Positions 1 to 64,000 of a stretch of DNA of 64,000 nucleotides are shown in pieces. Position numbers and translations under genes: made by a program. Every line of letters begins with the position of its first letter. Within the stretch, counting starts at the first letter, position 1. The stretch is from sequence record JX128257; one strand, given 5' to 3'. The notes beneath the pieces were generated by a model. The model had not been told where the DNA came from. It ran no database searches and worked only from the letters and a program-made list of their open reading frames with translations. This stretch comes from Escherichia phage ECML-4.

Positions 1-1
1 T

Positions 2-1633
2 ATCCGTGGCGTTCAGCGTCACTCTGGTAAAAACTTAGCATGGTCTGCTCCAGACGTTGCTATTGATAAACTTAACCCTACGGATACCGTCTTCTACCGT
101 ATGCCCCAGATTGTTAAAACTGGTGATGGTACTCTGATGATTTTCTGTAATGAGTTGCATGGTAACAATACAGATATTGGTGCTACTCCAGATCAGCAAT
201 GTAATATCGTTATGAAATACTCCATTGATAATGGGTGGTCTTGGTCGGCTAAGGTAGTGGTAGCTAACTTTGGGGCTACGTATCAGAACGGTGAGATTGC
301 TGCTGTGTATAACCCAGTAGATGGTCGGGTATACTGTTACTTTACTTCCTGCAAAGGCCAGTTGGGTTGGGGATACTCACAGCCAGGCAATGACCCTAAT
401 ACATCATCCCAGATATATGTTACCTACTGTGATGCGGAAGCTCCTACTATATGGCGTACACCAGCTAACATTACTGCTACCCTTAAGCCAGCAACGGCAG
501 ATTTTATCTGGACTTCACCAACTAAACCAGTTGTTTTACCGGATGGTAAGATGGCAATGATTGTGTCTACCGTCACTGGTTCACGGGTTGATTCTTTCCT
601 TACCATCATGAAGTATGACATTAAGTACAGCATGGACTACGTACTTAGTTCCGAAGAATCTGGTGGGGAAGTCGGACTGAACCTTTTGCCGGATGGTCGT
701 ATGGTGATGAACTCTCGTGCTTACCACACCACAGACCTTAAAGGGCTTCAGAAATTCTATATCAGTGATCATCAGTTTAAGAACTGGCAGCACTTATCTG
801 ATTTAGTTACATCGGATAGTAAGGGTGACCTGGTTCCTATTTTTGATGGGGTTAATGGTGTTCTTACTTGGGCGTTTACTTGTGCTAATGGTGTAGGTGA
901 TAATTCTATTGGTCGTACTAACTACCGAGTATGGATTAGTCGTGACCTAGTTACTTGGGGGTTAGCTCCTACTGGGGATATCAACACAAGTGATTCTGTT
1001 GGGTACATCGCATCAATGCCTGGTGGTGATGATGGTTATGTAATCTCTACATCTGAATCAGGTGGTTTTGGTGGTATTTGGTTTACTCAATGGAATGCTA
1101 AGTATATCCAGAACAGAAACTACAACCGCTATCACAAAGAGTTGCGAGAATTAGAGTCAGTAGATGAAACAGCAATGCTCGCATCCGGCGCTATTCCTAA
1201 CTACTCTTTTTACGTAAACAAAGACTCCAACCTAATTAACTTCAACCGCAACGGTACTCCAGTTAAGATTCAGCAATTGGGGGTTAGTCAGAATGCTGTT
1301 GATAAGTACACTACAACTCAGACCCTAGCATCTATTCCTGTAGATGGTGTTGATATTGTATTAGTCACTGGTTCCGGTATTACTCTTACCCTTAGTGGGT
1401 TTAGCGGTGGATATATGGGCCAGCGTGTGACAGTTATCTCTGATTCATCTGGTGGTGGGGTAGTGCTTAAACGTGCTGATACAACATTGCCTACTGTAAC
1501 GGACAGATTCCACTTTAATGTGGCAGGAGCCTTTACTGCTTTGAGGGTAGACTATGCAACTAAGATGATGGTTACTTTAGTTAAGACTCCATCTGGTTGG
1601 TTCACGGAAAGTATTGCTAACGTAACAATCTAA
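2..1633 (+). CDS. Tail fibre/tail-spike-like protein with Asp-box (BNR) repeats, 5'-truncated at window edge
   Basis: Frame is open from the window start (no stop upstream of the ATG at 101). Asp-box motif S-x-D-x-G-x-S/T-W (SIDNGWSW) and a degenerate copy (SRDLVTW) suggest a sialidase-like beta-propeller. Hairpin terminator follows. Confidence 0.5.
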   Translation: MRGVQRHSGKNLAWSAPDVAIDKLNPTDTVFYRMPQIVKTGDGTLMIFCNELHGNNTDIGATPDQQCNIVMKYSIDNGWSWSAKVVVANFGATYQNGEIAAVYNPVDGRVYCYFTSCKGQLGWGYSQPGNDPNTSSQIYVTYCDAEAPTIWRTPANITATLKPATADFIWTSPTKPVVLPDGKMAMIVSTVTGSRVDSFLTIMKYDIKYSMDYVLSSEESGGEVGLNLLPDGRMVMNSRAYHTTDLKGLQKFYISDHQFKNWQHLSDLVTSDSKGDLVPIFDGVNGVLTWAFTCANGVGDNSIGRTNYRVWISRDLVTWGLAPTGDINTSDSVGYIASMPGGDDGYVISTSESGGFGGIWFTQWNAKYIQNRNYNRYHKELRELESVDETAMLASGAIPNYSFYVNKDSNLINFNRNGTPVKIQQLGVSQNAVDKYTTTQTLASIPVDGVDIVLVTGSGITLTLSGFSGGYMGQRVTVISDSSGGGVVLKRADTTLPTVTDRFHFNVAGAFTALRVDYATKMMVTLVKTPSGWFTESIANVTI

Positions 1634-1638
1634 AATAC

Positions 1639-1666
1639 AAGCCCCCAATAAGGGGGCTTTCTTTTG
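1639..1666 (+). terminator. Rho-independent terminator-like hairpin (GCCCCC-aataa-GGGGGC then T-run)
   Basis: Perfect GC stem followed by TTTCTTTTG, directly after the stop of the upstream CDS. Confidence 0.6.
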
Positions 1667-1757
1667 CTATGTCTCGTTAACCTGACAGGAACTGGAAGTT
1701 CAAAACTATCAGGTGGAGGAACTGGGTTTTTATTTCTATCTGTTTGTTGGCTGTATA

Positions 1758-1764
1758 CTAAATA
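1758..1764 (+). promoter_or_regulatory. Putative late promoter element CTAAATA
   Basis: One of nine CTAAATA copies found in intergenic DNA; eight lie 24-49 nt upstream of a start codon. This one is 34 nt before the ATG at 1798. Confidence 0.4.
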
Positions 1765-1797
1765 TCTCTATAAAATGGCACTAGATGGAGCATCAAA

Positions 1798-4700
1798 ATG
1801 CAATCTACAAATTTAAACCGTCGCCCGTATTGGGATGACTGGAATCCTGGGAAACGTTTTTCACGGATTCTTTTTCGTCCGATGCCTATCAAGGTTCAGA
1901 CTCGCGAACTGAACCAGATGCAGACTATTCTTCAGGATCAAATTGAAAAACTGGGCAACCATCTGTTCAAAGATGGTTCTATGGTTATCCCTGGCGGTCT
2001 GACGATCACCAATGCCGCAGTCTCTTTGAAATTCACTTTGGCGGGTGGTACTGAATTCACCGATCTGGAAGGTATTTCTGAACTCTACGTTTTGGGGAAA
2101 GACAATAACGCCAAAGCGCGTGTGTTGTCTCTTGAACGTGATCTGTCTGCTCCTGATACGATGTTGGCCATCCTTGAGATGACTGAAGCGGGTAATGCTG
2201 ACGGATTCCATGTTAACGATAATCTGTATTTCCAGACTTACGACGTGAATGATAATTTCATTCGTATTGGTTATGGGATCGCGGCTGCTGTAACTGGTTC
2301 TATCGTTGCTCGTATGACGAAAGGCGTTTACTTCATTCGTGGGATGTTCCTTGATGTTGATGACGCGACTCTCATCGTCGATAAAACTTCAAACACTTCT
2401 TCCCATCGCGTCGGGTTTAAAGTCACCGAAACCATCGTGACTGAATCTGAAGACGAATCCCTTTATTCAAACGCTCAGGGAACGATTAACTCCAAAGCCC
2501 CAGGCGCTCATCGTCTTCGAATAGATCTGGTCTTATCTCGATTTGATTATGATGCTGTGGTTGAAGACTTTGTTGAACTGGCCAAAGTTCGTGATGGTAA
2601 AATCCAGTCTATGGTGACTCAGTCCACCTATAATATTCTGGAAGACACGTTGGCTCAACGGACGTATGAAACCAACGGCGATTACAACGTTTCAACGCAT
2701 CAGATCGACATCCGCGAACACCTGAAAGTCAATAACAATGGTGGAGTATTCAATGCTGCTGATGGCGGCGACGAAAGTAAATTCGTGTCTGTAATGAAAC
2801 CAGGTATTTCCTATGTTCGCGGTCGTCGTATCGAAAACGTCGGGGAAGAGTTGGTGATCGTTGACAAGGCACGGGATACCGATGTCCTGAATAACACGCC
2901 TGTCGCAGTTGCTACAGGGAATTATCTGGTCACCAAGAACTCCAAAGGTGTTCCAGTAATATCTCGCACTGTGCGATACAAGTTATTGAACGCATCCGGC
3001 GCTACTCAAGCCACGGCGTTGTGTATATCCGCTGAACGCAATTCAACTGAATTCCGCCTGTACATGCGTGATTTAGTTGTGACTGGGGACGCGTCCACTA
3101 TCACCAAAGTGTCTTATGAAGAAAGTGGGATCACCATGTTTTCTGCTGAACTGGAATCCAACCAGTTTAACCAGAGTTCTATGGTAGACCTGATCTTCTC
3201 TCTTCCGGTCTTCGGTGTTAAAACATTAGCGCCAACAGGTTCCGTGGATATCAACTACACAGTCCTCAGAACTTATAAGGTGACGCTAGACAGCAGCGGT
3301 TCTGGTTCTATTTCAGCCCCGCTGGGATATAGTTTTTCCCCAGAATTTTCGTTGTACTCTGCAGCGAAATCAGATGGTTCGGAAGCGCAGTTCGATATCT
3401 CTGGCTCTTTGTCTTTGACTGGTTCTCCGGTCGGTTCGGCGCTGCAGATTTCTCTGGGTAGTGGTAATGCTAACCAGTCAATCAATTTGCTGGCGCTGAT
3501 GATTCGTACCACGGCCACAATCAAAACGAAGACCATCACTGAAACAACTGAAACAGTGACGTTCACATCACAGACCAGCCGTCCTTTGGCGAATCACGAT
3601 GGTTGGAAATTGGTATCGGTCAAAAACGATACTGGCGCAGACGTGACCTCTAGCTTCGTTCTAGATGGTGGACAGCGTGATGCAGGGTATTACAAGTCTA
3701 ACTTGTTATCCAGCGCTGGAGCAATCTCAGGGACGTATACAGTGGTGTATCAATACTTCGCCCACAGTTCCGGTGATTTCTTCTCTGCTGATTCGTATAC
3801 TTCGATGGATTATAAAGATATCCCGAATTATACATCTTCTACATCAGGCGCGGTGTACGGCCTGGCAGATAGTTTAGATTTCCGTCCGAAAATCACCAAC
3901 GGAACTTCTGACACAGATATGGTTCGTCCAAACACTGCAGTTATTCTGGACACAGAATATTATCTGCCGCGTATCGACGCGATTTATCTGGCAGACAACG
4001 GTGTGTTTGGTGTGGCTCGAGGCATCAGTTCTAATAATCTGGCTTCTCCAGCAATCCCAGCGAACGCCATGCGTTTGTATGAATTGTTGATCCCGCCGTA
4101 TACACCGAATATTGATGATATCCAAATTCGAACTATTGATAATCGTCGTTATACAATGCGCGATATCGGTAAACTGGAAACCCGTATTTCCAATGTTGAA
4201 TACTATACCTCTCTGTCACAGCTGGAATCTTCAGCGATGACACAGCAAGTGTTTGACCCCATCACGGGTAATCCTCGTTTCAAAAATGGTATTGCAGCTG
4301 ATCCGTTCAAAGACTTCCGGTTGATTGATGACTTGTCTGAAGATTGGATGGGTTCTATCGATACCGAAAACGGACGTCTACGCCCGTTTGTACAACAGAA
4401 CGTTGTTGACATGACTCCGGTTGGCTGGAACAAAGTGATGGATGGGATGGTGGTTTGTAATTACACACCTGAAATCTCAGTGAACCAAGAATATGCGACG
4501 ACGACGATCAACGTTAACCCGTATGCAGTATTCAATTGGGAAGGTTTCTTGAAGATTAACCCGACCACAGACTACTGGTTCGAAAACTATTATGTTGCCC
4601 CGCGTATTATTAATGAAACGATCAACACCCGTGGTACTGTACAAGAAGGTTCAGTGTACGGAACATGGCGGACTGTTTCTGTTTCTGATCGTGTTTGGGA

Positions 4701-6636
4701 GCCGCATGGTGCTGGTGGTGTGTGGTGGGGATATCGTTACCGCACGACTGTTTCTGCCCGTGATGTCACCACATATACATACACGGACAAAACAACCACG
4801 ACCATGACTGGTGAACAGATTGTGGAGACGCAAGTTATCCCATACATGCGCGAGATCGATATTTCTTTCGACGCATCTGGACTGCGACCTTTCACTCGTA
4901 TGTATGCGTTCTTCTCTGGTCGTGACGTCAATCTGTATTGCAAACCGAATGGTGGTAATTTCGGTGACCCAATCACCACTGATGCCAATGGTGCTGTTAA
5001 AGGTGTATTCCGCGTTCCACAGAACGATACAATCAAGTTCAACACAGGCGACAACGTGTTCCGCTTAACGGATAGCCCTGTTGACAGTAAATCTGCGGAT
5101 GATACACTGACCAATGCAGAAATTGTTCATAAATCTTTCGGTAAGAAACAAGGTATTCAAAAGACCTTTGTCAACACTCGTGTCCTGGGTTACACTGCCA
5201 GTACTCGCACCGAAACCAGCACTTCTGAAGTTGTGGTCGACCAATGGCGTGATCCGATTGCCCAATCGTTTATGGTAGCGACTAAGAATGGCGGCGAGTA
5301 TATCGAAGGCGTGGAAGTATTCTTCTCTACCAAGTCACGTGATGTTCCGATCACTCTGGAAATTCGCGAGATGGAGAATGGCTTACCTTCTCATACAGTC
5401 ATTACTCGTAAAACTTTGAACCCGTCTGAAGTGACGATCTCTACAGACTCTTCCGGCGGTACGAAGTTCACCTTTGATTATCCGGTGTATCTGCAAGCAT
5501 CGACTGAGTTTGCTATCGTTTTGTTGGCGAATACCCAGGATTACAACGCGTATATCGCGGAAATGGGCAAGAAAAACCTTCTGTCCAACGAATATATCGC
5601 CAAACAACCGTATACAGGGGTGTTCTTCACTTCTTCAAACGGTTCTACATGGTCTCCAAACCAAATGGCTGATATGAAATTCCGCATATATCGTTGTAAC
5701 TTCGCTGCGGGACAGAACGTTGTAACATTTGATTCGAAGCTCGGGCCAAAACAACGTCCGTTGGGATTGAATACTCTGAACTGCGTGAGTGGGTCTTCTG
5801 TTGTGACTGTGTTTGCACCTGGTCATGGTTTGGTTGCTGGGAACAATGTTACTCTTTCTGAATTGACAGGTGGTTGTGGCTTTACTCCTGAACAACTTAA
5901 CAAAACGTTTACTGTGACAGATGCGAGCTATACTTCATTCAAGATTGATGTTGGCGCAGCAGCAGACAGCAACGGTCAGATTGGTGGCGACAACGCATCT
6001 TTCTTGGGAAATTATCTGGTTGATATGTTCTATGCCAGCGTTACCAATTCGGCTCTGGAAGGTTCAATATTGAAACTGGAATATCGTTACCGCGATGCCA
6101 CTTCAAACTCCATGTCGGATTGGGCTGAATTTGAAACTGATACTGATGTTGCTCTGCCGACTGAAGGTATCTATCGCCAGGTTGGTGACTTCCAGATTCG
6201 TGCTACTATGACTCGTAGTGAAAACAACGTGTACACAGCACCGATGATTGATGGTGATGACCTAAGTGTAATCTTCAACTCTTATGGCGTAGATCCTTTT
6301 GAAGACGTTTTCAAATATGTCACAAAGGACATTGGTTTCGATAACCCATGTTCGACTGTGAAACTGTTCTTCGGGGCGATGCTGCCTTCTCAATCCTCCA
6401 TGAAGGTGCAGGTAAAACTGCTCCGAGCAGGGCAAGAGATGGATAGCGTGGATTGGGAAGACGTTACTCCAACTTCGCCTCTGGTTAACGACGGTTCTAC
6501 ATTCTTTGAATATGAGTATGATAAGACTGTGGCAAGCAACAATCCGTTCGTTGGACTGAAAGTCAGAGCACTTGTAAGGGGGAACCGAGTTGCTCCTCCT
6601 TCATTCAAAGACTTCCGTCTTATTGCTCTGGCATAA
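1798..6636 (+). CDS. Large (1612 aa) virion structural protein, putative tail fibre/baseplate-associated
   Basis: Single uninterrupted ORF with codon usage like neighbours; sits between a tail-protein gene and the neck genes; preceded by a late-promoter-like motif. No catalytic motif recognised. Confidence 0.45.
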   Translation: MQSTNLNRRPYWDDWNPGKRFSRILFRPMPIKVQTRELNQMQTILQDQIEKLGNHLFKDGSMVIPGGLTITNAAVSLKFTLAGGTEFTDLEGISELYVLGKDNNAKARVLSLERDLSAPDTMLAILEMTEAGNADGFHVNDNLYFQTYDVNDNFIRIGYGIAAAVTGSIVARMTKGVYFIRGMFLDVDDATLIVDKTSNTSSHRVGFKVTETIVTESEDESLYSNAQGTINSKAPGAHRLRIDLVLSRFDYDAVVEDFVELAKVRDGKIQSMVTQSTYNILEDTLAQRTYETNGDYNVSTHQIDIREHLKVNNNGGVFNAADGGDESKFVSVMKPGISYVRGRRIENVGEELVIVDKARDTDVLNNTPVAVATGNYLVTKNSKGVPVISRTVRYKLLNASGATQATALCISAERNSTEFRLYMRDLVVTGDASTITKVSYEESGITMFSAELESNQFNQSSMVDLIFSLPVFGVKTLAPTGSVDINYTVLRTYKVTLDSSGSGSISAPLGYSFSPEFSLYSAAKSDGSEAQFDISGSLSLTGSPVGSALQISLGSGNANQSINLLALMIRTTATIKTKTITETTETVTFTSQTSRPLANHDGWKLVSVKNDTGADVTSSFVLDGGQRDAGYYKSNLLSSAGAISGTYTVVYQYFAHSSGDFFSADSYTSMDYKDIPNYTSSTSGAVYGLADSLDFRPKITNGTSDTDMVRPNTAVILDTEYYLPRIDAIYLADNGVFGVARGISSNNLASPAIPANAMRLYELLIPPYTPNIDDIQIRTIDNRRYTMRDIGKLETRISNVEYYTSLSQLESSAMTQQVFDPITGNPRFKNGIAADPFKDFRLIDDLSEDWMGSIDTENGRLRPFVQQNVVDMTPVGWNKVMDGMVVCNYTPEISVNQEYATTTINVNPYAVFNWEGFLKINPTTDYWFENYYVAPRIINETINTRGTVQEGSVYGTWRTVSVSDRVWEPHGAGGVWWGYRYRTTVSARDVTTYTYTDKTTTTMTGEQIVETQVIPYMREIDISFDASGLRPFTRMYAFFSGRDVNLYCKPNGGNFGDPITTDANGAVKGVFRVPQNDTIKFNTGDNVFRLTDSPVDSKSADDTLTNAEIVHKSFGKKQGIQKTFVNTRVLGYTASTRTETSTSEVVVDQWRDPIAQSFMVATKNGGEYIEGVEVFFSTKSRDVPITLEIREMENGLPSHTVITRKTLNPSEVTISTDSSGGTKFTFDYPVYLQASTEFAIVLLANTQDYNAYIAEMGKKNLLSNEYIAKQPYTGVFFTSSNGSTWSPNQMADMKFRIYRCNFAAGQNVVTFDSKLGPKQRPLGLNTLNCVSGSSVVTVFAPGHGLVAGNNVTLSELTGGCGFTPEQLNKTFTVTDASYTSFKIDVGAAADSNGQIGGDNASFLGNYLVDMFYASVTNSALEGSILKLEYRYRDATSNSMSDWAEFETDTDVALPTEGIYRQVGDFQIRATMTRSENNVYTAPMIDGDDLSVIFNSYGVDPFEDVFKYVTKDIGFDNPCSTVKLFFGAMLPSQSSMKVQVKLLRAGQEMDSVDWEDVTPTSPLVNDGSTFFEYEYDKTVASNNPFVGLKVRALVRGNRVAPPSFKDFRLIALA

Positions 6637-6688
6637 ATAATGTTGAAAGGTGGGCGTAAAGCCCACCAAACCAATAGAGGATAAAAAT

Positions 6689-6937
6689 ATGCGTGGAATG
6701 AAAGTACAGGGGCACGCATCCATGTTGAGAAGCAGTTCTTGCCCTGGCGCGATTATTTGCACCGATCACGCCGCTGGTATGGCTGCATTGCAAGCCCGTC
6801 AACGCAATGAAACCCGTGAAGCCACCATTGTTGAACAATCAAACCAGATATCTAATCTGGAGGCAACAATCAAAATGATGGCCGAAAAGTTGGGGATTGA
6901 AATCCCCGAAGGAGGTCAGAATGGCGACGCAAGCTGA
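6689..6937 (+). CDS. Hypothetical small protein
   Basis: ATG with AGAGGA ribosome-binding site 8 nt upstream; no signal peptide seen. Confidence 0.3.
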   Translation: MRGMKVQGHASMLRSSSCPGAIICTDHAAGMAALQARQRNETREATIVEQSNQISNLEATIKMMAEKLGIEIPEGGQNGDAS

Positions 6938-7262
6938 AAGAACGGGGCTTGACATCCGTGGTATCTTAACCGCTGTCGTGGCTTCTGCATTGGTCTCTGC
7001 GGCATCATTCCTTTGGTTCATGGGCGGGATGGAAACGCGCGTGAATGTATTGGAACGAGATTCCAACAAGATGGATCAAGTTCTTCAGAAAGTGAATGAC
7101 ATGAGTGAACGTATGGCGATCATGAATACTGACCTCGCATATGTCAAACAAAACATGGCTGAGTTAAAACTCAATAGTAGCAGTCTTTCAGATGATGTTC
7201 GCACACTGCGGATTACTGTATCTGATTTGCAGCAAAAGGGGAATAACAATGGCCGTCAATAA
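6921..7262 (+). CDS. Membrane-anchored coiled-coil protein (i-spanin-like topology)
   Basis: GAAGGAGG site then ATG; one N-terminal TM helix (ILTAVVASALVSAASFLWFMGG) followed by about 80 aa of heptad-repeat sequence. Confidence 0.4.
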   Translation: MATQAERTGLDIRGILTAVVASALVSAASFLWFMGGMETRVNVLERDSNKMDQVLQKVNDMSERMAIMNTDLAYVKQNMAELKLNSSSLSDDVRTLRITVSDLQQKGNNNGRQ

Positions 7263-8001
7263 GATTCGAGACAAAAAATCTTTTATGAATTATGTCTTGC
7301 GTAAATTGGGCGCTCCTGTGATCCAAATTAACCTTGACAGTTCACAAGTCGAAGATGCAGTCGATGATGCTCTGCAGAAATTTTGGGAATATCATCGTGA
7401 TGGTAGCCAAGATGCGTTCTTCCTGTACCAAGTTAAACAAGAAGATATCGACAAAGGATATATAGAATTTCCCGATGATATTGACGATGTGATTGAAGTT
7501 ATCCCTGGACCTCCTATTGAGTCAATCGGAAACTGGGCAACTCCTCAATGGCAAATGGCTCAAGCAATGCTTGTCCCCAAAGCAGCGCTGGTTTCTATTC
7601 GTCTCATTGATTATGTTTCCATGCAACAACGCCTGTCGGATATCACAAGCGTCTTAAATGTTCGCCGTAATTTTGTGTACAAGAAGTTCCAGCGACGCCT
7701 TTACCCGCAGTTTGCTGCCATTGTTGATGAAACCCTGGCTTTTCGTTGTTATCAAAATATCGATCCTGAATCAGAAGAAAACGCTGAAGCATGGAATGAT
7801 ATGTGGCTGAAAGCATATGCAACCGCTCTCGTCAAACGGCGTTGGGCAGAAGTGCTTAAGAAGGCAAGAGGCATCCGTCTCCCAGGTGGTATCGAATTGG
7901 ATGGTGATAGTATGTTCAGTGAGGCTGAGACCGAGATAGAGCGGTTGGAGGAAGAATTGCGTACTGGTCAGCAATACCCCATTGATTTCATGATGGGATA
8001 A
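7249..8001 (+). CDS. 13: Neck protein gp13
   Basis: N-terminus (LRKLGAPVIQINL) and C-terminus (YATALVKRRWAEV, RLPGGIELDG, EEELR) match T4 gp13; position upstream of gp14. Confidence 0.8.
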   Translation: MAVNKIRDKKSFMNYVLRKLGAPVIQINLDSSQVEDAVDDALQKFWEYHRDGSQDAFFLYQVKQEDIDKGYIEFPDDIDDVIEVIPGPPIESIGNWATPQWQMAQAMLVPKAALVSIRLIDYVSMQQRLSDITSVLNVRRNFVYKKFQRRLYPQFAAIVDETLAFRCYQNIDPESEENAEAWNDMWLKAYATALVKRRWAEVLKKARGIRLPGGIELDGDSMFSEAETEIERLEEELRTGQQYPIDFMMG

Positions 8002-8003
8002 GA

Positions 8004-8031
8004 GAAGGCGGGTTATCCCGCCTTTCTTTTT
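8004..8031 (+). terminator. Rho-independent terminator (GGCGGG-ttat-CCCGCC then TTTCTTTTT)
   Basis: GC-rich hairpin plus T-run directly after the gp13 stop. Confidence 0.6.
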
Positions 8032-8242
8032 ATAACTTGATGTCGCGTCCGGAAGGATCTGAATTTGCTAGAATATAACCATCAACCACGTTCTTTTCGT
8101 CCCACCATTCAATAAAATCATTTCCCTTTTCGCCTTTGATAAGACCCACAATGTTATATGAATCATCGGCGATTTTAGCGTCTACACAGATAATTCTCAC
8201 ACGCCTTCCGTCACGAGTTTCTTTAATATCTTCAACCTTCAT
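8030..8242 (-). CDS. Hypothetical 70-aa protein on the opposite strand between neck genes
   Basis: Only ORF filling the 300-bp gp13/gp14 gap; GAGGAA site 7 nt upstream of its ATG on the minus strand. Confidence 0.45.
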   Translation of the reverse strand: MKVEDIKETRDGRRVRIICVDAKIADDSYNIVGLIKGEKGNDFIEWWDEKNVVDGYILANSDPSGRDIKL

Positions 8243-8273
8243 TTATCAATTCCTCAAAAGAATTAATGATTGA

Positions 8274-8280
8274 CTAAATA
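8274..8280 (+). promoter_or_regulatory. Putative late promoter element CTAAATA
   Basis: ctAAATACCTTCAAAATTGAG, nearly identical to the element upstream of the sheath gene; 24 nt before the gp14 ATG. Confidence 0.45.
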
Positions 8281-8303
8281 CCTTCAAAATTGAGGGTAAA
8301 GTC

Positions 8304-8945
8304 ATGGCTACTTCAAAATATTTCAACTATACAGCACACCAAGGTACTCAAAAATTAATTGATGACTTGGTGGTCGAGATGATACAATTGCGTGGGATTG
8401 ACGTCAAGTATATTCCACGTTCTATTGTTGAAAAATACCCAATTTTAAACGAGGCCGAACACAAATTCGACCAAGCGTTTGACATCGAAGTGTACATGCA
8501 GGATTATCAAGGCTTCAACACACAGATGTGGGAAAAGTTCGGCGGTATTCAATTACAAGATGAAGTGACCTTCACTATTGCTCGTCGTCGTTTTTCAGAA
8601 GTTATTGGTAATGGTCCAGGCCTTGAACAAATGCCTCAGGAAGGTGATTTGATATATCTCCCAATGGCGAACAAAATATTCAAAGTGAATAACCCGAATA
8701 ACGACGAAGAATTTATGCAATTCGGTAAATGGTACACATATTCCTTACCGTGCACGTTGTTCCAATATGGTAATGAAGATTTTGATACTGGTGTATCTGA
8801 AATTGACGACATCGATAAACGTTTACAAGATCTAGACGGCGATGGTGTCTATAAAGATGCCAGTCTACAGACAGATAACCAATTTGCGGACGAAATAGAG
8901 AAAGATCTTTCGCCCAATAAAATGAAGATAGACTTCGGGGAATAA
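8304..8945 (+). CDS. 14: Neck protein gp14
   Basis: Size and position between gp13 and gp15 as in T4; start/stop abuts gp15. Confidence 0.65.
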   Translation: MATSKYFNYTAHQGTQKLIDDLVVEMIQLRGIDVKYIPRSIVEKYPILNEAEHKFDQAFDIEVYMQDYQGFNTQMWEKFGGIQLQDEVTFTIARRRFSEVIGNGPGLEQMPQEGDLIYLPMANKIFKVNNPNNDEEFMQFGKWYTYSLPCTLFQYGNEDFDTGVSEIDDIDKRLQDLDGDGVYKDASLQTDNQFADEIEKDLSPNKMKIDFGE

Positions 8946-8947
8946 TC

Positions 8948-9646
8948 ATGGCCAGACCATTTGAAAAATATTTCTACCATGAATCGTTGTTGAAATATAT
9001 CCATGTTTTCAACGCTATCATGTCGGATTTAAAAGTCAAAACCGAACGTGGCTTGATGGAAATCCCGCTGCATATGGCTATTGGTCGCCGTAATGACCTC
9101 AACAGGAACGTACCAGCCAATATGCTGCCATTTGCAACAATGTCCTTTGGTCAGTTCGAAATCAATAAACAGGTGACGAAGTCGTATCACAACCAAATAT
9201 CGACAGCCACGGCACGGTCCAAACAACGCATTCCGATCATTATAGATTTTGAATATAACATCAGAACGAAGAAACTGGTCGAAATGCTACAGGTGTTGGA
9301 ACAAATTTATTCTGTGTTCACTCCTTCCATTGATTGTCAGATAAAAGACAACGATACGTTATCTCAAGATCAAAACGTAAAGATCATGTTGACATCCCAT
9401 ACCATTTCCGATAACTGGGAAGGGGATGCCGCTGAATCACCCCATATAGATTGCACCTTTAATTTTCAATTACATGGACACATTTATGGCGAAGATTATT
9501 GGGTCGATGATGGCTCTGGCGGTGGTGATCCGAACGTTATCAAAGAGATAATTATTGAAATGTCTAATGATTTGAACATGCCATGGTCGGAACTTCCTGA
9601 GTGGTTCCGAGTTGATAAAGACGGCATACATCATCCGGAGGATTGA
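8948..9646 (+). CDS. 15: Tail sheath stabiliser / tail completion protein gp15
   Basis: Conserved position between gp14 and the terminase genes; tightly packed with neighbours. Confidence 0.6.
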   Translation: MARPFEKYFYHESLLKYIHVFNAIMSDLKVKTERGLMEIPLHMAIGRRNDLNRNVPANMLPFATMSFGQFEINKQVTKSYHNQISTATARSKQRIPIIIDFEYNIRTKKLVEMLQVLEQIYSVFTPSIDCQIKDNDTLSQDQNVKIMLTSHTISDNWEGDAAESPHIDCTFNFQLHGHIYGEDYWVDDGSGGGDPNVIKEIIIEMSNDLNMPWSELPEWFRVDKDGIHHPED

Positions 9647-9648
9647 TC

Positions 9649-10329
9649 ATGAGCAATATGTCAGAAAGGTTACTCGCTACGCTTGATGCGGTGACCGCCC
9701 GAGACGAAGTTGGGAAGGAGGCGATGGAGGCTGTCGCCCCTCGTCCAGGTATTGACTTCGATGAAAATACAGGTGAATGGTTTGGTGAACGTCCGGAAGG
9801 GTATCAGCCGATTCCTGAACCTCCATCATTGGAAGATATCGCGTCCAAAGAATCCAAGGTTCCGGAGTTTGCGGATACTGATGCCACAACAGATTACAAG
9901 CGGATACGCGATACAACATACGCCATGCAGGAAGCCACGATGTTCATGATGGGGCAAGCTGCTAAATTAGCTGCATCTACCGAAGCCCCAAGAGCGTTTT
10001 CCGTGTTTCGTGAATTGGGCGAACTCATGCGCGGCCTGAACAAAGACCTGATGGAAAACCAAAAAACCATCAAAGCTGTGACAGGGGATAAAGAACCGCC
10101 GACTGATGACACGACAGTGGATGTTACCACTTCACCCGACGGGACCACAACAGTATCTGTTGGGAAAAAGGCGAGATCTTCGCGCGATTTATTGAAGACG
10201 ATCGAAGATGCACGCCGCCGCGCTGAAGAAAGAGCACAAGCAAAGGCCGCACAACAACCAGAAGATGAAATCATTGATGGTGAAACAGTTGACGTGAAGG
10301 AAGAAGACGATGGCGTATCAGAAGCGTGA
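9649..10329 (+). CDS. 16: Terminase small subunit gp16
   Basis: GGAGG site 8 nt upstream of ATG; central region (EAPRAFSVFRELGELMRGLNKDLMENQKTIK) resembles T4 gp16 ([30 protein letters not shown]); directly upstream of the large subunit. Confidence 0.65.
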   Translation: MSNMSERLLATLDAVTARDEVGKEAMEAVAPRPGIDFDENTGEWFGERPEGYQPIPEPPSLEDIASKESKVPEFADTDATTDYKRIRDTTYAMQEATMFMMGQAAKLAASTEAPRAFSVFRELGELMRGLNKDLMENQKTIKAVTGDKEPPTDDTTVDVTTSPDGTTTVSVGKKARSSRDLLKTIEDARRRAEERAQAKAAQQPEDEIIDGETVDVKEEDDGVSEA

Positions 10330-12520
10330 TATAGAATATGCCCCAATTAAAACGGGGTTCAAAATAGACGATGTGAAATTGCGTATGGACCAAACGTTCA
10401 TGCGCAAACCTTCTGTGCGTGCTCCTCGAGTCGAGTTAATGCTGACAGATGAACAAGAAGACGAATTCGTTGAATGTTCTATGGATGCACACTACTTCGC
10501 CGCCAACTATTACAAGATAACCACGATCGATAAAGGCTTTATCCTTTTCGATATGCATGATTATCAGAAACAATTGTTCCATGACTTTCAGGACTATCGA
10601 TTCAATGCGGTCGTCCAGGCTCGTCAGTCCGGTAAATGCGTCCGTGGTGATACTCTTGTTTATGTCTATGATACAATCAGTCAACAAGAGTTGCATCTCA
10701 CCATAGAAGAGCTTCACAAGCGCTTCGAAGGACCGAACCATGCTGTGCCACTGAATACCATTGGCAACCACAATAAGTTTGTAGACAGCCGTTTCGGGAA
10801 ACGATATTTTGTTGAGTCCGACACTGGCTGGGTTCCGGTTATTGCCGCTCATAAAACGAAAGAATACGCTGAATACGTGGTCAGGACTGAAACCGGACGC
10901 ACAATTCATGTCGCAGATGAGCACATGTTCTTCAATGAATATGGGCGCGAAGTATTTGCTAAAGACATGGAGGCTGGAGATGCCATAATGACCCAGGAGG
11001 GAATAGAATTCATCTCTGAGATCTGGGAGACTGGTGAGTACCACCACATGTATGACTTGCAAGTCAAGTCCAGCGATCAACGTTATTACACGAATGGGTT
11101 CCTCAGCCATAATACCACGGTCGTGGCTGCGTTTCTTCTTTGGTATGCGATGTTCCACTCAGACAAAGAAATCGCGGTACTGGCAAACAAAGAGAAACAA
11201 GCGATTGAAATTCTTGACCGTATCAGGAAGGCGTATCAGGACCTCCCATTCTTCCTTCAGCAGGGTTGTGAGAAGTTTGGTTCTACACTGATAGAGTTTG
11301 AGAACGGCTCTAAGATATATGCTTATGCAACGTCTTCGGACTCTATTCGTGGTCGTTCTGTATCTCTCTTGTACGTGGACGAAGTCGCATTCATCGAAAA
11401 TGACTTTGAATTTTGGGAATCAACATTCCCAGCGATCGCATCTGCTGATACTTCACGTTGTATTCTGACCAGTACTCCGAAAGGCCAGCGAGGGTTGTTC
11501 TATGATATCGTCACCAAAGCAGACCCGCGCCATCCGCAATACAACGACTTCCATCTTACCGAAGTCCCTTGGTACAAGGTTCCGGCGTACACCAAAGACC
11601 CTGATTGGGAAACCAAACAACGCGCTCGTCTGGGGGATGCCCGTTTTGACCAGGAATTTGGAATCAAGTTCCGTGGTTCTGTAGGTTCATTGATACCAGC
11701 CAAATGCTTGGATAAAATGACATCCAAGTTATATCGAGAGCCTAATGAGTTCACCAAAATTTACAAGGAATATGACCCGCAACGCATCTACTTCGGGATC
11801 GCAGATACGGGGAAAGGTGTTGAAGGAGATTATTCGGTTCTGACAATTCTGGATATAACGGAATACCCGCATGTCATAGCGGCCAAGTACAGGAACAATA
11901 CAATACCTCCGATGATGTATGCATACACGATAGCTGATATGTGTACTGAATACGGGGAGTGTCCAGTCCTTGTAGAAACCAACAACGACGTTGGTGGACA
12001 GGTTATTACAATCTTGTATCAAGAAATTGAGTATCCAGAGATTATATTCACGTCGACGGATAACAAAGGGACAGGGAAACGGATTGGTGGTCGTAAACCA
12101 GAGCCAGGCATTAACACCAACAGGAAAGTGCGATCTATTGGTTGTGCTAACCTGAAAGCGCTTATTGAGAAAGAAATGTTGGTGATTGAAGATCAAGACA
12201 CGATAGATGAACTCAGCACATTCGTGTTCCGTGGTGCGCGTTATGAAGCAGATGATGGATGTCACGACGACTGCGTTATGCCGTTGGTATTATATTCTTG
12301 GGCAGTTAAACAAGAATGGTTCAGTGATCTGACTTCTACCAGTATTTCTCAAGACATGAGAAATAGAATGTCTTCGACTGAGTCACAACAAGTATTCCCA
12401 TTTGGTGGTTTAGTCGTGGGAGACACTCCATCTGGAACTGAGCATCTCCCTGGGTTCGGTGGTGTTCAAGTCTTCGACGAACGTTCAGGGATGACAATGG
12501 ACGAGTGGTTTAAGAATTGA
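10310..12520 (+). CDS. 17: Terminase large subunit gp17, interrupted by an in-frame mini-intein
   Basis: Walker A region QARQSGK/TTVVAAF flanks the insertion; downstream LLYVDEVAFI (Walker B-like) and nuclease region align with T4 gp17. Confidence 0.85.
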   Translation: MAYQKRDIEYAPIKTGFKIDDVKLRMDQTFMRKPSVRAPRVELMLTDEQEDEFVECSMDAHYFAANYYKITTIDKGFILFDMHDYQKQLFHDFQDYRFNAVVQARQSGKCVRGDTLVYVYDTISQQELHLTIEELHKRFEGPNHAVPLNTIGNHNKFVDSRFGKRYFVESDTGWVPVIAAHKTKEYAEYVVRTETGRTIHVADEHMFFNEYGREVFAKDMEAGDAIMTQEGIEFISEIWETGEYHHMYDLQVKSSDQRYYTNGFLSHNTTVVAAFLLWYAMFHSDKEIAVLANKEKQAIEILDRIRKAYQDLPFFLQQGCEKFGSTLIEFENGSKIYAYATSSDSIRGRSVSLLYVDEVAFIENDFEFWESTFPAIASADTSRCILTSTPKGQRGLFYDIVTKADPRHPQYNDFHLTEVPWYKVPAYTKDPDWETKQRARLGDARFDQEFGIKFRGSVGSLIPAKCLDKMTSKLYREPNEFTKIYKEYDPQRIYFGIADTGKGVEGDYSVLTILDITEYPHVIAAKYRNNTIPPMMYAYTIADMCTEYGECPVLVETNNDVGGQVITILYQEIEYPEIIFTSTDNKGTGKRIGGRKPEPGINTNRKVRSIGCANLKALIEKEMLVIEDQDTIDELSTFVFRGARYEADDGCHDDCVMPLVLYSWAVKQEWFSDLTSTSISQDMRNRMSSTESQQVFPFGGLVVGDTPSGTEHLPGFGGVQVFDERSGMTMDEWFKN
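10637..11113 (+). mobile_element. Mini-intein (159 aa, Hint domain only) inside the terminase P-loop
   Basis: Begins with Cys (CVRGDTLV, block A), ends YDLQVKSSDQRYYTNGFLSHN (blocks F/G) with Thr at +1; host protein reads QARQSGK-TTVVAAF once removed. No endonuclease domain visible. Confidence 0.75.
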
Positions 12521-12523
12521 TCA

Positions 12524-12530
12524 CTAAATA
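12524..12530 (+). promoter_or_regulatory. Putative late promoter element CTAAATA
   Basis: cactAAATATCTTTCAAATTGAG, 43 nt before the sheath ATG. Confidence 0.45.
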
Positions 12531-12572
12531 TCTTTCAAATTGAGCGAAACTCTACCGAGAAGGAATAACATT

Positions 12573-14468
12573 ATGGCAACTCAAAGCTTCAGCGTTGCGC
12601 CGTCCGTACAGTGGACTGAGCGTGATGCCACGCTTCAGACTTCTCCGTCCGTGGTTGTTCAGGGCGCGACAGTCGGCAAATTTCAATGGGGTGAAGTCGA
12701 ACTCCCAGTGCTGGTGACTGGTGGTGAGACGGGTTTGGTGAAGAAATTCTTCAAACCTAATGACAGCACTGCGACAGATTTCCTTGTGATTGCAGACTTT
12801 TTGTCTTACAGCTCTATGGCATGGGTCACTCGTGTTGTTGGTCCTCTGGCCAAGAACTCTGTCACCAAAGGCCAGACAGCCATCACGATCAAAAACAAGC
12901 TGGATTTTGAAACAGCAAGTCCGTCAGCGTCTATCACTTGGGCTGGTCGTTATCCAGGATCTCTGGGGAATGACATCGCCATCAATGTTTGTGACTCCGC
13001 TGGATTCCCGACATGGGAATTCCGTAACAACTTTGCGTACGCACCTCAGTCTGGTGAATTCCATGTTGTGGTTGTAGACAAAGTTGGGCGCATTACTGAC
13101 TCTGCAGGCGCAGTCGGTCAGGTTGACCGTATATCTGTTTCTGGCACGGCAACTGCAGCTGGCACCATCAGTGTGGCAGGTGAAGATATCGCATATCTGG
13201 ATACTGATACTCCGGCCACTTTGGCGACCAAAATTGGCGCGGCGCTGACGGCGCTAACAGATGTTTATTCTTCTGTCGTTGTTAAGTCTAACACTGTCAT
13301 CGTGACCCATAAAGCTATTGGTCCCCAGACAGTTACTGCTATTGTTCCAGATGATAAGGGGCTGACTGCAACCGCCGTGATTACCACTGTTGGTGCATCT
13401 GGTTCTATTATCGAAAAATACGAACTCATGCAGAACACACAGGGTTCCAAAAAGTCCGATGGCGCGAATGCGTACTTCAAAGATGTCATCAATGATACAT
13501 CAAATTGGGTGTACACCTTCGCTACCGCTCTGGCCGCAGATGTTGTTGAATTAGAAGGCGGCGTAGACGACTACAATATCAACCGTGTCGCGGCTATCCA
13601 AGTTCTGAACAATGCCGAAGCATATGATGCGAAGCCAGTATTTGCATACTGTGAAGAGTTGATTGAACAACAGGCATTAATCGACTTGTCTACCGAGCGA
13701 AAAGACACCGTTTCCTTCGTGTCGCCTTTGCGTGATACCGTGGTCGGCAACCGTGGCCGTGAGATGGACGATGTGGTCGCTTGGCGTGAAAGTCTGGTGC
13801 GCGACTCCTCCTATTTCTTCATGGACGACAACTGGGCATACGTGTACGATAAATACAACGATAAGATGCGCTGGATCCCTGCTTGCGGCGGTACAGCGGG
13901 TGTTTGGGCACGTAGTATTGAAATCGCGGGTATCTACAAATCTCCTGCGTTCCACAACCGTGGCAAATACAACAACTACAATCGAATGGCGTGGTCTGCG
14001 TCTTCCGATGAACGTGCCGTGTTGTACCGCAACCAGATTAACAGCATCGTGACCTTCTCCAATGAAGGTATCGTGTTGTATGGTGACAAAACTGGTCTGA
14101 CACGTCCGTCTGCTTTCGATCGTATCAATGTTCGCGGTCTGTTTATTATGGCAGAACAGAACATCGCTGCAATCGCCAAATATTACCTTGGTGAGAACAA
14201 TGATGCGTTCACTCGCAGTCTGTTCAGCAACGCTGTTCGTCCTTATATTCGCCAGCTGGCAAATATGGGCGCGATCTACGATGGTAAAGTCAAGTGTGAC
14301 GAAGATAACAACACTGCTGACGTTATTGCGGCAAACCAGATGGTCGCTGGTATCTGGCTGAAACCGGAATACAGCATTAATTGGATCTACTTGGATTTTG
14401 CTGCCGTTCGACCGGACATGGAGTTCAGCGAGATCGAGTCCGGCGGCGGTATCGTCGCGGCGTCCTAA
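12573..14468 (+). CDS. 18: Tail sheath protein gp18
   Basis: N-terminal GATVGKFQWG matches T4 gp18 (AALAGKFQWG); C-terminal block (GDKTGLTRPSAFDRINVRGLF) matches T4 (GDKTATSVPSPFDRINVRRLF); ATG with AGAAGGAA site. Confidence 0.85.
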   Translation: MATQSFSVAPSVQWTERDATLQTSPSVVVQGATVGKFQWGEVELPVLVTGGETGLVKKFFKPNDSTATDFLVIADFLSYSSMAWVTRVVGPLAKNSVTKGQTAITIKNKLDFETASPSASITWAGRYPGSLGNDIAINVCDSAGFPTWEFRNNFAYAPQSGEFHVVVVDKVGRITDSAGAVGQVDRISVSGTATAAGTISVAGEDIAYLDTDTPATLATKIGAALTALTDVYSSVVVKSNTVIVTHKAIGPQTVTAIVPDDKGLTATAVITTVGASGSIIEKYELMQNTQGSKKSDGANAYFKDVINDTSNWVYTFATALAADVVELEGGVDDYNINRVAAIQVLNNAEAYDAKPVFAYCEELIEQQALIDLSTERKDTVSFVSPLRDTVVGNRGREMDDVVAWRESLVRDSSYFFMDDNWAYVYDKYNDKMRWIPACGGTAGVWARSIEIAGIYKSPAFHNRGKYNNYNRMAWSASSDERAVLYRNQINSIVTFSNEGIVLYGDKTGLTRPSAFDRINVRGLFIMAEQNIAAIAKYYLGENNDAFTRSLFSNAVRPYIRQLANMGAIYDGKVKCDEDNNTADVIAANQMVAGIWLKPEYSINWIYLDFAAVRPDMEFSEIESGGGIVAAS

Positions 14469-14471
14469 ATA
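14465..14471 (+). promoter_or_regulatory. Putative late promoter element CTAAATA overlapping the sheath stop codon
   Basis: cCTAAATATAAG, 33 nt before the homing endonuclease ATG. Confidence 0.35.
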
Positions 14472-14478
14472 TAAGACA

Positions 14479-14502
14479 CATGCCCTCTTCGGAGGGCATT
14501 TC
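14479..14502 (+). terminator. Hairpin (TGCCCTC-ttcg-GAGGGCA then TTTC)
   Basis: Inverted repeat after the sheath gene; it contains the ribosome-binding site of the next gene, so it may be an attenuator rather than a full terminator. Confidence 0.4.
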
Positions 14503-14503
14503 A

Positions 14504-15226
14504 ATGATCTTTATAATAGAGAACATCGAAATGATCGGAAGTGTCTACAAAATCACAAATCTCACCAACCAGAAAGCCTATATCGGGATCACCACACGCG
14601 ACCCAATAGACAGGTGGTGGGAGCATTGCAACAACGCTCAGAACGGCTCTGATTACTTCATTCACCAGGCCATCCGTAAATACGGCGAAGAATCATTCTC
14701 GGTTCAGGTAATCGCGCAGACCAATTCTATAGAAGACCTCAAAGAATTAGAGATCATCTTGATAAAACAGCACGGCACTCATATGTCTACACAGAAAGGT
14801 TATAACAAGACTTGGGGTGGTGACGGCGCAACTTCTTCAGGGAAAGCGGGGGCAATAGACGTTAATACTGGTGAACGTTTAGGACTAATAGATTGTTCAG
14901 ATCCTCGTTGGGATATGGGGGAGATTATTAGTTGCAGACATGGAGTCAAACATAAAGATAATACCAGGTTGTCCAACTATGCCAAAACTCGGACTGGCGT
15001 TAAGAACCCCAATGCCAAGAAGTTCAAACTGATTTCACCATCCGGTGAAGAACATGAGATACATGGGAATTGCAAAGAATATGTGGAAAGCCTTGGGTTG
15101 AAATATTCAGCTCTTTATGATTATATTGAGAAAGACATCCCTGTTCCTCCGCCTTCTATATTTCATAAGAAGAATGCTTCACAAGAACGATTGAACACTG
15201 TTGGGTGGAGACTCGAAAGAATATGA
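14504..15226 (+). CDS. GIY-YIG homing endonuclease (free-standing, Seg-like)
   Basis: N-terminal VYKITNLTNQKAYIGIT (GIY-YIG) plus downstream R and E/N positions; GGAGGG site upstream; inserted between the conserved sheath and tube genes. Confidence 0.75.
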   Translation: MIFIIENIEMIGSVYKITNLTNQKAYIGITTRDPIDRWWEHCNNAQNGSDYFIHQAIRKYGEESFSVQVIAQTNSIEDLKELEIILIKQHGTHMSTQKGYNKTWGGDGATSSGKAGAIDVNTGERLGLIDCSDPRWDMGEIISCRHGVKHKDNTRLSNYAKTRTGVKNPNAKKFKLISPSGEEHEIHGNCKEYVESLGLKYSALYDYIEKDIPVPPPSIFHKKNASQERLNTVGWRLERI

Positions 15227-15681
15227 TATACGCATACAAAATTGAAATGGTTTGTAATGGAAAGGTCTACATCGGTGTGACCAATCACCCACAACGAAGA
15301 TATGATCAGCATTTTGCGAATGCCTTTCATCATGGAGTCCAAAGTGAATTGTATGACGCCATGCGTAAGTATGGAACATCTGGATTTACTTTCGTTGTAA
15401 TTGCTCAGACCGATGAAGTCCATAAATGGGAATTAGAGAAGCAACTCATCGCTCAATATAATTCTTATGAGATGGGTTACAACATGAATAAAGGCGGTAA
15501 TGATGGAAGTCATATGCTGGGTAAAACTGCAGCAAAATTGACATCCACAGGTGAACACATTGGTCTTGTTTCTCTCATAGATCCCCGTTGGGAATTGTGT
15601 GAAATCGAACCTGTTTCAAGTAATGTTCATCATGGTTTCGATCTTTCTTCTATGAAGATTAAAAGATTGACGACTAATTAG
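15223..15681 (+). CDS. Second GIY-YIG homing endonuclease paralogue, shorter (about 152 aa)
   Basis: IYAYKIEMVCNGKVYIGVT motif; shares a DPRW(D/E) block with the upstream copy; start overlaps the upstream stop (ATGA). Confidence 0.6.
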   Translation: MIYAYKIEMVCNGKVYIGVTNHPQRRYDQHFANAFHHGVQSELYDAMRKYGTSGFTFVVIAQTDEVHKWELEKQLIAQYNSYEMGYNMNKGGNDGSHMLGKTAAKLTSTGEHIGLVSLIDPRWELCEIEPVSSNVHHGFDLSSMKIKRLTTN

Positions 15682-15711
15682 AATTGTGTACTCTTATTTG
15701 GAGATATAAAA

Positions 15712-16245
15712 ATGGCGACAGTCAATGAGTTTCGCGCAGCCATGTCACGAGGGGGCGGCGTACAACGCCAACACCGCTGGCGTGTGACTGTAAACTTTCC
15801 TTCTTTTGTTGCTGGTTCCGACACAATTCGCGACGTGTCCTTGCTGGCTGTAACTACCAACACCCCGACAGGTCAGCTGGGTGAAATTCTGGTGCCCTGG
15901 GGTGGTCGTGAACTTCCATTCCCAGGCGACCGTCGTTTCGAAGCACTGCCTGTAACATTCATTAACGTTGTGAACAACGCGCCGTACAACGCATTTGAAG
16001 TGTGGCAGCAATTCATCAATGGTAGTGAAAACAACCGTGCCAGCGCGAATCCAGATGATTATTTCCGTGATATCATCATGGAGCTTCTGGATGCGAATGA
16101 CAATGTCACCAAGACATGGACTTTGCAGGGTGGCTGGCCTCAAAACCTCGGCCAATTGGAACTCGATATGTCTGCGATGGACTCTTATACACAGTTCACC
16201 GTCGATCTGCGTTATTTCCAAGCCGTGTCAGACAAATCTTTATAA
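15712..16245 (+). CDS. 19: Tail tube protein gp19
   Basis: C-terminus GGWPQNLGQLELDMSAMDSYTQFTVDLRYFQ matches T4 gp19 (GLWPTNVGELQLDWDSNNEIQTFEVTLALDYWE). Confidence 0.85.
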   Translation: MATVNEFRAAMSRGGGVQRQHRWRVTVNFPSFVAGSDTIRDVSLLAVTTNTPTGQLGEILVPWGGRELPFPGDRRFEALPVTFINVVNNAPYNAFEVWQQFINGSENNRASANPDDYFRDIIMELLDANDNVTKTWTLQGGWPQNLGQLELDMSAMDSYTQFTVDLRYFQAVSDKSL

Positions 16246-16255
16246 TGTCCTCGGT

Positions 16256-16276
16256 GCTGGGGGAATCATATTCCCC
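16256..16276 (+). terminator. Hairpin after the tube gene (GGGGAAT-cat-ATTCCCC), no clear T-run
   Basis: Perfect inverted repeat; probably a partial terminator or RNA stability element. Confidence 0.35.
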
Positions 16277-16312
16277 CTCACTAATTACAAGAAAATGTTG
16301 AGGACTTAGATC

Positions 16313-17995
16313 ATGGCTGGATACGGCAGAGGGTTCTTCGGTTTGTTTGGCGGCGGCGGTTTGGTGAACGCTAAAGTCGACACCGATAAGTTAGCCCAAA
16401 AACAAGATGAACGGTTGCTAACCAAAGCGACAGTTGTTGCTCTGGACGACGCTCAAGACGGTTCTATAATCCTTCAGGGTGGTGCGAACACCTACAACTA
16501 TGTTGGCGTTGAAAGTGAACTTCTCAGCGTTAAAACAGTTGTGGAAGAATATCAGTCCATGGCTCAACAGCCTGAAATTCGCAAAGCGGTGGACATTATT
16601 GTCAATGATGTTGTCACCTGTGAGGAAGATGAAACTCCAGTGACAGTAAACCTTGACAAAGTTGAAGGGATATCTGATACTGTTAAAGAATCTATCACTG
16701 AATGCTTCAAAGAAGTTATGCACTTGATGGACTTTGACAATACGGCATATCAGAAGATCCGGAAATGGTATGTTGACGGTCGACAAGCATATCATGTCAT
16801 CGTTGATCCCACGAATAAAAAAGGCGGGATCAAGAAATTGGTTATGCTTGATTCTCGTTGCATTCGTCCTGTCTATATCGTTGAGAAGGCGATGCGTGAA
16901 GGCGGTATTGAAGCAATAGAATCTGTAACATTGAAGTATTATTACAACCCGAATTATAATCGAAACCAATTCACTGGCCAATCTGGTACTTCCCAGAACT
17001 TCCAGCCTTCACAGCAAGAACTCGTATTCGATGACGAAAGCATTGTTTACATCGATAGTGGTGAAGAGCCATTGGCCAATGGTATTGTCCCAGGCCTTTT
17101 AAATCCTGCTATCCGTCCGTTGAACAACCTGGTTACGACTGAAGATGCGACTGTAATTTATGCCATCACTCGCGCCCCTGAGAAACGCGCATTCTATCTT
17201 GACGTCGGTACTCTCGGTAAGAAATCTGCTGAAGAATACATGACCATGATGATGGGTAAATTCAAAAACCGCAACGCATATGACCGCACCACTGGTAAGA
17301 TAACAGGTAATGCCCATCTTATGGGTATTGCAGAGGATTATTGGTTGCCGCGCCGCGAAGGTCAGAATGCTACAGAGATCGCGACTGTTGGGGGTGGGAA
17401 TCAATTGGGTGAAATGGATCACGTGAACTATTTCCGTGAAAAACTCTATGATGCTCTAATGATCCCTAAGAGCCGCCTCCAAGAGGAAGGATCTATTAAC
17501 ATTGGGGGTTCTAACCTTGCGGAGATTACACAGGAAGAGCTGCGTTTCAGCAAGTTCTGTGCTGGGTTACGTCGTCGTTACTCCCATTTCTTTATGGAGT
17601 TTTTACGTCGCCAATTAATTTTAAAAGGTGTGACTGACGAAAAAGATTGGAATGAAAAAATCAAGCCGTTTATTAAGTTTGAATTCACTTCTGATAGCTA
17701 TATTCGTGAGCAACAAGAAAACGCCATATTAAATGATCGCCTGGCTTCTCTGAACACTGTTGAGCCTTTTGTTGGTTCTATATTCTCCATCGATTATGTC
17801 ATGCGGAATGTTCTGCGTATGTCAGACGAAGAAGTTAAAGAACAACAGGCTAAGATCGCGGAAGAGAAGAAGAAAGGTCTCTATCCGAAGGTTCAAGCAG
17901 ATGAAACTGGCAATTATAGTGGTTCAGATGTTAGTCCGTTGAAGTTTAAACCTGAGACTCTCCCATTCTCCGGTTCAACAGACGATAGTATTTAA
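16313..17995 (+). CDS. 20: Portal protein gp20
   Basis: 560 aa, immediately downstream of the tube gene as in T4; a late-promoter-like variant CTAATTA lies 26 nt upstream. Confidence 0.8.
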   Translation: MAGYGRGFFGLFGGGGLVNAKVDTDKLAQKQDERLLTKATVVALDDAQDGSIILQGGANTYNYVGVESELLSVKTVVEEYQSMAQQPEIRKAVDIIVNDVVTCEEDETPVTVNLDKVEGISDTVKESITECFKEVMHLMDFDNTAYQKIRKWYVDGRQAYHVIVDPTNKKGGIKKLVMLDSRCIRPVYIVEKAMREGGIEAIESVTLKYYYNPNYNRNQFTGQSGTSQNFQPSQQELVFDDESIVYIDSGEEPLANGIVPGLLNPAIRPLNNLVTTEDATVIYAITRAPEKRAFYLDVGTLGKKSAEEYMTMMMGKFKNRNAYDRTTGKITGNAHLMGIAEDYWLPRREGQNATEIATVGGGNQLGEMDHVNYFREKLYDALMIPKSRLQEEGSINIGGSNLAEITQEELRFSKFCAGLRRRYSHFFMEFLRRQLILKGVTDEKDWNEKIKPFIKFEFTSDSYIREQQENAILNDRLASLNTVEPFVGSIFSIDYVMRNVLRMSDEEVKEQQAKIAEEKKKGLYPKVQADETGNYSGSDVSPLKFKPETLPFSGSTDDSI

Positions 17996-18002
17996 AGTTC
18001 AA

Positions 18003-18009
18003 CTAAATA
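18003..18009 (+). promoter_or_regulatory. Putative late promoter element CTAAATA
   Basis: aaCTAAATATAG, 28 nt before the ATG at 18037. Confidence 0.4.
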
Positions 18010-18036
18010 TAGAAAATTAATTCGGAGATCAAAATC

Positions 18037-18207
18037 ATGAGCGCAATTGATATCGTTCGTGCAGTAATTGACGGTGACACTGAAACTGCTGTTGCAGAAT
18101 GCAACATGGAACTTGATGCACGTAGTCAAGAACTATTGAACCAAGGCACAGCATATGTTCTGGATTCTATCGCAGCCGATATGAATTCAAACAACAACGG
18201 CCAGTAA
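18037..18207 (+). CDS. Small prohead core protein (gp67-like by position)
   Basis: 56-aa ORF absent from the supplied track (below its length cut-off); GGAG site upstream; sits between portal and protease as in T4. Confidence 0.45.
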   Translation: MSAIDIVRAVIDGDTETAVAECNMELDARSQELLNQGTAYVLDSIAADMNSNNNGQ

Positions 18208-18215
18208 GGAGATGC

Positions 18216-18533
18216 ATGATGGAAATCACAGAGATCGCCACGTTCGCTGATTTCCTGGCCTCTCGTATGGACGAGCAGCGAGTCATCGATAAAGTGAACG
18301 CTCGTGGTAAACGCCGCCGCCGCTTGAAATGTGCCCCTGGGTTCAAATTGTCGGCTGATGGTTCACGTTGTGAAGTTATGGACGCCAGCGAACGTCGTGT
18401 TCGCAAGATCGGCAACCGCAAAGCCCTCCGCTCTAAAAAGCGTATGGGAATGGGCTATCAACGTAAAATCGAGCGCCGCAAGAAAAAGGCTATGAAGTTC
18501 CGCAAAATGATGGGACTGAGTAAGAACAAGTAA
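18216..18533 (+). CDS. Highly basic prohead core/internal protein (gp68-like by position)
   Basis: AAGGAG site; Arg/Lys-rich (RRRRLK, RRKKKAMKFRK); located between the gp67-like and gp21 genes. Confidence 0.45.
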   Translation: MMEITEIATFADFLASRMDEQRVIDKVNARGKRRRRLKCAPGFKLSADGSRCEVMDASERRVRKIGNRKALRSKKRMGMGYQRKIERRKKKAMKFRKMMGLSKNK

Positions 18534-18540
18534 GGAGTTT

Positions 18541-19209
18541 ATGATGAAACTGTTGCGTGAGATCACAGCGATAGGGAAGGATCTTCAAATCGGTGAGGCC
18601 ACAACCTCAACTGGTGGGAAGGCCATGTTCATCGAAGGTCCGTTTGTGATGTGTAACCAAGTCAACCGTAACGGGCGTAACTATGATCTGCAGAAAGTGG
18701 GTATTCCTGCTGTCGAAGCATACGACAAAGAGTATATCCAAGATCGTCGCGCAATCGGTGAAGTCACACATCCTGACTATCCTTTCCCTAATTTAGTGGA
18801 AGCTGCGCTCAAAACCGAATCCCTTCGCTGGGAAGGCACTAATGCCATCGGTCGGGCGCGAATTTTAAACACACCAAAAGGCCAAATCATTCGTGCATTG
18901 GCCGAAGCAGACTTCAATCTGGCCGTATCTACTCGTGGCCTGGGTGAGACTAAGTCGGTAAGCGGTTATGATGATGTTCAGCCTGGCTTTATGCTTACCG
19001 CCGTTGACGCAGTTGACCGTCCTTCTGGACAAGTTTGTTATGTTAAGGCTGTGAGTGAATCTGTTGAATGGCAGCTGGACGAGGCTTCGGGTATTTGGAT
19101 GCCTCGTGATGTTAAAGGGAAAGTTGTAGACCAGTTGGTGAAAGCCAATATCCAGGTTGAAGACGATTTCCTGCGCCGCCTTGATGCAGCATTGAATCAT
19201 CTGGGCTGA
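18541..19209 (+). CDS. 21: Prohead core protein and protease gp21
   Basis: IGEVTHP / AVSTRGLGE / TAVDAVDRP align with T4 gp21 LGELNHP / GVSSRGLGS / VGVDAVWGP. Confidence 0.8.
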   Translation: MMKLLREITAIGKDLQIGEATTSTGGKAMFIEGPFVMCNQVNRNGRNYDLQKVGIPAVEAYDKEYIQDRRAIGEVTHPDYPFPNLVEAALKTESLRWEGTNAIGRARILNTPKGQIIRALAEADFNLAVSTRGLGETKSVSGYDDVQPGFMLTAVDAVDRPSGQVCYVKAVSESVEWQLDEASGIWMPRDVKGKVVDQLVKANIQVEDDFLRRLDAALNHLG

Positions 19210-19220
19210 ATTTCAGCTCA

Positions 19221-19227
19221 CTAAATA
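19221..19227 (+). promoter_or_regulatory. Putative late promoter element CTAAATA
   Basis: cactAAATACTG, 29 nt before the scaffold ATG. Confidence 0.4.
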
Positions 19228-19255
19228 CTGAAAAATCGTTCAGAAGGAAACTATC

Positions 19256-20095
19256 ATGAAACCTGAATTGCAAAATCTGTTTGAAGGCGTTAACGGCATC
19301 AGCCCAGATTTCCTGGATAAAGTATCCAATTTGCTGGAATCGAAAGTTGAAGCGGCTCGTCTGAAAGCTATCCAAGAAACCGAAGCAGCTGGCAACGTCG
19401 AGCGCCTGAATCTGGTAGAATCTCACCAGAAAGAAATCGCCGACCTGAAAGAAAATTTCATTCTGCAATTGGCTGGGAAAGTTGACTCATTCCTCAACGC
19501 GGTGGTTGAAGAATGGGCTAACAAAAATGCCCCAGCTATTGACGCTCAGATCAAAACTGAAGCTGCTGAACGCTTCCTCACTGGTTTCTCCAACGTGCTG
19601 AAAGAAGCAGGTGTGAGTTTCGCTACTGACCCAGATGGTCATATTGCCGCCCTCACCAGTCGCCTTGCTGAAGCAGAACAACGCGCCAACATGGCTAATA
19701 CAGAGTTGAGCCAACTCAAAGAAAGCGAGTCTAAACGCCAACGCACCGACGTAATTGATCGCATTTGTGAAGGCATGGTTGACACCAAGAAAGACACTGT
19801 TGTCAACCTGCTGGAAGGTATTGAATTCCAGACCGAGTCTGAATTCGAATCGCGTGTTCGCACCTTCCGTAATCTGGTAGAAGGTAAAGATGACTTCTCT
19901 GACAAAGTCGGTAAAGACAATGAAAAGGGTAAGCCGGATGGCGACAAGGCTGAAAAAGACATCAAAGAAGGTAAGAAACAGAAAAAAGAAGGTGATGATG
20001 TTGACGACGACAAAGACGACGACGACAAAGACGAAGTTGGCAAAGAAGTCAACGAAGCCGTCCGTCGCCAGATCAGCGCCATTCTGAACGGCTAA
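19256..20095 (+). CDS. 22: Prohead scaffold protein gp22
   Basis: Coiled-coil-rich with a very acidic Lys/Asp/Glu C-terminal tail; position between protease and capsid genes. Confidence 0.75.
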   Translation: MKPELQNLFEGVNGISPDFLDKVSNLLESKVEAARLKAIQETEAAGNVERLNLVESHQKEIADLKENFILQLAGKVDSFLNAVVEEWANKNAPAIDAQIKTEAAERFLTGFSNVLKEAGVSFATDPDGHIAALTSRLAEAEQRANMANTELSQLKESESKRQRTDVIDRICEGMVDTKKDTVVNLLEGIEFQTESEFESRVRTFRNLVEGKDDFSDKVGKDNEKGKPDGDKAEKDIKEGKKQKKEGDDVDDDKDDDDKDEVGKEVNEAVRRQISAILNG

Positions 20096-20108
20096 TTTTA
20101 GCAGCCAC

Positions 20109-20134
20109 AGCCCTCGAAAGGGGGCTTGATTTTG
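20109..20134 (+). terminator. Terminator-like hairpin after gp22
   Basis: AGCCCTC-gaaa-GGGGGCT followed by TGATTTTG. Confidence 0.45.
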
Positions 20135-20186
20135 AACTACTAAGTAATTTCAACTTAACTGAATATCAATGTAAGGAACGAGCATC

Positions 20187-21509
20187 ATGACTAAGAAACT
20201 TGTAACCGAAGAAATGCGCAAACAGTGGCTGCCAGTTCTCCAAAAAGAATCTGAAGCCATCCAACCTCTGTCTGCCGAAAACGTAACCATCCGTCTGATG
20301 CAAAACCAGGCCGAGTGGAACGCTAAAAACCTGGGCGAATCCGACGCTCCTGGTTCTGTAAACAGCACTGTCGGTAAATGGCAGCCAGTCCTGATCGACA
20401 TGGCAAAACGTCTGGCGCCGATCAACATCGCAATGGACTTCTTCGGCGTTCAGCCGCTGTCTGGTCCTGATGGTCAGATCTTCGCACTGCGTGCTCGCCA
20501 AGGCGTTGGTGACGGTTCTACTACCGCTCAGGCGCGTAAAGAACTGTTCATGAACGAAGCCGATTCTGGCTACTCTGGTGATGGCACTGTACAGGCTGGC
20601 GACCCGTCAGGCTTCAGTCAGGCTGAGATCGAAGGTTCCGGCTCTGTCGTGACCACTATCGGTAAAGGTATGCCGTCAACCGACGCGGAACTGCTGGGTA
20701 CTACCACCAATCCGTGGGCGCGTGTTGGTATCACCGTTCAGAAAGCGACCGTTACTGCCAAGTCTCGCGGCCTGTATGCTGATTACAGCCATGAACTGCG
20801 TCAGGATATGATGGCAATTCACGGCGAAGACGTGGACAATATCCTGTCTGACGTGATGGTAACTGAAATTCAGGCGGAAATGAACCGTGAATTCATCCGC
20901 ACCATGAACTTCAGTGCTGTTCGTTTCAAAAAATTCGGCACCAACGGTGTTGTTGATATCGCGCAGGACATCTCCGGTCGTTGGGCGCTGGAAAAATGGA
21001 AATTCCTGACTTTCATGCTGGAAGTCGAAGCGAATGGTATCGGCGTTGACACCCGTCGTGGTAAAGGCAACCGTGTTCTGTGTTCTCCGAACGTGGCGTC
21101 TGCTCTGGCGATGTCCGGCATGCTGGACTATGCTCCGGTTCTGCAGGAAAACACCAAACTGGCTGTTGACCCGACTGGTCAGACCTTCGCGGGTGTTCTG
21201 TCCAACGGTATGCGCGTCTATGTTGACCCGTATGCTGTAGCAGAATATATCACCCTGGCGTACAAAGGCGCGACTGCGCTGGATGCTGGTATCTTCTTCG
21301 CACCGTATGTGCCGCTGGAAATGTACCGCACCCAGGGTGAAACCACCTTCGCTCCGCGTATGGCGTTCAAAACCCGTTACGGCATCTGTGCTAACCCGTT
21401 CGTTCAGATTCCGGCTAACCAAGACCCGCAGGTTTACGTGACTGCTGACGGTATTGCTCAAGACAGCAACCCATACTTCCGTAAAGGTCTCATCAAATCT
21501 CTGTTCTAA
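20187..21509 (+). CDS. 23: Major capsid protein gp23
   Basis: DMAKRLAPINIAMDFFGVQPLSGPDGQIFALRA aligns with T4 gp23 GMVRRAIPNLIAFDICGVQPMNSPTGQVFALRA; C-terminal FFAPYV...FKTRYGI...NPF also conserved. Confidence 0.9.
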   Translation: MTKKLVTEEMRKQWLPVLQKESEAIQPLSAENVTIRLMQNQAEWNAKNLGESDAPGSVNSTVGKWQPVLIDMAKRLAPINIAMDFFGVQPLSGPDGQIFALRARQGVGDGSTTAQARKELFMNEADSGYSGDGTVQAGDPSGFSQAEIEGSGSVVTTIGKGMPSTDAELLGTTTNPWARVGITVQKATVTAKSRGLYADYSHELRQDMMAIHGEDVDNILSDVMVTEIQAEMNREFIRTMNFSAVRFKKFGTNGVVDIAQDISGRWALEKWKFLTFMLEVEANGIGVDTRRGKGNRVLCSPNVASALAMSGMLDYAPVLQENTKLAVDPTGQTFAGVLSNGMRVYVDPYAVAEYITLAYKGATALDAGIFFAPYVPLEMYRTQGETTFAPRMAFKTRYGICANPFVQIPANQDPQVYVTADGIAQDSNPYFRKGLIKSLF

Positions 21510-21528
21510 TCAACAGATTTTGATAAAC

Positions 21529-21557
21529 AAACCCCGCCATGTGCGGGGTTTTTCTTT
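21529..21557 (+). terminator. Strong rho-independent terminator after the capsid gene (CCCCGC-catgt-GCGGGG then TTTTTCTTT)
   Basis: GC stem plus long T-run; a near-identical copy occurs at 37717-37746. Confidence 0.8.
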
Positions 21558-21603
21558 ATAGGGATTCACTATAAGACCGCTAATAGTTTTCAATAAGTGG
21601 GCA

Positions 21604-21840
21604 ATGAACGATCATTACCTAACTTTCACAACTGGAACGCTACTCATGGCTAAAGAAACTCTGACTAAAGAAAACTCTAACTTCGCAGAATGGCATGCAG
21701 AATTAGAGCGTGTCGCTCGTTCTCAACATGGCTCTGCCGCCGATGCTATGGCGTGGCATGAAGATTATGAGTCTGGCAAAACCCCGCGTCAGGCTTGGGA
21801 AGATGAATGGGGGTGGAATGATGCAGACTCTAATTCGTAA
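21604..21840 (+). CDS. Hypothetical small protein
   Basis: ORF after the capsid terminator; start uncertain (21604 or 21646). Confidence 0.3.
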   Translation: MNDHYLTFTTGTLLMAKETLTKENSNFAEWHAELERVARSQHGSAADAMAWHEDYESGKTPRQAWEDEWGWNDADSNS

Positions 21841-22051
21841 GATATATCTGGATAAGAACTATTTGGAATCCAAAATCGAAGTTTTCTCGGCTCAAAAAAT
21901 AATTGAAGACGGTGAAACGAGATATTATCTGAAACCTGACCTTTATCTTCCAGGAAGTAGTTTGAATCGCGATATAATTCAGTCGGACGGTATTACTGTT
22001 CGTTGGGAAATGGCGTCACAGGAAGACAACTGTCATAGCATAACACTTTGA
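21818..22051 (+). CDS. Hypothetical small protein
   Basis: ORF overlapping the end of the upstream ORF; start uncertain. Confidence 0.3.
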   Translation: MMQTLIRKIYLDKNYLESKIEVFSAQKIIEDGETRYYLKPDLYLPGSSLNRDIIQSDGITVRWEMASQEDNCHSITL

Positions 22052-22066
22052 AGAGAGATCTATATT

Positions 22067-22507
22067 ATGTCAAAAGAAAAATACATATTCATCAGCCCCG
22101 CTACGAAGGAGTTCTTCATCTCCGACGTGAAAGATCGTGTTGAGAAGTTCCGCTACATGCGCAGCTATGGTCTGGCATCCGGTGATATTGATTATCAGTC
22201 ACTGGACAATGATCGCCAAGATCTGATCGACGACGGTTGGCGTTTAGTTCCGTCCCCTCAGTACATTCATATCACGTTGTACTATATGAAGGACAGCGGG
22301 AAGTTCTATTCCGAAGGTGAACTCGTACTCAATCGAGGAGAAGCAGAAGCCGAACCTGCCAAAACCTGGATGTTGGCGATGGATCAGATCCGTGAATTGC
22401 TGGACTCCGGTAATCTGCCTGGCCTAATCAAGGGTTCAAAATTCGACGTGTTCGTTACTGGCCAGGGTCATCCTGGTGGATACCCACATCTGTTCCGTAT
22501 TAACTGA
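22067..22507 (+). CDS. Hypothetical protein (146 aa)
   Basis: Compact ORF with ATG; no recognised motif. Confidence 0.4.
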   Translation: MSKEKYIFISPATKEFFISDVKDRVEKFRYMRSYGLASGDIDYQSLDNDRQDLIDDGWRLVPSPQYIHITLYYMKDSGKFYSEGELVLNRGEAEAEPAKTWMLAMDQIRELLDSGNLPGLIKGSKFDVFVTGQGHPGGYPHLFRIN

Positions 22508-22515
22508 GGTCAATT

Positions 22516-22890
22516 ATGAGCAATTTACCACTGCTTCAAGTCGGTGACGTATTCATTCTCACGGCAGAAATGACCGTTGAAACTCAGGTGCCAAAGCATT
22601 TCTTGTATTCTAATTGCAAGGGTGATTGGCAAATGGACTCTGGTTATATCACCCCTGAGGGATTCTTCGGTTACATGCAAGGACATTACGTCGTTACCAA
22701 AACAGCCCTACAAGGCGGTAGCACTGGTCATGATCCATACCCTGACGGCCATCATGTTTGGGCGCAGCATACCGAAAATGAACGCATCAGAATCTGTTTC
22801 TATCAGACAGGTAGTTTCAGGAATATGCACCGGAATGTTCCAGTAGTCGGAAAGGCTAAGGCGCAAACATGGACTTGGGAGAAATTATGA
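22516..22890 (+). CDS. Hypothetical protein (124 aa)
   Basis: ORF 9 nt after the upstream stop; His/Gly-rich block GGSTGHDPYPDGHHVW of unknown meaning. Confidence 0.4.
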   Translation: MSNLPLLQVGDVFILTAEMTVETQVPKHFLYSNCKGDWQMDSGYITPEGFFGYMQGHYVVTKTALQGGSTGHDPYPDGHHVWAQHTENERIRICFYQTGSFRNMHRNVPVVGKAKAQTWTWEKL

Positions 22891-23123
22891 AAATCAAAAA
22901 GATAGGTGCAAGCCCATTGACGGGAACAATCTTCCAGGGCACTTTGAACACCAAGACCAGTATGTGGGTCGGTGAGAAGACTGATGTGACTAACGACTGT
23001 GTAGCGGCTACGGCTGAACACATGCGTCACATCAAGAAAGACTACTGCTTCCCTACTAAAGACGGCAAGTTCCTGGTGCTGAGCGCTGAGGTTCACGACA
23101 CCCTTCCTGATCGCTTCAAATAA
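22887..23123 (+). CDS. Hypothetical protein (78 aa)
   Basis: Start overlaps the upstream stop (ATGA). Confidence 0.35.
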   Translation: MKIKKIGASPLTGTIFQGTLNTKTSMWVGEKTDVTNDCVAATAEHMRHIKKDYCFPTKDGKFLVLSAEVHDTLPDRFK

Positions 23124-23148
23124 ATTTAAAATTTATTCAATAAACGGG

Positions 23149-23177
23149 GTTTACTTCTTCAATAAACCCCGTATACT
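23149..23177 (+). promoter_or_regulatory. Early promoter, sigma70-type (-35 GTTTAC, 17-bp spacer, -10 TATACT)
   Basis: GTTTAC at -35 is the T4 early-promoter hallmark; embedded in a 10-bp inverted repeat; the same module recurs at 58506 and 42352. Confidence 0.5.
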
Positions 23178-23226
23178 TCATTCCATAAGCAGCACAATAC
23201 TGACTCTGAAATGAAGGAAATATATC

Positions 23227-23493
23227 ATGGCACGTTCAATCCACGATTTTAAAGACTCCGATATCCTGGCTTTCATTATGGATGGTCGCATGGTAGTTGT
23301 AAATGACGGTAACGACCGCCACAACACTACTCTGGTGATGAACAACGAAGTTGTTTACAGCAACACCCGCGAAGGCATGATTAAGATGCTTCAGAATCCT
23401 CATCGCTTCGGCGACAAAATGCACAAAGATTACAAAAGCCGCTGCCCAATGCTGGCACAACGCCTGGCCTGGGCAATGCAAAACGCCGCCTGA
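23227..23493 (+). CDS. Hypothetical early protein (88 aa)
   Basis: Preceded by the early promoter and an AGGAAATATATCATG initiation context. Confidence 0.4.
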   Translation: MARSIHDFKDSDILAFIMDGRMVVVNDGNDRHNTTLVMNNEVVYSNTREGMIKMLQNPHRFGDKMHKDYKSRCPMLAQRLAWAMQNAA

Positions 23494-23540
23494 TCAACAA
23501 GCCCCTGCAGGGGCTTCCCCAAATTTGAAGGAACTATATC

Positions 23541-23870
23541 ATGACTTTTAAAGGCTTCGTGGCATTTGACGCCACCAAAACAAACGTACTCAGCAACCCA
23601 CAGCTGGAAACCATCACTGAAATGCGCCAGTGGGTGATGAAAATCACTGGCCACCAAACTCGCAAAGACCTGGAGGCCGAGTTCTATATCGAACCTGCCG
23701 AGGTTTACTTCAACCGTCCTGTTGACGAACCGTTCATTCGTCAAGATCTTGACGATAACGATATCACGCTGTCTGTGTTCTCTGAAGCCAAGGCTGATAT
23801 GATCGTAGACGGTCTGTGTGACGAGTCCTTCACATACGATGAATACTGTGATCAGTGCCAAGACCTGTGA
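23541..23870 (+). CDS. Hypothetical early protein (109 aa), acidic with a Cys-rich C-terminus
   Basis: AGGAACTATATCATG initiation context shared with several other early genes. Confidence 0.4.
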   Translation: MTFKGFVAFDATKTNVLSNPQLETITEMRQWVMKITGHQTRKDLEAEFYIEPAEVYFNRPVDEPFIRQDLDDNDITLSVFSEAKADMIVDGLCDESFTYDEYCDQCQDL

Positions 23871-23939
23871 TTTGTTCTAAACCTTTGAACGAGGTATGTT
23901 AAGCGCATACCCTATCCCTTACAAATAGAGGACTTTATC

Positions 23940-24260
23940 ATGGCAGTAAGATCGGTTGAAATCTCGAAGATGGTGCGTCGCGGAACCCGTAAACCCCGCG
24001 CGGGGCGTCATCTGAACACCAAACTGGATCTTCTGAAACAGAAGTTCGGCGGCCACAGTGTGTTTACCCGTATCCGCAACGCATTAAAGGAAGGGCGAAC
24101 CGAGTTGGAGCTATATCGTCCGAACGGTTCGACTCGAGCGTATCAGACCACCGACGGTTTGCTGGAACTGATCCGCCTATCAGGGATGAACATAGAACCC
24201 CGTTCATCAGGAACCCCGCTATGCAGCCTGTACGTCATCAGCAATCTTGGGGCGCTGTGA
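23940..24260 (+). CDS. Hypothetical basic protein (106 aa)
   Basis: ORF with AGAGGA site upstream. Confidence 0.35.
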   Translation: MAVRSVEISKMVRRGTRKPRAGRHLNTKLDLLKQKFGGHSVFTRIRNALKEGRTELELYRPNGSTRAYQTTDGLLELIRLSGMNIEPRSSGTPLCSLYVISNLGAL

Positions 24261-24265
24261 GTTCT

Positions 24266-24688
24266 ATGAAGAAGTATATCGTTCTTATAACGGGTTCCCG
24301 TTCTATAACTGAGCGGGACAAAATATTTGCCAAATTAGATGAACTCTTAATCCCTCACGAGATAGAGACGTTTATTGAAGGTGAAGCAGTGGGTGTGGAT
24401 CTGATATCCCGTGATTGGTGTGAAATCAATTATGTGCATATCACACCAATGCCGATTCCTCAAAATTACCATACGTTATATGGGAAAGGTGCGGGCAATC
24501 AACGTAACAAAGATATGCTGGACAAGGCTCTAACATTGGCGAAGCAAAAAGATCTTGAGGTCTTTGGAATTGCATTATGGGATGGTTCGTCTACTGGGAC
24601 GCAAGACATGATCAAGCGCATGAAGAAAGCGGGAATAAATGTCAATATCACTCTCATGGGCAAACCCAAAACCAAACGATTGTTATAA
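24266..24688 (+). CDS. SLOG/DUF2493-like Rossmann-fold protein
   Basis: IVLITGSR...EGEAVGVDLISRDWC...GIALWDGSSTGTQDMI resembles the DUF2493/LOG/DprA-like pattern (GxR, GxD, W, GS-GT). Confidence 0.45.
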   Translation: MKKYIVLITGSRSITERDKIFAKLDELLIPHEIETFIEGEAVGVDLISRDWCEINYVHITPMPIPQNYHTLYGKGAGNQRNKDMLDKALTLAKQKDLEVFGIALWDGSSTGTQDMIKRMKKAGINVNITLMGKPKTKRLL

Positions 24689-24718
24689 ATAAATTTGCCA
24701 CCCATGAGGAGTTATACC

Positions 24719-24889
24719 ATGTTACAAATACTGTTGGTGCTTTGTGTCGCATTTACCATGTACTTCATGGCACGCATCGGTTTTATTACTTTAGATGACA
24801 TGAAGGGTATCCCACGTGAACCCAAATTCATCTTTCTGAAGAAGTTTGCCAAAAAGTTCTCAGAAAACTTTATTTATCATCTACCATGA
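24719..24889 (+). CDS. Small membrane protein (one TM helix)
   Basis: GAGGA site 8 nt upstream; hydrophobic segment LQILLVLCVAFTMYFM. Confidence 0.35.
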   Translation: MLQILLVLCVAFTMYFMARIGFITLDDMKGIPREPKFIFLKKFAKKFSENFIYHLP

Positions 24890-24919
24890 TTAAATACCCC
24901 CAAAATTGGGGGTATTTTT

Positions 24920-25648
24920 ATGAACGCACAAATCTATGATGTCCTTTCCTCTGGCAATGCATTTAGCAATCCGCTTCCATCCCTCTCCGGTCCTTCTCAG
25001 GATTTAATAACCAGTGGCATCACCAATATACCATTGATAACTGCCAACGCTACTCCGGAGATGCAGGCGGCTATGGCAGCTGGTGGACTAACACCAGAAA
25101 AACTCACAGCAGCCAGCACCATGTATAGCACCGCCAACACAGGGATAACAACTCTGAACACATATGGCGACCAAAGTATCAATGACGCGTATTCTCGCAT
25201 CGGTACTTCCGTGTCATACAAATCAGGTCTGAAGGGTATATCACGAGAGCCAAACAATTGTGATTTGATCAACAAGGCTTTTGGTGTTGTTCAGGATTTA
25301 GGACGCCAATGGCTGAATGCTATGGAAGGCGCTCTACAGACCGTAACAAACAAGATATCGGAATTGTATGAGATGATCATGGAAGGTGCCTCAGAAGGAA
25401 TGGCAAAGCTGCAGGAATTGGCTGCAGAAGTAACGGGACACATCAATACTGCGATAACCGCAGTCAACGGGGTTATAAGTGATATTACAGATGGTATAGC
25501 CGCAGAACTTGCTCACATTGAAAGTATGATCAAAGAGTGCTTGAATTTCTCTTTTGCTAACGTGCTCGGGGAATGGGCTAAAGATCTGTGCGCCGGAGGT
25601 GTTATTGACAAAATAGGGACTCCAGCATTAAAAGAATCCCTGAAATAA
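24920..25648 (+). CDS. Hypothetical protein (242 aa), Ala/Thr/Gly-rich
   Basis: ORF follows a hairpin; no clear ribosome-binding site. Confidence 0.35.
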   Translation: MNAQIYDVLSSGNAFSNPLPSLSGPSQDLITSGITNIPLITANATPEMQAAMAAGGLTPEKLTAASTMYSTANTGITTLNTYGDQSINDAYSRIGTSVSYKSGLKGISREPNNCDLINKAFGVVQDLGRQWLNAMEGALQTVTNKISELYEMIMEGASEGMAKLQELAAEVTGHINTAITAVNGVISDITDGIAAELAHIESMIKECLNFSFANVLGEWAKDLCAGGVIDKIGTPALKESLK

Positions 25649-25649
25649 A

Positions 25650-26348
25650 TCAATGACGAGCAGGGAGGACTCCCACTGGTTCGATGCCTTCGATCATCAG
25701 GGAGTCCACTCCAACATCGCTCAGGCGAATCCAAACCTTACCCCCTGGCCTTATCTCATAGATGTTCATCTCGTTTCCAACAGCAGACCCATTCACAAAA
25801 ACGCCTTGAGTAGCAATCCGAATAGGCGTTTTGGTGTTGTTGATTATCTGAAAAGATATCGTGATATCCCTTGTCAATTCCACATTTCTTGCTTTTGTAT
25901 ATCTCCTCAATTTTTCAAAGAAAGATGGATTGAATGTGGCTATGATGCTGTTGTTTTGTGAGTAGTAAATACTGGCAGACAGATAAGGGATTTTTCCCTC
26001 ATCACCTTTCCTCAATAGAGGGATCGTGGTTTTCCAGTACGGTCTCAACGCCTGGTTGTTATCATCAAAACAACCGACGGCTTGTATGGTTTGGAAATTC
26101 TGGAAGTCTGCCACAACTTGATCCAGTAACTTTTTATTACATTTGTCGACATCAGCAGAAATATTGACTGGTATAGTTCTGATTTCAGGATCCCAAAGAT
26201 CGGTGACAGAAATCACGGACGTGACAAAGATACGGCAGCTTGTAAGTACAAGCACCATTATCATCGTCATGATCCATTTTCTGAATCCGCGTATCAGGAA
26301 CACTAAAAAATTCTCCACAGCAAAGGTGCTAACATGACAGGTGTACAA
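25650..26348 (-). CDS. Putative lipoprotein / membrane-anchored protein on the minus strand
   Basis: One 232-aa ORF fills the gap exactly, whereas the + strand has only three short fragments; N-terminal hydrophobic stretch ending in a lipobox-like LTSC. Confidence 0.45.
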   Translation of the reverse strand: MYTCHVSTFAVENFLVFLIRGFRKWIMTMIMVLVLTSCRIFVTSVISVTDLWDPEIRTIPVNISADVDKCNKKLLDQVVADFQNFQTIQAVGCFDDNNQALRPYWKTTIPLLRKGDEGKIPYLSASIYYSQNNSIIATFNPSFFEKLRRYTKARNVELTRDITISFQIINNTKTPIRIATQGVFVNGSAVGNEMNIYEIRPGGKVWIRLSDVGVDSLMIEGIEPVGVLPARH

Positions 26349-26831
26349 TTCAAAAACGAAAATCCTAATTTCGCGGCTTCCGATAAATGGCGCTTAACCA
26401 TCGGAGACCTGGTGCTGCTAACCCGTTCGATACACGACTTCAGTATCCCTGGCGTGTATTCCGAAGGTATCGAAGGCCCATCCCCTGGCGATGTCCTAAA
26501 CTCTATACCTTCAGAACGTCTCACGTATGACCCCATCGTATTTACGTTCGTTATCGATGAGAGTTGGTACAACTGGGAACAGATTTACAATTGGATCGCT
26601 TCGAACGCGGGTTCAGATTTAGCCGTCAGTAGAGATATTACGATTGAACTTTTAGACAACATGAACCGTCCTGTTGGGCTTCAGTTGCTTCTAGAAGAAG
26701 GGCGACCAACAGCGCTAGACAACGTGTTGGTTGACGTGGATGCATCGGTTCCTCAGTTGGTCACAACGGTGACATTCAAATATCTGAAACTGACTCCGAC
26801 CCGCGTAACCCGCGAAATTGATAAACAATAA
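26334..26831 (+). CDS. Hypothetical protein (165 aa)
   Basis: ORF with ATG; no recognised motif. Confidence 0.4.
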   Translation: MTGVQFKNENPNFAASDKWRLTIGDLVLLTRSIHDFSIPGVYSEGIEGPSPGDVLNSIPSERLTYDPIVFTFVIDESWYNWEQIYNWIASNAGSDLAVSRDITIELLDNMNRPVGLQLLLEEGRPTALDNVLVDVDASVPQLVTTVTFKYLKLTPTRVTREIDKQ

Positions 26832-26869
26832 GTTATAATACAGAGAGTTGAAACAGCAGGAAATAAATC

Positions 26870-27325
26870 ATGAGTGAAACAAAATTTGAAACAATGAAGA
26901 CCGAAGATATAATCGCGGAATTAGATCCTCTTATTTCGGTGAATCCTGAAGACATGAATTTAGACCAAATATCATTGAAAATTGGTCGTTCATGGATGGC
27001 TGTCCAGCGCCATTACATTCGTGAAGGGCGTTATCTAGAATTTTTGACAGGAAAATTCCGTCAAATCGATCTTTATTTACGTCGGTATTATGCAGGGGAA
27101 TTACCACCCAATATTTATGTCGAACGTCCCCTGAAAGTTCGCCCCCTGAAATCTGATATAGACGTTTGGGTAAAGGCTGATGACGATTACATTGAGTTAT
27201 CGAGCATGTTGCAAGAACAAAAAGCCAAAGTAAAATTAATCGAAAGTAGTTTAGAACGTTTGAATAAACTCGGCTATGAAGTGAAAAATGCGATTGATTG
27301 GCGAAAATACTTGGACGGCATGTGA
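26870..27325 (+). CDS. uvsY: UvsY-like recombination mediator
   Basis: RRYYAGE and the C-terminal block (WVKADDDYIELSSMLQEQKAKVKLIESSLERLNKLGYEVKNAIDWR) resemble T4 UvsY (RLDYYSG, KVDTSLQYWGILLDFCSGALDAIKSRGFAIKHIQDMR); next to uvsW as in T4. Confidence 0.5.
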   Translation: MSETKFETMKTEDIIAELDPLISVNPEDMNLDQISLKIGRSWMAVQRHYIREGRYLEFLTGKFRQIDLYLRRYYAGELPPNIYVERPLKVRPLKSDIDVWVKADDDYIELSSMLQEQKAKVKLIESSLERLNKLGYEVKNAIDWRKYLDGM

Positions 27326-28071
27326 TGGTTTCCCTGCAGGCTTTGCGTAAACTCAATGATTTTGAGAACCGCCATTACACATTTCAGCAGTATGCCTTGC
27401 CCTTTAAGGAACTGACTTGTGTAACAACGGAAAACGGACGCCATTATGTGTCTCCAACAGGCGTCAAACTCACATCTGTAACAACGATGTTGGGGCGTAC
27501 CGGAGATCATACATGGTTAGAAGCCTGGCGGGACAAGTTAGGACACGAAGCCGCCGATATCGAAACAGAGCGTTGCGCAGACCGTGGGGAAAAACTTCAT
27601 TTGGCCTGTGAATTATATCTCAAAAACAGGCCGATGAAGGAAGTGTTAGAAGCCGCAGGGGAATACGTGTTTATGTTTAAACAGGTCTTCCCCTACCTGA
27701 ACAAAATGAGCAAGATATACGCGCAGGAGATTCCGTTATATAGCGAAGTCCTTGGTCTTGCTGGTCGTGTTGATCTCATCGGCGTTTACGAGGGAATCCC
27801 TAGCATTATCGATTTCAAAACATCCAACACCCTGAAAACTCGGAGCATGATAGAAGATTACAGCATTCAACTATGCCTGTACTCAGTCATGTTTCAACAG
27901 ATGTTTAATGTTAAGATCGAACGTTTGGTCAATATTATATCTAACGAAAATTCTCTTGTCCCGACTATAATCGAATTTAATCGAAAAGACGTTATTTCTA
28001 AAATGTTTGATCGTGTTCGCCTGTATCATAAAATGGATAAAGAACAGAACGGGATCTGGGCGGATCGCTAA
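27325..28071 (+). CDS. PD-(D/E)xK nuclease of the RecB/Cas4-like family
   Basis: Motif II GRVDLIG, motif III IIDFKTS and a C-terminal QxxxY (QLCLY). Confidence 0.55.
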   Translation: MVSLQALRKLNDFENRHYTFQQYALPFKELTCVTTENGRHYVSPTGVKLTSVTTMLGRTGDHTWLEAWRDKLGHEAADIETERCADRGEKLHLACELYLKNRPMKEVLEAAGEYVFMFKQVFPYLNKMSKIYAQEIPLYSEVLGLAGRVDLIGVYEGIPSIIDFKTSNTLKTRSMIEDYSIQLCLYSVMFQQMFNVKIERLVNIISNENSLVPTIIEFNRKDVISKMFDRVRLYHKMDKEQNGIWADR

Positions 28072-28074
28072 ATA
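28068..28074 (+). promoter_or_regulatory. Putative late promoter element CTAAATA
   Basis: gCTAAATACTCC, 26 nt before the uvsW ATG; T4 uvsW is itself a late gene. Confidence 0.4.
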
Positions 28075-28099
28075 CTCCATAATATTGGGGGAATTAGTG

Positions 28100-29605
28100 A
28101 TGTCAGAAATTCAAATAATCAAAGTTAACGAAGTGCGCATGCGAATCTTGGCGGAAGACTATATCCGCGAAGAACTCAATGATTACTTCAAATTTGAAGA
28201 TCCTAATTTCCAACCGAATCCCTTCAGTAAATGGGATGGCGTGGTACGCTTGTTCACAAAGAGTTCTGGCCTTATAGACATCGGTCTGTTGTTTGAGGTG
28301 TTTAAGTTCTGTAAGATGAATGGTTACACCATCAAATTAGATCCCGCCTTAAAATATATCCAAGATATACCAGACGAAGAGATACATACATTTATCAATT
28401 CCCTGAACGCTGTTTACCGTGATGAAAACAAGCAATACCAAATCGCAACAGTGCGCGACTATCAATTCGACTCAGTGGCCACAGCAATACGCCAATCCAG
28501 ATGCGTGCTAGAAGCGGCTACGAGCGCGGGTAAATCGTTTATTTTGTACATCATGGCGCGTTACTACAGGCAACGCAGAGAGGCACTGGAAAGCAATCTC
28601 AAGACGTTGATCGTTGTACCTTCCATTCACTTGGTGACTCAGTTGTATGACAACTTTGAGGAATACAGCCATGGCACAAATTGGAATACCATGATGAATG
28701 TCCAGATGATATGTGAAGGTGCAACAAAGGATATATTCAAGCCCATAGTCATTTCCACTTGGCAGGGTATTCAGAATCAGCCCAAAGAATGGTTCCATCA
28801 ATTTGGGGATATTGTTGTCGACGAAGTGCACACATCTAAATCTGAAAAGCTATCTTATATCCTGAACAACTGCATTAATGCTGACCAAAGATTGGGAGTA
28901 ACCGGAACCCTCGCGAATACAAAGGTTGCAGGGTTGCAGGTCGTTGCCCATTTTGGAGCATACCATAAAATTATTACAGCACGTGATTTAATAAATCTTG
29001 GTTATGCCGCAGATATCCATGTCAACATGATTGAAGTCATACATCCCATGGCGGATTGTATAGAAATGCATGGTGCTGAGTACCAAAAGGAAATAGAATT
29101 CCTCATAGCGAATGAACGTCGAAACGAGTTAATAGCCAGAATGGCATTGTCTTTGAAAGGTAACGTGGCCGTTATGTTCGAACGCATTGACGCCCATATG
29201 ATGATTGTTTATGAAATGCTTTCAGCCGTTAAGAAAAACGTATTTGTCATTAACGGCGAAGTTAAGACAGAAGTTCGTAAACAAATTCAGGCAGCGATGG
29301 AAGAGGGCGAAGATATAACACTGCTGGCATCTTATGGGACCATGCAACAGGGAGTGTCGATCAAAAAACTTCATCATTTGATATTGGCACACCCGAGTAA
29401 ATCCTATATTCGTGTCATACAGACTTTAGGGCGTCTCATGCGCCAGCACTCTTCAAAGGATGTCGCCAAGATCTGGGATTTAGTAGACAACTTGCGTTAC
29501 AAAGGATTTTCGTACAACCATGCCCTCAGACATTCGCATGAGAGATATAAATTTTATCTTATGGAGCGACACCCTGTACAAATGAAGAAAGTGTCGCTCC
29601 AGTAA
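28100..29605 (+). CDS. uvsW: UvsW SF2 DNA helicase
   Basis: N-terminal domain, Walker A (ATSAGKSF) and DExH box (IVVDEVH) align with T4 UvsW. Confidence 0.8.
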   Translation: MSEIQIIKVNEVRMRILAEDYIREELNDYFKFEDPNFQPNPFSKWDGVVRLFTKSSGLIDIGLLFEVFKFCKMNGYTIKLDPALKYIQDIPDEEIHTFINSLNAVYRDENKQYQIATVRDYQFDSVATAIRQSRCVLEAATSAGKSFILYIMARYYRQRREALESNLKTLIVVPSIHLVTQLYDNFEEYSHGTNWNTMMNVQMICEGATKDIFKPIVISTWQGIQNQPKEWFHQFGDIVVDEVHTSKSEKLSYILNNCINADQRLGVTGTLANTKVAGLQVVAHFGAYHKIITARDLINLGYAADIHVNMIEVIHPMADCIEMHGAEYQKEIEFLIANERRNELIARMALSLKGNVAVMFERIDAHMMIVYEMLSAVKKNVFVINGEVKTEVRKQIQAAMEEGEDITLLASYGTMQQGVSIKKLHHLILAHPSKSYIRVIQTLGRLMRQHSSKDVAKIWDLVDNLRYKGFSYNHALRHSHERYKFYLMERHPVQMKKVSLQ

Positions 29606-29606
29606 T

Positions 29607-29984
29607 TCATTTATCTTGATTCACATAGGCGGGGGTTGCCTCGCCGTCTTTGTTAGAACCGAACAAACAACCCATCGTGTTGATGCATTGTTGTAGAACT
29701 TCCGGCTCAAGAATCTGACTCATCAGTTCTTCATTAGATTCCATCAGCGGGATGACTTTCACTTCCCGCGCCTGTCCTTGTTGGATAATGCCGATATACA
29801 GACCTTTGGTGTCTGGCAGTAACGGGATCACCATCATTGGTGTCACAACAAACTTAGAAGTGCGATAGAGGCTGTGTAAGTAAACACCTTTCAATGTCGG
29901 TTGTTCTTCTGCCAACATTGAAGACATTGAAAGGTTGGATTCTTGAACTTCCCCCACTGCATATAAACCCACGAATTGTTTCAT
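29607..29984 (-). CDS. Hypothetical protein (125 aa) on the minus strand
   Basis: ORF diverging from the AT-rich intergenic region; no motif recognised. Confidence 0.35.
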   Translation of the reverse strand: MKQFVGLYAVGEVQESNLSMSSMLAEEQPTLKGVYLHSLYRTSKFVVTPMMVIPLLPDTKGLYIGIIQQGQAREVKVIPLMESNEELMSQILEPEVLQQCINTMGCLFGSNKDGEATPAYVNQDK

Positions 29985-30320
29985 ATATCACTCTCTTGTT
30001 AGTAAACATAACTACATAATAATCTCATGCTGTGTTTAGACCAAATAAATTATTTTGCTAGTTGAATAAAAATCGCTTTCTTGTTGAACAATCCGTGCGT
30101 AATATACGAGTTGTGAGCTTTGCGAGCAACGAGTATTATCACGAGCGAAGCGAGTAGACTGATAAAGAAAGGTTTTATTAAAACAGAATATTATAAATGC
30201 CGTCAGGCATTTATTTATCGCGCGTAGGGCATTTTAACACTTGTTCTATAACTGCAAACACGCGATACTAATTTGCGTCAAACATGACTTGAACCCCACT
30301 ATATTTTGAGGATATAAACA
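29985..30320. promoter_or_regulatory. AT-rich 335-bp divergent intergenic control region
   Basis: Longest non-coding stretch in the window; perfect hairpin AAATGCC-gtca-GGCATTT, short GCGAG direct repeats, TATAAAT-like element; lies between a minus-strand gene and gp45. Confidence 0.4.
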
Positions 30321-30989
30321 ATGCAAGAGATCACTCTCTCTGAACGCACTTTACAACTGCTGGCCAACTTTGAAACCATTTGCCCTTCTATCGTTCTGGC
30401 ACCTGGTAAAAAGCTGCGCACTGTTAACGACTCCAGCACCGTCATCGCTATCGCTGGCATCGACGAAGACTTCCCGTTTGAATTCCCTATTTTGGACCTG
30501 ACCAAACTTCTGGCCATTCAGCGTCTGCCTAGTTTCAAAGGCGGTAAAATCGAAATGTCGGAAGATCATATTTTACTGAAAGGTGAAAACTCGCAGCTGC
30601 AATTCTGGCGCTCAGCAAAAGAATTGACTGTCGTTCCTGCCGACAGCATTGATCTCCCGTCCGTTGAATTCGAAGCGACGGTCACTCCTGAAAAAATGAA
30701 AGAGCTGACCCGCGCCTGTTCTACTCTGGGACACAAAACTGTTCGTCTGGTTGCCAGCGGCGGTAAAACCCGTCTGGTCGGTACGACTACGACTATCGAT
30801 AATTCCAACGATTACACCGTTGAATTGGGTGAAACTGCTCTGGCTGATTTCGCTATGCCTGTCGACGTTGTTAACCTGAAAATGATCGAAGGTAACTATG
30901 TGATCCGCGCCTGTGCTGAAATGCAGCTTGTTAACTTCCAGTCGGCTGACGGCACCATCAACTACTACGTTGGCATGCAGCTGGATTAA
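30321..30989 (+). CDS. 45: Sliding clamp gp45
   Basis: LLANFETICPSIVLAPG and QFWRSAKELTVVPA align with T4 gp45 LLKNFATINSGIMLKSG and IFWPAADPSTVVAP. Confidence 0.85.
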   Translation: MQEITLSERTLQLLANFETICPSIVLAPGKKLRTVNDSSTVIAIAGIDEDFPFEFPILDLTKLLAIQRLPSFKGGKIEMSEDHILLKGENSQLQFWRSAKELTVVPADSIDLPSVEFEATVTPEKMKELTRACSTLGHKTVRLVASGGKTRLVGTTTTIDNSNDYTVELGETALADFAMPVDVVNLKMIEGNYVIRACAEMQLVNFQSADGTINYYVGMQLD

Positions 30990-31069
30990 TCAATATCGCT
31001 TCGGCGCTTTATTATCGGTGGCGGGGTTATTATCCCGCCCTTTGAAATGTTTTATCTAAAGAGGCTGCA

Positions 31070-32059
31070 ATGTCCAACATTACTATCGTTACAGACCAAT
31101 ACGCGTGGGAAAACAAATATCGTCCTGATAATTTAGATGAGATCGTTCTCCCCTCAGACGTCCGTGCCAAGATCCATGGTTATGTTACCTCTGGCAACGG
31201 AAACATCCCCTCTATGCTGTTCTACTCCCCTCAGCCTGGTACGGGTAAAACTACTTCTGCTCTGGCCGTGTGCAATGAAATCGGTTGTGTGAAACCTCTG
31301 ATGATCAACGCATCGCTTGACAACAGCATTGATGTGATTCGCGATCGTGTTATTCAATATGCTACTGGCGTCAGCGTTTTCGGTGGTCGGAAAGTCGTCA
31401 TCCTCGACGAAGTTGAGCGTCTTTCTATGGCGGCTCAGGAATCATTGAAAGGTATCGTGGAAAAGGTTTCCAAGAACTGCTCGTTTATCCTGACTACCAA
31501 CGCCAAACAGCGTGTCAATGAGCCTCTGCGTTCTCGTTGCCGTGAAATTGATTTCATCTGGTCCGAAAAAGAAGCCGACGAAGTTAAACTTCAATTTATG
31601 CGTCGTTGTGCCACTATCCTGACAGAAGAAGGCATTCCATACGAAGCTGGTGTTATTGCGTCGATTGTCAAGTCGTATTTCCCCGACAACCGTAAGATTA
31701 TGGGCACCCTTCAGGATAATGCCACCACGTTTGGTAAAATCGATGAACGTGCTTTAGCTCAGGTAAAAGCGGGTGAATTCCAGGCGTTGGTCGATTTCTT
31801 AAAGACCAATGATTGGGCTGGTATGAAGCAATGGGTGACCGACAACCAAAACTACATCACAGAGGACTTCTACTCTCGTTTCTTCCATTTCTGTGTTCCG
31901 CAGAACAAAGAGAAGAATCCTTTGATCCAGAACGAATCTATCCCAGATTTGGTCTGTGTTTGTGGTCAGTCACAGATTGAACATCGTTCAGTTGGAGACG
32001 TCTGGTTACACGGCGTTTACTTCCTGACCAACGTCATGCTCAACATCAAGTGGAAGTGA
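31070..32059 (+). CDS. 44: Clamp loader large subunit gp44 (AAA+)
   Basis: Walker A SPQPGTGKTT, Walker B VVILDEVE and sensor motif SRCREI align with T4 gp44. Confidence 0.85.
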   Translation: MSNITIVTDQYAWENKYRPDNLDEIVLPSDVRAKIHGYVTSGNGNIPSMLFYSPQPGTGKTTSALAVCNEIGCVKPLMINASLDNSIDVIRDRVIQYATGVSVFGGRKVVILDEVERLSMAAQESLKGIVEKVSKNCSFILTTNAKQRVNEPLRSRCREIDFIWSEKEADEVKLQFMRRCATILTEEGIPYEAGVIASIVKSYFPDNRKIMGTLQDNATTFGKIDERALAQVKAGEFQALVDFLKTNDWAGMKQWVTDNQNYITEDFYSRFFHFCVPQNKEKNPLIQNESIPDLVCVCGQSQIEHRSVGDVWLHGVYFLTNVMLNIKWK

Positions 32060-32063
32060 TATT

Positions 32064-32486
32064 ATGGCCGCTCCGTCACTGTTCGATTACCTGGGTGCTC
32101 TGAACAGCACCAAAGAGAATCTGTTGTTGACCGAAGACCCCGAAATCAGAAAGGCTTTTGATCCTTTCATGACTCGGCGCGGCCTTGCTCAGAGTAAAGA
32201 CACGTTGGTGGTTGCAGAACGAATGAACCGCTTCCATGCCATTACTCCTTGGATGCAATGGAACCTTGCGTTTCATAGTATTCCAGCAAAACGCCGTTAT
32301 GACAAATGGTCTAAGAAAGGAGCCATGGACCCTGATGTAAAATTGATTTCTGAGTATTACTACATCAGTCCTGAAAAGGCTTCTGAGTATGTTCGATTCC
32401 TGCCGAAAGAAGTCCTGGCTGAAATCAAGGCGAAGGTCGAACGTTCCAACAGCAACGAAAAAGCTAAACCGCGCAAGGCTAAGTAA
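32064..32486 (+). CDS. 62: Clamp loader small subunit gp62
   Basis: Small ORF directly after gp44 and before regA, as in T4. Confidence 0.6.
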   Translation: MAAPSLFDYLGALNSTKENLLLTEDPEIRKAFDPFMTRRGLAQSKDTLVVAERMNRFHAITPWMQWNLAFHSIPAKRRYDKWSKKGAMDPDVKLISEYYYISPEKASEYVRFLPKEVLAEIKAKVERSNSNEKAKPRKAK

Positions 32487-32515
32487 TTCAAATTATTGTT
32501 AAAGGGGTACGAGTC

Positions 32516-32980
32516 ATGGCGCGTAATACGCTGGACATCTTGAAACTTTCAGCTGTTAACGATGAGGCCAGCATCGTTGATTGTATGGTTGAAGTTCAAT
32601 TGAACCAAGATAAACCAGGAATTTTCCTGGGTATCAAGGAAACGCTGAGCCGCATCGGGGTGAACACTCGTCAAGAGCCGAATACCCTGTACCAAACATG
32701 TCATATTCTGCATAAATTTGGCAGATATCACATCGTGCACTTCAAGCATCTTTTCATGCTGGATGGGCATTACAACGGCTTTACGCGTGAAGATGTCCTG
32801 CGTATGAATCGGATTATTCGGCTTTTGGAGCAGTGGAATATGGTTAAAATACTGCATCCGGAACAGATTACCGAAGTTGCTGATATGTCTCGAATCAAAG
32901 TTGTAAAACATGACCAAGTTTCTGATTGGAAACTGGTTCCAAAATATACCATCCGCCCGAGTCGGGCGAAAAGCGAATAA
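32516..32980 (+). CDS. regA: Translational repressor RegA
   Basis: IKETLSRIGV...LYQTCHILHKFGRYHIVHFKHLFMLDG...WKLVPKYTI aligns with T4 RegA; similarity starts at Met-24 (nt 32585), so the true start may be 32585. Confidence 0.75.
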   Translation: MARNTLDILKLSAVNDEASIVDCMVEVQLNQDKPGIFLGIKETLSRIGVNTRQEPNTLYQTCHILHKFGRYHIVHFKHLFMLDGHYNGFTREDVLRMNRIIRLLEQWNMVKILHPEQITEVADMSRIKVVKHDQVSDWKLVPKYTIRPSRAKSE

Positions 32981-32996
32981 CTGGAGTCGCTATATT

Positions 32997-33860
32997 ATGA
33001 CAACTACATTTAATAAAAACGTGAGACTGAATCTGGCTTTTGGTAATGCTGTAGGGGACGTGACCAACCCCGACTTTAGCAAAATTCGCAATCAGGCAAA
33101 ACTCGTGCTGGAAGAGACCCGCGAACTTCTGGAAGCGGCTTATTACGATCATCAAGTGGTTCTAACATTAGAATTGAATCCTCGAGAAAGCGAGACGCCG
33201 ACCACTACCGAAGATCTGATGAAAGCCATCATGGACGCGCAGGGTGATATCACTACTGTTAACGACGGTGTGGCCCATATCGCGGGTTTCAATGGCGATG
33301 AGTGTTTACAGCGCGTGTTTGCTTCCAACATGAGCAAGTTTATCCGCTCTGAAGATGAAGTCGGTCCGGCTCTGGACTATTACTATTCTCGCGGTTTCCC
33401 TGATGGGCAATTGCGTGTGGAAGGCGAATTCCCTCAGGCATGTATTAAAGTTAATGAAACTGTCGTTTGGAATGGTAAAGAATATCCTAAAGGGAAATTC
33501 CTTAAAAACATGGCCGTTTTCCAAGAGCCTGATTTTTCTGACATGCTGACCAAAACTCCTTCCCGTCAGATCAACGATATCGTTGCCAGCATGGCGATTG
33601 AAGAAGGTCAGGTGTTTATCGATGATCTCAATGGCGTGGCGTTGGTATCCCCGAACACATTGGGTGTAATCCTTTCCATGGCTGTTGAAAAAACTTCTCA
33701 ACCTGTAGAGATCGACGGGCAAATCGAAAGTTATGTGCCAGCGTTCATCGTGGATGACACCAATATGCCTAAGCTGTGTGGGGTGTGGGGTTCTAATGTT
33801 CGTGTTTATGCGAGCACTCCAGTGCAGAACACGGTAACACACCTCTCCCGTATCGATTAA
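32997..33860 (+). CDS. MazG-like NTP pyrophosphohydrolase-like domain protein with C-terminal extension
   Basis: N-terminal LVLEETRELLEA...EDLMKAIMDA resembles the EExxE/ExxD metal-binding helices of MazG/dCTPase-type all-alpha NTP-PPases; the C-terminal 180 aa are unassigned. Confidence 0.35.
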   Translation: MTTTFNKNVRLNLAFGNAVGDVTNPDFSKIRNQAKLVLEETRELLEAAYYDHQVVLTLELNPRESETPTTTEDLMKAIMDAQGDITTVNDGVAHIAGFNGDECLQRVFASNMSKFIRSEDEVGPALDYYYSRGFPDGQLRVEGEFPQACIKVNETVVWNGKEYPKGKFLKNMAVFQEPDFSDMLTKTPSRQINDIVASMAIEEGQVFIDDLNGVALVSPNTLGVILSMAVEKTSQPVEIDGQIESYVPAFIVDDTNMPKLCGVWGSNVRVYASTPVQNTVTHLSRID

Positions 33861-33929
33861 TATAAACCGTTATTCATTAAACAACAGAGGCTATAATGGC
33901 CTCTGTTTTTGTATTCTAGAGAGGATACC

Positions 33930-35153
33930 ATGAAAGATAAACCGTGTGACATTCCTTATTGCGGTGTTCGGGAAACCAAAATTAAATCTGCACACCCCAC
34001 GTTAAGTCCATTCCATAAACAACTCGCATACGAATGGATGAGCGAGCGCTATAAGATCCACGTGAGAAAGGACGTCCAACGTCTTCCTGCTCCTTGGACG
34101 GATAATCCCATACTACGGCAGGTCAAGTTCTGTAACGTCCGGAGAGAGCACGACAGGCAGTCTCTTAACCTGATCAACAATATCGTCAAGAACGATGCTC
34201 TGGGCATTGCCGACAAGATGTTCAACTGTGTTCTGTTCCGCATGTTCAACCTCTGGGACCCGATCAAGGCTATCGGTGACGCTCGTACTATCAAAGAGTT
34301 CGCAAACATCGATCTTGATGCAACCCGCAAAAGTCTTCAGGAATTTGAGGCCAACGGTGGTAAGATCTTCACCAATGCCTTCAACACAGGCGGTCTAAAG
34401 CAGTGTCTGGCGTTCCCCGAACTCGTTGTCAACCACAAGGAGCAGCGCTTTGGTGGTATGATGGTTAAGGTACACCGTGTTGGCCAGGGTATCGTTGATG
34501 AATTGGATTACAAGGTCGCCAAGAAGCTGGTTGAAGAAAATCCTGGGGAGTACACGATCGAGGGCTGGGAGCCGTACATGCCGATGCGTGTTATCCGTTC
34601 CCTGAAGGCATTTGTCAACAAGTATCCTGATTATTTCAATGATCTTTTACGTCTTGACTCTCCGCTGAAAGTTTACCAGCGCATGTATGACGACATTGAA
34701 GGGCTTGGGCCATTCCTGGCATATCAGATATGGGTGGACTTCACATACATCCCTGAGTATCCATTCAGTGAGAATCACTTCACCATCGCTGGCCCAGGTT
34801 GCCGTGCGGGTATTGACCTGATGTTCCTGGATAAGGACGGTATGACTCATGAAGAGTGCATCTTCTGGGTTCGAGATCACCAGTATCAATTGTTTGCCCA
34901 GTATGGTTATGTCCAAGAGCAGTTCTGGTCAGCCGAAGCGCCGGAAGATCAGTGCATGAATGTCATGCAGCTGGAGAACATGTTCTGTGAATTGAGCAAG
35001 TACACCCGCTGTGTTGAGGCTATTGAGAGAGGGGAAAAGCCACGCGGCAAGGTAGGTTACGATGGAGGCGGAGAATACAAAAAGCGGTGCGATGAAGTTG
35101 TCCTCAAACGCGGTTCCGTCAATTTGTTAGATCGTTTGAAGAAACCTGAATAA
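33930..35153 (+). CDS. Conserved hypothetical enzyme-sized protein (408 aa)
   Basis: GAGAGGA site then ATG; no P-loop or other canonical motif recognised; adjacent to the MazG-like gene. Confidence 0.4.
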   Translation: MKDKPCDIPYCGVRETKIKSAHPTLSPFHKQLAYEWMSERYKIHVRKDVQRLPAPWTDNPILRQVKFCNVRREHDRQSLNLINNIVKNDALGIADKMFNCVLFRMFNLWDPIKAIGDARTIKEFANIDLDATRKSLQEFEANGGKIFTNAFNTGGLKQCLAFPELVVNHKEQRFGGMMVKVHRVGQGIVDELDYKVAKKLVEENPGEYTIEGWEPYMPMRVIRSLKAFVNKYPDYFNDLLRLDSPLKVYQRMYDDIEGLGPFLAYQIWVDFTYIPEYPFSENHFTIAGPGCRAGIDLMFLDKDGMTHEECIFWVRDHQYQLFAQYGYVQEQFWSAEAPEDQCMNVMQLENMFCELSKYTRCVEAIERGEKPRGKVGYDGGGEYKKRCDEVVLKRGSVNLLDRLKKPE

Positions 35154-35265
35154 AGAATCGCTTTACTTCATTCTTCAATAACCCCATTTCAACGTATATT
35201 GACCTCACTTTAACGACGCGCCCATTTAGGGCGCTCAATTTGAACTGAAACAGGAAGACTATACC

Positions 35266-37287
35266 ATGGCAGAATTCAAACCTTTCGCAACGGCTGTTAA
35301 TGATAACGTGCTGGCGATGTCCGCAACTGGTCTGTTTATGACCAACGTTGATAAAGATGCTCTGTGGGATTTGTATTTGGCATCCTTCCCAGCTGGTACC
35401 AACCCGATGTACCGCGAACGCACTGAACACGACTGCACCTGCTGTAAACAATTCATCCGTAATATCGGCGGCGTCGTGACTATCGATGCTGACCTGAACG
35501 TTATCTCGATTTGGGACAACATTGAGCTGGGTAACGAATACGACGTGGTGGCTGCGGCGCTGTCGACCTTCGTTAAACAACACGCAATCGTCGACGTGTA
35601 TTTCAACGATTCTGCTAAAGTCGGCCTGTCTCATAACCACGAATCTGGTGAAGACGGCAAAATCCGCACGTATAACCATTTCCACACCGAACTGCTCGGC
35701 AGCTATGTCCTGCGTTCTGATGCTATTGCATCTAAAAAAGGTGAAATCCGACAGGCTATCGAATTATTTGAACGCGGTCTGCGTGAAATTACTCTGGAAT
35801 CAGCAGAAATCGTTCTGGAATTGATTGATCAGAATTCTTTGTATCGCGGCGCTGAACATAAAGCTGCGGTGATGGGCTTCGTAGTAGCCAAGACGGCATA
35901 TGAAGAAATCCCAGAATCTAACCGTTCTCTGTGGGCATGGCGCACTGGTTATCGTTCAAACAATCATGTTCCACATGGCATTCGCAACACCGTTATCGGT
36001 ACTCTGTTGACTGATATCAGTGAAGGCGTGGAACTGGAAAAGGCCGTTAAGTCGTTTGAAACCAAAGTTGCCCCAGCGAACTACAAACGCCCGACGGCTC
36101 TGGTCTCCAAGTCCATGATCGAAAACGCTCAGAAAGAAGTGATTGCTCTCGGTCTGGAAGATTCGCTGGCGCGTCGTTATGCAGTTTATGACGACCTGAC
36201 GATCAATAACGTTCTGTTTGCAGACCTGGCTGCTCAAAAAGCGATGGATCCATTCGCTCAACTGGCCGCCGAAGTGAAAACGCCGACCAAGTCGCTGGAT
36301 AAAGTTGAAGAGATTGGCATTGACGACTTCCTGAGCAATATCCTGCCGAAAGCGCATTCAATGGAAGTGCTGGTTGAAAACTCGCATACTGGCAACCTTA
36401 TGTCTCTGGTCGCTCCGGCTATTGCAGGTGCTCCTAACCTTTTCAAATGGGGCAACGGTTTCTCATGGTCATACAACGGCGAAGTGGCCGACTCCATCAA
36501 AGAGCGTGTGAAAGCGGCTGGCGGTAAAGTCGACGGGTTCCTCCGTGTATCCCTGGCTTGGCACAACAACGATGACCTCGATCTGCATATGTTCTTTAAC
36601 GATATGGAACATGTGTACTTCCGCGATCGTCGTTCAATGACTGGTGCTCATCTCGATATCGACATGAACGGTATGGACGGCATCGACCCGAACCGCTCTC
36701 CGGTAGAAAACATCATCTTCACTGATGAAAGAAAGCTGCGTGACGGTGAATATCGTTTTGAGATTCACAACTACAACCAACGTGAAAAGATCGACGAAGG
36801 GTTTGAAATTGAAGTTGAATACAAAGGCGCTACGCAACGTTTTAGCCACAATGGGTTAAAAGACCAGGGGCGCATCACTGCCGTCGTTCTGACTGTTAAA
36901 GACAAACAAGTCGTTAGCATCAAGTCTGAGCTGGCGAATGTTGATAAATCCAAAGAAATTTGGGGCATTAAGACAGCGACCTTCCAGAAGGTACAGTTGG
37001 TCCTGAACTCACCAAACCATTGGGATGGTGAACAAACTGGCAACAAGCACGTCTTCTTCATCTTGGAAGGTTGTGCGAATCCTGAAGGTACTCGTGGTTT
37101 CTACAATGAATATCTGAAGCCGGAACTGGATAAACATCGTAAGGTTTTTGAAATGTTGGGTAGTAAAATGAAAGTACAACCCAACGAAAACCAACTGTCT
37201 GGTTTGGGGTTCTCGACAACGCAACGCAACCATGTGTTCGTCAAAGTATCCGGCGCGTTTAACCGTACTGTAAAAGTCATTTTCTAA
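35266..37287 (+). CDS. Large hypothetical protein (673 aa), possibly multi-domain
   Basis: AGGAAGACTATACCATG initiation context; Cys cluster HDCTCC near the N-terminus; no Walker motif; function unknown. Confidence 0.4.
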   Translation: MAEFKPFATAVNDNVLAMSATGLFMTNVDKDALWDLYLASFPAGTNPMYRERTEHDCTCCKQFIRNIGGVVTIDADLNVISIWDNIELGNEYDVVAAALSTFVKQHAIVDVYFNDSAKVGLSHNHESGEDGKIRTYNHFHTELLGSYVLRSDAIASKKGEIRQAIELFERGLREITLESAEIVLELIDQNSLYRGAEHKAAVMGFVVAKTAYEEIPESNRSLWAWRTGYRSNNHVPHGIRNTVIGTLLTDISEGVELEKAVKSFETKVAPANYKRPTALVSKSMIENAQKEVIALGLEDSLARRYAVYDDLTINNVLFADLAAQKAMDPFAQLAAEVKTPTKSLDKVEEIGIDDFLSNILPKAHSMEVLVENSHTGNLMSLVAPAIAGAPNLFKWGNGFSWSYNGEVADSIKERVKAAGGKVDGFLRVSLAWHNNDDLDLHMFFNDMEHVYFRDRRSMTGAHLDIDMNGMDGIDPNRSPVENIIFTDERKLRDGEYRFEIHNYNQREKIDEGFEIEVEYKGATQRFSHNGLKDQGRITAVVLTVKDKQVVSIKSELANVDKSKEIWGIKTATFQKVQLVLNSPNHWDGEQTGNKHVFFILEGCANPEGTRGFYNEYLKPELDKHRKVFEMLGSKMKVQPNENQLSGLGFSTTQRNHVFVKVSGAFNRTVKVIF

Positions 37288-37324
37288 TTGATTTGACAAC
37301 AACTTCGTAATAAGGAACAAAGAA

Positions 37325-37696
37325 ATGTTTGATCAAGCAACCCGTTTAAAACTGCGTTTTAACTCTAACAAAGGTCTGCTGTCTGTTGAGCAGGTTTGGG
37401 ATCTGAATCTGAACGCACTGAACGAGCTGGCGAAAGATCTGAGCCGTCAGGTGAAAGAAGCAGCCAGCGATGAAGAAGACTTCATCGGTGTGAAAAGCGC
37501 GGTCGATTCTCAGTTACAACTGCGGTTCGATATCGTGAAAGCGATCATCGGTGTTAAACTGAAAGAACGCGATGAAAGCGCGACCGCAGCAGAGCGTAAA
37601 GCGAACAACCAGGCGATCATGGAACTGATCCAGCGTAAGAAACAACAGGAACTGGAAGGTCTGTCTGTTGAAGAACTGGAAAAACTCCTGAAATAA
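37325..37696 (+). CDS. Acidic coiled-coil protein (123 aa)
   Basis: AAGGAA site; heptad-rich, Glu/Lys-rich; terminator follows. Confidence 0.4.
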   Translation: MFDQATRLKLRFNSNKGLLSVEQVWDLNLNALNELAKDLSRQVKEAASDEEDFIGVKSAVDSQLQLRFDIVKAIIGVKLKERDESATAAERKANNQAIMELIQRKKQQELEGLSVEELEKLLK

Positions 37697-37716
37697 TCTG
37701 ACGGCTCCGGCCTGAG

Positions 37717-37746
37717 AAACCCCGCCGTGTGCGGGGTTTCTTTTGG
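37717..37746 (+). terminator. Rho-independent terminator (CCCCGC-cgtgt-GCGGGG then TTTCTTTT)
   Basis: Near-identical to the terminator after gp23 (one loop base differs). Confidence 0.75.
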
Positions 37747-37755
37747 ACAAAAATC

Positions 37756-38166
37756 ATGAAATCTATTACGTGTGATTACTGCGGTCAACCTGCCCAATAC
37801 GTCGGGTGTGATGTTGTATACCCCCACCGCCCCGACCTCCGCAATCTGAAGTTCTGGGTATGCTCGCCATGCGACGCTCGTGTGGGTTGCCATACCCATG
37901 GGGATGGTAGACAACCTCTGGGAAGGATGGCGAATGCCGCTCTCCGTGCTGCTAAGCAGGAAGCTCATAGATCGTTTGACCCTATCTGGAAAGGTGGGCA
38001 GAGGAGCAGGAGTGATGCTTACAGCTGGCTGGCTCATAATCTGGGGATCAAGAAGCGCGATTGCCATATCGGCTTGTTCGATATCGATATGTGCCGTAAA
38101 GTAGTCGCTGTGTGTAATCAACTAAAGGCACAAGATAATGTCAAAGGAAATACAAGAAGCATTTGA
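37756..38166 (+). CDS. Cys4 zinc-ribbon protein
   Basis: CDYCGQ...CSPCDARVGCH gives CxxC...CxxC(x4)C; basic C-terminal half. Confidence 0.45.
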   Translation: MKSITCDYCGQPAQYVGCDVVYPHRPDLRNLKFWVCSPCDARVGCHTHGDGRQPLGRMANAALRAAKQEAHRSFDPIWKGGQRSRSDAYSWLAHNLGIKKRDCHIGLFDIDMCRKVVAVCNQLKAQDNVKGNTRSI

Positions 38167-38389
38167 AAAATTATCTCAGGTAATGACCGACTGTAACCGC
38201 CGGAATTATTGTGATGAAGCGTATACCAAATTGAAAACTACTGTTGAAACCGAGCTGGCAGGTCTTTCCGTTTTCAAAGATATTCAGACCGAAGCGCTAT
38301 ATCTGTCGGATGAAGATTTAAGGCGTTGCCCCCGCAAGATTTACCAATTACTGGATCGTTTGGTGAAAGTGGGGGTGAATAATGGGTAA
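38138..38389 (+). CDS. Hypothetical small protein (83 aa)
   Basis: ORF overlapping its neighbours at both ends. Confidence 0.3.
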   Translation: MSKEIQEAFEKLSQVMTDCNRRNYCDEAYTKLKTTVETELAGLSVFKDIQTEALYLSDEDLRRCPRKIYQLLDRLVKVGVNNG

Positions 38390-39107
38390 TCGTGAAGGGA
38401 TTAAACTCACACCAGAACTTCTGAAGTCACATATTGCTGAAGTGATTTATGAAGACCGTGAAGTTGGTGGTCACCGCGTCATTACATGCCATTTCAAGAT
38501 GGACAATGGGTTCGTTGTGTGGGGTAAGAATAGTTCCACATCGGTAGACCCTGCCAACTTCGATGAAGAAATGGGCAAGCAGCTGGCCTATGAAAAGACC
38601 TTTTCTCAACTGTGGGAACTGGAAGCATATCGCGCGATGGTAGAAAAGCAGATCATTGATGTGTCTGCCGAAGATGCTAAGATCAACATTGATGAATATG
38701 TGTCAGAAAGGGAAGCGATACATGAGATGGGTGGTTCTGAATTTCTTAAGGGTAAAGGACAATCCATCGTGTTTCGTCATCCCAAAGATCCAAGTCGGGG
38801 ATTTCGCGTTGAATTTGTTCGCACCGATAATGAACGTTATAACGAACGACGTAATGGTGAGGCAAGATCTTTGGTGGAAGCGTATCTTCGCTCGTTCATG
38901 ACTTCTGAAGAACTAAATTCTGAACTTGTCTTGCGTTTGGCGAAAACGTGTAATGCTGCTTCAGGGGATTATCCGTGGTGTGACCTGTCAGAAGACAAAC
39001 GCCAAGCAGCCTGTGATCGTGTTAAGAAATTCTTGTTAGATCCAAAAGCCCAACCTGGCGATTCCGTAGGGGCACTGTATAGAGCCATTGTGGTGTCCTA
39101 CTTGTAA
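38382..39107 (+). CDS. Phage Gp49/Gp66-like domain protein with C-terminal extension
   Basis: N-terminal ITCHFKMDNGFVVWGKNSSTSVDPANFDEEMGKQLAYEKTFSQLWELEAYRA resembles the N4 Gp49-like family pattern. Confidence 0.4.
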   Translation: MGNREGIKLTPELLKSHIAEVIYEDREVGGHRVITCHFKMDNGFVVWGKNSSTSVDPANFDEEMGKQLAYEKTFSQLWELEAYRAMVEKQIIDVSAEDAKINIDEYVSEREAIHEMGGSEFLKGKGQSIVFRHPKDPSRGFRVEFVRTDNERYNERRNGEARSLVEAYLRSFMTSEELNSELVLRLAKTCNAASGDYPWCDLSEDKRQAACDRVKKFLLDPKAQPGDSVGALYRAIVVSYL

Positions 39108-39208
39108 TTCTTCAAAAGTCTTTCAAAATCAATAACGTCCGGCAAAATGCTGGGCGTTTCAATTAATAAGCCAAGGTATAATGGCCCAACTGAAAACGCG
39201 GGGGAATT

Positions 39209-39568
39209 ATGTCCGTTAAAATGAAAGGCGTTGAATTCAACGCATATTACAATGATGATGAATATTGGGTGAAGAACGCGTGGCATGACGATCATTGCGT
39301 CAAAGTCAACGGTGAATATCGTGAAGAACTCGATGAAAATATTCCCGACGACGCCGATGTGGTAATTGAATCAGGCACTGTTTATATCCCTGTAGAAGGT
39401 GAGAATGGTGCTGAAGAGAAAGATATTTCTCTGGTTAATCATTTCAAAACATGGCGAAAGCAAAAGAACTTTTCTTTCATTGTCGTAACTGTCAAGAAAG
39501 ACAAGTTGGCAGAAGTTCGTGAAGCCATGAGATGCATTCCTGGTGTCATAGAAGTGAAAGGCAACTGA
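39209..39568 (+). CDS. Hypothetical acidic protein (119 aa)
   Basis: ORF with ATG; no motif. Confidence 0.35.
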   Translation: MSVKMKGVEFNAYYNDDEYWVKNAWHDDHCVKVNGEYREELDENIPDDADVVIESGTVYIPVEGENGAEEKDISLVNHFKTWRKQKNFSFIVVTVKKDKLAEVREAMRCIPGVIEVKGN

Positions 39569-39570
39569 TT

Positions 39571-39741
39571 ATGCCTAAACCATTTATTCGTTCCGGAGTT
39601 GATTCTCTAGACTCCCAATTTAAGCCGAGCGAAGTTTTAATCCAACAAATTGAAACCAATCGTGAATTCATAGAACACATGTTGGCAAAGCCGGAAGGTG
39701 AAGCCGCTCAAACCACCAAAGAAGGTAATAACGATGATTGA
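39571..39741 (+). CDS. Hypothetical small protein (56 aa)
   Basis: Short ORF bridging to the vWA gene. Confidence 0.25.
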   Translation: MPKPFIRSGVDSLDSQFKPSEVLIQQIETNREFIEHMLAKPEGEAAQTTKEGNNDD

Positions 39742-41950
39742 ATCATTAACATTTAAAAATGCGGTAGCAACCGTCGCGCCGTCTAACCATGTAATCGTTG
39801 TGGATATCTCCGGTTCCATGTACCGTTCACTTCCTGAAGTTCGCAAGCATCTGAAGGAAAATCTCCCGTCTCTGGTTAAACCAGAAGATACCGTCAGCAT
39901 TCTTTACTTTTCATCCCGTGGTGATTTCGGTACGGTATTCGCTGGTCGTCAGATCAATAGCGCGACCGATCTCAGTGAAATCAATAAACTGATTGACCGC
40001 TTCCTGCAACCGTCCGGTTGTACGGGATTTGTAGAACCTCTGAAGTTGGCTGCTGAAACCGCGTTGAGCCTGAACAAACCTGGTTATGTCAATAACCTGG
40101 CGTTCATGACCGACGGCTATGACAACTGCTGGCGCTCTAATGAAATTCTGGCAGCAGCTGAAGTACTGCCCAAGGCGTTCGATAATGTTACATTCATCGA
40201 ATATGGCTGGTATTGTAACCGCGAACTTCTGGCTCTGATGTCCGAGCGTTCTGGCGCGACTCACGTGTTTGCCGAAGGTCAGACTGAATATCAGACCGAA
40301 CTGGAAAACGTACTGAAATCATCTACGCCGAAAGTGGTTGTTGATGTTCCCCTGGTTTACACTCATGCCATCTACGTTGAAAACGGCGTGGCAACTGTGC
40401 TAGCCGTACAACCCGATGAAGAACACCCGATTGGCCACGTCAGCATCCCTGAAAGCGTTTCTCAGCTGTGGGTTGTAAACCCTGACATGATCGACCAGCT
40501 GGATAATCTGGCAGACACCCAGGCGGCATACGTGCTGGCATTCTATGGCGTGTACACCATGGACGCCGATCTGGTCTGGGCCGCGCTGAAGAAGACGGGT
40601 GACGTCCGCTTCATCAAACAATACAGCAACTGTTTCACCAAGCAGGACTATTCCAACATCAAAGTCGATCTGACCCAGGCTATCGTGGATGAAACTCTGC
40701 GCGGCGTAGATGGCATCGATTACAATATGGTTCCAGCTGAAGATGCAACGACCATTGTTGATGTCTTGACCTACCTGGCCGAAGCCGATGTCTCTGTTGT
40801 CACTAAGCATCCGCTGTTCTCTTACAACAGTATCGGTCGCGGTACTGTGCAGAAAGTTGATGACACTGAAGACAAGCTGGCTGAACAAATCGCCGAAGCC
40901 AAAACCAAAGCAGAGCGTAAAGCGCTGGCTCTCAAACTGGCTGAGCACGAAGATTGGACACCGGAATTTACTCCGGTTGATGACAAAGGGATTGTCCCAA
41001 TTAGCAATCTGGTCTACAATTCAGAGCGCCCTAACATCAGCATTCAGACCGTTCAGCATGGGACGGTTGTTGTGCCGGAGTTCGTACAGAAGAAATATGA
41101 ACTCCCTGAAGAACTGGGAACCTGGCGTTATCGTAATTACACCATCGTCAAAGATGGAATCATCAACCTGAAGACGATGCCGATTACTGCCGAATCTCCG
41201 ATTGTCCGAGCTAAGGTTGTCCAAGATTTGATCGCCATGGGCGTTAATGTATTTGGTGGACCGGAAATCTTCATCGTTAATTTAGAAAGCGTTCCGATGG
41301 TCAACCGCGCCATGACCAAGAACATCAGTGCTGCCGAATTCTTCGCTGACAACGTTCGTCGCGAAGCGCTGAAGGCAAAACAGAAAGTTCTGAAATTCTA
41401 TCGTGATGAACTGGTTGGCAAAGGCAATGCAACTGGTCTGGCTTCTAAATATGGTAAAGAAGCCGCCGATTTCTTGTCGGCAAATGGCATTCGCGACTAC
41501 GGGTTCTCGCCGAAAACTACTTCTGTGGAATCAACCGATGTCTACATGAGCCGTGAGCTGAATGTGAAAATCAAAGGTGCTTCGTCGCTGCCGAGCATTG
41601 CGTCTGTTATCAAAAAGCAAGCAGATGGTAAAAAACTGAATGTCGCTGATCAGTTGATTGCCAATGCTCTGGCCGAATACGACGCTTTTGTTAAATCGCC
41701 AATGATCACCAGCGTACCTGAAGAGACTCAGAAAAAGCTGATTGAAAGCTGGATCGGAGACGCAGCAAAAGCGGCCATTAACGAAGTCCGCGCCCTGAAC
41801 AAAACGCTGTCTAAAGTCGTTTACGGCATCGTCGCTGGTCATGGTTGGTTCACTGATTTGGATCTGGAAGAGTCTACGATGGATGTAGAAGTTGATGGGG
41901 TGAAATACACCGTCACTGCCGAACTGGCCGAAAAAGAAATCAAAATCTAA
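39734..41950 (+). CDS. von Willebrand factor A (vWA) domain protein, 738 aa
   Basis: Complete MIDAS: DISGSM (DxSxS) and downstream MTDGYDN (T...D); AAGAAGG site; no adjacent AAA+ partner in the window. Confidence 0.6.
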   Translation: MIESLTFKNAVATVAPSNHVIVVDISGSMYRSLPEVRKHLKENLPSLVKPEDTVSILYFSSRGDFGTVFAGRQINSATDLSEINKLIDRFLQPSGCTGFVEPLKLAAETALSLNKPGYVNNLAFMTDGYDNCWRSNEILAAAEVLPKAFDNVTFIEYGWYCNRELLALMSERSGATHVFAEGQTEYQTELENVLKSSTPKVVVDVPLVYTHAIYVENGVATVLAVQPDEEHPIGHVSIPESVSQLWVVNPDMIDQLDNLADTQAAYVLAFYGVYTMDADLVWAALKKTGDVRFIKQYSNCFTKQDYSNIKVDLTQAIVDETLRGVDGIDYNMVPAEDATTIVDVLTYLAEADVSVVTKHPLFSYNSIGRGTVQKVDDTEDKLAEQIAEAKTKAERKALALKLAEHEDWTPEFTPVDDKGIVPISNLVYNSERPNISIQTVQHGTVVVPEFVQKKYELPEELGTWRYRNYTIVKDGIINLKTMPITAESPIVRAKVVQDLIAMGVNVFGGPEIFIVNLESVPMVNRAMTKNISAAEFFADNVRREALKAKQKVLKFYRDELVGKGNATGLASKYGKEAADFLSANGIRDYGFSPKTTSVESTDVYMSRELNVKIKGASSLPSIASVIKKQADGKKLNVADQLIANALAEYDAFVKSPMITSVPEETQKKLIESWIGDAAKAAINEVRALNKTLSKVVYGIVAGHGWFTDLDLEESTMDVEVDGVKYTVTAELAEKEIKI

Positions 41951-41994
41951 ATCTAATTGGCGGGGAAACCCGCCTTTACTTTCAGGAAATGAAT

Positions 41995-42306
41995 ATGAGC
42001 AACAAACCGACTTATGTTGATGTCATGCGCGATTTGGCCCAATACGCATGTGACAACCTGAACATGGAAACTTGGCGCAACGGCGATCATAAAGAAAAGT
42101 TCGATAATATCGACGACAACATCGATGCGTTGGCTCCTCTTCGGGCCAAGAGCGATCTCGGCGGTGATGATCTTGACATGATTGAACTCATCATGGAAGT
42201 TGAAGAACAATATGATGTTGAAATCAGTGATGACTGGGTAGGCAAACATGGTGATGATCCCACGCTCGGCGAATTAGCTGAATTGGTAGTTGCCCTCAGC
42301 AAGTAA
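41995..42306 (+). CDS. Acyl-carrier-protein-like protein with Asp in place of the phosphopantetheine-attachment Ser
   Basis: DLGGDDLDMIELIMEVEEQYDVEISDD aligns almost residue for residue with E. coli ACP helix II [27 protein letters not shown]; the DSL serine is D (codons gat gat ctt). Confidence 0.6.
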   Translation: MSNKPTYVDVMRDLAQYACDNLNMETWRNGDHKEKFDNIDDNIDALAPLRAKSDLGGDDLDMIELIMEVEEQYDVEISDDWVGKHGDDPTLGELAELVVALSK

Positions 42307-42314
42307 ACCAAAAG

Positions 42315-42345
42315 AATCCCCAATATTTATTGGGGATTTTTACTT
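42315..42345 (+). terminator. Rho-independent terminator (AATCCCCA-atatttat-TGGGGATT then TTTTACTTTT)
   Basis: 8-bp perfect stem plus T-run after the ACP-like gene. Confidence 0.65.
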
Positions 42346-42351
42346 TTAGGG

Positions 42352-42381
42352 GTTTACTTCTTCTAAAGAATATCCTATTAT
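42352..42381 (+). promoter_or_regulatory. Early promoter, sigma70-type (-35 GTTTAC, -10 TATTAT)
   Basis: Same GGGGTTTACTTCTTC module as at 23149; follows a terminator. Confidence 0.45.
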
Positions 42382-42426
42382 TCAATAACTGGCTAACGTG
42401 GGGTTGGCTAGAAAAGGAGATACAAA

Positions 42427-42666
42427 ATGAAACTACCAGGTCATATTGAAGTTTATATGCGGTTATACAAAGAAGGTAACGCCGCTGCTAAAGAACTACA
42501 CGAACTGATTTTGTCATACGGCGTTAAGTCTGTTACAGAAGTAAAGAACAACAAAATAGACGGCGAATATGTGTCAATCAATGGGCGTGGTCTGAAAACC
42601 AACCCAACATATTTTGTGGGTGTCCATTTAGACACAGGGAAAGAAGTCGTGGAGATCGTGGCATAA
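42427..42666 (+). CDS. Hypothetical small protein (79 aa)
   Basis: AAGGAGA site then ATG. Confidence 0.4.
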   Translation: MKLPGHIEVYMRLYKEGNAAAKELHELILSYGVKSVTEVKNNKIDGEYVSINGRGLKTNPTYFVGVHLDTGKEVVEIVA

Positions 42667-42905
42667 TGTCTAATAAGAAAGTTGAAACGACGGTAGAAAT
42701 TGATCGTAATTGGGGATTACTCCGCGCTAAAGGTTTTCGTCGTGTTTATATGACCAAGGAAGTTTATGTTCAGCGTCGCGACGTTATTATCAGCAAGAAA
42801 GGTAAAGAGTGGGTTGCTGAAGAAGTTGACATTGAAACAGGTGTCGTGGGCAAAGTAAAAGCGAAGGCGGCTATTTTGTTTGCTCTTCTGAAGCATATCA
42901 ATTAA
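42666..42905 (+). CDS. Hypothetical small protein (79 aa)
   Basis: Start overlaps the upstream stop (TAATG). Confidence 0.4.
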   Translation: MSNKKVETTVEIDRNWGLLRAKGFRRVYMTKEVYVQRRDVIISKKGKEWVAEEVDIETGVVGKVKAKAAILFALLKHIN

Positions 42906-42965
42906 TTCTATAAACTCCGGCGGGGTATGATTACCCCGCCTATTTGAAATTGCAGGAACTATATC

Positions 42966-43244
42966 ATGACAGATCAAAGAAGTATTGCTCGTTCGGAAAT
43001 CAAAGATATTATACAGAGCAAGACCAACGAAACTCATGCCCAATCCAGAATGTTATCTCGATTTGTTGAAATTAAGTTTGACATTGAAGAGAATAACAAT
43101 CAGAGAGCGCTGGAGGGGATGTTGGCGATTATCTTGCGCCATTTCACCGATTCAGCATATGACATGGATGATTTAACTCGTTTGTTGAACGCCCAGAATA
43201 TCGTTGGGACTTCTGTTCGTGAATTGCTGTTTAAGTCTGAATGA
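42966..43244 (+). CDS. Hypothetical small protein (92 aa)
   Basis: Hairpin then AGGAACTATATCATG initiation context. Confidence 0.4.
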   Translation: MTDQRSIARSEIKDIIQSKTNETHAQSRMLSRFVEIKFDIEENNNQRALEGMLAIILRHFTDSAYDMDDLTRLLNAQNIVGTSVRELLFKSE

Positions 43245-43281
43245 ACTAACTAAGGGATAACCCTATATCCCGAGGTGTGTC

Positions 43282-43731
43282 ATGTTTCTTACATCCTTTA
43301 TTGACTGGATGAATATCATAAATGGCCTGAGGATTCCTGTTGGGAATCTTGGGCTTTCTCGTTCTTCTATGCCGCAAATCGATACCGACAAACAAGAAGA
43401 TTTTCACAAATATCTTGAAGACAACGGCGTGTCCATAGATGCTGCGCAAGTGCCCATCAAAATGCTTCGTCTTACCCAGAACGAAATCAATAAAATGAAG
43501 GTCTGGAAGATCATGAAGCAAATCAGAAATAAGAAACCTATGGGTAGAGTTTGGGTGTCTTCTGACAATTACGTTGTTGACGGTTCTCACCGATTTGTCG
43601 CTGCGTTGAACATGGATGGTAAACAGCGCATGAAGGTCTACAAAGTTGATTTGCCTGCGATGGAATTCGTAAAACTCGCCAAACAATTTCATGGTGTGCG
43701 GTACAGAACGGTCAGCGATACCCGTTTCTGA
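43282..43731 (+). CDS. ParB-like nuclease domain (ParB/sulfiredoxin fold) protein
   Basis: VPIKMLRLTQNEI...YVVDGSHRFVAAL resembles the ParB N-terminal domain with its DG-HR motif. Confidence 0.45.
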   Translation: MFLTSFIDWMNIINGLRIPVGNLGLSRSSMPQIDTDKQEDFHKYLEDNGVSIDAAQVPIKMLRLTQNEINKMKVWKIMKQIRNKKPMGRVWVSSDNYVVDGSHRFVAALNMDGKQRMKVYKVDLPAMEFVKLAKQFHGVRYRTVSDTRF

Positions 43732-43810
43732 ATACGATAGTTTATTGAAACCCTTTACTCAACATGGTGAGTCGACTATCATTTTATCCAATGAAATAAG
43801 GAGAATCACC

Positions 43811-44500
43811 ATGAAACGTTTAATCCTCGGGGTTGTGCTGGCAGGTCTGGCATTACCCGCCGCCGCCAAGCTGAACTCCACAGGTGACAAACTGTGGTCT
43901 GATCTTTCCTACTGTGCTGGGTTCTCCCAGGCGGTCGCTATCGACAAGTCCGGTTCCATAGAGAATTTCGCTGAACTTTGGAACACGGGTAACGTCTCCA
44001 CTGCTGTTGTTAATGCTGGGATTGAGTTCAACCGTTACAAACAGGGAGCCTACAACTTGAAAGGCTACCTGAATGACGATGAATTTAACCGAGGAGGCAT
44101 GGAGGCTGGCGATCTCATCATGACTGGCCGTATGGGCACACAAGGCCGTATGACTGTAAGGCAATGCCGTTCTCTCCCCTCTCCGGCATTACAGAAGGGT
44201 GTGCAAATCGGGCGTCGACATTTGGATCTGATCAATGATGGCAACCAATGCATCAAGGTGTTTGAATATAGTGCCGACCAAGAATCAGATCGACGTTTGA
44301 AAAAGGAATGGCGGACACGTGCCCTTGGATTGAGAGCATGGCTCGTAGAAAACGATTATTACTACGAGGATCGTGTTCAGAACGGATTGAAAGATCTTTC
44401 TACTAATTTGTCTGTCAATCTAGACGACCCAAGGCTTTCGCGTGAACTCAAGCAAACACGGATTGACTGCGACAATATGATGAAGGAGAACGAAAGATGA
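43811..44500 (+). CDS. Secreted/periplasmic protein with cleavable signal peptide
   Basis: AAGGAGAA site; MKRLILGVVLAGLALPAAA then AKL is a typical Sec signal; several Cys in the mature part. Confidence 0.5.
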   Translation: MKRLILGVVLAGLALPAAAKLNSTGDKLWSDLSYCAGFSQAVAIDKSGSIENFAELWNTGNVSTAVVNAGIEFNRYKQGAYNLKGYLNDDEFNRGGMEAGDLIMTGRMGTQGRMTVRQCRSLPSPALQKGVQIGRRHLDLINDGNQCIKVFEYSADQESDRRLKKEWRTRALGLRAWLVENDYYYEDRVQNGLKDLSTNLSVNLDDPRLSRELKQTRIDCDNMMKENER

Positions 44501-44817
44501 GAAACATAATATTCTTGTTATTCTTTTCTATGTTGGCATCATTCCAAGTTGTGGCAACTCCGGCTAGCAAATTGAATATCTGTGCGGCCTGGTTGTCTAC
44601 TTATCAACAATTTCACCCTGATGATAAAGATACATCCATCCTTTTATCAGATTATGAAGGTGAGTTGAAACGCCTTGATCTCTACAGCGTGGATCAAATA
44701 GAGAATGCTTTGGATTTGCCAATGATGGAGTCCGCTGCCGACAATAGCAAACAGACGATCAAAGATCTGACTATGTGTCGGGAAATAGCGACTAATTTCG
44801 TTGGAAATCAAAGATAA
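44497..44817 (+). CDS. Small secreted protein with signal peptide
   Basis: MRNIIFLLFFSMLASFQVVA signal; start overlaps the upstream stop (ATGA); AAGGAG site. Confidence 0.45.
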   Translation: MRNIIFLLFFSMLASFQVVATPASKLNICAAWLSTYQQFHPDDKDTSILLSDYEGELKRLDLYSVDQIENALDLPMMESAADNSKQTIKDLTMCREIATNFVGNQR

Positions 44818-44867
44818 TTTTCAGGTTAAAATTTAACTTCCATTGAACTGAAAGGAAATACTTCGTG

Positions 44868-45830
44868 ATGATTATTACTAAAAAGATCGCCGAATCGATC
44901 GTTGAAAAGAATAAGATGTTCGCGCCCAACAAAGCAAAGGTCATTCTGATTCACGAAGACGGGCGCGTCATCTTCGCTGAGAAGTTTGAGCAGGGTTGTG
45001 CTTTCTGGTTCGCAGACACTATGCGCGAAAGCAAGCTGCAGGGCATCATCTATAAATTGACTCTGGTTGCCAAGCGCAATGACCAGGGTGATTGGGTTAC
45101 GGTCTGCGATTTCAGCTCTAAGGTTGAAACTAAACCCAAAACCCGCCAAGAAAGGATTTTAGAGGCTCAGGAAAAACTTCGAGTCGCTCGCACATCATCC
45201 GCGGAGAAGCCGGAAATCAAACCAGCCGTTATGCCTGTCACCAAACTGCCTCCAGTGAGTGAAAAATCTGTTGAGCAGTACGCCAAGAAGCGCAAGGGTG
45301 ACGGCATGTCTGTTTCTAAGATGTGTAAGATTGTTGAGCCTTTTAAGGGCCATTCTCCAAATGAGCCGAATCCAGTATCTGAATCCCAGCGTTTGGTAAA
45401 ACTGGAAGACGGCTATGTTGTGGGGAAGTTTGTCTCGACAGTAGAACCGTTCTGTCCAGATACAGCAAAAGTCAAATCGCTGGCTGAAAAAGTTCACGGT
45501 TCAGAATTCATCTCCCTGCGCGAACTCGAACCGCCTACCCGCCGCCGGATCGCAAATGAGTTATTTGTGTCCTTCAGACCTGACGGGAAGATCATCCTGT
45601 GTAAAGCCCTGCGGGATTCTCTACCTTGGACAACCTTGAACATGGTGGTGACACGCGACTTCAATAGATTCGGTATCATGCAAGGCAAGGATTACAACGT
45701 CAACCAGAGCGGCACTTACGTCAATCGTGCCATGTGTTCCAAGCTGGTCTTCCCTGAAGATACCGGAACCATACGTGTTCGTTTAGAATGGGATGAAACC
45801 CTGAACATGTATGTTGGTGATATAAAATAA
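44868..45830 (+). CDS. Hypothetical protein (about 320 aa)
   Basis: ORF; start ambiguous (GTG at 44865 or ATG at 44868). Confidence 0.4.
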   Translation: MIITKKIAESIVEKNKMFAPNKAKVILIHEDGRVIFAEKFEQGCAFWFADTMRESKLQGIIYKLTLVAKRNDQGDWVTVCDFSSKVETKPKTRQERILEAQEKLRVARTSSAEKPEIKPAVMPVTKLPPVSEKSVEQYAKKRKGDGMSVSKMCKIVEPFKGHSPNEPNPVSESQRLVKLEDGYVVGKFVSTVEPFCPDTAKVKSLAEKVHGSEFISLRELEPPTRRRIANELFVSFRPDGKIILCKALRDSLPWTTLNMVVTRDFNRFGIMQGKDYNVNQSGTYVNRAMCSKLVFPEDTGTIRVRLEWDETLNMYVGDIK

Positions 45831-45887
45831 TTCAATAACATTAGGGCGGTTATTATTAAACCGCCTTTTATTTGAGAGACCTATATC

Positions 45888-46559
45888 ATGGACAAATCTT
45901 ATCCTATCATCCTTGGTGCAGACCAAGGGAACCTGCGATTCTCTGAACCTTCCTATATTGCTTACGCCCGTGTTGGAGGGGCCAAATACGTGTATTGCCA
46001 ACATGACCATGGGCGTGGTACAGGCATCCTTCATTACACGGTGAATGACACGACGATGGTCCCTCTGAAGCCAGAAGACGTTGTGTTAGCGAGGCGGGTT
46101 TACATCGACTTCAACGCAATGGACAATAATGAAATTGATGCGCGTTATCATGCCATGAAAAGTATGGAAGGTCATGGGATTATCTATCGCGTTGATCACT
46201 TCGATGATTTCACTCAATCGATCGATTGGTTCGTTTCTGACAAAGTGATGGGCGAGCGGATCGTCACGACTCCGTGGGCACATACAGAACAACTCAGGGT
46301 TTCCACTGTTGCTTATGGAGAAGTAGACGCGTTGTGTCATAAATTCCGCATTTCGGTGACTTGTAATGAAGACCTTGGTGAAGAGATCCAATGGACCGCT
46401 GAATCACCACATTTTCGCGGACTTGAGATGCGTTCCGAAAGTCGTTCCCGTGCCGTAGTTCAGTTGGTCCTGTGGGCGTTCTACCAGCGCACCCCGTTCT
46501 CTTACATGGGACAGAAAGGAATTGATGAACTACTTAAATCCCACTCAGTGGAGGTGTGA
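45888..46559 (+). CDS. Hypothetical protein (223 aa)
   Basis: Terminator-like hairpin at 45849-45866 then a CTATATCATG start context. Confidence 0.4.
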   Translation: MDKSYPIILGADQGNLRFSEPSYIAYARVGGAKYVYCQHDHGRGTGILHYTVNDTTMVPLKPEDVVLARRVYIDFNAMDNNEIDARYHAMKSMEGHGIIYRVDHFDDFTQSIDWFVSDKVMGERIVTTPWAHTEQLRVSTVAYGEVDALCHKFRISVTCNEDLGEEIQWTAESPHFRGLEMRSESRSRAVVQLVLWAFYQRTPFSYMGQKGIDELLKSHSVEV

Positions 46560-46560
46560 T

Positions 46561-46848
46561 ATGTCCGGCGTATGGTGTGATGTATTATTAGTGAGATTTT
46601 CAAACGGGATGGATAACCAGATTATTTCATTCTTTTATCCTGTTCCCTTTTCTTCTATGGGTCTGACTGTCAAGCGCGTTCTTGACATAGAAGAAAAACT
46701 CAACGCCATGCCGTATATGGCGCGACCACACGTGCTGGGTTGTGAACTGTTAAACGAAATGATGATCGATGAGAATCTTGTTGAAACAATTATCACGCGT
46801 GAACAGATGAAAACCATACTGGCTCAGGGAGAACCCCATGTCGAATAA
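46561..46848 (+). CDS. Hypothetical small protein (95 aa)
   Basis: ORF immediately after the upstream stop. Confidence 0.3.
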   Translation: MSGVWCDVLLVRFSNGMDNQIISFFYPVPFSSMGLTVKRVLDIEEKLNAMPYMARPHVLGCELLNEMMIDENLVETIITREQMKTILAQGEPHVE

Positions 46849-47158
46849 ACCGTTTGAACTTAAATTTCGCGTTTGGCATATTCCCCAGGTTCCTGGGATC
46901 GCTTTTCATATTGAGGTTCCAACATTTGAAGAAGCGCAGCGCCTGAAGAATGCTCTGGGTGATTATGATTTGTTCCAGTTCAACAACAATATCAAGCCGG
47001 ATTATTGCAATGCTTCGGGCATTCAGATTTATCAACATGATCTGACCGATGATGATCTTAATGATATGGGTCTGGATGATCGTTGGGTTGATATGGAAGA
47101 TGTTGACGAACTCAACGATTATTTCGAGCATCTGCGCAGTACAGGGTGGGAAATATGA
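46838..47158 (+). CDS. Small, strongly acidic protein (106 aa)
   Basis: C-terminal half is rich in Asp/Glu (DLTDDDLNDMGLDDRWVDMEDVDELNDYFE). Confidence 0.4.
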   Translation: MSNKPFELKFRVWHIPQVPGIAFHIEVPTFEEAQRLKNALGDYDLFQFNNNIKPDYCNASGIQIYQHDLTDDDLNDMGLDDRWVDMEDVDELNDYFEHLRSTGWEI

Positions 47159-47463
47159 TTTCAAAATATATTGTAAAGCCTGGGGATACTCTGTCCAGCA
47201 TCGCTCTAAAATTATATGGTGATGCCCAACAGTATATCAAATTAGCCAGATTCAACAATATCCAAAACCCAGGCCATATCACGGTTGGTCAGATTATTTG
47301 TTTACCCACACCTGTCGAAGACAAAGAACACATTATGATTCCGGTTCAACCGACTCAGAAGTGTTTGGATGCGATAGCTGGTTTATTTCGGCCAGGTTTT
47401 TGTGATGGAACTATTGAACGCCACATTTATCAAGCGATTGTGGAAAACGCAGGTGTAAAATGA
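47146..47463 (+). CDS. LysM domain protein
   Basis: N-terminal YIVKPGDTLSSIALKLYGD...YIKLARFNNI...GHITVGQIICLP matches the LysM peptidoglycan-binding fold. Confidence 0.55.
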   Translation: MGNMISKYIVKPGDTLSSIALKLYGDAQQYIKLARFNNIQNPGHITVGQIICLPTPVEDKEHIMIPVQPTQKCLDAIAGLFRPGFCDGTIERHIYQAIVENAGVK

Positions 47464-47669
47464 TCGGATTAATTCGTTACCTGTTCATATTCGTAATTTC
47501 AACATTCATTTTATTTTTCTTTTTCAAATACTTGAAAGAGACTAAAATCTACCGAAGTAAACGTTGGCGCAAACGGGTGAGGGTAACTTTCCTGCTGCTG
47601 ATTTCTTCGGTTACAATAACCGCACTCACATTGGGTGCATATATCTACATTTTTGAAGGGGTACATTGA
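47460..47669 (+). CDS. Small two-TM membrane protein (holin-like or NfeD-like partner)
   Basis: Two hydrophobic helices separated by a basic loop (KYLKETKIYRSKRWRKRVRV); overlaps both neighbours. Confidence 0.4.
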   Translation: MIGLIRYLFIFVISTFILFFFFKYLKETKIYRSKRWRKRVRVTFLLLISSVTITALTLGAYIYIFEGVH

Positions 47670-48460
47670 TGTTCAAGAAATTGGTGTTCGGTGCAATTAT
47701 GGTTCTGGCTGCAAGTCTACTTTCTGGTTGTGGTGGCGTTATCGATGAAGGTAATGTCGGCGTTCGCACCCAATGGGGTGAAGTAGACATGAACCCTGTA
47801 ACAGCGGGGATCTACACCAGCTTTGTTTCAAGCGTGGATGTTTACACGACCAAAGAAGCCGTTGTGAGTCTGACTAAAATGACGCCAAAGGCCAAAGACA
47901 ACCTGACTCTGGAAGACTTGGATGTGGATGTTTATTACACACCCAATGTCGCAAAGGTTCCGTGGTTCCATACCAAATTTGCTGGCCAGAGCGCCGAACT
48001 CGATGATGGCACGATAGCGGTGGGTTTCAATCTAGTTAAAACTGCTGCAGCATCTTCTTCGATGGACGCCGTTTCTTCTCTTGATTCTATGACAATTCAC
48101 ACCCAACGTGCTGAATTAGAGAAGATGATTAAAGACCGCACTCAGCAACAATTAGAGACTGCAGCGCCTGGCATGTTCACAATCACACGCGTGTTGGTCA
48201 AAAAGGCACTGACGGATCCTTCCATTGAGCAGTCTATCCGTGATAATGTTATGGCGGACAAACGATTGGATACGGCAAGAAAGAACGTTGAAATTCGCGA
48301 GCAAGAAGCCCAAGCGAACCAGAAACTGACCACCTCGCTGACGCCTGAATATCTTCAACATGAATATAACATGGTATTACAATCATGCGCCAACAGTGGA
48401 AAATGTACTCTGATCGTTGACGGATCCGGCTCAGGTAAAATGCTGAACGTCGGCAAATAA
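47669..48460 (+). CDS. SPFH (band-7/prohibitin-like) domain lipoprotein
   Basis: Signal peptide with lipobox (MFKKLVFGAIMVLAASLLSGC); IDEGNVGVRTQWGEV...NLTLEDLDVDVYY and an Ala/Glu-rich helical tail fit the SPFH fold. Confidence 0.55.
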   Translation: MFKKLVFGAIMVLAASLLSGCGGVIDEGNVGVRTQWGEVDMNPVTAGIYTSFVSSVDVYTTKEAVVSLTKMTPKAKDNLTLEDLDVDVYYTPNVAKVPWFHTKFAGQSAELDDGTIAVGFNLVKTAAASSSMDAVSSLDSMTIHTQRAELEKMIKDRTQQQLETAAPGMFTITRVLVKKALTDPSIEQSIRDNVMADKRLDTARKNVEIREQEAQANQKLTTSLTPEYLQHEYNMVLQSCANSGKCTLIVDGSGSGKMLNVGK

Positions 48461-48543
48461 ACGCTTTATTCAATAATATTTGTTAGGTAAGCTGTAGTCC
48501 TCTTGTAGTGAAACATTGTAAACAACTAACTGGAGTAATCCGA

Positions 48544-48822
48544 ATGAACCGTACTGATTTTATCGCTCACATCGCCCAGACTCAGGGTATGACCAAAGGC
48601 GAAGCAGAGAAGATCGTGGCATCCTTTATCAACGGCGTAAAAACTGCAGTCGCAGCTGGCCAATCTGTCCAATTCGTCGGCTTCGGCGCGTTTGAAGTTA
48701 AACATCAGGAAGCGCGCACTGGCCGCAACCCGCTGAACGGGCAAGCGATTCAGATCGAAGCGAAAAATGTTGTTAAATTCAAAGTCGGCGAAGGTCTGAA
48801 AGCTGCTGCCAACGGCCAGTAA
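48544..48822 (+). CDS. HU/IHF-family DNA-binding protein
   Basis: MNRTDFIAHIA...VQFVGFGAFEVKHQEARTGRNPLNGQAIQIEAKNVVKFKVG aligns with E. coli HU ([30 protein letters not shown]). Confidence 0.85.
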   Translation: MNRTDFIAHIAQTQGMTKGEAEKIVASFINGVKTAVAAGQSVQFVGFGAFEVKHQEARTGRNPLNGQAIQIEAKNVVKFKVGEGLKAAANGQ

Positions 48823-48947
48823 TCACATCCAGAGCGGTCGTGCCTAGCACAGCGTGTTAGGCTAAAAGAGAAAGCCGAGGTTAATGCCTCGGCTTTTTCG
48901 TTGTTGGAATTCGGGTAAACTATAACAGAACCCAAAGGAGGAACAAC

Positions 48948-50669
48948 GTGACAGCATTTAATCAATACCGAAAGGCAATTGACGCCATAGGCCGTAAGGT
49001 TCCTATAGAAGAAATACAAAGCCTTGCCAAAAACGAATTTCCATATGACAAGGCGAACCAAGGCCAGATGGAATGTATCGTCGAAGCCGTTGATGCCTTG
49101 GTCAACAAAAAGGTCAAACACGTGATCATTGAAGCCCCAACTGGAGTGGGGAAATCTTTGATTGGGACAACAATTCATAAAGTGATTCGCCATTTGGTTT
49201 TACAGGCCGATCCTTATGGGCAATTCCGCACGTCTATCAGTACGCCCACCAAAGGTCTACAAGATCAGTATGCTGCTGAAAAGGCGGTGGCGATAGACAT
49301 CCTGAAAGGCAAGAAGAACTATCGTTGCCACGTACACCCAGATGTGTATTACAACGCCGTGCAATGCCGTATAGCATGCCGCGACGGGCATTGTAGCAAA
49401 CGCCGTTGTCCTTATGTACAGGCGCGCAATTTATGGACTGATATTTCGTCATTGCGTTGCACTAATGCAGCTATGATGATTGAGATGTGCACCACCATCT
49501 GTATGAAGCCTGAAAACCGTTCCGATATGCTGATCTTAGACGAGTGTCATAAGATGCCCTCTACGCTCCTAGAGCACACGATAATGGAATACAATACAAA
49601 GGCTGTGGATGGGCTGCGAACTATCCCCGAAGGGAAGGAGATAGTCTCTATCATTGCCGATATCGTAGAACGCACCAAGGACTATGTCTTGGGCAAGTTG
49701 TATTCCTTGTCCGGTGAAATGCATTCGATGTTTGAAGACCTCCATCTTAAAGTGGAGTCTTTGTTGGAAGTTCTTGAAGAATTGGTTGAAGATGACCGCC
49801 TGAGTGAAAGCCAGGTGATGAAACTCGCCGACATTATCGATGTACTACACAATCTGAGTGATTATTGTGGTATTATGTCTCAGACAAAGGCCAGCACCTT
49901 TATCGTACAGGAAAAGGGAGATGACTTTATTCGGTTTAAACCCGTCATGCCTTCTGATGTAAGTGAATTTGGATTGTTCAGGAAAGCCGATTACCATGTT
50001 CATATGTCGGCAACAATCTGCGGAATCGATTCATATGCCCGTTCCTTGGGTATCCGCCAGGGGGATTATCATTCAATACAGATTGGAAATCCAATCCCAA
50101 TTGAAAATCGGAAAGTCAACTATATGCCCATCGTTAAGATGACCAACAACATGGGCGATTATGAAATGAAAAGGCTGACGGAATACATTGATGAAATAAT
50201 CGCATTCCATCCAGGGCAATCTGGCATCATACATACAGTGAGCTATGATCGCGCATTAGCAATACAAAAATTCAGCAAATACCAGAACTTTATCCATGTG
50301 CCACGCACTCGAAAGGCGTTGATGGATATTATGGAAAATGCCTTCAGGACAAAAACACCTTGTGTTATTGCCAGTCCGGCCATGGAAGAAGGATATGACT
50401 TCAAAGGTGATTACAGCCGATTCCAAATACTGATCAAAGTTCCTTACGATTATTTGGGTGATCCATTGATCGCACATATTAATTCAGTGGATCCGTCTGC
50501 GTACTTCCGCAACGCAGTATTGCGCATTGTTCAGATGTGCGGACGTTCGGTCAGGGGTGTGGATGACTGGGCTGCAACATACATAATCGATTCTTCCTTT
50601 GAATCTCTTATGATGCGCAACCCAGAGTTCTTCCCAACCTGGTTCACCGATGCAGTATTTGAAGTTTAA
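48948..50669 (+). CDS. SF2 helicase of the XPD/DinG-like type with a Cys-rich (Fe-S-like) insertion
   Basis: GTG start with AAAGGAGG site; Walker A EAPTGVGKSL, DExH-like LILDECHKM, and a cluster of cysteines between them (YRCH, CRIACRDGHCSKRRCP, RCTN). Confidence 0.55.
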   Translation: MTAFNQYRKAIDAIGRKVPIEEIQSLAKNEFPYDKANQGQMECIVEAVDALVNKKVKHVIIEAPTGVGKSLIGTTIHKVIRHLVLQADPYGQFRTSISTPTKGLQDQYAAEKAVAIDILKGKKNYRCHVHPDVYYNAVQCRIACRDGHCSKRRCPYVQARNLWTDISSLRCTNAAMMIEMCTTICMKPENRSDMLILDECHKMPSTLLEHTIMEYNTKAVDGLRTIPEGKEIVSIIADIVERTKDYVLGKLYSLSGEMHSMFEDLHLKVESLLEVLEELVEDDRLSESQVMKLADIIDVLHNLSDYCGIMSQTKASTFIVQEKGDDFIRFKPVMPSDVSEFGLFRKADYHVHMSATICGIDSYARSLGIRQGDYHSIQIGNPIPIENRKVNYMPIVKMTNNMGDYEMKRLTEYIDEIIAFHPGQSGIIHTVSYDRALAIQKFSKYQNFIHVPRTRKALMDIMENAFRTKTPCVIASPAMEEGYDFKGDYSRFQILIKVPYDYLGDPLIAHINSVDPSAYFRNAVLRIVQMCGRSVRGVDDWAATYIIDSSFESLMMRNPEFFPTWFTDAVFEV

Positions 50670-51433
50670 TAACCTGCAATAAACGATAAATGGCACTTGA
50701 TATTTGGTTCAAGTGTCGTTATCGTGATGATCATATTATCCACATCTTGGCTGAAAGATATATTTGCTATTGGTTTAGTCTGAACGTGGTTGTACAGGCT
50801 GTATATCAAATCTTCACCACGGTATCCGACTTTACCATCAGTATCCTGCCAATGGCCTAACGTGGATTCATGAGCATGTACTCGGAATTCTATCATATGG
50901 AACAATGCTTTTGGGATTGTTTTCAGTATGCTGGTTCCGACAACAGGGATATCAATAGCAGAGTCGTTGGAATTGCCCTCATATACTGAAGCCCAACCAA
51001 ATGTTGGATCTCCTCCCGCCACGGGAGTTCTCTTCCAGTATTGGAATTCTGGATTACCCGAAGCGTTCTTTTGCAGAAGGATTACTTCACCGCCTTCAAA
51101 ATTAGAAGTGTCTATATCATCACGTGCTAATAAATCAGCTGGAGAACCAATAAATTTCCAGGTTTCGCGATCTAAAATAGACTTATAATAATCGGTGAAT
51201 ACGTTGCTGTCGTCAGCTGCGTTGATTGCGTCTTTAAGACCTTCACCTGTGACCATCTCATTGAGTTTTAGCCACATGTTTTTGACAGCTGACGCAGCTG
51301 CGACTTGACCTTCAGTCCCACCCGCCGTGTAGTCATAAACGATGTCCAGCTTTTGTATGGAATCATTTATAGACAAGAGCAAACGCTCAATTTCTGTGGC
51401 GGTCAGACTGAAACGATATGCGCGTTCTGACAT
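50666..51433 (-). CDS. Hypothetical protein (255 aa) on the minus strand
   Basis: Single long minus-strand ORF filling the gap between helicase and RNase H; GAGGAA site on the minus strand. Confidence 0.45.
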   Translation of the reverse strand: MSERAYRFSLTATEIERLLLSINDSIQKLDIVYDYTAGGTEGQVAAASAVKNMWLKLNEMVTGEGLKDAINAADDSNVFTDYYKSILDRETWKFIGSPADLLARDDIDTSNFEGGEVILLQKNASGNPEFQYWKRTPVAGGDPTFGWASVYEGNSNDSAIDIPVVGTSILKTIPKALFHMIEFRVHAHESTLGHWQDTDGKVGYRGEDLIYSLYNHVQTKPIANISFSQDVDNMIITITTLEPNIKCHLSFIAGY

Positions 51434-51475
51434 GATTCGTTCCTCATCGATAAAACCAGTTTGGGATACTTATAC

Positions 51476-52003
51476 ATGATTGAAATATACACTGACGGGG
51501 CATCTTCCCCGCAGAAGACACAAGCCGCAGGTTGGGCATTTGCTATCAGTCCAATCACTGGAGAGCAATGGAAAGTGTTTTATGGGTATTTACCCCCACC
51601 GTCAACGAATAATATCGCTGAGTTGCTTGGGGTTATAAACGCCTTGAAGATTCTATGGAAATTCTCTAATTGTGGGGAACGCTGTATTCCCTCAGCCCGT
51701 ATTATATCCGACAGCCAATATGTTATCAATAGTGTTTTGGAGTGGCGTAGAAAATGGGAATATGAAGGGATGCCGCCTAAGAACACAGAACTCCTACTCG
51801 AATTGTTCAATTATTATGACAAAGTTTGTTCAATTTGTGAACTTGAATTAAAATGGGTGAAAGGTCATGCGGGGAATATCGGCAACGAAATCGCAGATCA
51901 GTGGAGCGTCAGAGCCAAAGAAAATAGCTCGATGGTTCTTGAAAATAATCGTTTCCTGGTCAGAAAGGTTGTTGGTTCTTTCAATGAATTCATTGGTATT
52001 TGA
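51476..52003 (+). CDS. RNase HI-type ribonuclease H
   Basis: IYTDGAS (Asp 1), NNIAELLGVINAL (Glu), ISDSQYVI (Asp 2), KGHAGNIGNEIADQ (His/Asp) in canonical RNase HI order. Confidence 0.7.
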   Translation: MIEIYTDGASSPQKTQAAGWAFAISPITGEQWKVFYGYLPPPSTNNIAELLGVINALKILWKFSNCGERCIPSARIISDSQYVINSVLEWRRKWEYEGMPPKNTELLLELFNYYDKVCSICELELKWVKGHAGNIGNEIADQWSVRAKENSSMVLENNRFLVRKVVGSFNEFIGI

Positions 52004-52014
52004 GGATTATCACG

Positions 52015-52785
52015 ATGGGTATGAATTTTGTAGACAGGGGTGATAACGTCACCAAATATTTCACTGACGAAGATAACGATCGAGTTGTGGGGATATTGCG
52101 TGATTGGATCCCTGCTCGTAAAAAGGCATTAGCCGAAGGAACACCCCTACCAAGAATCCCCAATTATGTGGCCATGAATGTTCAGATGATAATCAAGAAT
52201 ATGAGTATGCGCTACAACTACCGTGATTATCCATATCGTGAAGACATGGTGAGTGAAGCGGTTGTGAACATCCTTCGTTACCTTCACACCTTTGACGTTA
52301 GCCATATCGGCAAGAAAGGAAAGATCAACTTCTTCTCTTGGGTGACTATGTGTGCTGATCGCTCATTCGCCAAGAAACTCACGAGTGAAGAAGAACACAA
52401 CTATATTAAATTGCGTTCCTTTGAAGAAGCAGGTGGGTTCGCAGCTTTATCGGATGACCCAGACTTCCAACAACAAACCTTCGTTGATAGCACTGGGATA
52501 ACGATGGACTTTCGTGAACGCATCGGTAATTTCGAAAATAAGAAAGAAGCCCAGCGTGAAAAGGAACGCCAAAAACAAACGGCTATCAAAGAAGAGGAAA
52601 AGAATAAGAAAATCCCTCGCGGTATACTTCAATGTCTTACGAAGAGTGAAAATACCATTACCGCTGACGCCGAAGATAATTCAGATAATGACTTTGGCTC
52701 TACTCAATTTAGTCTTGAAGATATAATGGACAGCCCCACATTGTTAGCCGAATCAGTTGGAGAAAAGAATAATGGCGATTGCTAA
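52015..52785 (+). CDS. 55: Late-transcription sigma factor gp55
   Basis: Central region (VAMNVQMIIKNMSMRYNYRDYPYREDMVSEAVVNILRYLHTFDV...FFSWVTMCADRSFAKKL) aligns with T4 gp55; position before gp47/gp46. Confidence 0.65.
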   Translation: MGMNFVDRGDNVTKYFTDEDNDRVVGILRDWIPARKKALAEGTPLPRIPNYVAMNVQMIIKNMSMRYNYRDYPYREDMVSEAVVNILRYLHTFDVSHIGKKGKINFFSWVTMCADRSFAKKLTSEEEHNYIKLRSFEEAGGFAALSDDPDFQQQTFVDSTGITMDFRERIGNFENKKEAQREKERQKQTAIKEEEKNKKIPRGILQCLTKSENTITADAEDNSDNDFGSTQFSLEDIMDSPTLLAESVGEKNNGDC

Positions 52786-53887
52786 AATTGGCGATTTACA
52801 CATCGGGAGCCGCAATGGTTCCCGTTACGTTCGTGAATTCATAAAGAATTATCTCATCAACTATTTTATTCCCGAATTGGTAGATGCAGACATTAAAGAA
52901 GTTTGGCAATTCGGCGATACATTTGATGTTCGCAAATTTATGTATGGCCGCGACAAAGATTGGTTGAAAGATGAACTGACTCCAGCCCTGAGAAAGGCGG
53001 GTATCAAATGGAATGGCATCGTTGGAAACCATGATATCACATTAGAAGAATCTAACCGTATCAACTGGCCATCCTATCTGAATGAATTAGCGCCAGACGT
53101 CTATCATTATTACAGTGAACCCACTGAAGTTTCGATTGAAGGCGAAAAGGTATTGCTTCTCCCATGGATCAATAAAGAGAATTATGATGCATCTGTTAAA
53201 GCGATACAAGATACAGACGCCAAGTACTGTTTTGCGCATCTGGAGTTGGCAGGGTTCAAAATGTACCAGTCCTCTGTATGTGATAAAGGTCAGATCGACG
53301 TGGCGCTCCTTTCCAAGTTCGAACGCGTGGATACCGGACATTTCCATACCCGTTCGATGGAAGGTAACATTCAGTATATTGGGACTCCTTATCACCTTAC
53401 CTGGGAAGACCATAAAGACGGGACGAACCGAGGATTCTATGTAGACGACATGAAAGGCGGGGAATTGTTTATTCCCAACAACGAGCAACAAACGTTGTTC
53501 CGATTCATCGAATACGACTACACCCAAATGTCTTCCGACACCGAAGGAAACTGGATTGACCCAGATTGGCTAAACAATGGTTTGGGTATTGAAGGGCAAA
53601 TCGTTAAAGTGATTGTACAGAACCGTGATAATGCCAAGCATTATGAAAAGTTCTGCGACGCGCTGAAGCGCTGTAAATGCATCGATTACAACTTTATAGA
53701 TCGGACTATCACAGTCTCGTCTGAGAAGGTAGAAGTCACTGAAGAGATGGTGGCGACTGATGCTGTGGAAGTCCTGAAGAAAGATATCCGCGCCGCCAAT
53801 AATATCCAGCGCCCTGAAAATGTTTGCAAATTAGCAGAACAATTCTATAATGCTGCCCAACAACGCCTGAACACATTGGATGCATAA
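52772..53887 (+). CDS. 47: Recombination nuclease subunit gp47 (Mre11/SbcD-like phosphoesterase)
   Basis: N-terminal IGDLHIG, later GNHD and H-x-H metallophosphatase motifs; directly upstream of gp46. Confidence 0.8.
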   Translation: MAIAKIGDLHIGSRNGSRYVREFIKNYLINYFIPELVDADIKEVWQFGDTFDVRKFMYGRDKDWLKDELTPALRKAGIKWNGIVGNHDITLEESNRINWPSYLNELAPDVYHYYSEPTEVSIEGEKVLLLPWINKENYDASVKAIQDTDAKYCFAHLELAGFKMYQSSVCDKGQIDVALLSKFERVDTGHFHTRSMEGNIQYIGTPYHLTWEDHKDGTNRGFYVDDMKGGELFIPNNEQQTLFRFIEYDYTQMSSDTEGNWIDPDWLNNGLGIEGQIVKVIVQNRDNAKHYEKFCDALKRCKCIDYNFIDRTITVSSEKVEVTEEMVATDAVEVLKKDIRAANNIQRPENVCKLAEQFYNAAQQRLNTLDA

Positions 53888-53889
53888 TA

Positions 53890-56223
53890 ATGAGCAACGT
53901 AGATCTATTATCAAAATTTGGTTCGCTGTTGAAAGAAGCGGACGCTCCTGTTATTGTTGAAGCACCATTTGAAATCCGTGGGGATATTACTCACAAACTG
54001 ACTTTCCATCGTGGTCGCGCTAAGAACTTTCGTTCTATCGGTAATGAATTCATGGAAATTGATTACCAACGCAATTCGGCAACCTTGGTTACATCCGATG
54101 ACAATGGCGCTGGTAAATCCACCATGCTTGTCTGGCTGCTGTTCTTCGTTCTGTACAACGACACGTACAGCAAGAAAGAGAAGAAAGCCGGATTGGTTAA
54201 CTCTCAAAACAAAAAGGAATGCGTGGGTGAAGTTGAGTTCTCAACTCGCGGTAGTGAATGGAAAGTCCGTCGCGGTATCAAACCAGATTTTGTAGAAGTT
54301 TATCAGATGGTGGAAGGAGAGTGGAAGCAAGTCGTGAACGATGCGGCCAAAGCTGATATGAACAAGTACATCGTGAATCTCATCGGTGTGGACCAGAAGA
54401 TGTTCGAGAACTCTTTGGTTCTGGGCAAGGAGAAGTTTATTCCTTTCACAGAGATGTATACTGCTGACCGCCGCGCCATGGTTGAAACAATTTGGGACTT
54501 GGGTTTCTTCAGCCTGATGAATGAGGATGTTAAAGCATCTATCAAGGCGGTAACGAACGAACTCACGACGGTCACCAATGATTACGCCTTTCATGATGTG
54601 AATCTAAAAGGCCAGCAAGCGCAGTTGGAACAGATCAATAATTCCAATGCGATGATTCAGCAACAATCTGCGGATATCCTTGTCCAAGAGAAGGAACGTC
54701 TGAATAGCCTGAATTCAGATATCGGCGCAGTGCAGGAACAACTGACAGAGTCCCGTGCTCAAGACTCTAAATTGGAATCAGAATTATCAGAAGTCCGTAA
54801 TCGTCTGAACGCTGAAATGAAGGTGGATATCGATGCCATCAATGACGAGTATTTTGCCAAAATTCAAGCGGTTCAGGATGAGGCTGATACCAAGGCTGAA
54901 GACTATGAACGTATCGAGGTGTCTGATGGCGAACGTTCATTACAAGAAATTCGGGAGAGAATGGCGGTAGTCGCGGAACGTAAAAATGATCTGGTCAGCC
55001 AACGGAATGCTAACCTGGATGAACTGAACAAAGCATTAGCGCGGCGTCAGCAGGGTGAGAACTTCCGTATCAAATTCGTAACAGAAATGGAAGGACATGA
55101 ATCTGCCATCAAACGTTTCCACGATATGGGCACTTGCCCTACGTGTACGCAATTAGTGTCGGACGATACCAAATCACGCATTGAAAGTCAATATTATCCG
55201 CAAATCAGTGAACTGACTGACAAGATTCTTCAGGTTGACACAGCCCTAGAAGAAGTTAATTCCCTGATTGAGAATTACAACGTCAAAGATTCAGAATTAT
55301 CTTCTCAGATTTCGGTTGTTGACAAAGAACTGGATGCTTTGCGCAATGAAATCCGAGAAGCGGAATCAGCGATTGCTGCATTAAAACGCGACATCCAAGG
55401 ATTCTATGATGTGGCAGCTGTTGAGAAAACATCTTTACAGCGGGAACAACAGTCCAAAATTAACGATATCCTCAAGGCCGTAGACACCCGTTACGAAGAT
55501 ATCACGACGTCAATCCGTCAAGCGCGTGAGCAGCTCTCTAAGAGCATCAACGACACGACTGATAAACTCACCAGCCTGAAATCACGCCGTGCCCCTCTGG
55601 AGGCATCCATTGCCGATTTAGAGCGTAAATTGGCGGTTAAGCCGACACCAACTGACGCCCTGGAAGAAGAGATCGCTCGCATCACGGCGTTAATGGAAGA
55701 TCTGAATGCGCGGCGCGTAGAGTTGGATGAGAAATTGCAAGACCTGAACCATCTTCTGTTCTTCCTAAAAGATGATCAGACCAAGGCTCGAATTATCAGC
55801 CTGTATTTGCCTTTCCTCAATAGTAAAATAAACGAGTATCTTGAAGCACTCAATATGTTCTTGGATATTGCTGTTGATGATACATTTGAAATCACCATGA
55901 GCGCTGCAGGTCGTAAAGGGCAAAGCATCTTCTCATTATCTACTGGTCAGCGTAGTCGCCTGAACCTGGCTGTGACATTAGCTTTACGCGATGTTGCAAA
56001 CCTCAAGGCGTCGGTGCAATGTAACCTGTTTGTGTTAGATGAAATCCTTGAGAACATGAGTGAGCGCGGCGTACAAGAATCGGTTGAGATGCTGAAGCAT
56101 AAATTTGGCGGGAACAATCTGTTCGTTATCAGTCAACGCGAGCAGGAATTCCAAGAGTATTTCCAACACAACATCCGTTATGGTCTGCGTAATGGCATGA
56201 CTGAAGTGATTAAGAAGGATTGA
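53890..56223 (+). CDS. 46: Recombination ATPase subunit gp46 (Rad50/SbcC-like)
   Basis: Walker A DDNGAGKST, long central coiled coil with a CPTC zinc hook, C-terminal signature LSTGQRSRL and Walker B LFVLDE. Confidence 0.85.
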   Translation: MSNVDLLSKFGSLLKEADAPVIVEAPFEIRGDITHKLTFHRGRAKNFRSIGNEFMEIDYQRNSATLVTSDDNGAGKSTMLVWLLFFVLYNDTYSKKEKKAGLVNSQNKKECVGEVEFSTRGSEWKVRRGIKPDFVEVYQMVEGEWKQVVNDAAKADMNKYIVNLIGVDQKMFENSLVLGKEKFIPFTEMYTADRRAMVETIWDLGFFSLMNEDVKASIKAVTNELTTVTNDYAFHDVNLKGQQAQLEQINNSNAMIQQQSADILVQEKERLNSLNSDIGAVQEQLTESRAQDSKLESELSEVRNRLNAEMKVDIDAINDEYFAKIQAVQDEADTKAEDYERIEVSDGERSLQEIRERMAVVAERKNDLVSQRNANLDELNKALARRQQGENFRIKFVTEMEGHESAIKRFHDMGTCPTCTQLVSDDTKSRIESQYYPQISELTDKILQVDTALEEVNSLIENYNVKDSELSSQISVVDKELDALRNEIREAESAIAALKRDIQGFYDVAAVEKTSLQREQQSKINDILKAVDTRYEDITTSIRQAREQLSKSINDTTDKLTSLKSRRAPLEASIADLERKLAVKPTPTDALEEEIARITALMEDLNARRVELDEKLQDLNHLLFFLKDDQTKARIISLYLPFLNSKINEYLEALNMFLDIAVDDTFEITMSAAGRKGQSIFSLSTGQRSRLNLAVTLALRDVANLKASVQCNLFVLDEILENMSERGVQESVEMLKHKFGGNNLFVISQREQEFQEYFQHNIRYGLRNGMTEVIKKD

Positions 56224-56225
56224 TC

Positions 56226-56534
56226 ATGGGAAGTCTGATCCGTGTATCAAAGAAATCCAAGGGCGCTGAAAAGCGCCTGTACAAAGCCGTTCGCCTGATG
56301 ATCCTCTACAAGTACACTGCTGAGAATCAGTGTTGGCGAAAGAAAACACGTGCCCGATATCAGTTAGCTCAGTACAATATGAGGCGTCATGTCGTCCGGT
56401 TGGCGTTGAAGATCGCGGGGAATTACAAGTATTGGACTTGTGAGGCTGTTGGTAGCCGCAAGGCTATTGACCTCATAAATGACCGGAATCTATCTTTTCT
56501 GGTCAATCTATCGGATTATGAGGACATGTCGTGA
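56226..56534 (+). CDS. Hypothetical basic protein
   Basis: AAGAAGGA site then ATG; Arg/Lys-rich. Confidence 0.35.
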   Translation: MGSLIRVSKKSKGAEKRLYKAVRLMILYKYTAENQCWRKKTRARYQLAQYNMRRHVVRLALKIAGNYKYWTCEAVGSRKAIDLINDRNLSFLVNLSDYEDMS

Positions 56535-56860
56535 AAGTCGTCCACTTCAAGAAGGAGCCATACGACGTCTACATTGGGCGGCCTGGCAAATGGGGTAATG
56601 ACTTCGAAGTCAAAGACTATGGGCGCGGCGTTTGTATCGAGTTATTCGAAGACGATTTGTATGTGCGTTTGATTGAAGGGGAAATCACCGAGGATGAACT
56701 CCTTGAACTGGACGGAAAGATTCTAGGGTGCTGGTGTAAACCACGCCCCTGCCACGGGGATGTTTACGTCAAAGTGATCAATCGTATTAAACTATTCCGT
56801 AAGTTGGGTAAATCTTTTACTGAATATTTGAGACAAACATATGTCAGAAGAGAAAGATGA
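56531..56860 (+). CDS. DUF4326-like protein
   Basis: VYIGRPGKWGN...LGCWCKPRPCHGDV matches the DUF4326 signature (IGR...GN, CWC-P-CHGD). Confidence 0.5.
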   Translation: MKVVHFKKEPYDVYIGRPGKWGNDFEVKDYGRGVCIELFEDDLYVRLIEGEITEDELLELDGKILGCWCKPRPCHGDVYVKVINRIKLFRKLGKSFTEYLRQTYVRRER

Positions 56861-57125
56861 AATACAGATTGCTTGTGATATCGCTGTGGAATTATGGAAT
56901 CAGCGAAATAAACATCATCAGGTAGCATTGACACCAAAACGTTACCTAGAGCAAGGTGGGTTGATCGTTGTTGACGCCGTCTTGGGTTTCAACAAGTACA
57001 CAGATATGCAAATCCTCCAAGGGGATTTCATAGTGGCATCAAAATCAGCATGGGACGATCCTATGGAGTTTGTCTACGGCTGGTTAGAGTGTATTGAGGA
57101 ATCATACCATCTGATCTACGAATAA
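56841..57125 (+). CDS. Hypothetical small acidic protein
   Basis: ORF overlapping the DUF4326 gene end; hairpin follows. Confidence 0.35.
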   Translation: MSEEKDEIQIACDIAVELWNQRNKHHQVALTPKRYLEQGGLIVVDAVLGFNKYTDMQILQGDFIVASKSAWDDPMEFVYGWLECIEESYHLIYE

Positions 57126-57221
57126 GGTGAAGGGCACTAAATATCAAGTGCCCTTTATCTTTTAACCCTGTCAGGAGGCTCAATCGAGCTGCAAGTCGAC
57201 AAACACATAAGGAACGCCATC

Positions 57222-57839
57222 ATGACGATGACAACGTTGAAGGCCATGGCCTTGTCCGTGACCTTTACCATTGCCAGCGGGAGTGTGCACGCTTCCCAAA
57301 GTACCACCCAATGTGATTACGAATTTTCTGATCAGCAACTTTCAACTATGGCCACTGCCTATCACATAGGCAAACAGCAAGACCTTGGTTTCACCCTAGC
57401 CGCGATATCATGGAGGGAAAGCCGCGCCGGAGAAGATGTGGTATCCATGCGGAATAACCTGAAATCGGCTAATATGGGGGCATTCCAAAATCGCGTCCAA
57501 ACCGTTGGGAAACGGGAGGGATGCAAAACACAGAAGTGTTACGCCAACGTGGCGATTAAATTGCTGGTCAATCAAGAGTACGCAGCCAATGCAGCCCTTG
57601 ATGAAATGAATTTCTGGCTTGGGTATCATAACCAAAACATCCGCAAATCGCTCTCCTCTTACAATGCCGGTTTCAGTCGTAACCAAAAATCCAATTCATA
57701 CGCTGCTGATGTCGTGAAGAAGGCTAAATATCTTCAACGATGTGTGTCTTTCAAAGGCATGGCAATAAACCCGAAGGTCGACCCAGGAGTGATCGCCATG
57801 AATAAGCGCACGATTGAGAAACTCAAGAGGACCCGATAA
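57222..57839 (+). CDS. Lytic transglycosylase (SLT domain) with N-terminal signal or signal-anchor-release-like segment
   Basis: Catalytic region WRESRAGEDVVSMRNNLKSANMGAFQ and SYNAGFS (SLT family E-S...GxxQ...YNxG); N-terminal weakly hydrophobic Ala/Ser/Thr-rich segment MTMTTLKAMALSVTFTIASGSVHA. Confidence 0.55.
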   Translation: MTMTTLKAMALSVTFTIASGSVHASQSTTQCDYEFSDQQLSTMATAYHIGKQQDLGFTLAAISWRESRAGEDVVSMRNNLKSANMGAFQNRVQTVGKREGCKTQKCYANVAIKLLVNQEYAANAALDEMNFWLGYHNQNIRKSLSSYNAGFSRNQKSNSYAADVVKKAKYLQRCVSFKGMAINPKVDPGVIAMNKRTIEKLKRTR

Positions 57840-58477
57840 TGAATATCACTCCATCTCAGACCGGATACGAGCACTTAATGGTGTTTATTGCGATTCAGGG
57901 GGCAAAAGAAGGCATCATCAGTTCTGAATATTCTGGAACGATGCGCCTGGCTGATTATGTTGCTCCCGAAGCGTTTATCAAGAAATGTATCGACGCATGG
58001 TGCCTTTATGCTATCGGCACGTATCCTACTCCTCCGGCAGGTGAGCTACTGTTTACCGTTCCGACCCCAGCCGCTGGCGACACAGACGCGATCTTTGCTG
58101 ATATGTTGGCTAAAGGTTATCTGGCATATGATAGTGCTCACAATGTCTATGACTTCTCGGCGTTGAATCGTATCTTCGGATACACCATAACATCCGAAGC
58201 CAATATTCCCGATTATGGAATTCTGGCATGGGGTATTGACGGTCTGGGCGCGACATATGCATCTTCTGATGTTGGTCCTGTATTGATTGACACAGGTGTG
58301 ACGATGGAGCAATACATGTCACAATTCCCTCAGCATAATGTTACCGGAAGCGATATCATTATCGTCTATCCTGGTTCCAATGCGTTGTCCCGCCTGGTGG
58401 ACGGCTGGAAGCCTCAGCTGAAGGACATCGTTGCTGGAATCAGATTTCACATCCCTGTCGTCAATCCCACACCTTAA
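57839..58477 (+). CDS. Hypothetical protein (212 aa)
   Basis: Start overlaps the transglycosylase stop (TAATG), suggesting co-expression. Confidence 0.4.
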   Translation: MNITPSQTGYEHLMVFIAIQGAKEGIISSEYSGTMRLADYVAPEAFIKKCIDAWCLYAIGTYPTPPAGELLFTVPTPAAGDTDAIFADMLAKGYLAYDSAHNVYDFSALNRIFGYTITSEANIPDYGILAWGIDGLGATYASSDVGPVLIDTGVTMEQYMSQFPQHNVTGSDIIIVYPGSNALSRLVDGWKPQLKDIVAGIRFHIPVVNPTP

Positions 58478-58505
58478 AATAATTCAATAAAAGGGGCAAA
58501 CGCCC

Positions 58506-58534
58506 CTTTACTTCTTCAATAACTACCGTATAAT
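58506..58534 (+). promoter_or_regulatory. Early promoter, sigma70-type (-35 CTTTAC, 17-bp spacer, -10 TATAAT)
   Basis: Perfect TATAAT; sequence block homologous to the promoter at 23149; preceded by a terminator hairpin GGGGC-aaac-GCCCC. Confidence 0.55.
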
Positions 58535-58582
58535 TCTAAACATAAGCAGTACGACACCAACTTGAAAAGCAGGAACTACATC

Positions 58583-58951
58583 ATGACCAAAACTGAATTG
58601 AACAACATTCTAAACGTTGCTGGGTACAAGAATATTCGTCGTGGGAACAATAAAATCGCGCGTGACCGTAGCAACAAAATCATCAAGGGGTTTCCCCTGT
58701 GTAAAACTGGTCCGCTCGATATCAGCAACCCGTCCAAGCGCTTGTTTAAAGACTTATTACGTGAACTCGGCACTAAAGGCCTGGTGCTAGATAAAAAGGA
58801 TGACCTGGTTGACTTTGGCATCGCGGTTATGAAGATTGCCAAATTCAAAATAACTCTGTGCGTACAGACCATTCAGACATATGACTACTCTGAAGGCCGT
58901 GACCCGAATTACGAAACAAAATATGTCAACGTAAGGATTGAAGGGTTATAA
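58583..58951 (+). CDS. Hypothetical early protein (122 aa)
   Basis: CAGGAACTACATCATG initiation context downstream of the early promoter. Confidence 0.4.
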   Translation: MTKTELNNILNVAGYKNIRRGNNKIARDRSNKIIKGFPLCKTGPLDISNPSKRLFKDLLRELGTKGLVLDKKDDLVDFGIAVMKIAKFKITLCVQTIQTYDYSEGRDPNYETKYVNVRIEGL

Positions 58952-59032
58952 TACGAATATGCGGGGGCTTGATGCCCCTTTCTTTTCGCTAATTAAGGAA
59001 AACCGCACCGATTTATTATCAGGAGAATTACA

Positions 59033-61432
59033 ATGGCCATCCAATCTTTCTTAAATTTCCTTGACGAGTCCAAACAATTGGACGAAGCGTTTAACTCCGC
59101 TCCATACGAATTGACTTTCGGCAAGAAAAATGCTGGTGACATTTTCTTCACGTTCGTAGACGAAGATGAAAAAGAATTCCGCATCCAATTTTATACCCCG
59201 CAGGGGCTGGGCAAGAACGTTCGTCAGGTCTTCATAGGCCAGAAACGTGGTTCAACCTATCCAGACGCAATCGGTCGTTTCAAAAACCCAATGCGTGTCA
59301 TCGCATCCATGATCGAAGCGACTAAACAATTCATGGCGACACCGCTGGGTAAAACCATTGATGGGTTTGCGATTAACTTCTCCAAGAAAGCTCTAGAACG
59401 CGGAACGACGTTACTCCCAAAAATTATTCGTCAATCTGGTCTGAAGCAGAAACTCAACGTCATGGATCTGACTTATACCCCAATCCCTGACCGTGCCTTC
59501 GTATGGGTTGTGCGTAAAGGCAAGGATCCTGCTCAGGTATTTGATGGTCCGAAAATGAAAGGCGTGACTTGGGACGATCCAGACAAAGTCGGAGACGTTC
59601 CGGTTCAGAACAACACCCCTGATGTAGGAGCAGCGCCTTCCCCAAACACAGATTGGAATATCTCCGTCATGGCGAAGTCCAACGGTATCTTCAGTTCTGT
59701 TGTGAAGGTAGTCGGTGCGAACGATGTGACTCTAAGTTCCAATGATCTGGCCATCATGGTCAAAGATGGCGCGATGGCGAAGATTGCCCGCACTCAGTCG
59801 ATCGCTCAGGTGACCGTATTCAACAAAGAATATGTCGGTCGCGGTGAAGTGGATCGCAAAATCATGGCAGCTTCTGACCGTCAGGGAATGGGATGGGAAC
59901 TGAAGTCTGGTGGGAAGATCGTAGCATACGTCGAGTTTGGAATAGGGGCTACTGCTCCCGTCGACATGAAAACTCTTCCAAAAACCGGTTCTATGGATGA
60001 TCTGCGCAACCAGGGTTATATCGCCCGCATCTTGGGCATCGTCGATACATATGCTCCTCAGCAAGTCGGCATGTATGCTGGTGAAAAATTGACTCGGGTT
60101 GGTGCTGGCAAATATCGAACTTCTGGCGGGTTGGATATTCAAGTCTATTTCTGGGGGATTACTAATGGCAAACTTTCTGTAGAAGTGGTTTCTGATTTAT
60201 CTGGCAATGAACAGCTGCTGCTGGAAGGCGACGTGAAAAACGCTGCTTTTGAAATCGTCAGTGCGATATCCCGTGCTGCTGATTCTCAGTTCAAAGGTGA
60301 AGTGGAATGTCGTGTTGTTCCGATCAACGGTGCCCCATACCCGATTCAAAAGGTTTCCCGTTCCCAGGGTTATTCTTATGTCGATTGTATTTCGTTTACC
60401 TTGAAGATCGCCGATGCATTGTTAAATCGTTTTACTCTGGGTAAGGCAGTCAAACTCGATCTGATAAAAGAGTTCCCTCGAACGACGTTTATTGTTCGTT
60501 ATGACTGGCGCAGCAAAGATACTCTGATGGTCCAGTCTTCTGATGGGAAGACTATCTTCGGCGAAATCAACACAAATTCCAGTGATAACGCTGTCATCAC
60601 TGCGAACCTGAAAGCCCCAAGCAATGCGAAGATATTTGGTGAAACCGTTCATGGGTTCTCTGTGGCTTGGGACTTCCAGTTCCCTGCGGGTAGCCAGCTG
60701 CAAGCCGCACGGTTCGTTACGAACGTGACTTACGACTTCGATCGTAATAAGGCCAACATCACGACCATGCTGACCGAAAATGGCCGAAATGTAGTCAATA
60801 GCAGCGGATATGACATTCAGTTATCTGTCAAGTCTGTGCAAGATGCATTGAATGAGACTTCACAACGCCTAAAAGACGCTGCGGCTCAATTGAGCCATCT
60901 CAGTTCATCAAACTATAACCCGAACAAGCTGTTTCTGAATGATATCACCGTCAGTAAGTTTGGTGCAATTATGTTCCAAGACAAAGATCTGGCGCAGTCC
61001 AGAAACCGCACTGCAGTCATTGATGCCCTGGCTCGCGCCAAAGACCAAGCTGCTGGGGGCAAGAACAGCAGCGATCTGGCCACATATTCCGATTCCATCC
61101 GCAACAGTGCTCCCAACGGACGAGATCTTGATTGGCAGGTATACGTGACCAATAGCGGCGCAGTTCTTAACGTCGATTGGAGTATCACCTTCCGTCGCAA
61201 CACAACCGAAGGTGCATATCGTGAGTTCAAAGATCAGATTAACCGTGCCAACCAGTACCTGCAAACGGTATACAACGATGCGAAGGCGAAGGGATACAAC
61301 CCGACCGAACCGAATCTCATGACTTTGGATAGCGCCCGTCAGTCGGACGAATGGGCTATGAGCAATGGTGACAGTGCTTACAGTGAATATGAACAATCAC
61401 TGGGTGGTAATCTCCAGATCCGTCTGAAATAA
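59033..61432 (+). CDS. Large hypothetical protein (799 aa)
   Basis: CAGGAGA site; preceded and followed by terminator hairpins; no motif recognised. Confidence 0.45.
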   Translation: MAIQSFLNFLDESKQLDEAFNSAPYELTFGKKNAGDIFFTFVDEDEKEFRIQFYTPQGLGKNVRQVFIGQKRGSTYPDAIGRFKNPMRVIASMIEATKQFMATPLGKTIDGFAINFSKKALERGTTLLPKIIRQSGLKQKLNVMDLTYTPIPDRAFVWVVRKGKDPAQVFDGPKMKGVTWDDPDKVGDVPVQNNTPDVGAAPSPNTDWNISVMAKSNGIFSSVVKVVGANDVTLSSNDLAIMVKDGAMAKIARTQSIAQVTVFNKEYVGRGEVDRKIMAASDRQGMGWELKSGGKIVAYVEFGIGATAPVDMKTLPKTGSMDDLRNQGYIARILGIVDTYAPQQVGMYAGEKLTRVGAGKYRTSGGLDIQVYFWGITNGKLSVEVVSDLSGNEQLLLEGDVKNAAFEIVSAISRAADSQFKGEVECRVVPINGAPYPIQKVSRSQGYSYVDCISFTLKIADALLNRFTLGKAVKLDLIKEFPRTTFIVRYDWRSKDTLMVQSSDGKTIFGEINTNSSDNAVITANLKAPSNAKIFGETVHGFSVAWDFQFPAGSQLQAARFVTNVTYDFDRNKANITTMLTENGRNVVNSSGYDIQLSVKSVQDALNETSQRLKDAAAQLSHLSSSNYNPNKLFLNDITVSKFGAIMFQDKDLAQSRNRTAVIDALARAKDQAAGGKNSSDLATYSDSIRNSAPNGRDLDWQVYVTNSGAVLNVDWSITFRRNTTEGAYREFKDQINRANQYLQTVYNDAKAKGYNPTEPNLMTLDSARQSDEWAMSNGDSAYSEYEQSLGGNLQIRLK

Positions 61433-61451
61433 ACCATAGCCCCTTCGGGGG

Positions 61452-61458
61452 CTAAATA
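61452..61458 (+). promoter_or_regulatory. Putative late promoter element CTAAATA
   Basis: gCTAAATACATC directly after a terminator hairpin, 22 nt before the ATG at 61480. Confidence 0.4.
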
Positions 61459-61479
61459 CATCAAAATCCTTAGGAGATC

Positions 61480-62052
61480 ATGATGAAACCGTTTATCGAA
61501 TATTTTAAAGAACAAGCCCAGCAGCCGCAAACTCATGGCGGTATACAAGGCAAAAGTGTAACCATCACTAAACAAGCCGATGGAACACAATGGTGCTCCG
61601 GCGCTACCGTGACCCAGATCACTCCTGACAATCAGGCCGATGTCTATAATCTGGAATTGACTAATGGCAACACTACTAAAGTGAAACTGACGCCGGACCA
61701 GGTTCATGCGGTTTCTGTGGGCAAAGATGTTGTTGCCGTTCATGACGGATACGAATTCTTCTTTGGTAAAGACGCCAGCAAAGGCCAGGTCACAGAATCC
61801 TATGCTCAAGAACTAGCGAACATGGATAAGATGATCGGTAAAGCGCTGGGTGTCGGCAAGTCTCGCAAAAGCGGTCGCACTGAATATGAATATTCCGGCA
61901 TCCCTGGTATTGGCAAGGCCGTGGCAATCGACTTCGGCGGTGAAGATGACCCATATGTGATCGTTACTGTTGGTGGCAAGCAACAAGATATCAGTAAGGG
62001 GAAAACCCTGGCCGCGGATATCGCCAAGTACATCGGAGTGAAACCGATATAA
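61480..62052 (+). CDS. Hypothetical protein (190 aa), probable late gene
   Basis: TAGGAG site; late-promoter-like element upstream. Confidence 0.4.
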   Translation: MMKPFIEYFKEQAQQPQTHGGIQGKSVTITKQADGTQWCSGATVTQITPDNQADVYNLELTNGNTTKVKLTPDQVHAVSVGKDVVAVHDGYEFFFGKDASKGQVTESYAQELANMDKMIGKALGVGKSRKSGRTEYEYSGIPGIGKAVAIDFGGEDDPYVIVTVGGKQQDISKGKTLAADIAKYIGVKPI

Positions 62053-62114
62053 TTGTGGTGAGAAATGAAGATCCCCCTAAATACAGGGGGATTTCTTTTT
62101 CTGAGGAAACAATC

Positions 62115-62468
62115 ATGGTTAACGCGAGTATTTTCATCAACCGTGGACTGCTTGCTATAGCCCACTCTCATGCCCTCCACTTCGTTACAACGTCCTATGC
62201 CAAGCACAAGGCACTCGGGGAGTTCTACGGGGAACTGGAGGACTTGCTGGATACCTTTACAGAGGCATATATCGGCGCGGGTGGTGTATATGTCCCAGGG
62301 TTTGAGAATATTAAACTGTACAACCCAGATCCTATATCGTATGTCAATAGCGTTGTTATCGACGTAAACGGAATTTACGGTCAATGTGACAGCCATCTTC
62401 AAAATACGCTCGATGAAATCAAAACCCTGTGCTATCAGACCATCTACAAACTGAAGCAATTGTCTTAA
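62115..62468 (+). CDS. Dps/ferritin-like four-helix-bundle-like protein
   Basis: LAIAHSHALHF...HKALGEFYGELEDLLDTFTEAYIGAGG resembles the Dps signature (H...H, ExxY..EL..D...E, GG). Confidence 0.3.
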   Translation: MVNASIFINRGLLAIAHSHALHFVTTSYAKHKALGEFYGELEDLLDTFTEAYIGAGGVYVPGFENIKLYNPDPISYVNSVVIDVNGIYGQCDSHLQNTLDEIKTLCYQTIYKLKQLS

Positions 62469-62530
62469 CTCAATAGAAAATCCTTCAGGTTATAATTTGC
62501 CCATTCGTCATCAATAGGATACAGATAACA

Positions 62531-63148
62531 ATGGGCAAAATATTCATCCCTTCACATTCAGAAGGTTGTCAAATCGCAGCAAAATATCTTCACAAGCAAA
62601 TGAACTGTGGCGCTGTGTTTGTAGAACCAAATTCTTTTGATAATCGTGAGTCCCCAGACGCCATCGGTTTCAGGCCTGGCGGTTGCTCTATCCTCATGGA
62701 AGTGAAAGTTTCTCGTTCTGATTTCCTAACCGATAAAAAGAAACCACACAGAATTGATCCTTCAACAGGAATGGGGGCATACCGATTTTATGTTTGTCCC
62801 GCTGATGTGATCAAAGTTGAAGATCTCCCACCAAAGTGGGGATTATTATATTTCACTCCTCGGAAATCATTGAAGCCCGTTCACGTTCCGAATATGCAAT
62901 ACTCTTCTTTGTCTTCTCCGGAACATTATGCAAAATATTTGTCTACAGCATTAGACAAAAAGCGGTCGACAGATATTCCCCCCTATCTGTTAGGATACAA
63001 GCAGATGTTGGAAGAATTCGCCCACTTTGAACGAAATCAAGTCGCAGAGCAGAATATTCTATATGGTGCATGGAGACAGCTTTGCATAGCTCAAAGTCGC
63101 GGTGTAAATTATAATGTGACAGAAGTATTCCAAAGGCCAAATATCTGA
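62531..63148 (+). CDS. PD-(D/E)xK nuclease-fold protein
   Basis: SPDAIGF...ILMEVKVSRSDF gives the D...ExK arrangement of restriction-endonuclease-like nucleases. Confidence 0.45.
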   Translation: MGKIFIPSHSEGCQIAAKYLHKQMNCGAVFVEPNSFDNRESPDAIGFRPGGCSILMEVKVSRSDFLTDKKKPHRIDPSTGMGAYRFYVCPADVIKVEDLPPKWGLLYFTPRKSLKPVHVPNMQYSSLSSPEHYAKYLSTALDKKRSTDIPPYLLGYKQMLEEFAHFERNQVAEQNILYGAWRQLCIAQSRGVNYNVTEVFQRPNI

Positions 63149-64000
63149 TGAAATTCTTAGACGAACAATACATCAATTTCCTCGCCCCTCGACTTGACAA
63201 GTTCAGCTGGGAACGCGTAGGCGCTGTCGCCAAGTTCCGTTGCCCTCTATGCGGGGACTCCAAGAAGAGTGCCAACAAACGTCGTGGTCACTTCTTTTAT
63301 GATCGCGACGAAGATGTGTTTCGTTTTAAGTGTCACAACTGCAACGAGATGAGCGGTTGGTCGTTTGAGTTTTGGTTGAAGAAGTTTGATGAGAGATTGT
63401 ACAACGAATATAATCTTGAAAAATTCAGAATCATGGGGGACACCAATTCACGCCCCCTACAAAAACTCAAGCCATTACAGCGCCTCACCCAAACAGCGCG
63501 TATCGGCTCCCAAGTTGCCAAAAGAGATGAAGAGCACCTCGGCAACATGATACGATTAGATTTACTTGATCGTGACCATATTGCTCGTCGTTACGTGGAA
63601 GGCAGGGGAATGCCGGAGAGCGCGTTATCTCTTTTGTATTACAGCAAGAACTTCCGCGAGGATCTTTTGAATTTTGAAACAGACGTTGAAAAACAGAAGA
63701 AGATCCCTGAAGATGAACGGTTGGTTATCCCATTCTGGACTCAAGACGGTCGCATGAAGATCGTTCAGGGGCGCGCATTCGGTGATAACCTTCCTGATAA
63801 TGTGTTGCGGTACGCCACTGTCAAGCCCAAAAACGAGGATACTAAAATCTATGGGGAAGAGCGCATCATATGGAATAAGACCAAATTGGTCGTTGAAGGT
63901 CCAATTGATAGCCTGTTCCTCCCGAATTGTTTAGCAACTGCGGATGCTGACCTTCTGAGCGCCAAGGGGGATATCTATATCCCTGACAACCAATATCGAA
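63148..64000 (+). CDS. 61: DNA primase gp61, 3'-truncated at window edge
   Basis: N-terminal zinc ribbon CPLCGD...CHNC as in T4 gp61; TOPRIM-like acidic motifs further on; frame open to the window end; start overlaps the upstream stop (TGATG). Confidence 0.7.
   Translation, partial: MKFLDEQYINFLAPRLDKFSWERVGAVAKFRCPLCGDSKKSANKRRGHFFYDRDEDVFRFKCHNCNEMSGWSFEFWLKKFDERLYNEYNLEKFRIMGDTNSRPLQKLKPLQRLTQTARIGSQVAKRDEEHLGNMIRLDLLDRDHIARRYVEGRGMPESALSLLYYSKNFREDLLNFETDVEKQKKIPEDERLVIPFWTQDGRMKIVQGRAFGDNLPDNVLRYATVKPKNEDTKIYGEERIIWNKTKLVVEGPIDSLFLPNCLATADADLLSAKGDIYIPDNQYR

Follow-up and report, generated by a model that had tools for sequence, protein, structure and literature searches.

The CTAA[A/G]TA element of a Kuttervirus phage as the probable core of its late promoters

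Background

The regulatory motifs of the Ackermannviridae ('Viunalikevirus') reportedly go back to Adriaenssens et al. 2012 (Arch Virol). They are described as the 'two unique regulatory motifs' of the family, CTAAATAcCcc and TTCAAT[N14]TATAAT (PMC7283392), the motif of interest here not yet having been identified in two papers of 2011 on the ViI-like group (PMC3184105; PMC3121705). The family motif, published from sequence analysis, is already known as a late-promoter signal. The window analyzed here, i.e., the whole stretch of 64,000 nucleotides, contains an identical core heptamer as well as the companion motif, and nothing essential differs; the full cCcc tail, however, is missing from most window copies, and the variants CTAAGTA, CTAATTA and TTAAATA described below fall outside the quoted consensus.

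For Aeromonas phage Aeh1, a late promoter of the form (a/g)CTAAATA was predicted in 2006 by Nolan et al. by motif search only, applied to the regions 5' of late-gene orthologues (PMC1524935; PMC2988020). The heptamer, its register (C at -12; T4 positions -12 to -6) and the preference for A at -13 are common to both phages, whereas Aeh1 belongs to a different family (Straboviridae). The late promoter of phage T4, TATAAATA, matches the commonest form of the present motif, ACTAAATA, at 7 of 8 positions, and the two systems also have in common the lack of a -35 element, the location before virion genes and the proteins gp55, gp33 and gp45. In T4, the A at -12 is flipped into a deep pocket of gp55, where it stacks on Y97 (PMC7892883); here, in contrast, it is replaced by C, G is tolerated at -8 and the downstream segment is C-rich.

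Methods

By sequence comparison, the window originates from a Kuttervirus (ViI/CBA120-like; Ackermannviridae), and its segment with the head genes (16313-21509) shares 99.6-99.8 % identity with phages 3HA11 and Vi01. E. coli O157 and Salmonella are targets of biocontrol with phages of this genus. Sites were compared across genera with Agtrevirus SW16-7, Klebsiella phage HMGUkp5 and Vibrio phages GR28A and K484, motif copies were counted on both strands of the whole Vi01 genome relative to its annotated genes, and the anatomy of the motif was derived from an alignment of 18 sites.

Results and discussion

The window contains 12 exact copies of CTAAATA, all of them on the + strand (the gene strand), compared to 6.2 ± 2.3 copies expected for both strands; this approximately twofold excess was reached by 1 of 100 shuffles. 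An earlier note on this DNA had listed nine copies, each of which proved to be an exact heptamer on the + strand, but its total was too low, since the copies at 62077, 41445 and 57724 had been overlooked. While only 8 % of the window is intergenic, 10 of the 12 copies are intergenic or extend across a stop codon, and nine are located 15-50 nt 5' of a + strand start codon, the measured span being 21-42 nt from the last base of the motif. Counted from its first base, the distance is 28-49 nt, which agrees with the upper but not the lower bound of the 24-49 nt given before. CTAAATA ranks first among 105 heptamers of the same composition (P = 7.5e-6 for intergenic placement and P = 4.4e-8 for placement before a start codon, both against the same-composition background), and when intergenic and coding DNA were compared in an unsupervised k-mer screen, (A)CTAAATA was one of the two top motifs, the other being TTCAATAA. 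The T4 octamer TATAAATA occurs once in the window, i.e., at chance level. Chance, or merely the composition of A/T-rich intergenic DNA, might be read as the cause from the raw count, which is only about twice the expectation, but this explanation can be regarded as effectively refuted by the first rank among 105 heptamers (P about 4e-8), by retention across genera with diverged flanks and by depletion inside genes; a similar frequency of the motif within coding regions was not seen.

Before virion genes, CTAAATA is found on the + strand upstream of (i) the gene for a 1612-aa DUF4815/VriC-like protein (1758..1764; 33 nt before the ATG at 1798), (ii) the gp14 neck gene (8274..8280; 23 nt before 8304), (iii) the tail sheath gene (12524..12530; 42 nt before 12573 and 4 nt past the stop codon of the large terminase), (iv) a small head-core gene formerly termed 'gp67-like' (18003..18009; 27 nt before 18037), and (v) the prohead scaffold gene (19221..19227; 28 nt before 19256). 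The extended block ascribed to the gp14 and sheath copies is indeed common to both, with 18 of 21 positions identical in an ungapped comparison. The motif is retained at orthologous sites in four other Ackermannviridae (SW16-7, HMGUkp5, GR28A and K484), the flanks of the two Vibrio phages sharing no similarity. The sheath gene is preceded by CTAAATA in each of the five phages of the comparison, the two from Vibrio included. Across the relatives, motif position 5 is either A or G: the site at 1758 is identical in SW16-7 and HMGUkp5 and reads CTAAGTA at the matching place in GR28A, the site at 18003 is CTAAATA in HMGUkp5 and Vibrio phage K484 and CTAAGTA in SW16-7 and GR28A, and the site at 19221 is CTAAATA in SW16-7, HMGUkp5 and GR28A and CTAAGTA in K484.

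The same variant, CTAAGTA, is found on the + strand 40 nt before the major capsid gene (20140..20146; gene at 20187) and also at this site in SW16-7 and HMGUkp5; in the two Vibrio phages, the capsid gene is preceded by CTAAATA, and GR28A carries CTAAGTA at five other late genes. The portal gene (16313) is preceded at a distance of 25 nt by CTAATTA (16281..16287, + strand), which is kept in three enterobacterial genera, while the orthologous Vibrio sites are CTAAATA (K484) and CTAAGTA (GR28A). We suggest that the element is better written as CTAA[A/G]TA, accompanied by weaker one-off variants; in this form it would add promoters for the major capsid and portal genes, for which the earlier note had none.

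Among the 10 window copies that are intergenic or straddle a stop codon, the form ACTAAATA is represented by 6, and the remaining copies match the T4 octamer at 6 of 8 positions. In the alignment of 18 sites, C (10 cases) or T (7 cases) occupies position 8 in 17/18, the counts of C at positions 9-11 are 11, 7 and 8, respectively, and an A is located seven nt past the motif in 13. The full cCcc extension occurs mainly at the tailspike genes of Vi01 and at Vi01_183. None of the upstream columns across the 18 aligned sites reaches a conservation of at least 70 %, and a conserved -35-like position was not found among them.

The genome of Vi01 harbours 23 copies of the motif, of which 17 are correctly oriented at most 85 nt 5' of annotated genes on both strands, and 5-6 are intragenic compared to 12-14 expected. 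Nine of the 17 target genes are annotated as tail, baseplate, neck or head genes and the others belong to DNA metabolism or have no assigned function; gp48, gp6, three tailspike/fibre genes and a RuvC-like gene are among the targets.

Further copies in the window, likewise on the + strand, precede genes of other kinds. The copy at 14465..14471 lies over the stop codon of the sheath gene, 32 nt before an extra gene for a GIY-YIG homing endonuclease (14504-15226), and arises at the insertion junction from the end of the sheath gene (tcC-TAA) and the insert (ATA); this insert is absent in the four relatives compared (Vi01, 3HA11, SW16-7 and HMGUkp5). The copy at 28068..28074 covers the stop codon of an exonuclease gene, 25 nt before uvsW (28100), and is invariant across 12 distinct IMG/VR relatives. 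At 57137..57143 (counterpart in Vi01 at 65344 on the - strand), the motif is situated in the loop of a terminator-like hairpin (57124-57161) with a T-rich run on its 3' side; 78 nt separate the motif from the gene start at 57222, which amounts to the 85 nt stated earlier when counted from the first base. The copy at 61452..61458 adjoins the hairpin GCCCCTTCGGGGGC and is separated by 21 nt from a 190-aa gene (61480). The intergenic copy at 62077..62083 is again part of a terminator-like hairpin (62069-62094), whose loop it occupies, and the ATG (62115) of a DUF5856 gene follows after 31 nt; the PHROG family of this gene is labelled as starvation-inducible regulator. Some of these hairpins resemble intrinsic terminators with the putative promoter in the loop. 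A TTAAATA variant (24890..24896) is located 23 nt before the gene at 24920. Of the two intragenic copies, that at 41445..41451 lies within a 738-aa ORF, 543 nt from the next start, and is probably not a promoter; the other (57724..57730) lies within the gene at 57222-57839, 108 nt before the next gene, and is also present in Vi01.

Targets such as uvsW, the RuvC-like resolvase, the homing endonuclease and the DUF5856 gene, being of DNA metabolism or unassigned function, might point to a different temporal class (middle or delayed-early) recognised not by gp55 but by host sigma-70 together with a phage co-factor. However, uvsW, gene 49 and homing endonuclease genes are driven by late promoters in T4, 9 of the 17 Vi01 targets are annotated virion genes, and the motif is associated with neither a -35 nor an extended -10 feature. 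Moreover, the phage possesses a separate sigma-70-like early motif (TTCAAT-N14-TATAAT), and assignment to such a class appears quite improbable. All intergenic copies of the family early-promoter motif TTCAATAA lie beyond the capsid gene, at positions 21589 and higher. In the structural module, a rival promoter class is not apparent, the number of sigma-70-like matches (43) showing no enrichment over expectation (35.9 ± 6.7).

A function in RNA, as a processing or stability site at which, e.g., an AU-preferring endoribonuclease separates late cistrons, would be in line with the strict strand specificity of the motif, its location between cistrons, often beside or in hairpins, and the annotation of the neighbouring gene (57222-57839) as RegB-like RNA endonuclease in one relative. 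This annotation, however, is supported by neither PHROGs nor Pfam. The match to the T4-type late -10 element in sequence and register, as well as the invariant C and the restriction of tolerance to A/G at one position, suit recognition of DNA by a protein, and the upstream copies in Vi01 (17/23) face the downstream gene on both strands, including copies between divergently oriented genes, where transcription from upstream is not to be expected (gp48 at 20228). Thus, a role as RNA site is considered highly improbable.

CTAA[A/G]TA, mostly as (a)CTAAATAy, is therefore very probably the -10-like core of late promoters in this phage. Sense-strand placement, cross-genus conservation, intragenic depletion, the lack of a -35 element and the presence of gp55, gp45 and gp33 homologues all argue for this assignment, which the earlier note had already proposed, and agree with all that would be expected at the sequence level of a T4-type late promoter read by gp55; against it may be held that some downstream genes are not classic late genes (the DUF5856 gene and those at 57222 and 61480) and that two copies are intragenic. 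Once DNA replication has begun, the motif would be recognised, with no need for a -35 element, by host core RNA polymerase in complex with the gp55 homologue of the phage; at the counterpart step in T4, gp33 and the gp45 sliding clamp assist. Transcription would start ~6-7 nt downstream of the motif, where A is frequent, and yield leaders of ~15-36 nt for the neck, sheath, head-core, scaffold, capsid, portal, baseplate and tailspike genes, and equally for uvsW, the homing endonuclease and a few small genes. Reading by gp55, start-site position and late timing are all what we infer; data on transcription start sites or timing in Ackermannviridae phages were not found in the literature searched. 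The family late-promoter signal could be recovered from the raw sequence alone, providing a statistically supported list of sites for the genome that, together with the A/G variant, may aid operon annotation in Kuttervirus, design of late-expression cassettes in engineered phages and selection of primers or probes with which to map start sites.

The gp55 homologue noticed earlier in the window, a putative late sigma-like factor (52015..52785, + strand; PHROG 234, E = 1e-53), is annotated as late sigma factor in relatives and displays a clamp-binding-like motif near its C-terminal region. A homologue of the gp45 sliding clamp is encoded at 30321..30989 (+ strand; orthologues annotated in 3HA11 and Vi01), and the gp33 homologue is known from Vi01 (Vi01_069c), outside the window. 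In the alignment with T4 gp55 (PDB 7D7C; 18 % identity), among the residues of the pockets for the -12, -9 and -8 bases, equivalents of N13, R57, F86 and T99 are kept, while L54 is changed to M, H95 to F and Y97 to W, and an insertion of 6-8 residues precedes the base-pocket loop. This loop reads NFFSWVT as compared to NPHAYIT in T4; of its three aligned residues (T4 H95, Y97 and T99), two are different. Due to the low identity and the loop differences, base recognition is not readable from the T4 structure; the changes at L54, H95 and Y97 together with the insertion could be compatible with an altered base at -12. The gp55 loop of Aeh1 (NPHAYIS) is T4-like, in contrast to NFFSWVT with the insertion here, and since the loops of Aeh1 and Ackermannviridae differ, C at -12 is without a common diagnostic residue in the alignment. 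The exchange of A (T4) for C (Ackermannviridae, Aeh1) at -12 would represent a natural specificity swap in a minimal sigma factor reading single-stranded -10 DNA, a question already visible in published work.

In T4, the late promoters of e, soc, 49 and I-TevI are embedded in hairpins that hide the ribosome site on longer early transcripts. A similar design, in which a stable hairpin carries the motif in its 5' arm and covers the Shine-Dalgarno sequence or ATG with its 3' arm, is seen at gp14, uvsW, the gene at 24920 and the Vi01 tailspike genes, though here at a subset of sites only. The gp14 copy is contained in the 5' part of a hairpin (8271-8304; -14 kcal/mol) in which the Shine-Dalgarno sequence is paired, the uvsW copy is part of the 5' arm of a hairpin (28064-28101; -20 kcal/mol) in which the Shine-Dalgarno sequence and ATG are paired, and the variant at 24890 lies within the 5' arm of a hairpin (24892-24917; -19.8 kcal/mol) followed by TTTTT and then ATG. 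Covariation is weak for the hairpins, including that of uvsW, and, relative to 63 control genes, accessibility is gained to a marginal degree (P = 0.03-0.05).

The location of several copies within terminator-like or ribosome-site-occluding hairpins is possibly a new detail. One may tentatively speculate, at somewhat less than even odds, that many late promoters of Ackermannviridae, with CTAA[A/G]TA as consensus and thus including those of the capsid and portal genes, are deliberately nested in such structures. Read-through transcripts from upstream would then be terminated or untranslatable, whereas those initiated 6-7 nt past the motif, being devoid of the 5' arm, would avoid termination and be translated. 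The arrangement is met with again, in unrelated sequence, among enterobacterial and Vibrio members, examples being gp14, uvsW, the tailspike genes and the sites at 24890, 57137 and 62077. At gp14, the two versions are ACCTTCAA/TTGAGGGT versus CTAAGTATTCC/GGAATACTAAG, the hairpin of GR28A having the equivalent layout CTAAGTATTCC...GGAATACTAAG-ATG.

Abundance and placement of the CTAAATA heptamer

Twelve copies of CTAAATA are present in the window of Escherichia phage ECML-4 (JX128257), 12/12 on the + strand and about twice the expectation from shuffled sequences (6.2 ± 2.3; 12 copies reached in 1 of 100 shuffles). All nine positions at which an earlier note had placed the heptamer are correct; the three copies added here are intergenic (62077) or intragenic (41445 and 57724). 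Ten of the twelve lie between genes or extend across a stop codon, with intergenic sequence amounting to only 8 % of the window according to a gene list curated against the annotations of two relatives, phages 3HA11 and Vi01. Since this list omits a − strand gene at ~25650–26270, the intergenic fraction is slightly inflated and the enrichment estimates are conservative. Nine copies are located 21–42 nt, counted from the motif end, before a + strand start codon. The observation made in the note is confirmed.

As a control for A/T-rich spacers, all 105 heptamers of identical letter composition were compared, and CTAAATA ranks first for intergenic placement (P = 7.5e-6) as well as for placement 15–50 nt before a start codon (P = 4.4e-8). 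An unsupervised k-mer screen of intergenic versus coding sequence returned two motifs, (A)CTAAATA and TTCAATAA. The T4 late-promoter octamer TATAAATA occurs once in the window, i.e., at chance level.

An alignment of 10 window sites and 8 additional Vi01 sites (18 in total) reveals no conserved position upstream of the motif and thus no −35 element. The base just before the C is A in 7 and C in another 7 of the 18 sites from both genomes (A in 6 of the 10 window copies), a pyrimidine (C or T) occupies position 8 in 17/18, and positions 9–11 lean to C. An A seven nt past the motif, present in 13/18 sites, is a plausible start site. Sigma-70-like matches were not enriched in the structural module in a promoter scan.

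Conservation among Ackermannviridae

The head genes (16313–21509) share 99.8 % identity with Escherichia phage vB_EcoM_3HA11 and 99.6 % with Salmonella phage Vi01, both members of the genus Kuttervirus (family Ackermannviridae). Across the entire window, 3HA11 aligns in blocks of 88–99 % identity with few indels. Syntenic structural modules were compared for more distant relatives, i.e., Agtrevirus SW16-7, Klebsiella phage HMGUkp5 and the Vibrio phages GR28A (Campanilevirus) and K484, the portal proteins of which are 81, 83, 48 and 44 % identical to that of the window, respectively. The enterobacterial phages retain the heptamer at the orthologous sites upstream of six genes (1612-aa gene, gp14, sheath, small head-core gene, scaffold and uvsW). 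In the Vibrio phages, where flanking sequences are unrelated, the sheath and scaffold sites retain the heptamer or have CTAAGTA instead, and the capsid and portal orthologues are likewise preceded by CTAAATA or CTAAGTA. Eight late genes of GR28A carry CTAAATA (3) or CTAAGTA (5) 25–45 nt before the start. Twelve distinct IMG/VR relatives all carry the unchanged heptamer upstream of uvsW, with variation in the adjacent bases. This conservation exposed three variant sites in the window that the note had left blank, namely CTAAGTA at 20140 before the capsid gene, CTAATTA at 16281 before the portal gene and TTAAATA at 24890 before the gene at 24920.

The complete genome of Vi01, put together from four sequence pieces, harbours 23 copies (7 on the + and 16 on the − strand), compared to a Markov expectation of 10–15 genome-wide. 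Seventeen are directed towards an annotated gene that starts no more than 85 nt downstream, on either strand; five lie inside genes and the remaining one in a stretch without annotation. Beyond the orthologues of the window sites, gp48, gp6, a RuvC-like gene and three tailspike/fibre genes are among the targets, as are Vi01_183 and Vi01_184, two unnamed genes annotated as 'phage associated protein'. Intergenic copies are ~15-fold enriched in Vi01. A similar frequency inside coding regions, which the note had regarded as contrary to a promoter role, was not found: intragenic copies are depleted (5–6 vs 12–14 expected, P = 0.005–0.04).

The copy at 14465 is created by the junction of an insertion. 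The inserted region (14469–15226), with a GIY-YIG homing endonuclease gene (14504–15226), is absent from Vi01, 3HA11, SW16-7 and HMGUkp5 and begins directly past the sheath stop codon; the usual sheath terminator is replaced by the insert's own hairpin, which holds the Shine-Dalgarno sequence of the endonuclease gene. A second GIY-YIG gene follows at 15223–15681.

The late sigma factor homologue

The gp55 homologue mentioned in the note is indeed encoded in the window: the ORF at 52015–52785, flanked by RNase H and gp47 like its equally annotated counterparts in relatives, has a match to PHROG 234 ('late sigma transcription factor', E = 1e-53). gp45 is encoded at 30321–30989 and gp33 elsewhere in the genome (Vi01_069c). 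Together with the conservation and anatomy of the sites, the homologue supports CTAAATA as late-promoter consensus of this phage, a function predicted from sequence.

Three promoter bases of T4 (−12, −9 and −8) are flipped out into pockets of gp55, with N13, L54, R57, F86, H95, Y97 and T99 as lining residues (PMC7892883). A PDB search with the window protein retrieved no relative, even at E = 10, and T4 gp55 (7D7C) was reached only via a Straboviridae homologue. In an alignment of hand-picked Straboviridae, Aeh1 and cyanophage homologues, the window protein is 18 % identical to residues 11–168 of T4 gp55. At this low identity, the apparent pocket equivalents retain N13, R57, F86 and T99, with L54 replaced by M, H95 by F and Y97 by W. 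Directly before the pocket loop, 6–8 residues are inserted, and NFFSWVT stands in place of NPHAYIT. The homologue comprises 256 aa (185 aa in T4), with an acidic extension of ~50 aa past a clamp-binding-like motif (GILQCL).

In register with TATAAATA, the C of the family at −12 takes the position of the pocketed A of T4, with the A/G alternative located at −8. A residue change common to the window family and Aeh1 that might explain C at −12 was sought in the alignment and not found. Since Aeh1 uses C at −12 yet keeps a T4-like loop, the alignment reveals no specificity determinant.

Relation to published motifs and a presumed early companion motif

CTAAATA, starting at −12, was predicted as late promoter of Aeromonas phage Aeh1 by Nolan et al. 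2006 (PMC1524935), and this form was restated as a/gC at −13/−12 in a 2010 review of T4 late transcription (PMC2988020). The Aeh1 heptamer is identical to that of the window, whereas the T4 late promoter differs from the window element at −13/−12. For the ViI group, the T4 octamer was used as search pattern in 2011 (PMC3121705), and the late recognition sequence was declared as yet unidentified in the same year (PMC3184105).

Literature searches for Ackermannviridae transcriptomics or experimental start-site mapping found none. Two regulatory motifs of the family reportedly go back to the 2012 proposal of the genus Viunalikevirus. As quoted in PMC7283392 (CTAAATAcCcc and TTCAAT[N14]TATAAT), they are exactly the two returned by the unsupervised screen of the window. 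Judged by its sequence, the window element is the late-promoter motif published earlier for ViI-like phages; the observation in the note is thus correct and was previously described at the in silico level.

TTCAATAA, the intergenic enrichment of which is as strong as that of the late motif, matches the published TTCAAT[N14]TATAAT motif of the family, presumably that of early promoters. Nine copies are intergenic (21589, 23136, 23158, 35174, 42381, 45831, 48469, 58483 and 58515) and one is coding, inside a small − strand gene at 8108. All intergenic copies are thus located downstream of the capsid gene, with 5/9 in the early-gene region at ~35–49 kb, and some have a TATAAT-like hexamer 13–16 nt downstream, in line with an early promoter class. 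Two doublets (23136/23158 and 58483/58515) flank terminator hairpins and have a common block, tttacttcTTCAATAA.

Hairpins around late motif copies

Some motif copies are nested in hairpins, which may represent a new detail; some of these hairpins resemble intrinsic terminators and others cover the downstream ribosome-binding site. The copies at 57137 (assigned to a terminator hairpin in the note as well) and 62077 occupy the loop of a stem that is rich in G+C and has a T-rich run behind it (hairpins 57124–57161 and 62069–62094). Such overlap of promoter and terminator may be mere crowding in short spacers.

The stem at 24890 (hairpin 24892–24917) and those before the Vi01 tailspike genes (~−19 kcal/mol) have AAATAcccc as 5' arm and ggggTATTT, which adjoins the ATG, as 3' arm. 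The hairpins of uvsW (28064–28101, −20 kcal/mol) and gp14 (8271–8304, −14 kcal/mol) overlap the motif with their 5' arm and cover the Shine-Dalgarno sequence and start codon with their 3' arm; gp14 of GR28A has the same design in unrelated sequence. RNA starting 6–7 nt past the motif would be devoid of the 5' arm, such that only late-initiated RNA might escape termination or be translated. This would resemble the situation of T4 genes e, soc, 49 and I-TevI.

Compared to 63 control genes, ribosome-site accessibility of read-through RNA is only slightly lower (P = 0.03) and its gain on truncation only slightly higher (P = 0.05). RNAalifold yielded a weak consensus for the uvsW leaders (−6.3 kcal/mol, 2 covarying pairs). 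Given these marginal effects and the weak covariation, ribosome-site occlusion is regarded as a feature of a subset of motif-bearing genes rather than as a general rule.

Gene layout and annotation

Nearly all window genes are carried on the + strand, in the order tailspike end, 1612-aa DUF4815 protein, neck, terminase, sheath, tube, portal, head core, protease, scaffold and capsid, followed by small genes, gp3, uvsY, exonuclease, uvsW, clamp and clamp loader, and finally many early genes, RNase H, gp55, gp47 and gp46. Three stretches are without a gene in the curated list: 29952–30320 (369 nt, between the divergent − strand ORF and gp45), 37697–38137 (441 nt, intergenic) and 63149–64000 (852 nt, the unannotated window end). 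tRNA and Rfam scans of the window, including these stretches, yielded no match.

The − strand region 25650–26270 is blank in the 3HA11 annotation, yet has a gene orthologous to Vi01_141. In Vibrio phage K484, the orthologous opposite-strand gene is preceded, at a distance of 34 nt, by a − strand CTAAATA of its own (position 12301 of the K484 segment); no such copy was seen in the window. For the gene at 57222–57839, which the 3HA11 annotation lists as 'RegB site-specific RNA endonuclease', matches were confined to a PHROG of unknown function and, below threshold, Pfam SLT transglycosylase. The RegB label looks unsupported. The gp47 gene (52772–53887) is intact in the window and annotated as two pieces in 3HA11, where BLAST blocks overlap, suggesting an insertion or duplication in the latter.

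Follow-up and report, generated by a model that had tools for sequence, protein, structure and literature searches.

Why should the large terminase gene of a phage carry 159 additional codons in the very loop that binds ATP, and what becomes of them in the mature protein? The question is raised by Escherichia phage ECML-4 (sequence record JX128257), of which we analyzed a stretch of 64,000 nucleotides, called the window here, that belongs to a Kuttervirus phage of the Ackermannviridae. The gene occupies 10310..12520 on the plus strand (stop codon included), a single uninterrupted frame of 736 aa that the list of open reading frames and Pfam together identify as the 84.7 kDa precursor of a T4 gp17-type large terminase subunit (TerL). 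Terminase_6N (PF03237) matches it with 60.2 bits (cut-off 22), and Terminase_6C (PF17289) with 20.0 bits, slightly below its cut-off of 22.6. Furthermore, when the insert is removed by computation, phmmer aligns residues 28-516 of the product with the T4 gp17 structures 3ezk and 3cpe (E = 4.6e-76 and 8.1e-75), and it also finds the RB49 nuclease domain 3c6a (E = 9.1e-27). Judged by these similarities, the host gene encodes a T4-type TerL with predicted P-loop ATPase and RNase H-like nuclease domains homologous to those of T4 gp17. Its DNA is 100% identical to that of the Salmonella phages FSL SP-063, FSL SP-029 and Guerrero, and the gene order gp15-TerS-TerL-sheath is conserved.

The answer that we reach with high confidence is that positions 10637-11113 encode a cis-splicing class 1 mini-intein, lacking a homing endonuclease, that sits between Lys109 and the Walker A Thr of this Kuttervirus terminase. 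The anatomy is precise. Alignment to the SRQLGK of T4 gp17 places the N-extein at 10310..10636 on the plus strand (residues 1-109, 13.1 kDa), and it ends with the first part of the Walker A motif, A104-R-Q-S-G-K109 (10619-10636), whose RQxGK pattern is shared by over 70 relatives. Then follow, on the same strand, the insert at 10637..11113, whose identity as a class 1 mini-intein made of a Hint domain only (Cys1-Asn159, 159 aa, 18.6 kDa) draws on family models, fold, the indel in relatives and GenBank, and the C-extein at 11114..12517 (468 aa, 53.1 kDa), delimited by alignment to T4 gp17 and by the junction codons. These codons are TGC (Cys, 10637-10639), AAT (Asn, 11111-11113) and ACC (Thr +1, 11114-11116), and the last of them, the first of the C-extein, doubles as the +1 nucleophile and as the Thr of the Walker A GK(T). 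The motif is thus split as ARQSGK/T (a slash marks the insertion point here and below) by 477 nt that are in frame and without a stop, equivalent to TerL residues Cys110-Asn268. The original prediction had described a continuous terminase frame with 159 codons interrupting the P-loop, and this was exact to the residue (110-268 of 736); the strings that it quoted, CVRGDTLV, YDL and NGFLSHN with Thr at +1, are all present. The product length of 577 aa that it gave is also what we compute for spliced TerL (66.2 kDa), with the ligated junction FNAVVQARQSGK / TTVVAAFLLWYA and QSGK-TTVVAAFLLWYAMFHSDK as the predicted junction-spanning peptide, and once the insert is deleted ARQSGK/TTVVA aligns without a gap to SRQLGKTTVVA of T4.

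Intein family models recognize the insert to different degrees. TIGR01445 (intein_Nterm, NCBIfam) scores 25.4 bits, above its cut-off of 24.5, while TIGR01443 (intein_Cterm) matches weakly, with 11.9-13.4 bits against a cut-off of 15.6. The check that had been proposed, a search with two Pfam Hint models, came out in part: PF14890 (Intein_splicing) matches with E = 3.5e-8 but at 33.9 bits, slightly below the Pfam gathering threshold of 35.8, and PF07591 (PT-HINT) gave no match on the insert. Among PDB sequences phmmer pairs the insert with the gp41-1 intein (E = 7.9e-4), and also with the PabCDC21-1 intein (6rpp), a consensus engineered intein and VidaL. AlphaFold run on the insert sequence alone was unusable (pLDDT 36.4), and the model was built from a 24-sequence alignment, reaching a pLDDT of 95.6 and a pTM of 0.88; in this model the insert has the horseshoe-like beta architecture of the Hint fold over its whole length, and the variable segment that links block A to block B includes two short helices, at residues 23-29 and 36-43. 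Foldseek against the PDB returns inteins at all of ranks 1-41, led by VidaL (E = 6.1e-11) and followed by Mtu RecA, PhoCDC21-1, NpuDnaB, gp41-1, Ssp DnaB, Pho RadA and Mxe GyrA. The solved mini-inteins VidaL (6vgv), gp41-1 (6qaz), Npu DnaB (4o1r), the Mtu RecA splicing domain (3ifj) and Pho/Pab CDC21-1 (6rpq, 6rpp) share this fold with the window intein at query-normalized TM-scores of 0.64-0.78 and a Foldseek probability of 1.00, with weak but significant sequence similarity from blocks B to G; they reside in other host proteins and are only 15-22% identical to it. A bacterial intein-like (BIL) or Hedgehog Hint domain was considered and rejected, since the fold search places BIL2 and Hedgehog structures no higher than rank 42, under all inteins, and since the insert lies in a Walker A motif with His-Asn/Thr at its end.

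The original prediction that no homing-endonuclease domain is present also holds: the insert, at 159 aa, falls within the size range of a mini-intein (about 130-200 aa), the model is all Hint, and Pfam on the insert gives Intein_splicing and nothing else. The 36 residues that separate block B from block F are Hint-fold beta strands in the model and contain no LAGLIDADG, HNH or GIY-YIG domain. A search of the window with a profile derived from this intein family revealed no second member.

The splicing signature that had been predicted is borne out by the residues themselves, whose conservation we scored in the 24-sequence intein alignment, with relatives down to 30% identity. Block A, CVRGDTLVYVYDT (10637..10675, plus strand, as are the others), begins with Cys1, the first nucleophile (10637-10639), and Val2 and Thr6 of this block reach 90% conservation or more. 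Block B, GRTIHVADEHMFF (10895..10933), has invariant A93, D94 and H96; block F, HHMYDLQVKSS (11042..11074), invariant M138 and D140; and block G, YYTNGFLSHN (11084..11113), invariant T152, L156, S157, the penultimate H158 and the terminal N159. The residues expected to act in splicing, namely Cys1, His96, Asp140, His158 and Asn159, are all invariant, as is Thr+1. After the intein, TT[VI]V follows in every intein-bearing relative with a located C-terminal junction (26/33), and in the closest intein-less relatives it stands directly after GK. The motif of block B is ADxH, not TxxH, in every relative examined, Ala93 replacing the usual Thr. That Thr is frequent among inteins and not defining, and the solved gp41-1 intein aligns a Ser (CSEEH) at the same position, which indicates that the residue varies among working inteins. 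The intein, with a pN of 0.09-0.15 against a pS of 0.77-0.82, is on these estimates under purifying selection.

Natural empty sites add evidence of another kind. Relatives were reached with the full precursor as query, as an intein-only homologue search gave just two proteins. The insert, at a constant length of 159 codons, is carried by about 280 records of isolated phages, and among the records listed the insert-bearing TerL is the sole TerL match per phage. In the intein-less relatives P0015-P0019, whose identity across the aligned part is 74-85%, the site reads RQSGKTTVVAAFLLW, and the empty-site sequence around the insertion point is CGTCAGTCCGGTAAG/ACGACTGTGGTGGC; one of them has a syntenic gp13-gp14-gp15-TerS-TerL-sheath locus. 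The Erwinia phages Bue1 and phiEa2809 and several metagenomic contigs are likewise without the insert. The comparison with insert-free relatives that the original prediction had proposed points the same way: three intein-less alleles align to the window DNA with one gap each, of exactly 477 nt and at the coordinates of the insert, which is not a chance pattern. Close to fixation among cultured Ackermannviridae, this endonuclease-free intein is missing there only from the two Erwinia phages.

We infer splicing itself from an essential host gene, from the presence of the insert in so many isolated phages and from the conserved catalytic residues, and the pathway would be the standard one for inteins. 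The 84.7-kDa precursor would be translated as a single chain, in which Cys1, with block B His96 assisting, would perform an N-to-S acyl shift at the Lys109-Cys1 bond; the hydroxyl of Thr+1 would attack the resulting thioester to form a branched ester intermediate; Asn159 would then be converted to a succinimide with help from His158 and block F Asp140, freeing the 18.6-kDa intein; and an O-to-N shift would leave a Lys109-Thr peptide bond in a 577-aa, 66.2-kDa TerL whose ARQSGKT P-loop is intact. As the intein in place splits the ATP-binding loop, the packaging ATPase should remain inactive until the intein has been spliced out. Thr is generally a weaker +1 nucleophile than Cys or Ser, so the reaction may be slow.

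Could the insert instead be something other than a splicing intein? One could picture a degenerate Hint-like insertion that no longer splices and stays behind as an additional domain of the mature terminase, and the two of three curated intein models that stay below threshold, together with the Thr to Ala change in block B, speak in that direction. We consider it very improbable, because the Walker A Lys and Thr that flank the insert are adjacent residues of the ATP loop in T4 gp17, because the invariance of all splicing residues over such large divergence is unexpected for a decayed element, and because the terminase is essential and its carriers are isolated, culturable phages. A 159-residue domain between the Walker A Lys and Thr is also incompatible with the P-loop of P-loop NTPases. 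Less credible by far, to the point of being negligible, is an interruption of a different nature (an antisense gene, an assembly artefact or an intron): a 240-aa antisense ORF at 10436..11158 does overlap the region, but an in-frame, stop-free insert of 159 codons in about 280 independent phage records with a confident Hint fold contradicts it, as does the exact 477-nt gap of the intein-less alleles, and the ORF was rejected as a gene because stop codons break it in Marshall, CBA120, Klebsiella phage 0507-KN2-1 and Serratia phage 3M.

A third alternative accepts the intein and gives it a task: redox state, temperature or TerS/portal assembly would modulate the rate of splicing or trigger it, and the intein would serve as a timer that keeps the ATPase and nuclease of the packaging motor switched off until infection is at a late stage; such a benefit would explain its retention in nearly all cultured members. 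Near-fixation although no endonuclease drives its spread, purifying selection on the intein and an insertion point that inactivates the P-loop until excision are all in keeping with this. However, a single Cys (Cys1) in the window intein makes an intramolecular disulfide trap impossible, the occurrence of relatives that lack the intein, both within the family and at syntenic loci, argues that the element is dispensable, and near-fixation is equally expected of a parasitic element whose imprecise loss is lethal. Conditional control is in our view improbable, and a mini-intein that simply splices in cis is the reading that we retain.

The alleles of this mini-intein have a history of their own. 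Compared with CBA120, the exteins of the window are 99% identical at the protein level and the inteins only 78.6%; the window intein is nearer (84.3%) to that of Klebsiella Taipeivirus phages than to CBA120's. Synonymous divergence from CBA120 is 0.095 for the N-extein and rises to 0.77 for the intein, and against Marshall the pattern is the opposite, falling from 0.49 to 0.01. By these comparisons the histories of intein and extein are incongruent. The switch from CBA120-like to Marshall-like sequence falls at 10621-10633, at most 16 nt from the splice junction, and the Marshall-like tract continues through the entire C-extein. Since it does so, and since the neighborhood is mosaic every 130-400 nt, the position of the breakpoint may be coincidence; the notion of the intein as a discrete recombination cassette was thus only half supported, with a sharp breakpoint at the N-terminal junction and none at the C-terminal. 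In SKML-39 and Dickeya phage Ds23CZ a 292-aa ORF lies directly upstream of TerL; in SKML-39 this ORF is annotated as a 'homing endonuclease' and its protein has a NUMOD3 motif. It is conceivable, if rather unlikely, that the mini-intein moves between Ackermannviridae genomes as a unit, through recombination in the Walker A flanks or through a homing endonuclease acting in trans ('collaborative homing'). As separate observations, free-standing homing endonuclease genes adjoin terminase and sheath genes in Ackermannviridae phages, and the Walker A flanks of the intein are ultra-conserved.

How new is this intein? As a discovery it had been anticipated, for annotations and publications on sister phages already describe the same intein at identical residues, and the finding is correct and ordinary. 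The GenBank record of phage Marshall (KF669653) notes an 'intein from Cys110 to Asn268' with mat_peptide features, and MH688040 annotates the residues of the window insert as an intein; the TerL inteins of the Salmonella phages Marshall and Maynard (KF669653, KF669654) and Mooltan (MH688040) and of Klebsiella phage Magnus (MN045230) agree with that of the window in gene, site and length. The genome announcements of Marshall, Mooltan and Magnus mention the intein, called from InterPro matches only, without a splicing experiment or a family-wide analysis (PMC3853055, PMC6486243, PMC6763660), and the word 'intein' is absent from the 25 best-ranked literature matches to Ackermannviridae keywords. 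The Marshall intein is 99.4% identical to the window intein at the protein level and the Magnus-type allele 84.3%; apart from an N-extein whose DNA is CBA120-like, not Marshall-like, the TerL gene of the window is essentially no different from those of the annotated phages. The additions made here are incremental: near-fixation in cultured Ackermannviridae, the natural empty sites of Bue1 and phiEa2809, the ADxH of every relative examined and the incongruence of intein and extein.

The site itself has a wider following. That the P-loop is a classic intein hotspot, as originally predicted, agrees with Kelley et al. (2016, mBio), who term the Lys/Thr insertion 'classic' and refer in their discussion to efficient splicing of TerL inteins (PMC5050341). 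The mycobacteriophage TerL1-a inteins share this P-loop insertion with the window intein in a host of the Terminase_1 family, as opposed to the T4-type Terminase_6 of the window, and the TerL6 inteins are in the C-motif, not the P-loop (PMC5050341). Within T4-type terminases, Vibrio phage VP-1, Salicola phage SCTP-2, the Campylobacter phages CP21 and vB_CcoM-IBB_35 (the last already reported; PMC3322345) and many metagenomic TerLs have inteins at the same Walker A site, with RQxGK/C...SHN/TT junctions, the ADxH block B and a MYDLQV...YTNGILSHN C-terminus as in the window; their identity to the window intein is 30-41% and their length 150-181 aa, and the segment that links block A to block B varies. 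Two metagenomic members of this same-site group have an extra insertion of about 290 aa. The larger members of the intein family measure 443-451 aa, and Pfam finds no homing endonuclease in them, the extra segment of about 290 aa appearing to be of low complexity. GIY-YIG matches in VP-1-like TerL proteins were rejected as an intein endonuclease, since they lie downstream of the ATPase domain and outside the intein.

For annotation, the predicted mature terminase of these phages is the 577-aa spliced product, on which most of their GenBank records are silent; one record labels the insert region 'pretoxin HINT domain protein'. The intein is a further example of the known preference of inteins for P-loop ATPases, and it implies that DNA packaging in Kuttervirus and its relatives, a phage group used in therapy, would depend on protein splicing.

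The frame at 10310..12520 (+), a single unbroken run of 736 codons in the ORF list, encodes a terminase large subunit (TerL) of the T4 type: in Pfam, Terminase_6N scores 60.2 bits (cut-off 22) and Terminase_6C 20.0 bits, slightly below its cut-off of 22.6, and the in-silico spliced protein matches the T4 gp17 chains 3ezk and 3cpe (E = 4.6e-76 and 8.1e-75, residues 28-516) and the RB49 nuclease domain 3c6a (E = 9.1e-27). The neighbouring genes run from neck proteins through sheath stabiliser and small terminase to TerL, then tail sheath, tail tube and portal, and the small-terminase ORF (9643-10329, +) shares 20 nt with the TerL ORF (10310-12520, +). The TerL DNA is 100% identical to the gene in Salmonella phages FSL SP-063, FSL SP-029 and Guerrero, and 98-99.9% identical to that of many other Kuttervirus phages (Ackermannviridae, Cvivirinae), with Salmonella and E. 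coli O157:H7 as hosts. Within this gene the raw sequence places a Cys codon (TGC) at 10637-10639, an Asn codon (AAT) at 11111-11113 and a Thr codon (ACC) at 11114-11116, all on the + strand; a script found CVRGDTLV...FLSHN at residues 110-268, which is 159 codons and leaves 577 residues after removal, and the splice junction reads FNAVVQARQSGK on one side and TTVVAAFLLWYA on the other. The coordinates, residue strings and arithmetic of the original prediction are thus all correct by ORF list, raw sequence and script. Spliced TerL (vvqARQSGKTTVVAafllw) matches T4 gp17 (nlSRQLGKTTVVAiflah) column for column over the junction, and because this alignment is free of gaps the insert must lie between the Walker A Lys and Thr, the Thr at +1 being that of the P-loop itself, so that the proposed insertion into the Walker A P-loop of TerL is borne out. 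In G+C content the insert (46.1%) does not stand apart from its exteins (44.9%) or from the whole window (45.3%). An antisense ORF overlapping it (10436-11158, -, 240 aa) is very probably no gene: it is not conserved, and stop codons break it in Marshall, CBA120, Klebsiella phage 0507-KN2-1 and Serratia phage 3M.

Several lines of evidence support the reading of 10637-11113 as an intein, with splicing predicted from sequence and model. The NCBIfam model of the intein N-terminal splicing region (TIGR01445) scores 25.4 bits, above its cut-off of 24.5, while the C-terminal model (TIGR01443) matches weakly (11.9-13.4 bits versus 15.6); of the two proposed Pfam models, PF14890 (Intein_splicing) matches with E = 3.5e-8 and 33.9 bits, slightly below its gathering score of 35.8, and PF07591 had no match to the insert in the Pfam search. 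A phmmer search of PDB sequences returned the gp41-1 intein (E = 7.9e-4), the PabCDC21-1 intein (6rpp), a consensus engineered intein and VidaL. We aligned the insert with 23 related inserts taken from TerL homologues (30-79% identity to it), and an AlphaFold model built with this alignment reached pLDDT 95.6 and pTM 0.88, versus a pLDDT of only 36.4 from the single sequence. When the insert model was compared with the PDB by Foldseek, ranks 1-41 were all inteins, led by VidaL (E = 6.1e-11) and followed by Mtu RecA, PhoCDC21-1, Npu DnaB, the Pho RadA branched intermediate, gp41-1, Ssp DnaB and Mxe GyrA, with BIL and Hedgehog Hint domains below all of them. The predicted splicing signature of Cys1, a terminal SHN and Thr at +1 was found in full: among the invariant alignment columns are Cys1, the block B residues Ala93-Asp94-x-His96, Asp140 of block F and the block G residues Ser157-His158-Asn159, and the next residue is always Thr in intein-bearing TerL relatives. 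The sole textbook departure is in the block B TxxH, which has Ala for Thr across the whole family, where the solved gp41-1 intein has Ser. The claim that no homing-endonuclease domain is present also stands, since the insert is only 159 aa long, Pfam found no domain in it besides Intein_splicing, and in the AlphaFold model the 36 residues from block B to block F form beta strands of the Hint fold; it is therefore a mini-intein.

The TerL intein is real but already known. The GenBank record of Salmonella phage Marshall (KF669653) annotates an 'intein from Cys110 to Asn268' and gives separate mat_peptide features to it and to the joined terminase, as does that of Mooltan (MH688040); Marshall and the window share 99.4% identity in the intein. 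On the strength of InterPro hits, the Marshall announcement describes its large terminase gene product with the words 'is interrupted by an intein' (PMC3853055), and the same is reported for Mooltan (PMC6486243) and Klebsiella phage Magnus (PMC6763660). Kelley et al. (2016, PMC5050341) call insertion between the Lys and Thr of the P-loop 'classic'. Other papers describe a TerL intein in Campylobacter phage IBB_35 (PMC3322345) and, from marine metagenomes, a gp17-like terminase with a split intein (PMC2677866). Most database records lack intein annotation and few have intein mat_peptide features, TerL being labelled inconsistently as 'hypothetical protein', 'terminase-like family protein' or, in one record, 'pretoxin HINT domain protein', and the word 'intein' is absent from the 25 best-ranked papers of a keyword search on Ackermannviridae terms. 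The original observation is thus confirmed and its interpretation supported, splicing remaining a prediction.

The insert is a standard class 1 intein, and its conserved residues suggest a pathway in which an N-to-S acyl shift at Cys1 would be followed by trans-esterification, with Thr+1 attacking the thioester, then by cyclisation of Asn159, aided by His158 and Asp140, to release the intein, and an O-to-N shift would re-form the Lys109-Thr bond; an 84.7-kDa precursor should yield a 66.2-kDa TerL and an 18.6-kDa intein. TerL is essential and its P-loop is split in the precursor, and therefore the ~280 insert-bearing records of isolated phages are indirect evidence of splicing. The intein has a single Cys, so a disulfide-based redox switch within it is not possible. 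Purifying selection acts on it, with pN 0.146 and pS 0.769 against CBA120, and 0.090 and 0.821 against Klebsiella phage 0507-KN2-1.

By tblastn the intein occurs in 319 phage records, 280 spanning at least 80% of the query, and carriers include Kuttervirus, Taipeivirus (Klebsiella), Limestonevirus (Dickeya), Agtrevirus (Shigella, SKML-39) and Miltonvirus (Serratia); since TerL at least 60% identical is present in ~282 phage records, the intein must be near fixation in the cultured Ackermannviridae. Versions 31-40% identical lie in annotated TerL of Salicola phage SCTP-2, Vibrio phage VP-1 and Campylobacter phages CP21 and IBB_35, and weak tblastn matches in Pseudomonas jumbo phages fall in regions annotated as other proteins. 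Among the 120 best TerL homologues in a large protein collection, 33 have RQxGK then Cys, marking an intein at the same point, and 54 have RQxGK directly followed by Thr, the closest of these reading RQSGKTTVVAAFLLW. Five intein-less homologues (P0015-P0019) share 74-85% identity with the TerL of the window where the two align, one of them on a 118-kb contig with the same order (gp13-gp14-gp15-TerS-TerL-sheath-tube-portal), and the site is also empty in the isolated Erwinia phages vB_EamM-Bue1 and phiEa2809; outside the family the closest intein-less TerLs are those of Vibrio phage D494 (56%) and Ralstonia phage RSP15 (43%). The proposed comparison with intein-less relatives came out as expected, DNA alignment with three empty alleles giving one gap of exactly 477 nt, window 10637-11113. 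Two metagenomic TerLs (P0082 and P0110, 983 and 1010 aa) have family members of 443 and 451 aa with an extra ~290-aa Ser/Arg/Gln/Lys-rich segment between blocks A and B, which is not the usual endonuclease position; Pfam found no domain in this segment, which may be read-through of another inserted element.

Two free-standing GIY-YIG homing endonuclease ORFs (14504-15226 and 15205-15681, both +; Pfam GIY-YIG 36.2 and 39.4 bits) stand in tandem between the tail sheath (12540-14468) and tail tube (15712-16245) genes; at this position Marshall has one GIY-YIG gene and vB_EcoM_3HA11 one plus a reverse-strand ORF. In Aglimvirinae a 292-aa ORF (409-1287 of both the Salmonella phage SKML-39 and the Dickeya phage Ds23CZ locus) lies directly 5' of the intein-bearing TerL and overlaps the beginning of that gene. 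The SKML-39 annotation calls this ORF 'homing endonuclease', the SKML-39 protein has a NUMOD3 motif (37.5 bits), and the ORF product could act on TerL alleles. The window has no counterpart of it directly upstream of TerL, and its 64,000 nt hold no second intein of this family. The VP-1-like TerLs (P0084, which is Vibrio phage VP-1, P0053 and P0111) carry a GIY-YIG domain at residues ~500-590, C-terminal to the ATPase domain, and no detectable Terminase_6C nuclease domain; besides the P-loop intein, it looks as if a homing endonuclease gene had either split this TerL gene or become fused to it.

The histories of intein and exteins disagree. Protein identity to CBA120 is 99.0% in the exteins and 78.6% in the intein, and to Klebsiella phage 0507-KN2-1 88.9% and 84.3%; synonymous divergence across N-extein, intein and C-extein is 0.095, 0.769 and 0.536 against CBA120, and 0.493, 0.010 and 0.016 against Marshall. 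The N-extein DNA is CBA120-like at 30 of 36 informative sites, these switch at 10621-10633, just 5' of the intein's first codon and at most 16 nt from the N-terminal splice junction, and from 10633 to the gene end the DNA resembles Marshall, which it matches at 146 of 148 informative sites up to 11250 and, in 60-nt windows as far as the last codon of TerL, at 97-100% nucleotide identity. That the breakpoint meets the splice junction may be chance coincidence, as the upstream genes (9040-10310) switch between CBA120-like and Marshall-like every 130-400 nt and the C-terminal junction has no matching breakpoint in the comparison with these two phages. On the pattern of informative sites, TerL itself is a mosaic of CBA120-like and Marshall-like DNA, which shows that intein alleles move between lineages by recombination.

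Follow-up and report, generated by a model that had tools for sequence, protein, structure and literature searches.

A pair of GIY-YIG genes at the tail sheath–tube junction

We have analysed a window of 64,000 nucleotides from Escherichia phage ECML-4 (JX128257), a Vi01-like Kuttervirus (Ackermannviridae) that is 99.3–99.8% identical to Salmonella phage STML-13-1. The upstream flank of the locus is a gp18-type tail sheath gene (12573..14468, plus strand; stop codon TAA at 14466–14468), whose product carries Pfam sheath domains (Phage_sheath_1C); a tail sheath is annotated at the corresponding position in Vi01 and STML-13-1. The downstream flank is a gp19-type tail tube gene (15712..16245, plus strand), which scored 25 bits with Phage_T4_gp19, under the Pfam cut-off, and carries the gp19 annotation in all relatives. 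An earlier note on this DNA had placed two tandem ORFs between them, and its coordinates were correct, as was the length of 152 aa for the second. ORF1 (14504..15226, plus strand) is predicted to be a full-length free-standing GIY-YIG homing endonuclease gene of 240 aa, with an alternative start at a second in-frame ATG (14531, MIGSVYKITN) that is the start in most ORF1 homologues. ORF2 (15223..15681, plus strand) encodes a short GIY-YIG protein and overlaps ORF1 in an ATGA. The GC content is 42.5% in ORF1, 38.3% in ORF2 and 50% in the flanks.

Both products passed the PF01541 (GIY-YIG) gathering cut-off of 22.6 bits, with 36.2 bits for ORF1 and 39.4 bits for ORF2, in agreement with the GIY-YIG motifs noticed earlier. 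ORF2 matched phrog_5123 from end to end (152/152, E = 2e-93), and homing or intron endonuclease was the name given by PHROG, NCBIfam and PADLOC. GenBank already carries a homing endonuclease annotation for both genes, and the CBA120 orthologue of ORF2 (orf195) was called a segD homologue by Kutter et al. 2011 (PMC3184105); the literature on the two genes otherwise yielded annotation-level mentions.

We have then compared both proteins with I-TevI. This enzyme is the intron-encoded GIY-YIG homing endonuclease of the T4 td gene, and we take its catalytic residues to be numbered Y6, Y17, G19, R27, H31, E75 and N90. Alignment with the I-TevI catalytic domain showed that the counterparts of Y6, Y17/G19, R27, H31, E75 and N90 are invariant, these six positions (seven residues) being kept in 25 ORF1 relatives and 9 ORF2 relatives; the check covers the alignable positions, H40 having no alignable counterpart. 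The models of both proteins superposed on the same domain and contained its three-stranded sheet flanked by helices, the ORF2 AlphaFold2 model reaching a TM score of 0.73–0.75. In a search of solved structures, the single proteins gave a marginal match to I-TevI (E = 0.17) and the family profile a match with E = 1.9e-7. EndoII is a small T4 GIY-YIG enzyme that attacks unmodified host DNA; an EndoII-like identity for ORF2 was considered and dropped, I-TevI being the closer fold. ORF1 and ORF2 are homing-endonuclease-type genes, with a predicted cleavage activity and putative target sites. Both are free-standing, being intergenic and, unlike I-TevI, outside any intron or intein, and some related genomes have no gene inserted at this site.

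The two proteins share 40% identity over 139 aa (E = 7e-25), which supported their earlier description as paralogues sharing a DPRW block, and this block lies inside the alignment. It is a module of ~33 aa, present once in each protein: at aa 112–144 of ORF1 (14837–14935), behind a nuclease at aa 12–105, and at aa 99–131 of ORF2 (15517–15615), behind a nuclease at aa 1–95 (15223–15507). In the ORF2 family alignment, 20 of its 34 positions are invariant. A helix and a C-terminal domain follow in ORF1 (aa ~150–240, 14951–15223), the last ~90 residues being confidently folded in the model (pLDDT 74–92), and a loosely conserved tail follows in ORF2. For the ORF1 C-terminal region, a Pfam search with the C-terminal 98 residues gave no match at E ≤ 1, the PDB yielded nothing credible for this part when searched with a profile, and NUMOD1, NUMOD3 or a zinc finger were not recognised at curated thresholds. 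ORF1 may be described in four parts (a nuclease head of the I-TevI type, a single DPRW module, a helix and a C-terminal domain), a layout that resembles the two-part plan of I-TevI (nuclease, linker and DNA-binding region). The linker of both proteins carries the DPRW beta-module instead of the I-TevI zinc finger, and ORF2, which ends past this module, is the counterpart of an I-TevI nuclease-plus-linker fragment.

DPRW arrays of 4–7 copies were found in metagenomic proteins from uncultured phages, behind GIY-YIG, SegE-like and HNH heads. A tblastn search of cultured phages with the repeat array returned no arrays, only single-copy genes of Ackermannviridae, and the literature on the motif was limited to annotation-level mentions. 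The module is probably DNA-binding and is a candidate for a new modular DNA-binding repeat. GIY-YIG heads are in use in engineered nucleases, and the module may therefore have practical interest.

CTAA(A/T)TA boxes and the hairpin upstream of ORF1

The late-promoter-like CTAAATA element that had been described as overlapping the sheath stop codon was located at 14465..14471 (plus strand), 39 nt upstream of the ATG at 14504. The window contains 12 copies of CTAAATA, all on the plus strand (6.2 expected on both strands), a bias that alone is weak evidence because most genes of the window lie on that strand; 10 of the 12 are found ~30–70 nt upstream of start codons. The ORF1-less alleles of Vi01, SJ2 and CBA120 are devoid of the CTAAATA box. 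A CTAATTA box, the candidate tube late promoter, lies at 15674..15680 (plus strand) within the conserved ACTAATTAGAATTGTG tube leader and contains the ORF2 stop codon (TAG, 15679–15681). This tube-leader box is kept in every allele, the empty site included (as CTAAATA in 3M), and full-length endonuclease genes traverse it in another frame, ending at a TAA. Further CTAATTA copies precede the portal gene and another gene. Taken together, CTAA(A/T)TA boxes are found ahead of the sheath, ORF1, tube and portal genes.

T4 late promoters consist of a short A/T-rich −10-like box (TATAAATA) immediately upstream of late genes and are served by the gp55/gp33/gp45 system. Homologues of gp55 and gp33 are encoded by the phages studied here (PMC3184105; PMC3220722), and the late motif of ViI-like phages was reported as unidentified by Kutter et al. 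2011 (PMC3184105); our search for a published late-promoter motif gave annotation-level mentions alone. Since CTAAATA belongs to a strand-specific, gene-upstream motif family, it is a plausible candidate late promoter for ORF1, and the CTAA(A/T)TA boxes are a concrete late-promoter candidate in ViI-like phages. A scan of the locus for sigma-70 promoters and terminators gave counts no better than those of shuffled sequence.

Between the CTAAATA box and ORF1 lies a hairpin, ATGCCCTC-TTCG-GAGGGCAT (14480..14499, plus strand), of the sheath terminator or stabiliser kind, here called type A. Its 3' arm includes the ORF1 Shine-Dalgarno sequence GGAGGG (14491–14496), and the RNA fold of 14472–14540 has an energy of −20.5 kcal/mol (z = −3.3). 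The type-A hairpin is also present in P46FS4, where the site is empty, as well as in 3M, allotria, FKP10 and rabagast. The regulatory role of the hairpin is uncertain, as a U-run is missing and the hairpin would still be part of the predicted late transcript. By sequestering the ribosome-binding site, the hairpin should keep ORF1 translation low, and the ATGA overlap would probably couple ORF2 translation to that of ORF1.

Occupancy of the junction and conservation of ORF2

The comparison of the sheath–tube junction among relatives revealed at least eight occupancy states. The junction is empty in P46FS4 (sheath and tube genes 78 nt apart) and of similar span in MK-13 and phiEa2809; the gp18 and gp19 genes are directly adjacent in these three phages, as expected from the insertion proposed in the earlier note. 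ORF2 alone is found in Vi01, CBA120, 0507-KN2-1 and 3M, and ORF1 with ORF2 in the window, STML-13-1, rabagast, FKP10 and phiMAM1. Other phages carry a reverse-strand GIY-YIG gene, together with ORF2 (SJ2) or by itself (Se-I), an ORF1-like gene alone (allotria, XF4), a full-length ORF2-like gene (SeKF_19) or a large reverse-strand endonuclease gene (Mutine, PP35). Universal presence of both genes, which had been named as an outcome against insertion, was not what we found: among ~280 records, ORF1 occurs in 48, ORF2 in 210 and both in 24, the tandem being spread over three genera (Kuttervirus, Taipeivirus and Miltonvirus). The sheath–tube gap is a homing-endonuclease hotspot. We consider it likely that free-standing homing endonuclease genes of Ackermannviridae land preferentially between the sheath terminator hairpin and the tube box, in a gap that here holds an intact, currently mobile ORF1 and an older, selected ORF2.

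ORF2 is missing the C-terminal ~75–90 residues of ORF1 (the counterpart of ORF1 ~165–240), a part that is also present in the full-length ORF2-like protein of SeKF_19 / P0094. The earlier observation that the second ORF is short and without this region was thus borne out, but its reading as a sign of decay was not. The length of ORF2 is 151–156 aa throughout Kuttervirus, Taipeivirus and Miltonvirus, in nine protein clusters with identity down to 54% (plus one fragment and one longer start call), and coverage of the gene reaches 80% or more in 196 of the 210 records. The dN/dS was ~0.09 for the whole gene and 0.05 for the DPRW module, values that are rough because the between-genus dS, equal to that of the flanking genes, is near saturation (1.0–1.9). 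Within Kuttervirus, most ORF2 copies are 95–99% identical, the surrounding 5.4 kb being mostly 90–95% identical, suggestive of a mixed history that is vertical-like between genera and homogenised within Kuttervirus. Judged on these comparisons, ORF2 is truncated and conserved rather than decaying. Since it is kept under purifying selection with its catalytic head retained, it would be a working protein.

ORF2 would be the older resident, its ancestor being a full-length endonuclease like that of SeKF_19 / P0094. About 75 codons for the C-terminal DNA-binding part would have been lost, probably by internal deletion, with the catalytic head and one DPRW module retained, and the gene would have been under purifying selection since before the Kuttervirus/Taipeivirus split. 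Two collinear DNA matches between ORF2 and the SeKF_19 gene skip 263 nt of the latter and 38 nt of the former; the second match is largely the promoter box, conserved in every allele, which weakens the internal-deletion model. The ORF2 product of 3M ends in ...RIV, as in full-length genes.

As to its role, ORF2 could be a minimal endonuclease that is still spreading, or a nuclease retained for the benefit of the phage and hitch-hiking on the homing of its neighbours. A domesticated nuclease, no longer selfish, could serve the phage by excluding or out-competing co-infecting relatives or by attacking unmodified host DNA, and might act as an oligomer whose single DPRW module contacts DNA. This would be compatible with the purifying selection, the fixed position in three genera, the missing C-terminal targeting domain and the modified thymidine reported for ViI-type phages (PMC6449724). 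However, ORF2 is dispensable, being absent from Agtrevirus, from the examined Limestonevirus (PP35, XF4) and from several Kutterviruses (allotria, SeKF_19, Se-I, Mutine); it is located among late structural genes and not early ones; the structure it matches best is the homing enzyme I-TevI, not EndoII; and its homogenisation within Kuttervirus fits spread by gene conversion equally well as selection. We therefore regard full domestication as unlikely. Only a little less doubtful is the broader proposal that ORF2-type proteins form a distinct, selected, minimal GIY-YIG class (head plus single DPRW module, still mobile or domesticated) in the three genera, with the DPRW module as an uncurated nuclease-associated DNA-binding repeat.

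That ORF2 is instead the remnant of a homing endonuclease, drifting towards loss after its DNA-binding region disappeared, seems very improbable. The lost region, the existence of full-length relatives, the poor conservation of the last ~20 residues (dN ~0.28) and the Kutterviruses without ORF2 are what such decay would leave behind, but it accounts for neither the low dN/dS at a dS equal to that of the flanks, nor the stable length, nor the invariant catalytic and DPRW positions, nor the many near full-length copies. A comparable case is I-TevIII of T4, a defunct, truncated homing endonuclease gene that persists by hitch-hiking and is mobilised in trans by MobE (PMC2790892). ORF2 resembles it in lacking part of the full-length architecture, in adjoining sites used by endonuclease genes that look active (ORF1, the reverse-strand GIY-YIG gene) and in having DNA more uniform within Kuttervirus than its flanks; its clear purifying selection and invariant catalytic residues, in contrast, would not be expected of a pure passenger. 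ORF2 thus offers a tractable case of how selfish nucleases become minimal or domesticated.

ORF1 and the 3' end of the sheath gene

ORF1 has a patchy distribution over at least four genera and a dN/dS of 0.05–0.14. Between the window and Klebsiella phage FKP10, its dS was 0.30, compared with 1.23 for the sheath gene, 1.25 for ORF2 and 1.28 for the tube gene; this incongruence is the one argument that ORF1 itself was transferred. Beside the insertion, a tract of 88 nt at the sheath 3' end (14378..14465, plus strand) diverges almost wholly at synonymous positions and was read as a co-conversion tract. Against the ORF1-less Vi01, the last 97 nt contain 21 of the 32 sheath mismatches (binomial P = 6e-20) and a single amino-acid change, I605V. 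All 63 mismatches between rabagast and CBA120 are located past nt 1373 of the sheath gene, and 17 of 25 between FKP10 and KN2-1 past nt 1539, in two clusters. The clustering thus adjoins the insertion in three independent ORF1+/ORF1− pairs, and ATCGTCGCGGCGTCCTAA is common to all ORF1+ alleles. This pattern is consistent with co-conversion of flanking markers, in a presumed direction, and the tract would probably be the target or immunity region of ORF1. Pairwise comparisons of this kind do not polarise the exchange, which could be a gain of ORF1 or its replacement by an ORF1-less allele.

ORF1 looks recently acquired and mobile, in a Seg-like manner. It would have entered this Kuttervirus lineage from a related phage by double-strand-break repair or recombination, bringing its own CTAAATA box and type-A hairpin as well as ~90 nt of sheath sequence from the donor, the latter probably rendering the carrier immune to cleavage. 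The T4 Seg proteins (SegA–G) are free-standing GIY-YIG homing endonucleases that spread by "intronless homing" with co-conversion of flanking markers. ORF1 shares with them an I-TevI-type GIY-YIG head with a C-terminal extension behind it, an intergenic position flanked by conserved genes, a presence/absence polymorphism among relatives with divergent flanking tracts at the insertion, and a promoter-like box and RBS-sequestering hairpin upstream. In contrast to T4 Seg, cleavage and homing are predicted properties here, the C-terminal region of ORF1 is without recognisable NUMOD1, NUMOD3 or zinc finger, and the SegE_GIY-YIG Pfam model gave 18.5 bits, under its cut-off of 25.

Two histories of the pair without such transfer were rejected. 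An ancestral tandem in Ackermannviridae, from which ORF1 was deleted many times with no homing, would explain the occurrence of both genes in three genera; vertical descent, however, predicts an ORF1 dS equal to that of the flanks, and the observed value is four times lower. Furthermore, ORF1-less alleles also differ in the terminator hairpin and diverge at the sheath end, and the site is used by further endonuclease genes in either orientation, which makes this history highly improbable. A local tandem duplication in this lineage is suggested by two adjacent, co-oriented, overlapping paralogues with the same head-plus-DPRW layout, but is extremely improbable given just 40% protein identity with barely alignable DNA, the finding of each gene alone at the same site in other phages, their different dS for the same phage pair, and near-identical phages that differ only by ORF1 and the adjoining divergent tract.

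The two-gene locus is a well-documented, ordinary kind of phage element, and the earlier note was right about it in the essentials. With its eight junction states, recent transfer between genera and measurable co-conversion tracts of differing length, the junction would be a natural case of intronless homing of textbook quality. Given the wide use of Kutterviruses as candidates for biocontrol and therapy, there is some practical value in knowing which genes move between them.

A related system is found in the Dickeya phage LIMEstone1 (Ackermannviridae), which has 11 free-standing homing endonuclease genes, termed F-Lim (PMC3296691). The Hef-like F-LimVIII occupies the same sheath–tube junction on the opposite strand and belongs to another nuclease class (DUF7487 and restriction-endonuclease-like motifs, versus GIY-YIG in ORF1 and ORF2), and XF4, of the same species as LIMEstone1, has its ORF1-like gene at the junction instead.

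Two GIY-YIG genes at a variable sheath-tube junction

The longer gene, ORF1 (240 aa, 14504-15226), and the shorter one, ORF2 (152 aa, 15223-15681), lie in tandem between the tail sheath (12573-14468) and tail tube (15712-16245) genes, with those of the large terminase (10310-12520) and portal (16313-17995) further out. Both products scored above the Pfam GIY-YIG cut-off, as the earlier note had anticipated from their motifs, and also matched homing or intron endonuclease models from PHROGs, NCBIfam and PADLOC. They aligned with 40% identity across 139 residues (E 7e-25), which confirmed that the two are paralogues, and counterparts of I-TevI Y6, Y17/G19, R27, H31, E75 and N90 were kept in ORF1, ORF2 and every relative examined. 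The nuclease heads of the AlphaFold2 models (mean pLDDT of 86 for ORF1 and 78 for ORF2) superposed on I-TevI, with a Foldseek TM of 0.73-0.75 for the ORF2 model. At a non-catalytic position of ORF2, codon 22 (15286-15288), the window has His (TNHPQRR) instead of the Asp (TNDPQRR) found in Vi01, SJ2, STML-13-1, CBA120, rabagast and both Taipeivirus copies.

The tandem endonuclease genes are real and had for the most part been read correctly. They are of a known kind and were annotated previously, the STML-13-1 pair being labelled "homing endonuclease" and "homing endonuclease with GIY-YIG motif" in RefSeq, and orf195 of CBA120, the ORF2 orthologue, being a segD homologue according to Kutter et al. 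2011 (PMC3184105). Megablast with window positions 12540-17995 matched 278 phage records, essentially all from enterobacterial Ackermannviridae. The top matches were the Salmonella phages Guerrero, STML-13-1 and FSL SP-063 (99.3-99.4% over the full length), and STML-13-1 was 99.8% identical in the 1.25-kb ORF1/ORF2 region. OR844942.1 ("Enterococcus phage Efm 3-10") and an entry named for "Pseudomonas" show ~91% identity to this Kuttervirus region, including ORF2, and are probably mislabelled or contaminated.

We have surveyed the junction with a query made of the sheath 3' end, the insert and the tube, and then inspected 16 loci. At least eight occupancy states were found at one and the same site; the sheath-tube junction is a hotspot. 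The site is empty in P46FS4 (78-nt sheath-tube gap), with similar spans in MK-13 and phiEa2809, and holds ORF2 alone in Vi01, CBA120, 0507-KN2-1 and 3M, an ORF1-like gene alone in allotria and XF4, and both genes in the window, STML-13-1, rabagast, FKP10 and phiMAM1. SeKF_19 carries a full-length ORF2-like gene (252 aa), SJ2 and Se-I a reverse-strand GIY-YIG gene with and without ORF2, respectively, and Mutine and PP35 a large reverse-strand endonuclease of a different class. The pair is not universal at this junction: ORF2 was carried by 210 records, ORF1 or an ORF1-like gene by 48, and both by 24.

The reverse-strand GIY-YIG gene (2457-3245 of the SJ2 locus, 2128-2922 of the Se-I locus) encodes a third paralogue of 262-264 aa, which shares C-terminal …SP.GEEYE…NTTGW motifs with ORF1 and occurs with or without ORF2. 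The endonuclease of Mutine (4734-6898 of its locus, next to an unassigned 120-aa ORF) and PP35 (4627-6417) has ~590 aa, is of a non-GIY-YIG class with DUF7487 and DUF559/restriction-endonuclease-like motifs, and matches the Hef-like F-LimVIII of LIMEstone1 in position. Outside the junction, the 736-aa terminase contains an apparent mini-intein of ~147 aa in its Walker A loop (…QARQSGK/CVRGDTL … GFLSHN/TTVVAAF…), with an Intein_splicing (Pfam) match of 27.3 bits, under the 35.8 cut-off. The terminase CDS is of equal length in Vi01, SJ2, P46FS4 and KN2-1, and the intein is already known from phages Marshall and Magnus (PMC3853055, PMC6763660).

ORF1 and a probable footprint of mobility

Three lines of evidence speak for mobility of ORF1. 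Relative to Klebsiella phage FKP10, which belongs to another genus, the window had a dS of 0.30 for ORF1 vs. 1.23 for the sheath, 1.25 for ORF2 and 1.28 for the tube. When the window was compared with the ORF1-less Vi01, 21 of the 32 sheath mismatches fell within the last 97 nt (P 6e-20), with the flanks being ~99% identical and the clustered mismatches causing a single amino-acid change. Rabagast and CBA120 did not differ over sheath nt 1-1373, all 63 mismatches coming later, and between FKP10 and KN2-1 most sheath mismatches (17/25) lay past nt 1539, in two clusters. All alleles with ORF1 agreed in the final 18 nt of their sheath gene and in the type-A hairpin past its stop (14480-14499 in the window), and the ORF1-less Kuttervirus and Taipeivirus alleles had another sheath end and another terminator, AACCCCGCTTCGGCGGGG.

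Such a pattern is the footprint that would be expected from Seg-type intronless homing with co-conversion, with a putative direction of the event and a putative cleavage site. A dN/dS of 0.05-0.14 revealed purifying selection, and the GC content was 42.5% vs. 50% in the flanks; by these measures ORF1 appears as an intact, foreign-looking gene. It agrees with Seg-like free-standing GIY-YIG homing endonuclease genes in the testable respects, with cleavage activity predicted and the C-terminal domain only tentatively identified.

ORF2, a truncated but maintained gene with a DPRW module

The earlier note had described ORF2 as apparently truncated, in line with decay. The truncation was supported, with ~75-90 C-terminal residues missing relative to ORF1 and to SeKF_19 and P0094, the latter a 230-aa protein from a search of representative proteins. 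The decay reading was wrong: the family has a near-constant length (151-156 aa) down to 54% identity, invariance at the aligned catalytic positions and across most of the 96-131 stretch, and a dN/dS between Kuttervirus and Taipeivirus of about 0.09 (about 0.095 for the nuclease head and 0.05 for the DPRW module). ORF2 resembles a nuclease-plus-linker fragment of I-TevI that is retained by selection.

At the DNA level, ORF2 nt 10-392 matched SeKF_19 nt 79-458 and nt 431-482 matched nt 722-773, leaving 263 unmatched nt between the two blocks in SeKF_19 vs. 38 nt in ORF2. An origin of ORF2 by a ~225-nt internal deletion is only plausible, since the second match sits mostly in a conserved, putative promoter box. 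The SeKF_19 gene (2103-2861 of its locus) and P0094 encode full-length endonucleases with first ~130 residues that are ORF2-like, including TGEHIGQVSLTDPRWE, identical in Serratia ORF2, and an ORF1-like C-terminus (…RLNTTGWQLIRIV). This type could be either the untruncated ancestor form of ORF2 or a chimera.

Between Kuttervirus and Taipeivirus, the dS of ORF2 equals that of its flanks, and the gene would therefore have been resident before the two genera split. Within Kuttervirus, 109 records fell at 95-99% for ORF2 and 117 at 90-95% for the surrounding 5.4-kb region, and dS between the window and rabagast was 0 for ORF2 vs. 0.28-0.48 for the flanks. This uniformity suggests that ORF2 spread recently through gene conversion, which may reflect either continuing activity of ORF2 itself or hitch-hiking on neighbouring endonucleases.

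The DPRW block shared by both proteins (~33 aa; 14837-14935 in ORF1, 15517-15615 in ORF2) formed a small three-stranded unit in the two models, with a pLDDT of 86-89 in ORF2. Searching 1.84 billion representative proteins with an ORF2-family profile gave two matches at E <= 1e-30, the family's own representative and the full-length P0094. The search also returned metagenomic proteins with multiple matched stretches, in which the ~33-aa unit is repeated four to seven times in tandem with the consensus GKaAAxxxxTGExLGxVxxxDPRWkTGEI. These arrays follow GIY-YIG (P0187), SegE-like (P0096, P0099, P0111) or HNH (P0102) heads. The unit was not covered by any Pfam-A model and the arrays were not found in cultured phage records. 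Nuclease-associated modular DNA-binding domains are defined by their pairing with differing nuclease heads. Because the DPRW unit pairs with different heads, ORF2 probably retains one DNA-contacting module. The mild novelty of the locus is limited to this repeat module and to the conserved truncated enzyme.

Site anatomy and a candidate late promoter

In the empty allele, the sheath stop is followed by the hairpin ATGCCCTCTTCGGAGGGCA, a short spacer, ACTAATTAGAATTGTGTAA and the tube ribosome-binding site. All occupied alleles retained the ACTAATTAGAATTGTGTAA box, which reads CTAAATA in 3M. The endonuclease genes would have been inserted between the sheath hairpin and a putative tube promoter. 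The ORF2 stop TAG (15679-15681) lies inside this tube-proximal box, and in allotria and SeKF_19 the full-length gene crosses it in a different frame, ending at TAA (…WQLIRIV).

The window contains 12 CTAAATA copies, all on the + strand and 10 of them ~30-70 nt 5' of start codons. Those at 1758, 8274, 12524, 14465, 18003, 19221, 28068, 61452 and 62077 are 5' of structural-gene starts, with 12524 preceding the sheath gene, 14465 ORF1 and 18003 the gene that follows the portal. The variant CTAATTA occurs on the coding strand at 15674 (before the tube), 16281 (before the portal) and 58989, likewise ~30-70 nt 5' of structural-gene starts. These phages encode gp55 and gp33 homologues (PMC3184105; PMC3220722), and the late motif of ViI-like phages was given as not identified by Kutter et al. 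in 2011 (PMC3184105). Based on this background and on the placement and strand of the boxes, the strand bias being of limited weight as most window genes are on the + strand, we infer that CTAA(A/T)TA is a candidate late promoter of ViI-like phages.

The CTAAATA box of ORF1 is missing in ORF1-less alleles and therefore travels with ORF1; its counterpart region in FKP10 and rabagast is TAATAAATATAAG. The 14480-14499 hairpin is stable and holds the GGAGGG of ORF1 in its 3' arm, 7 nt ahead of the ATG at 14504. T4 endonuclease genes are subject to translational restraint, and the similar arrangement at ORF1 may have a comparable, putative effect.
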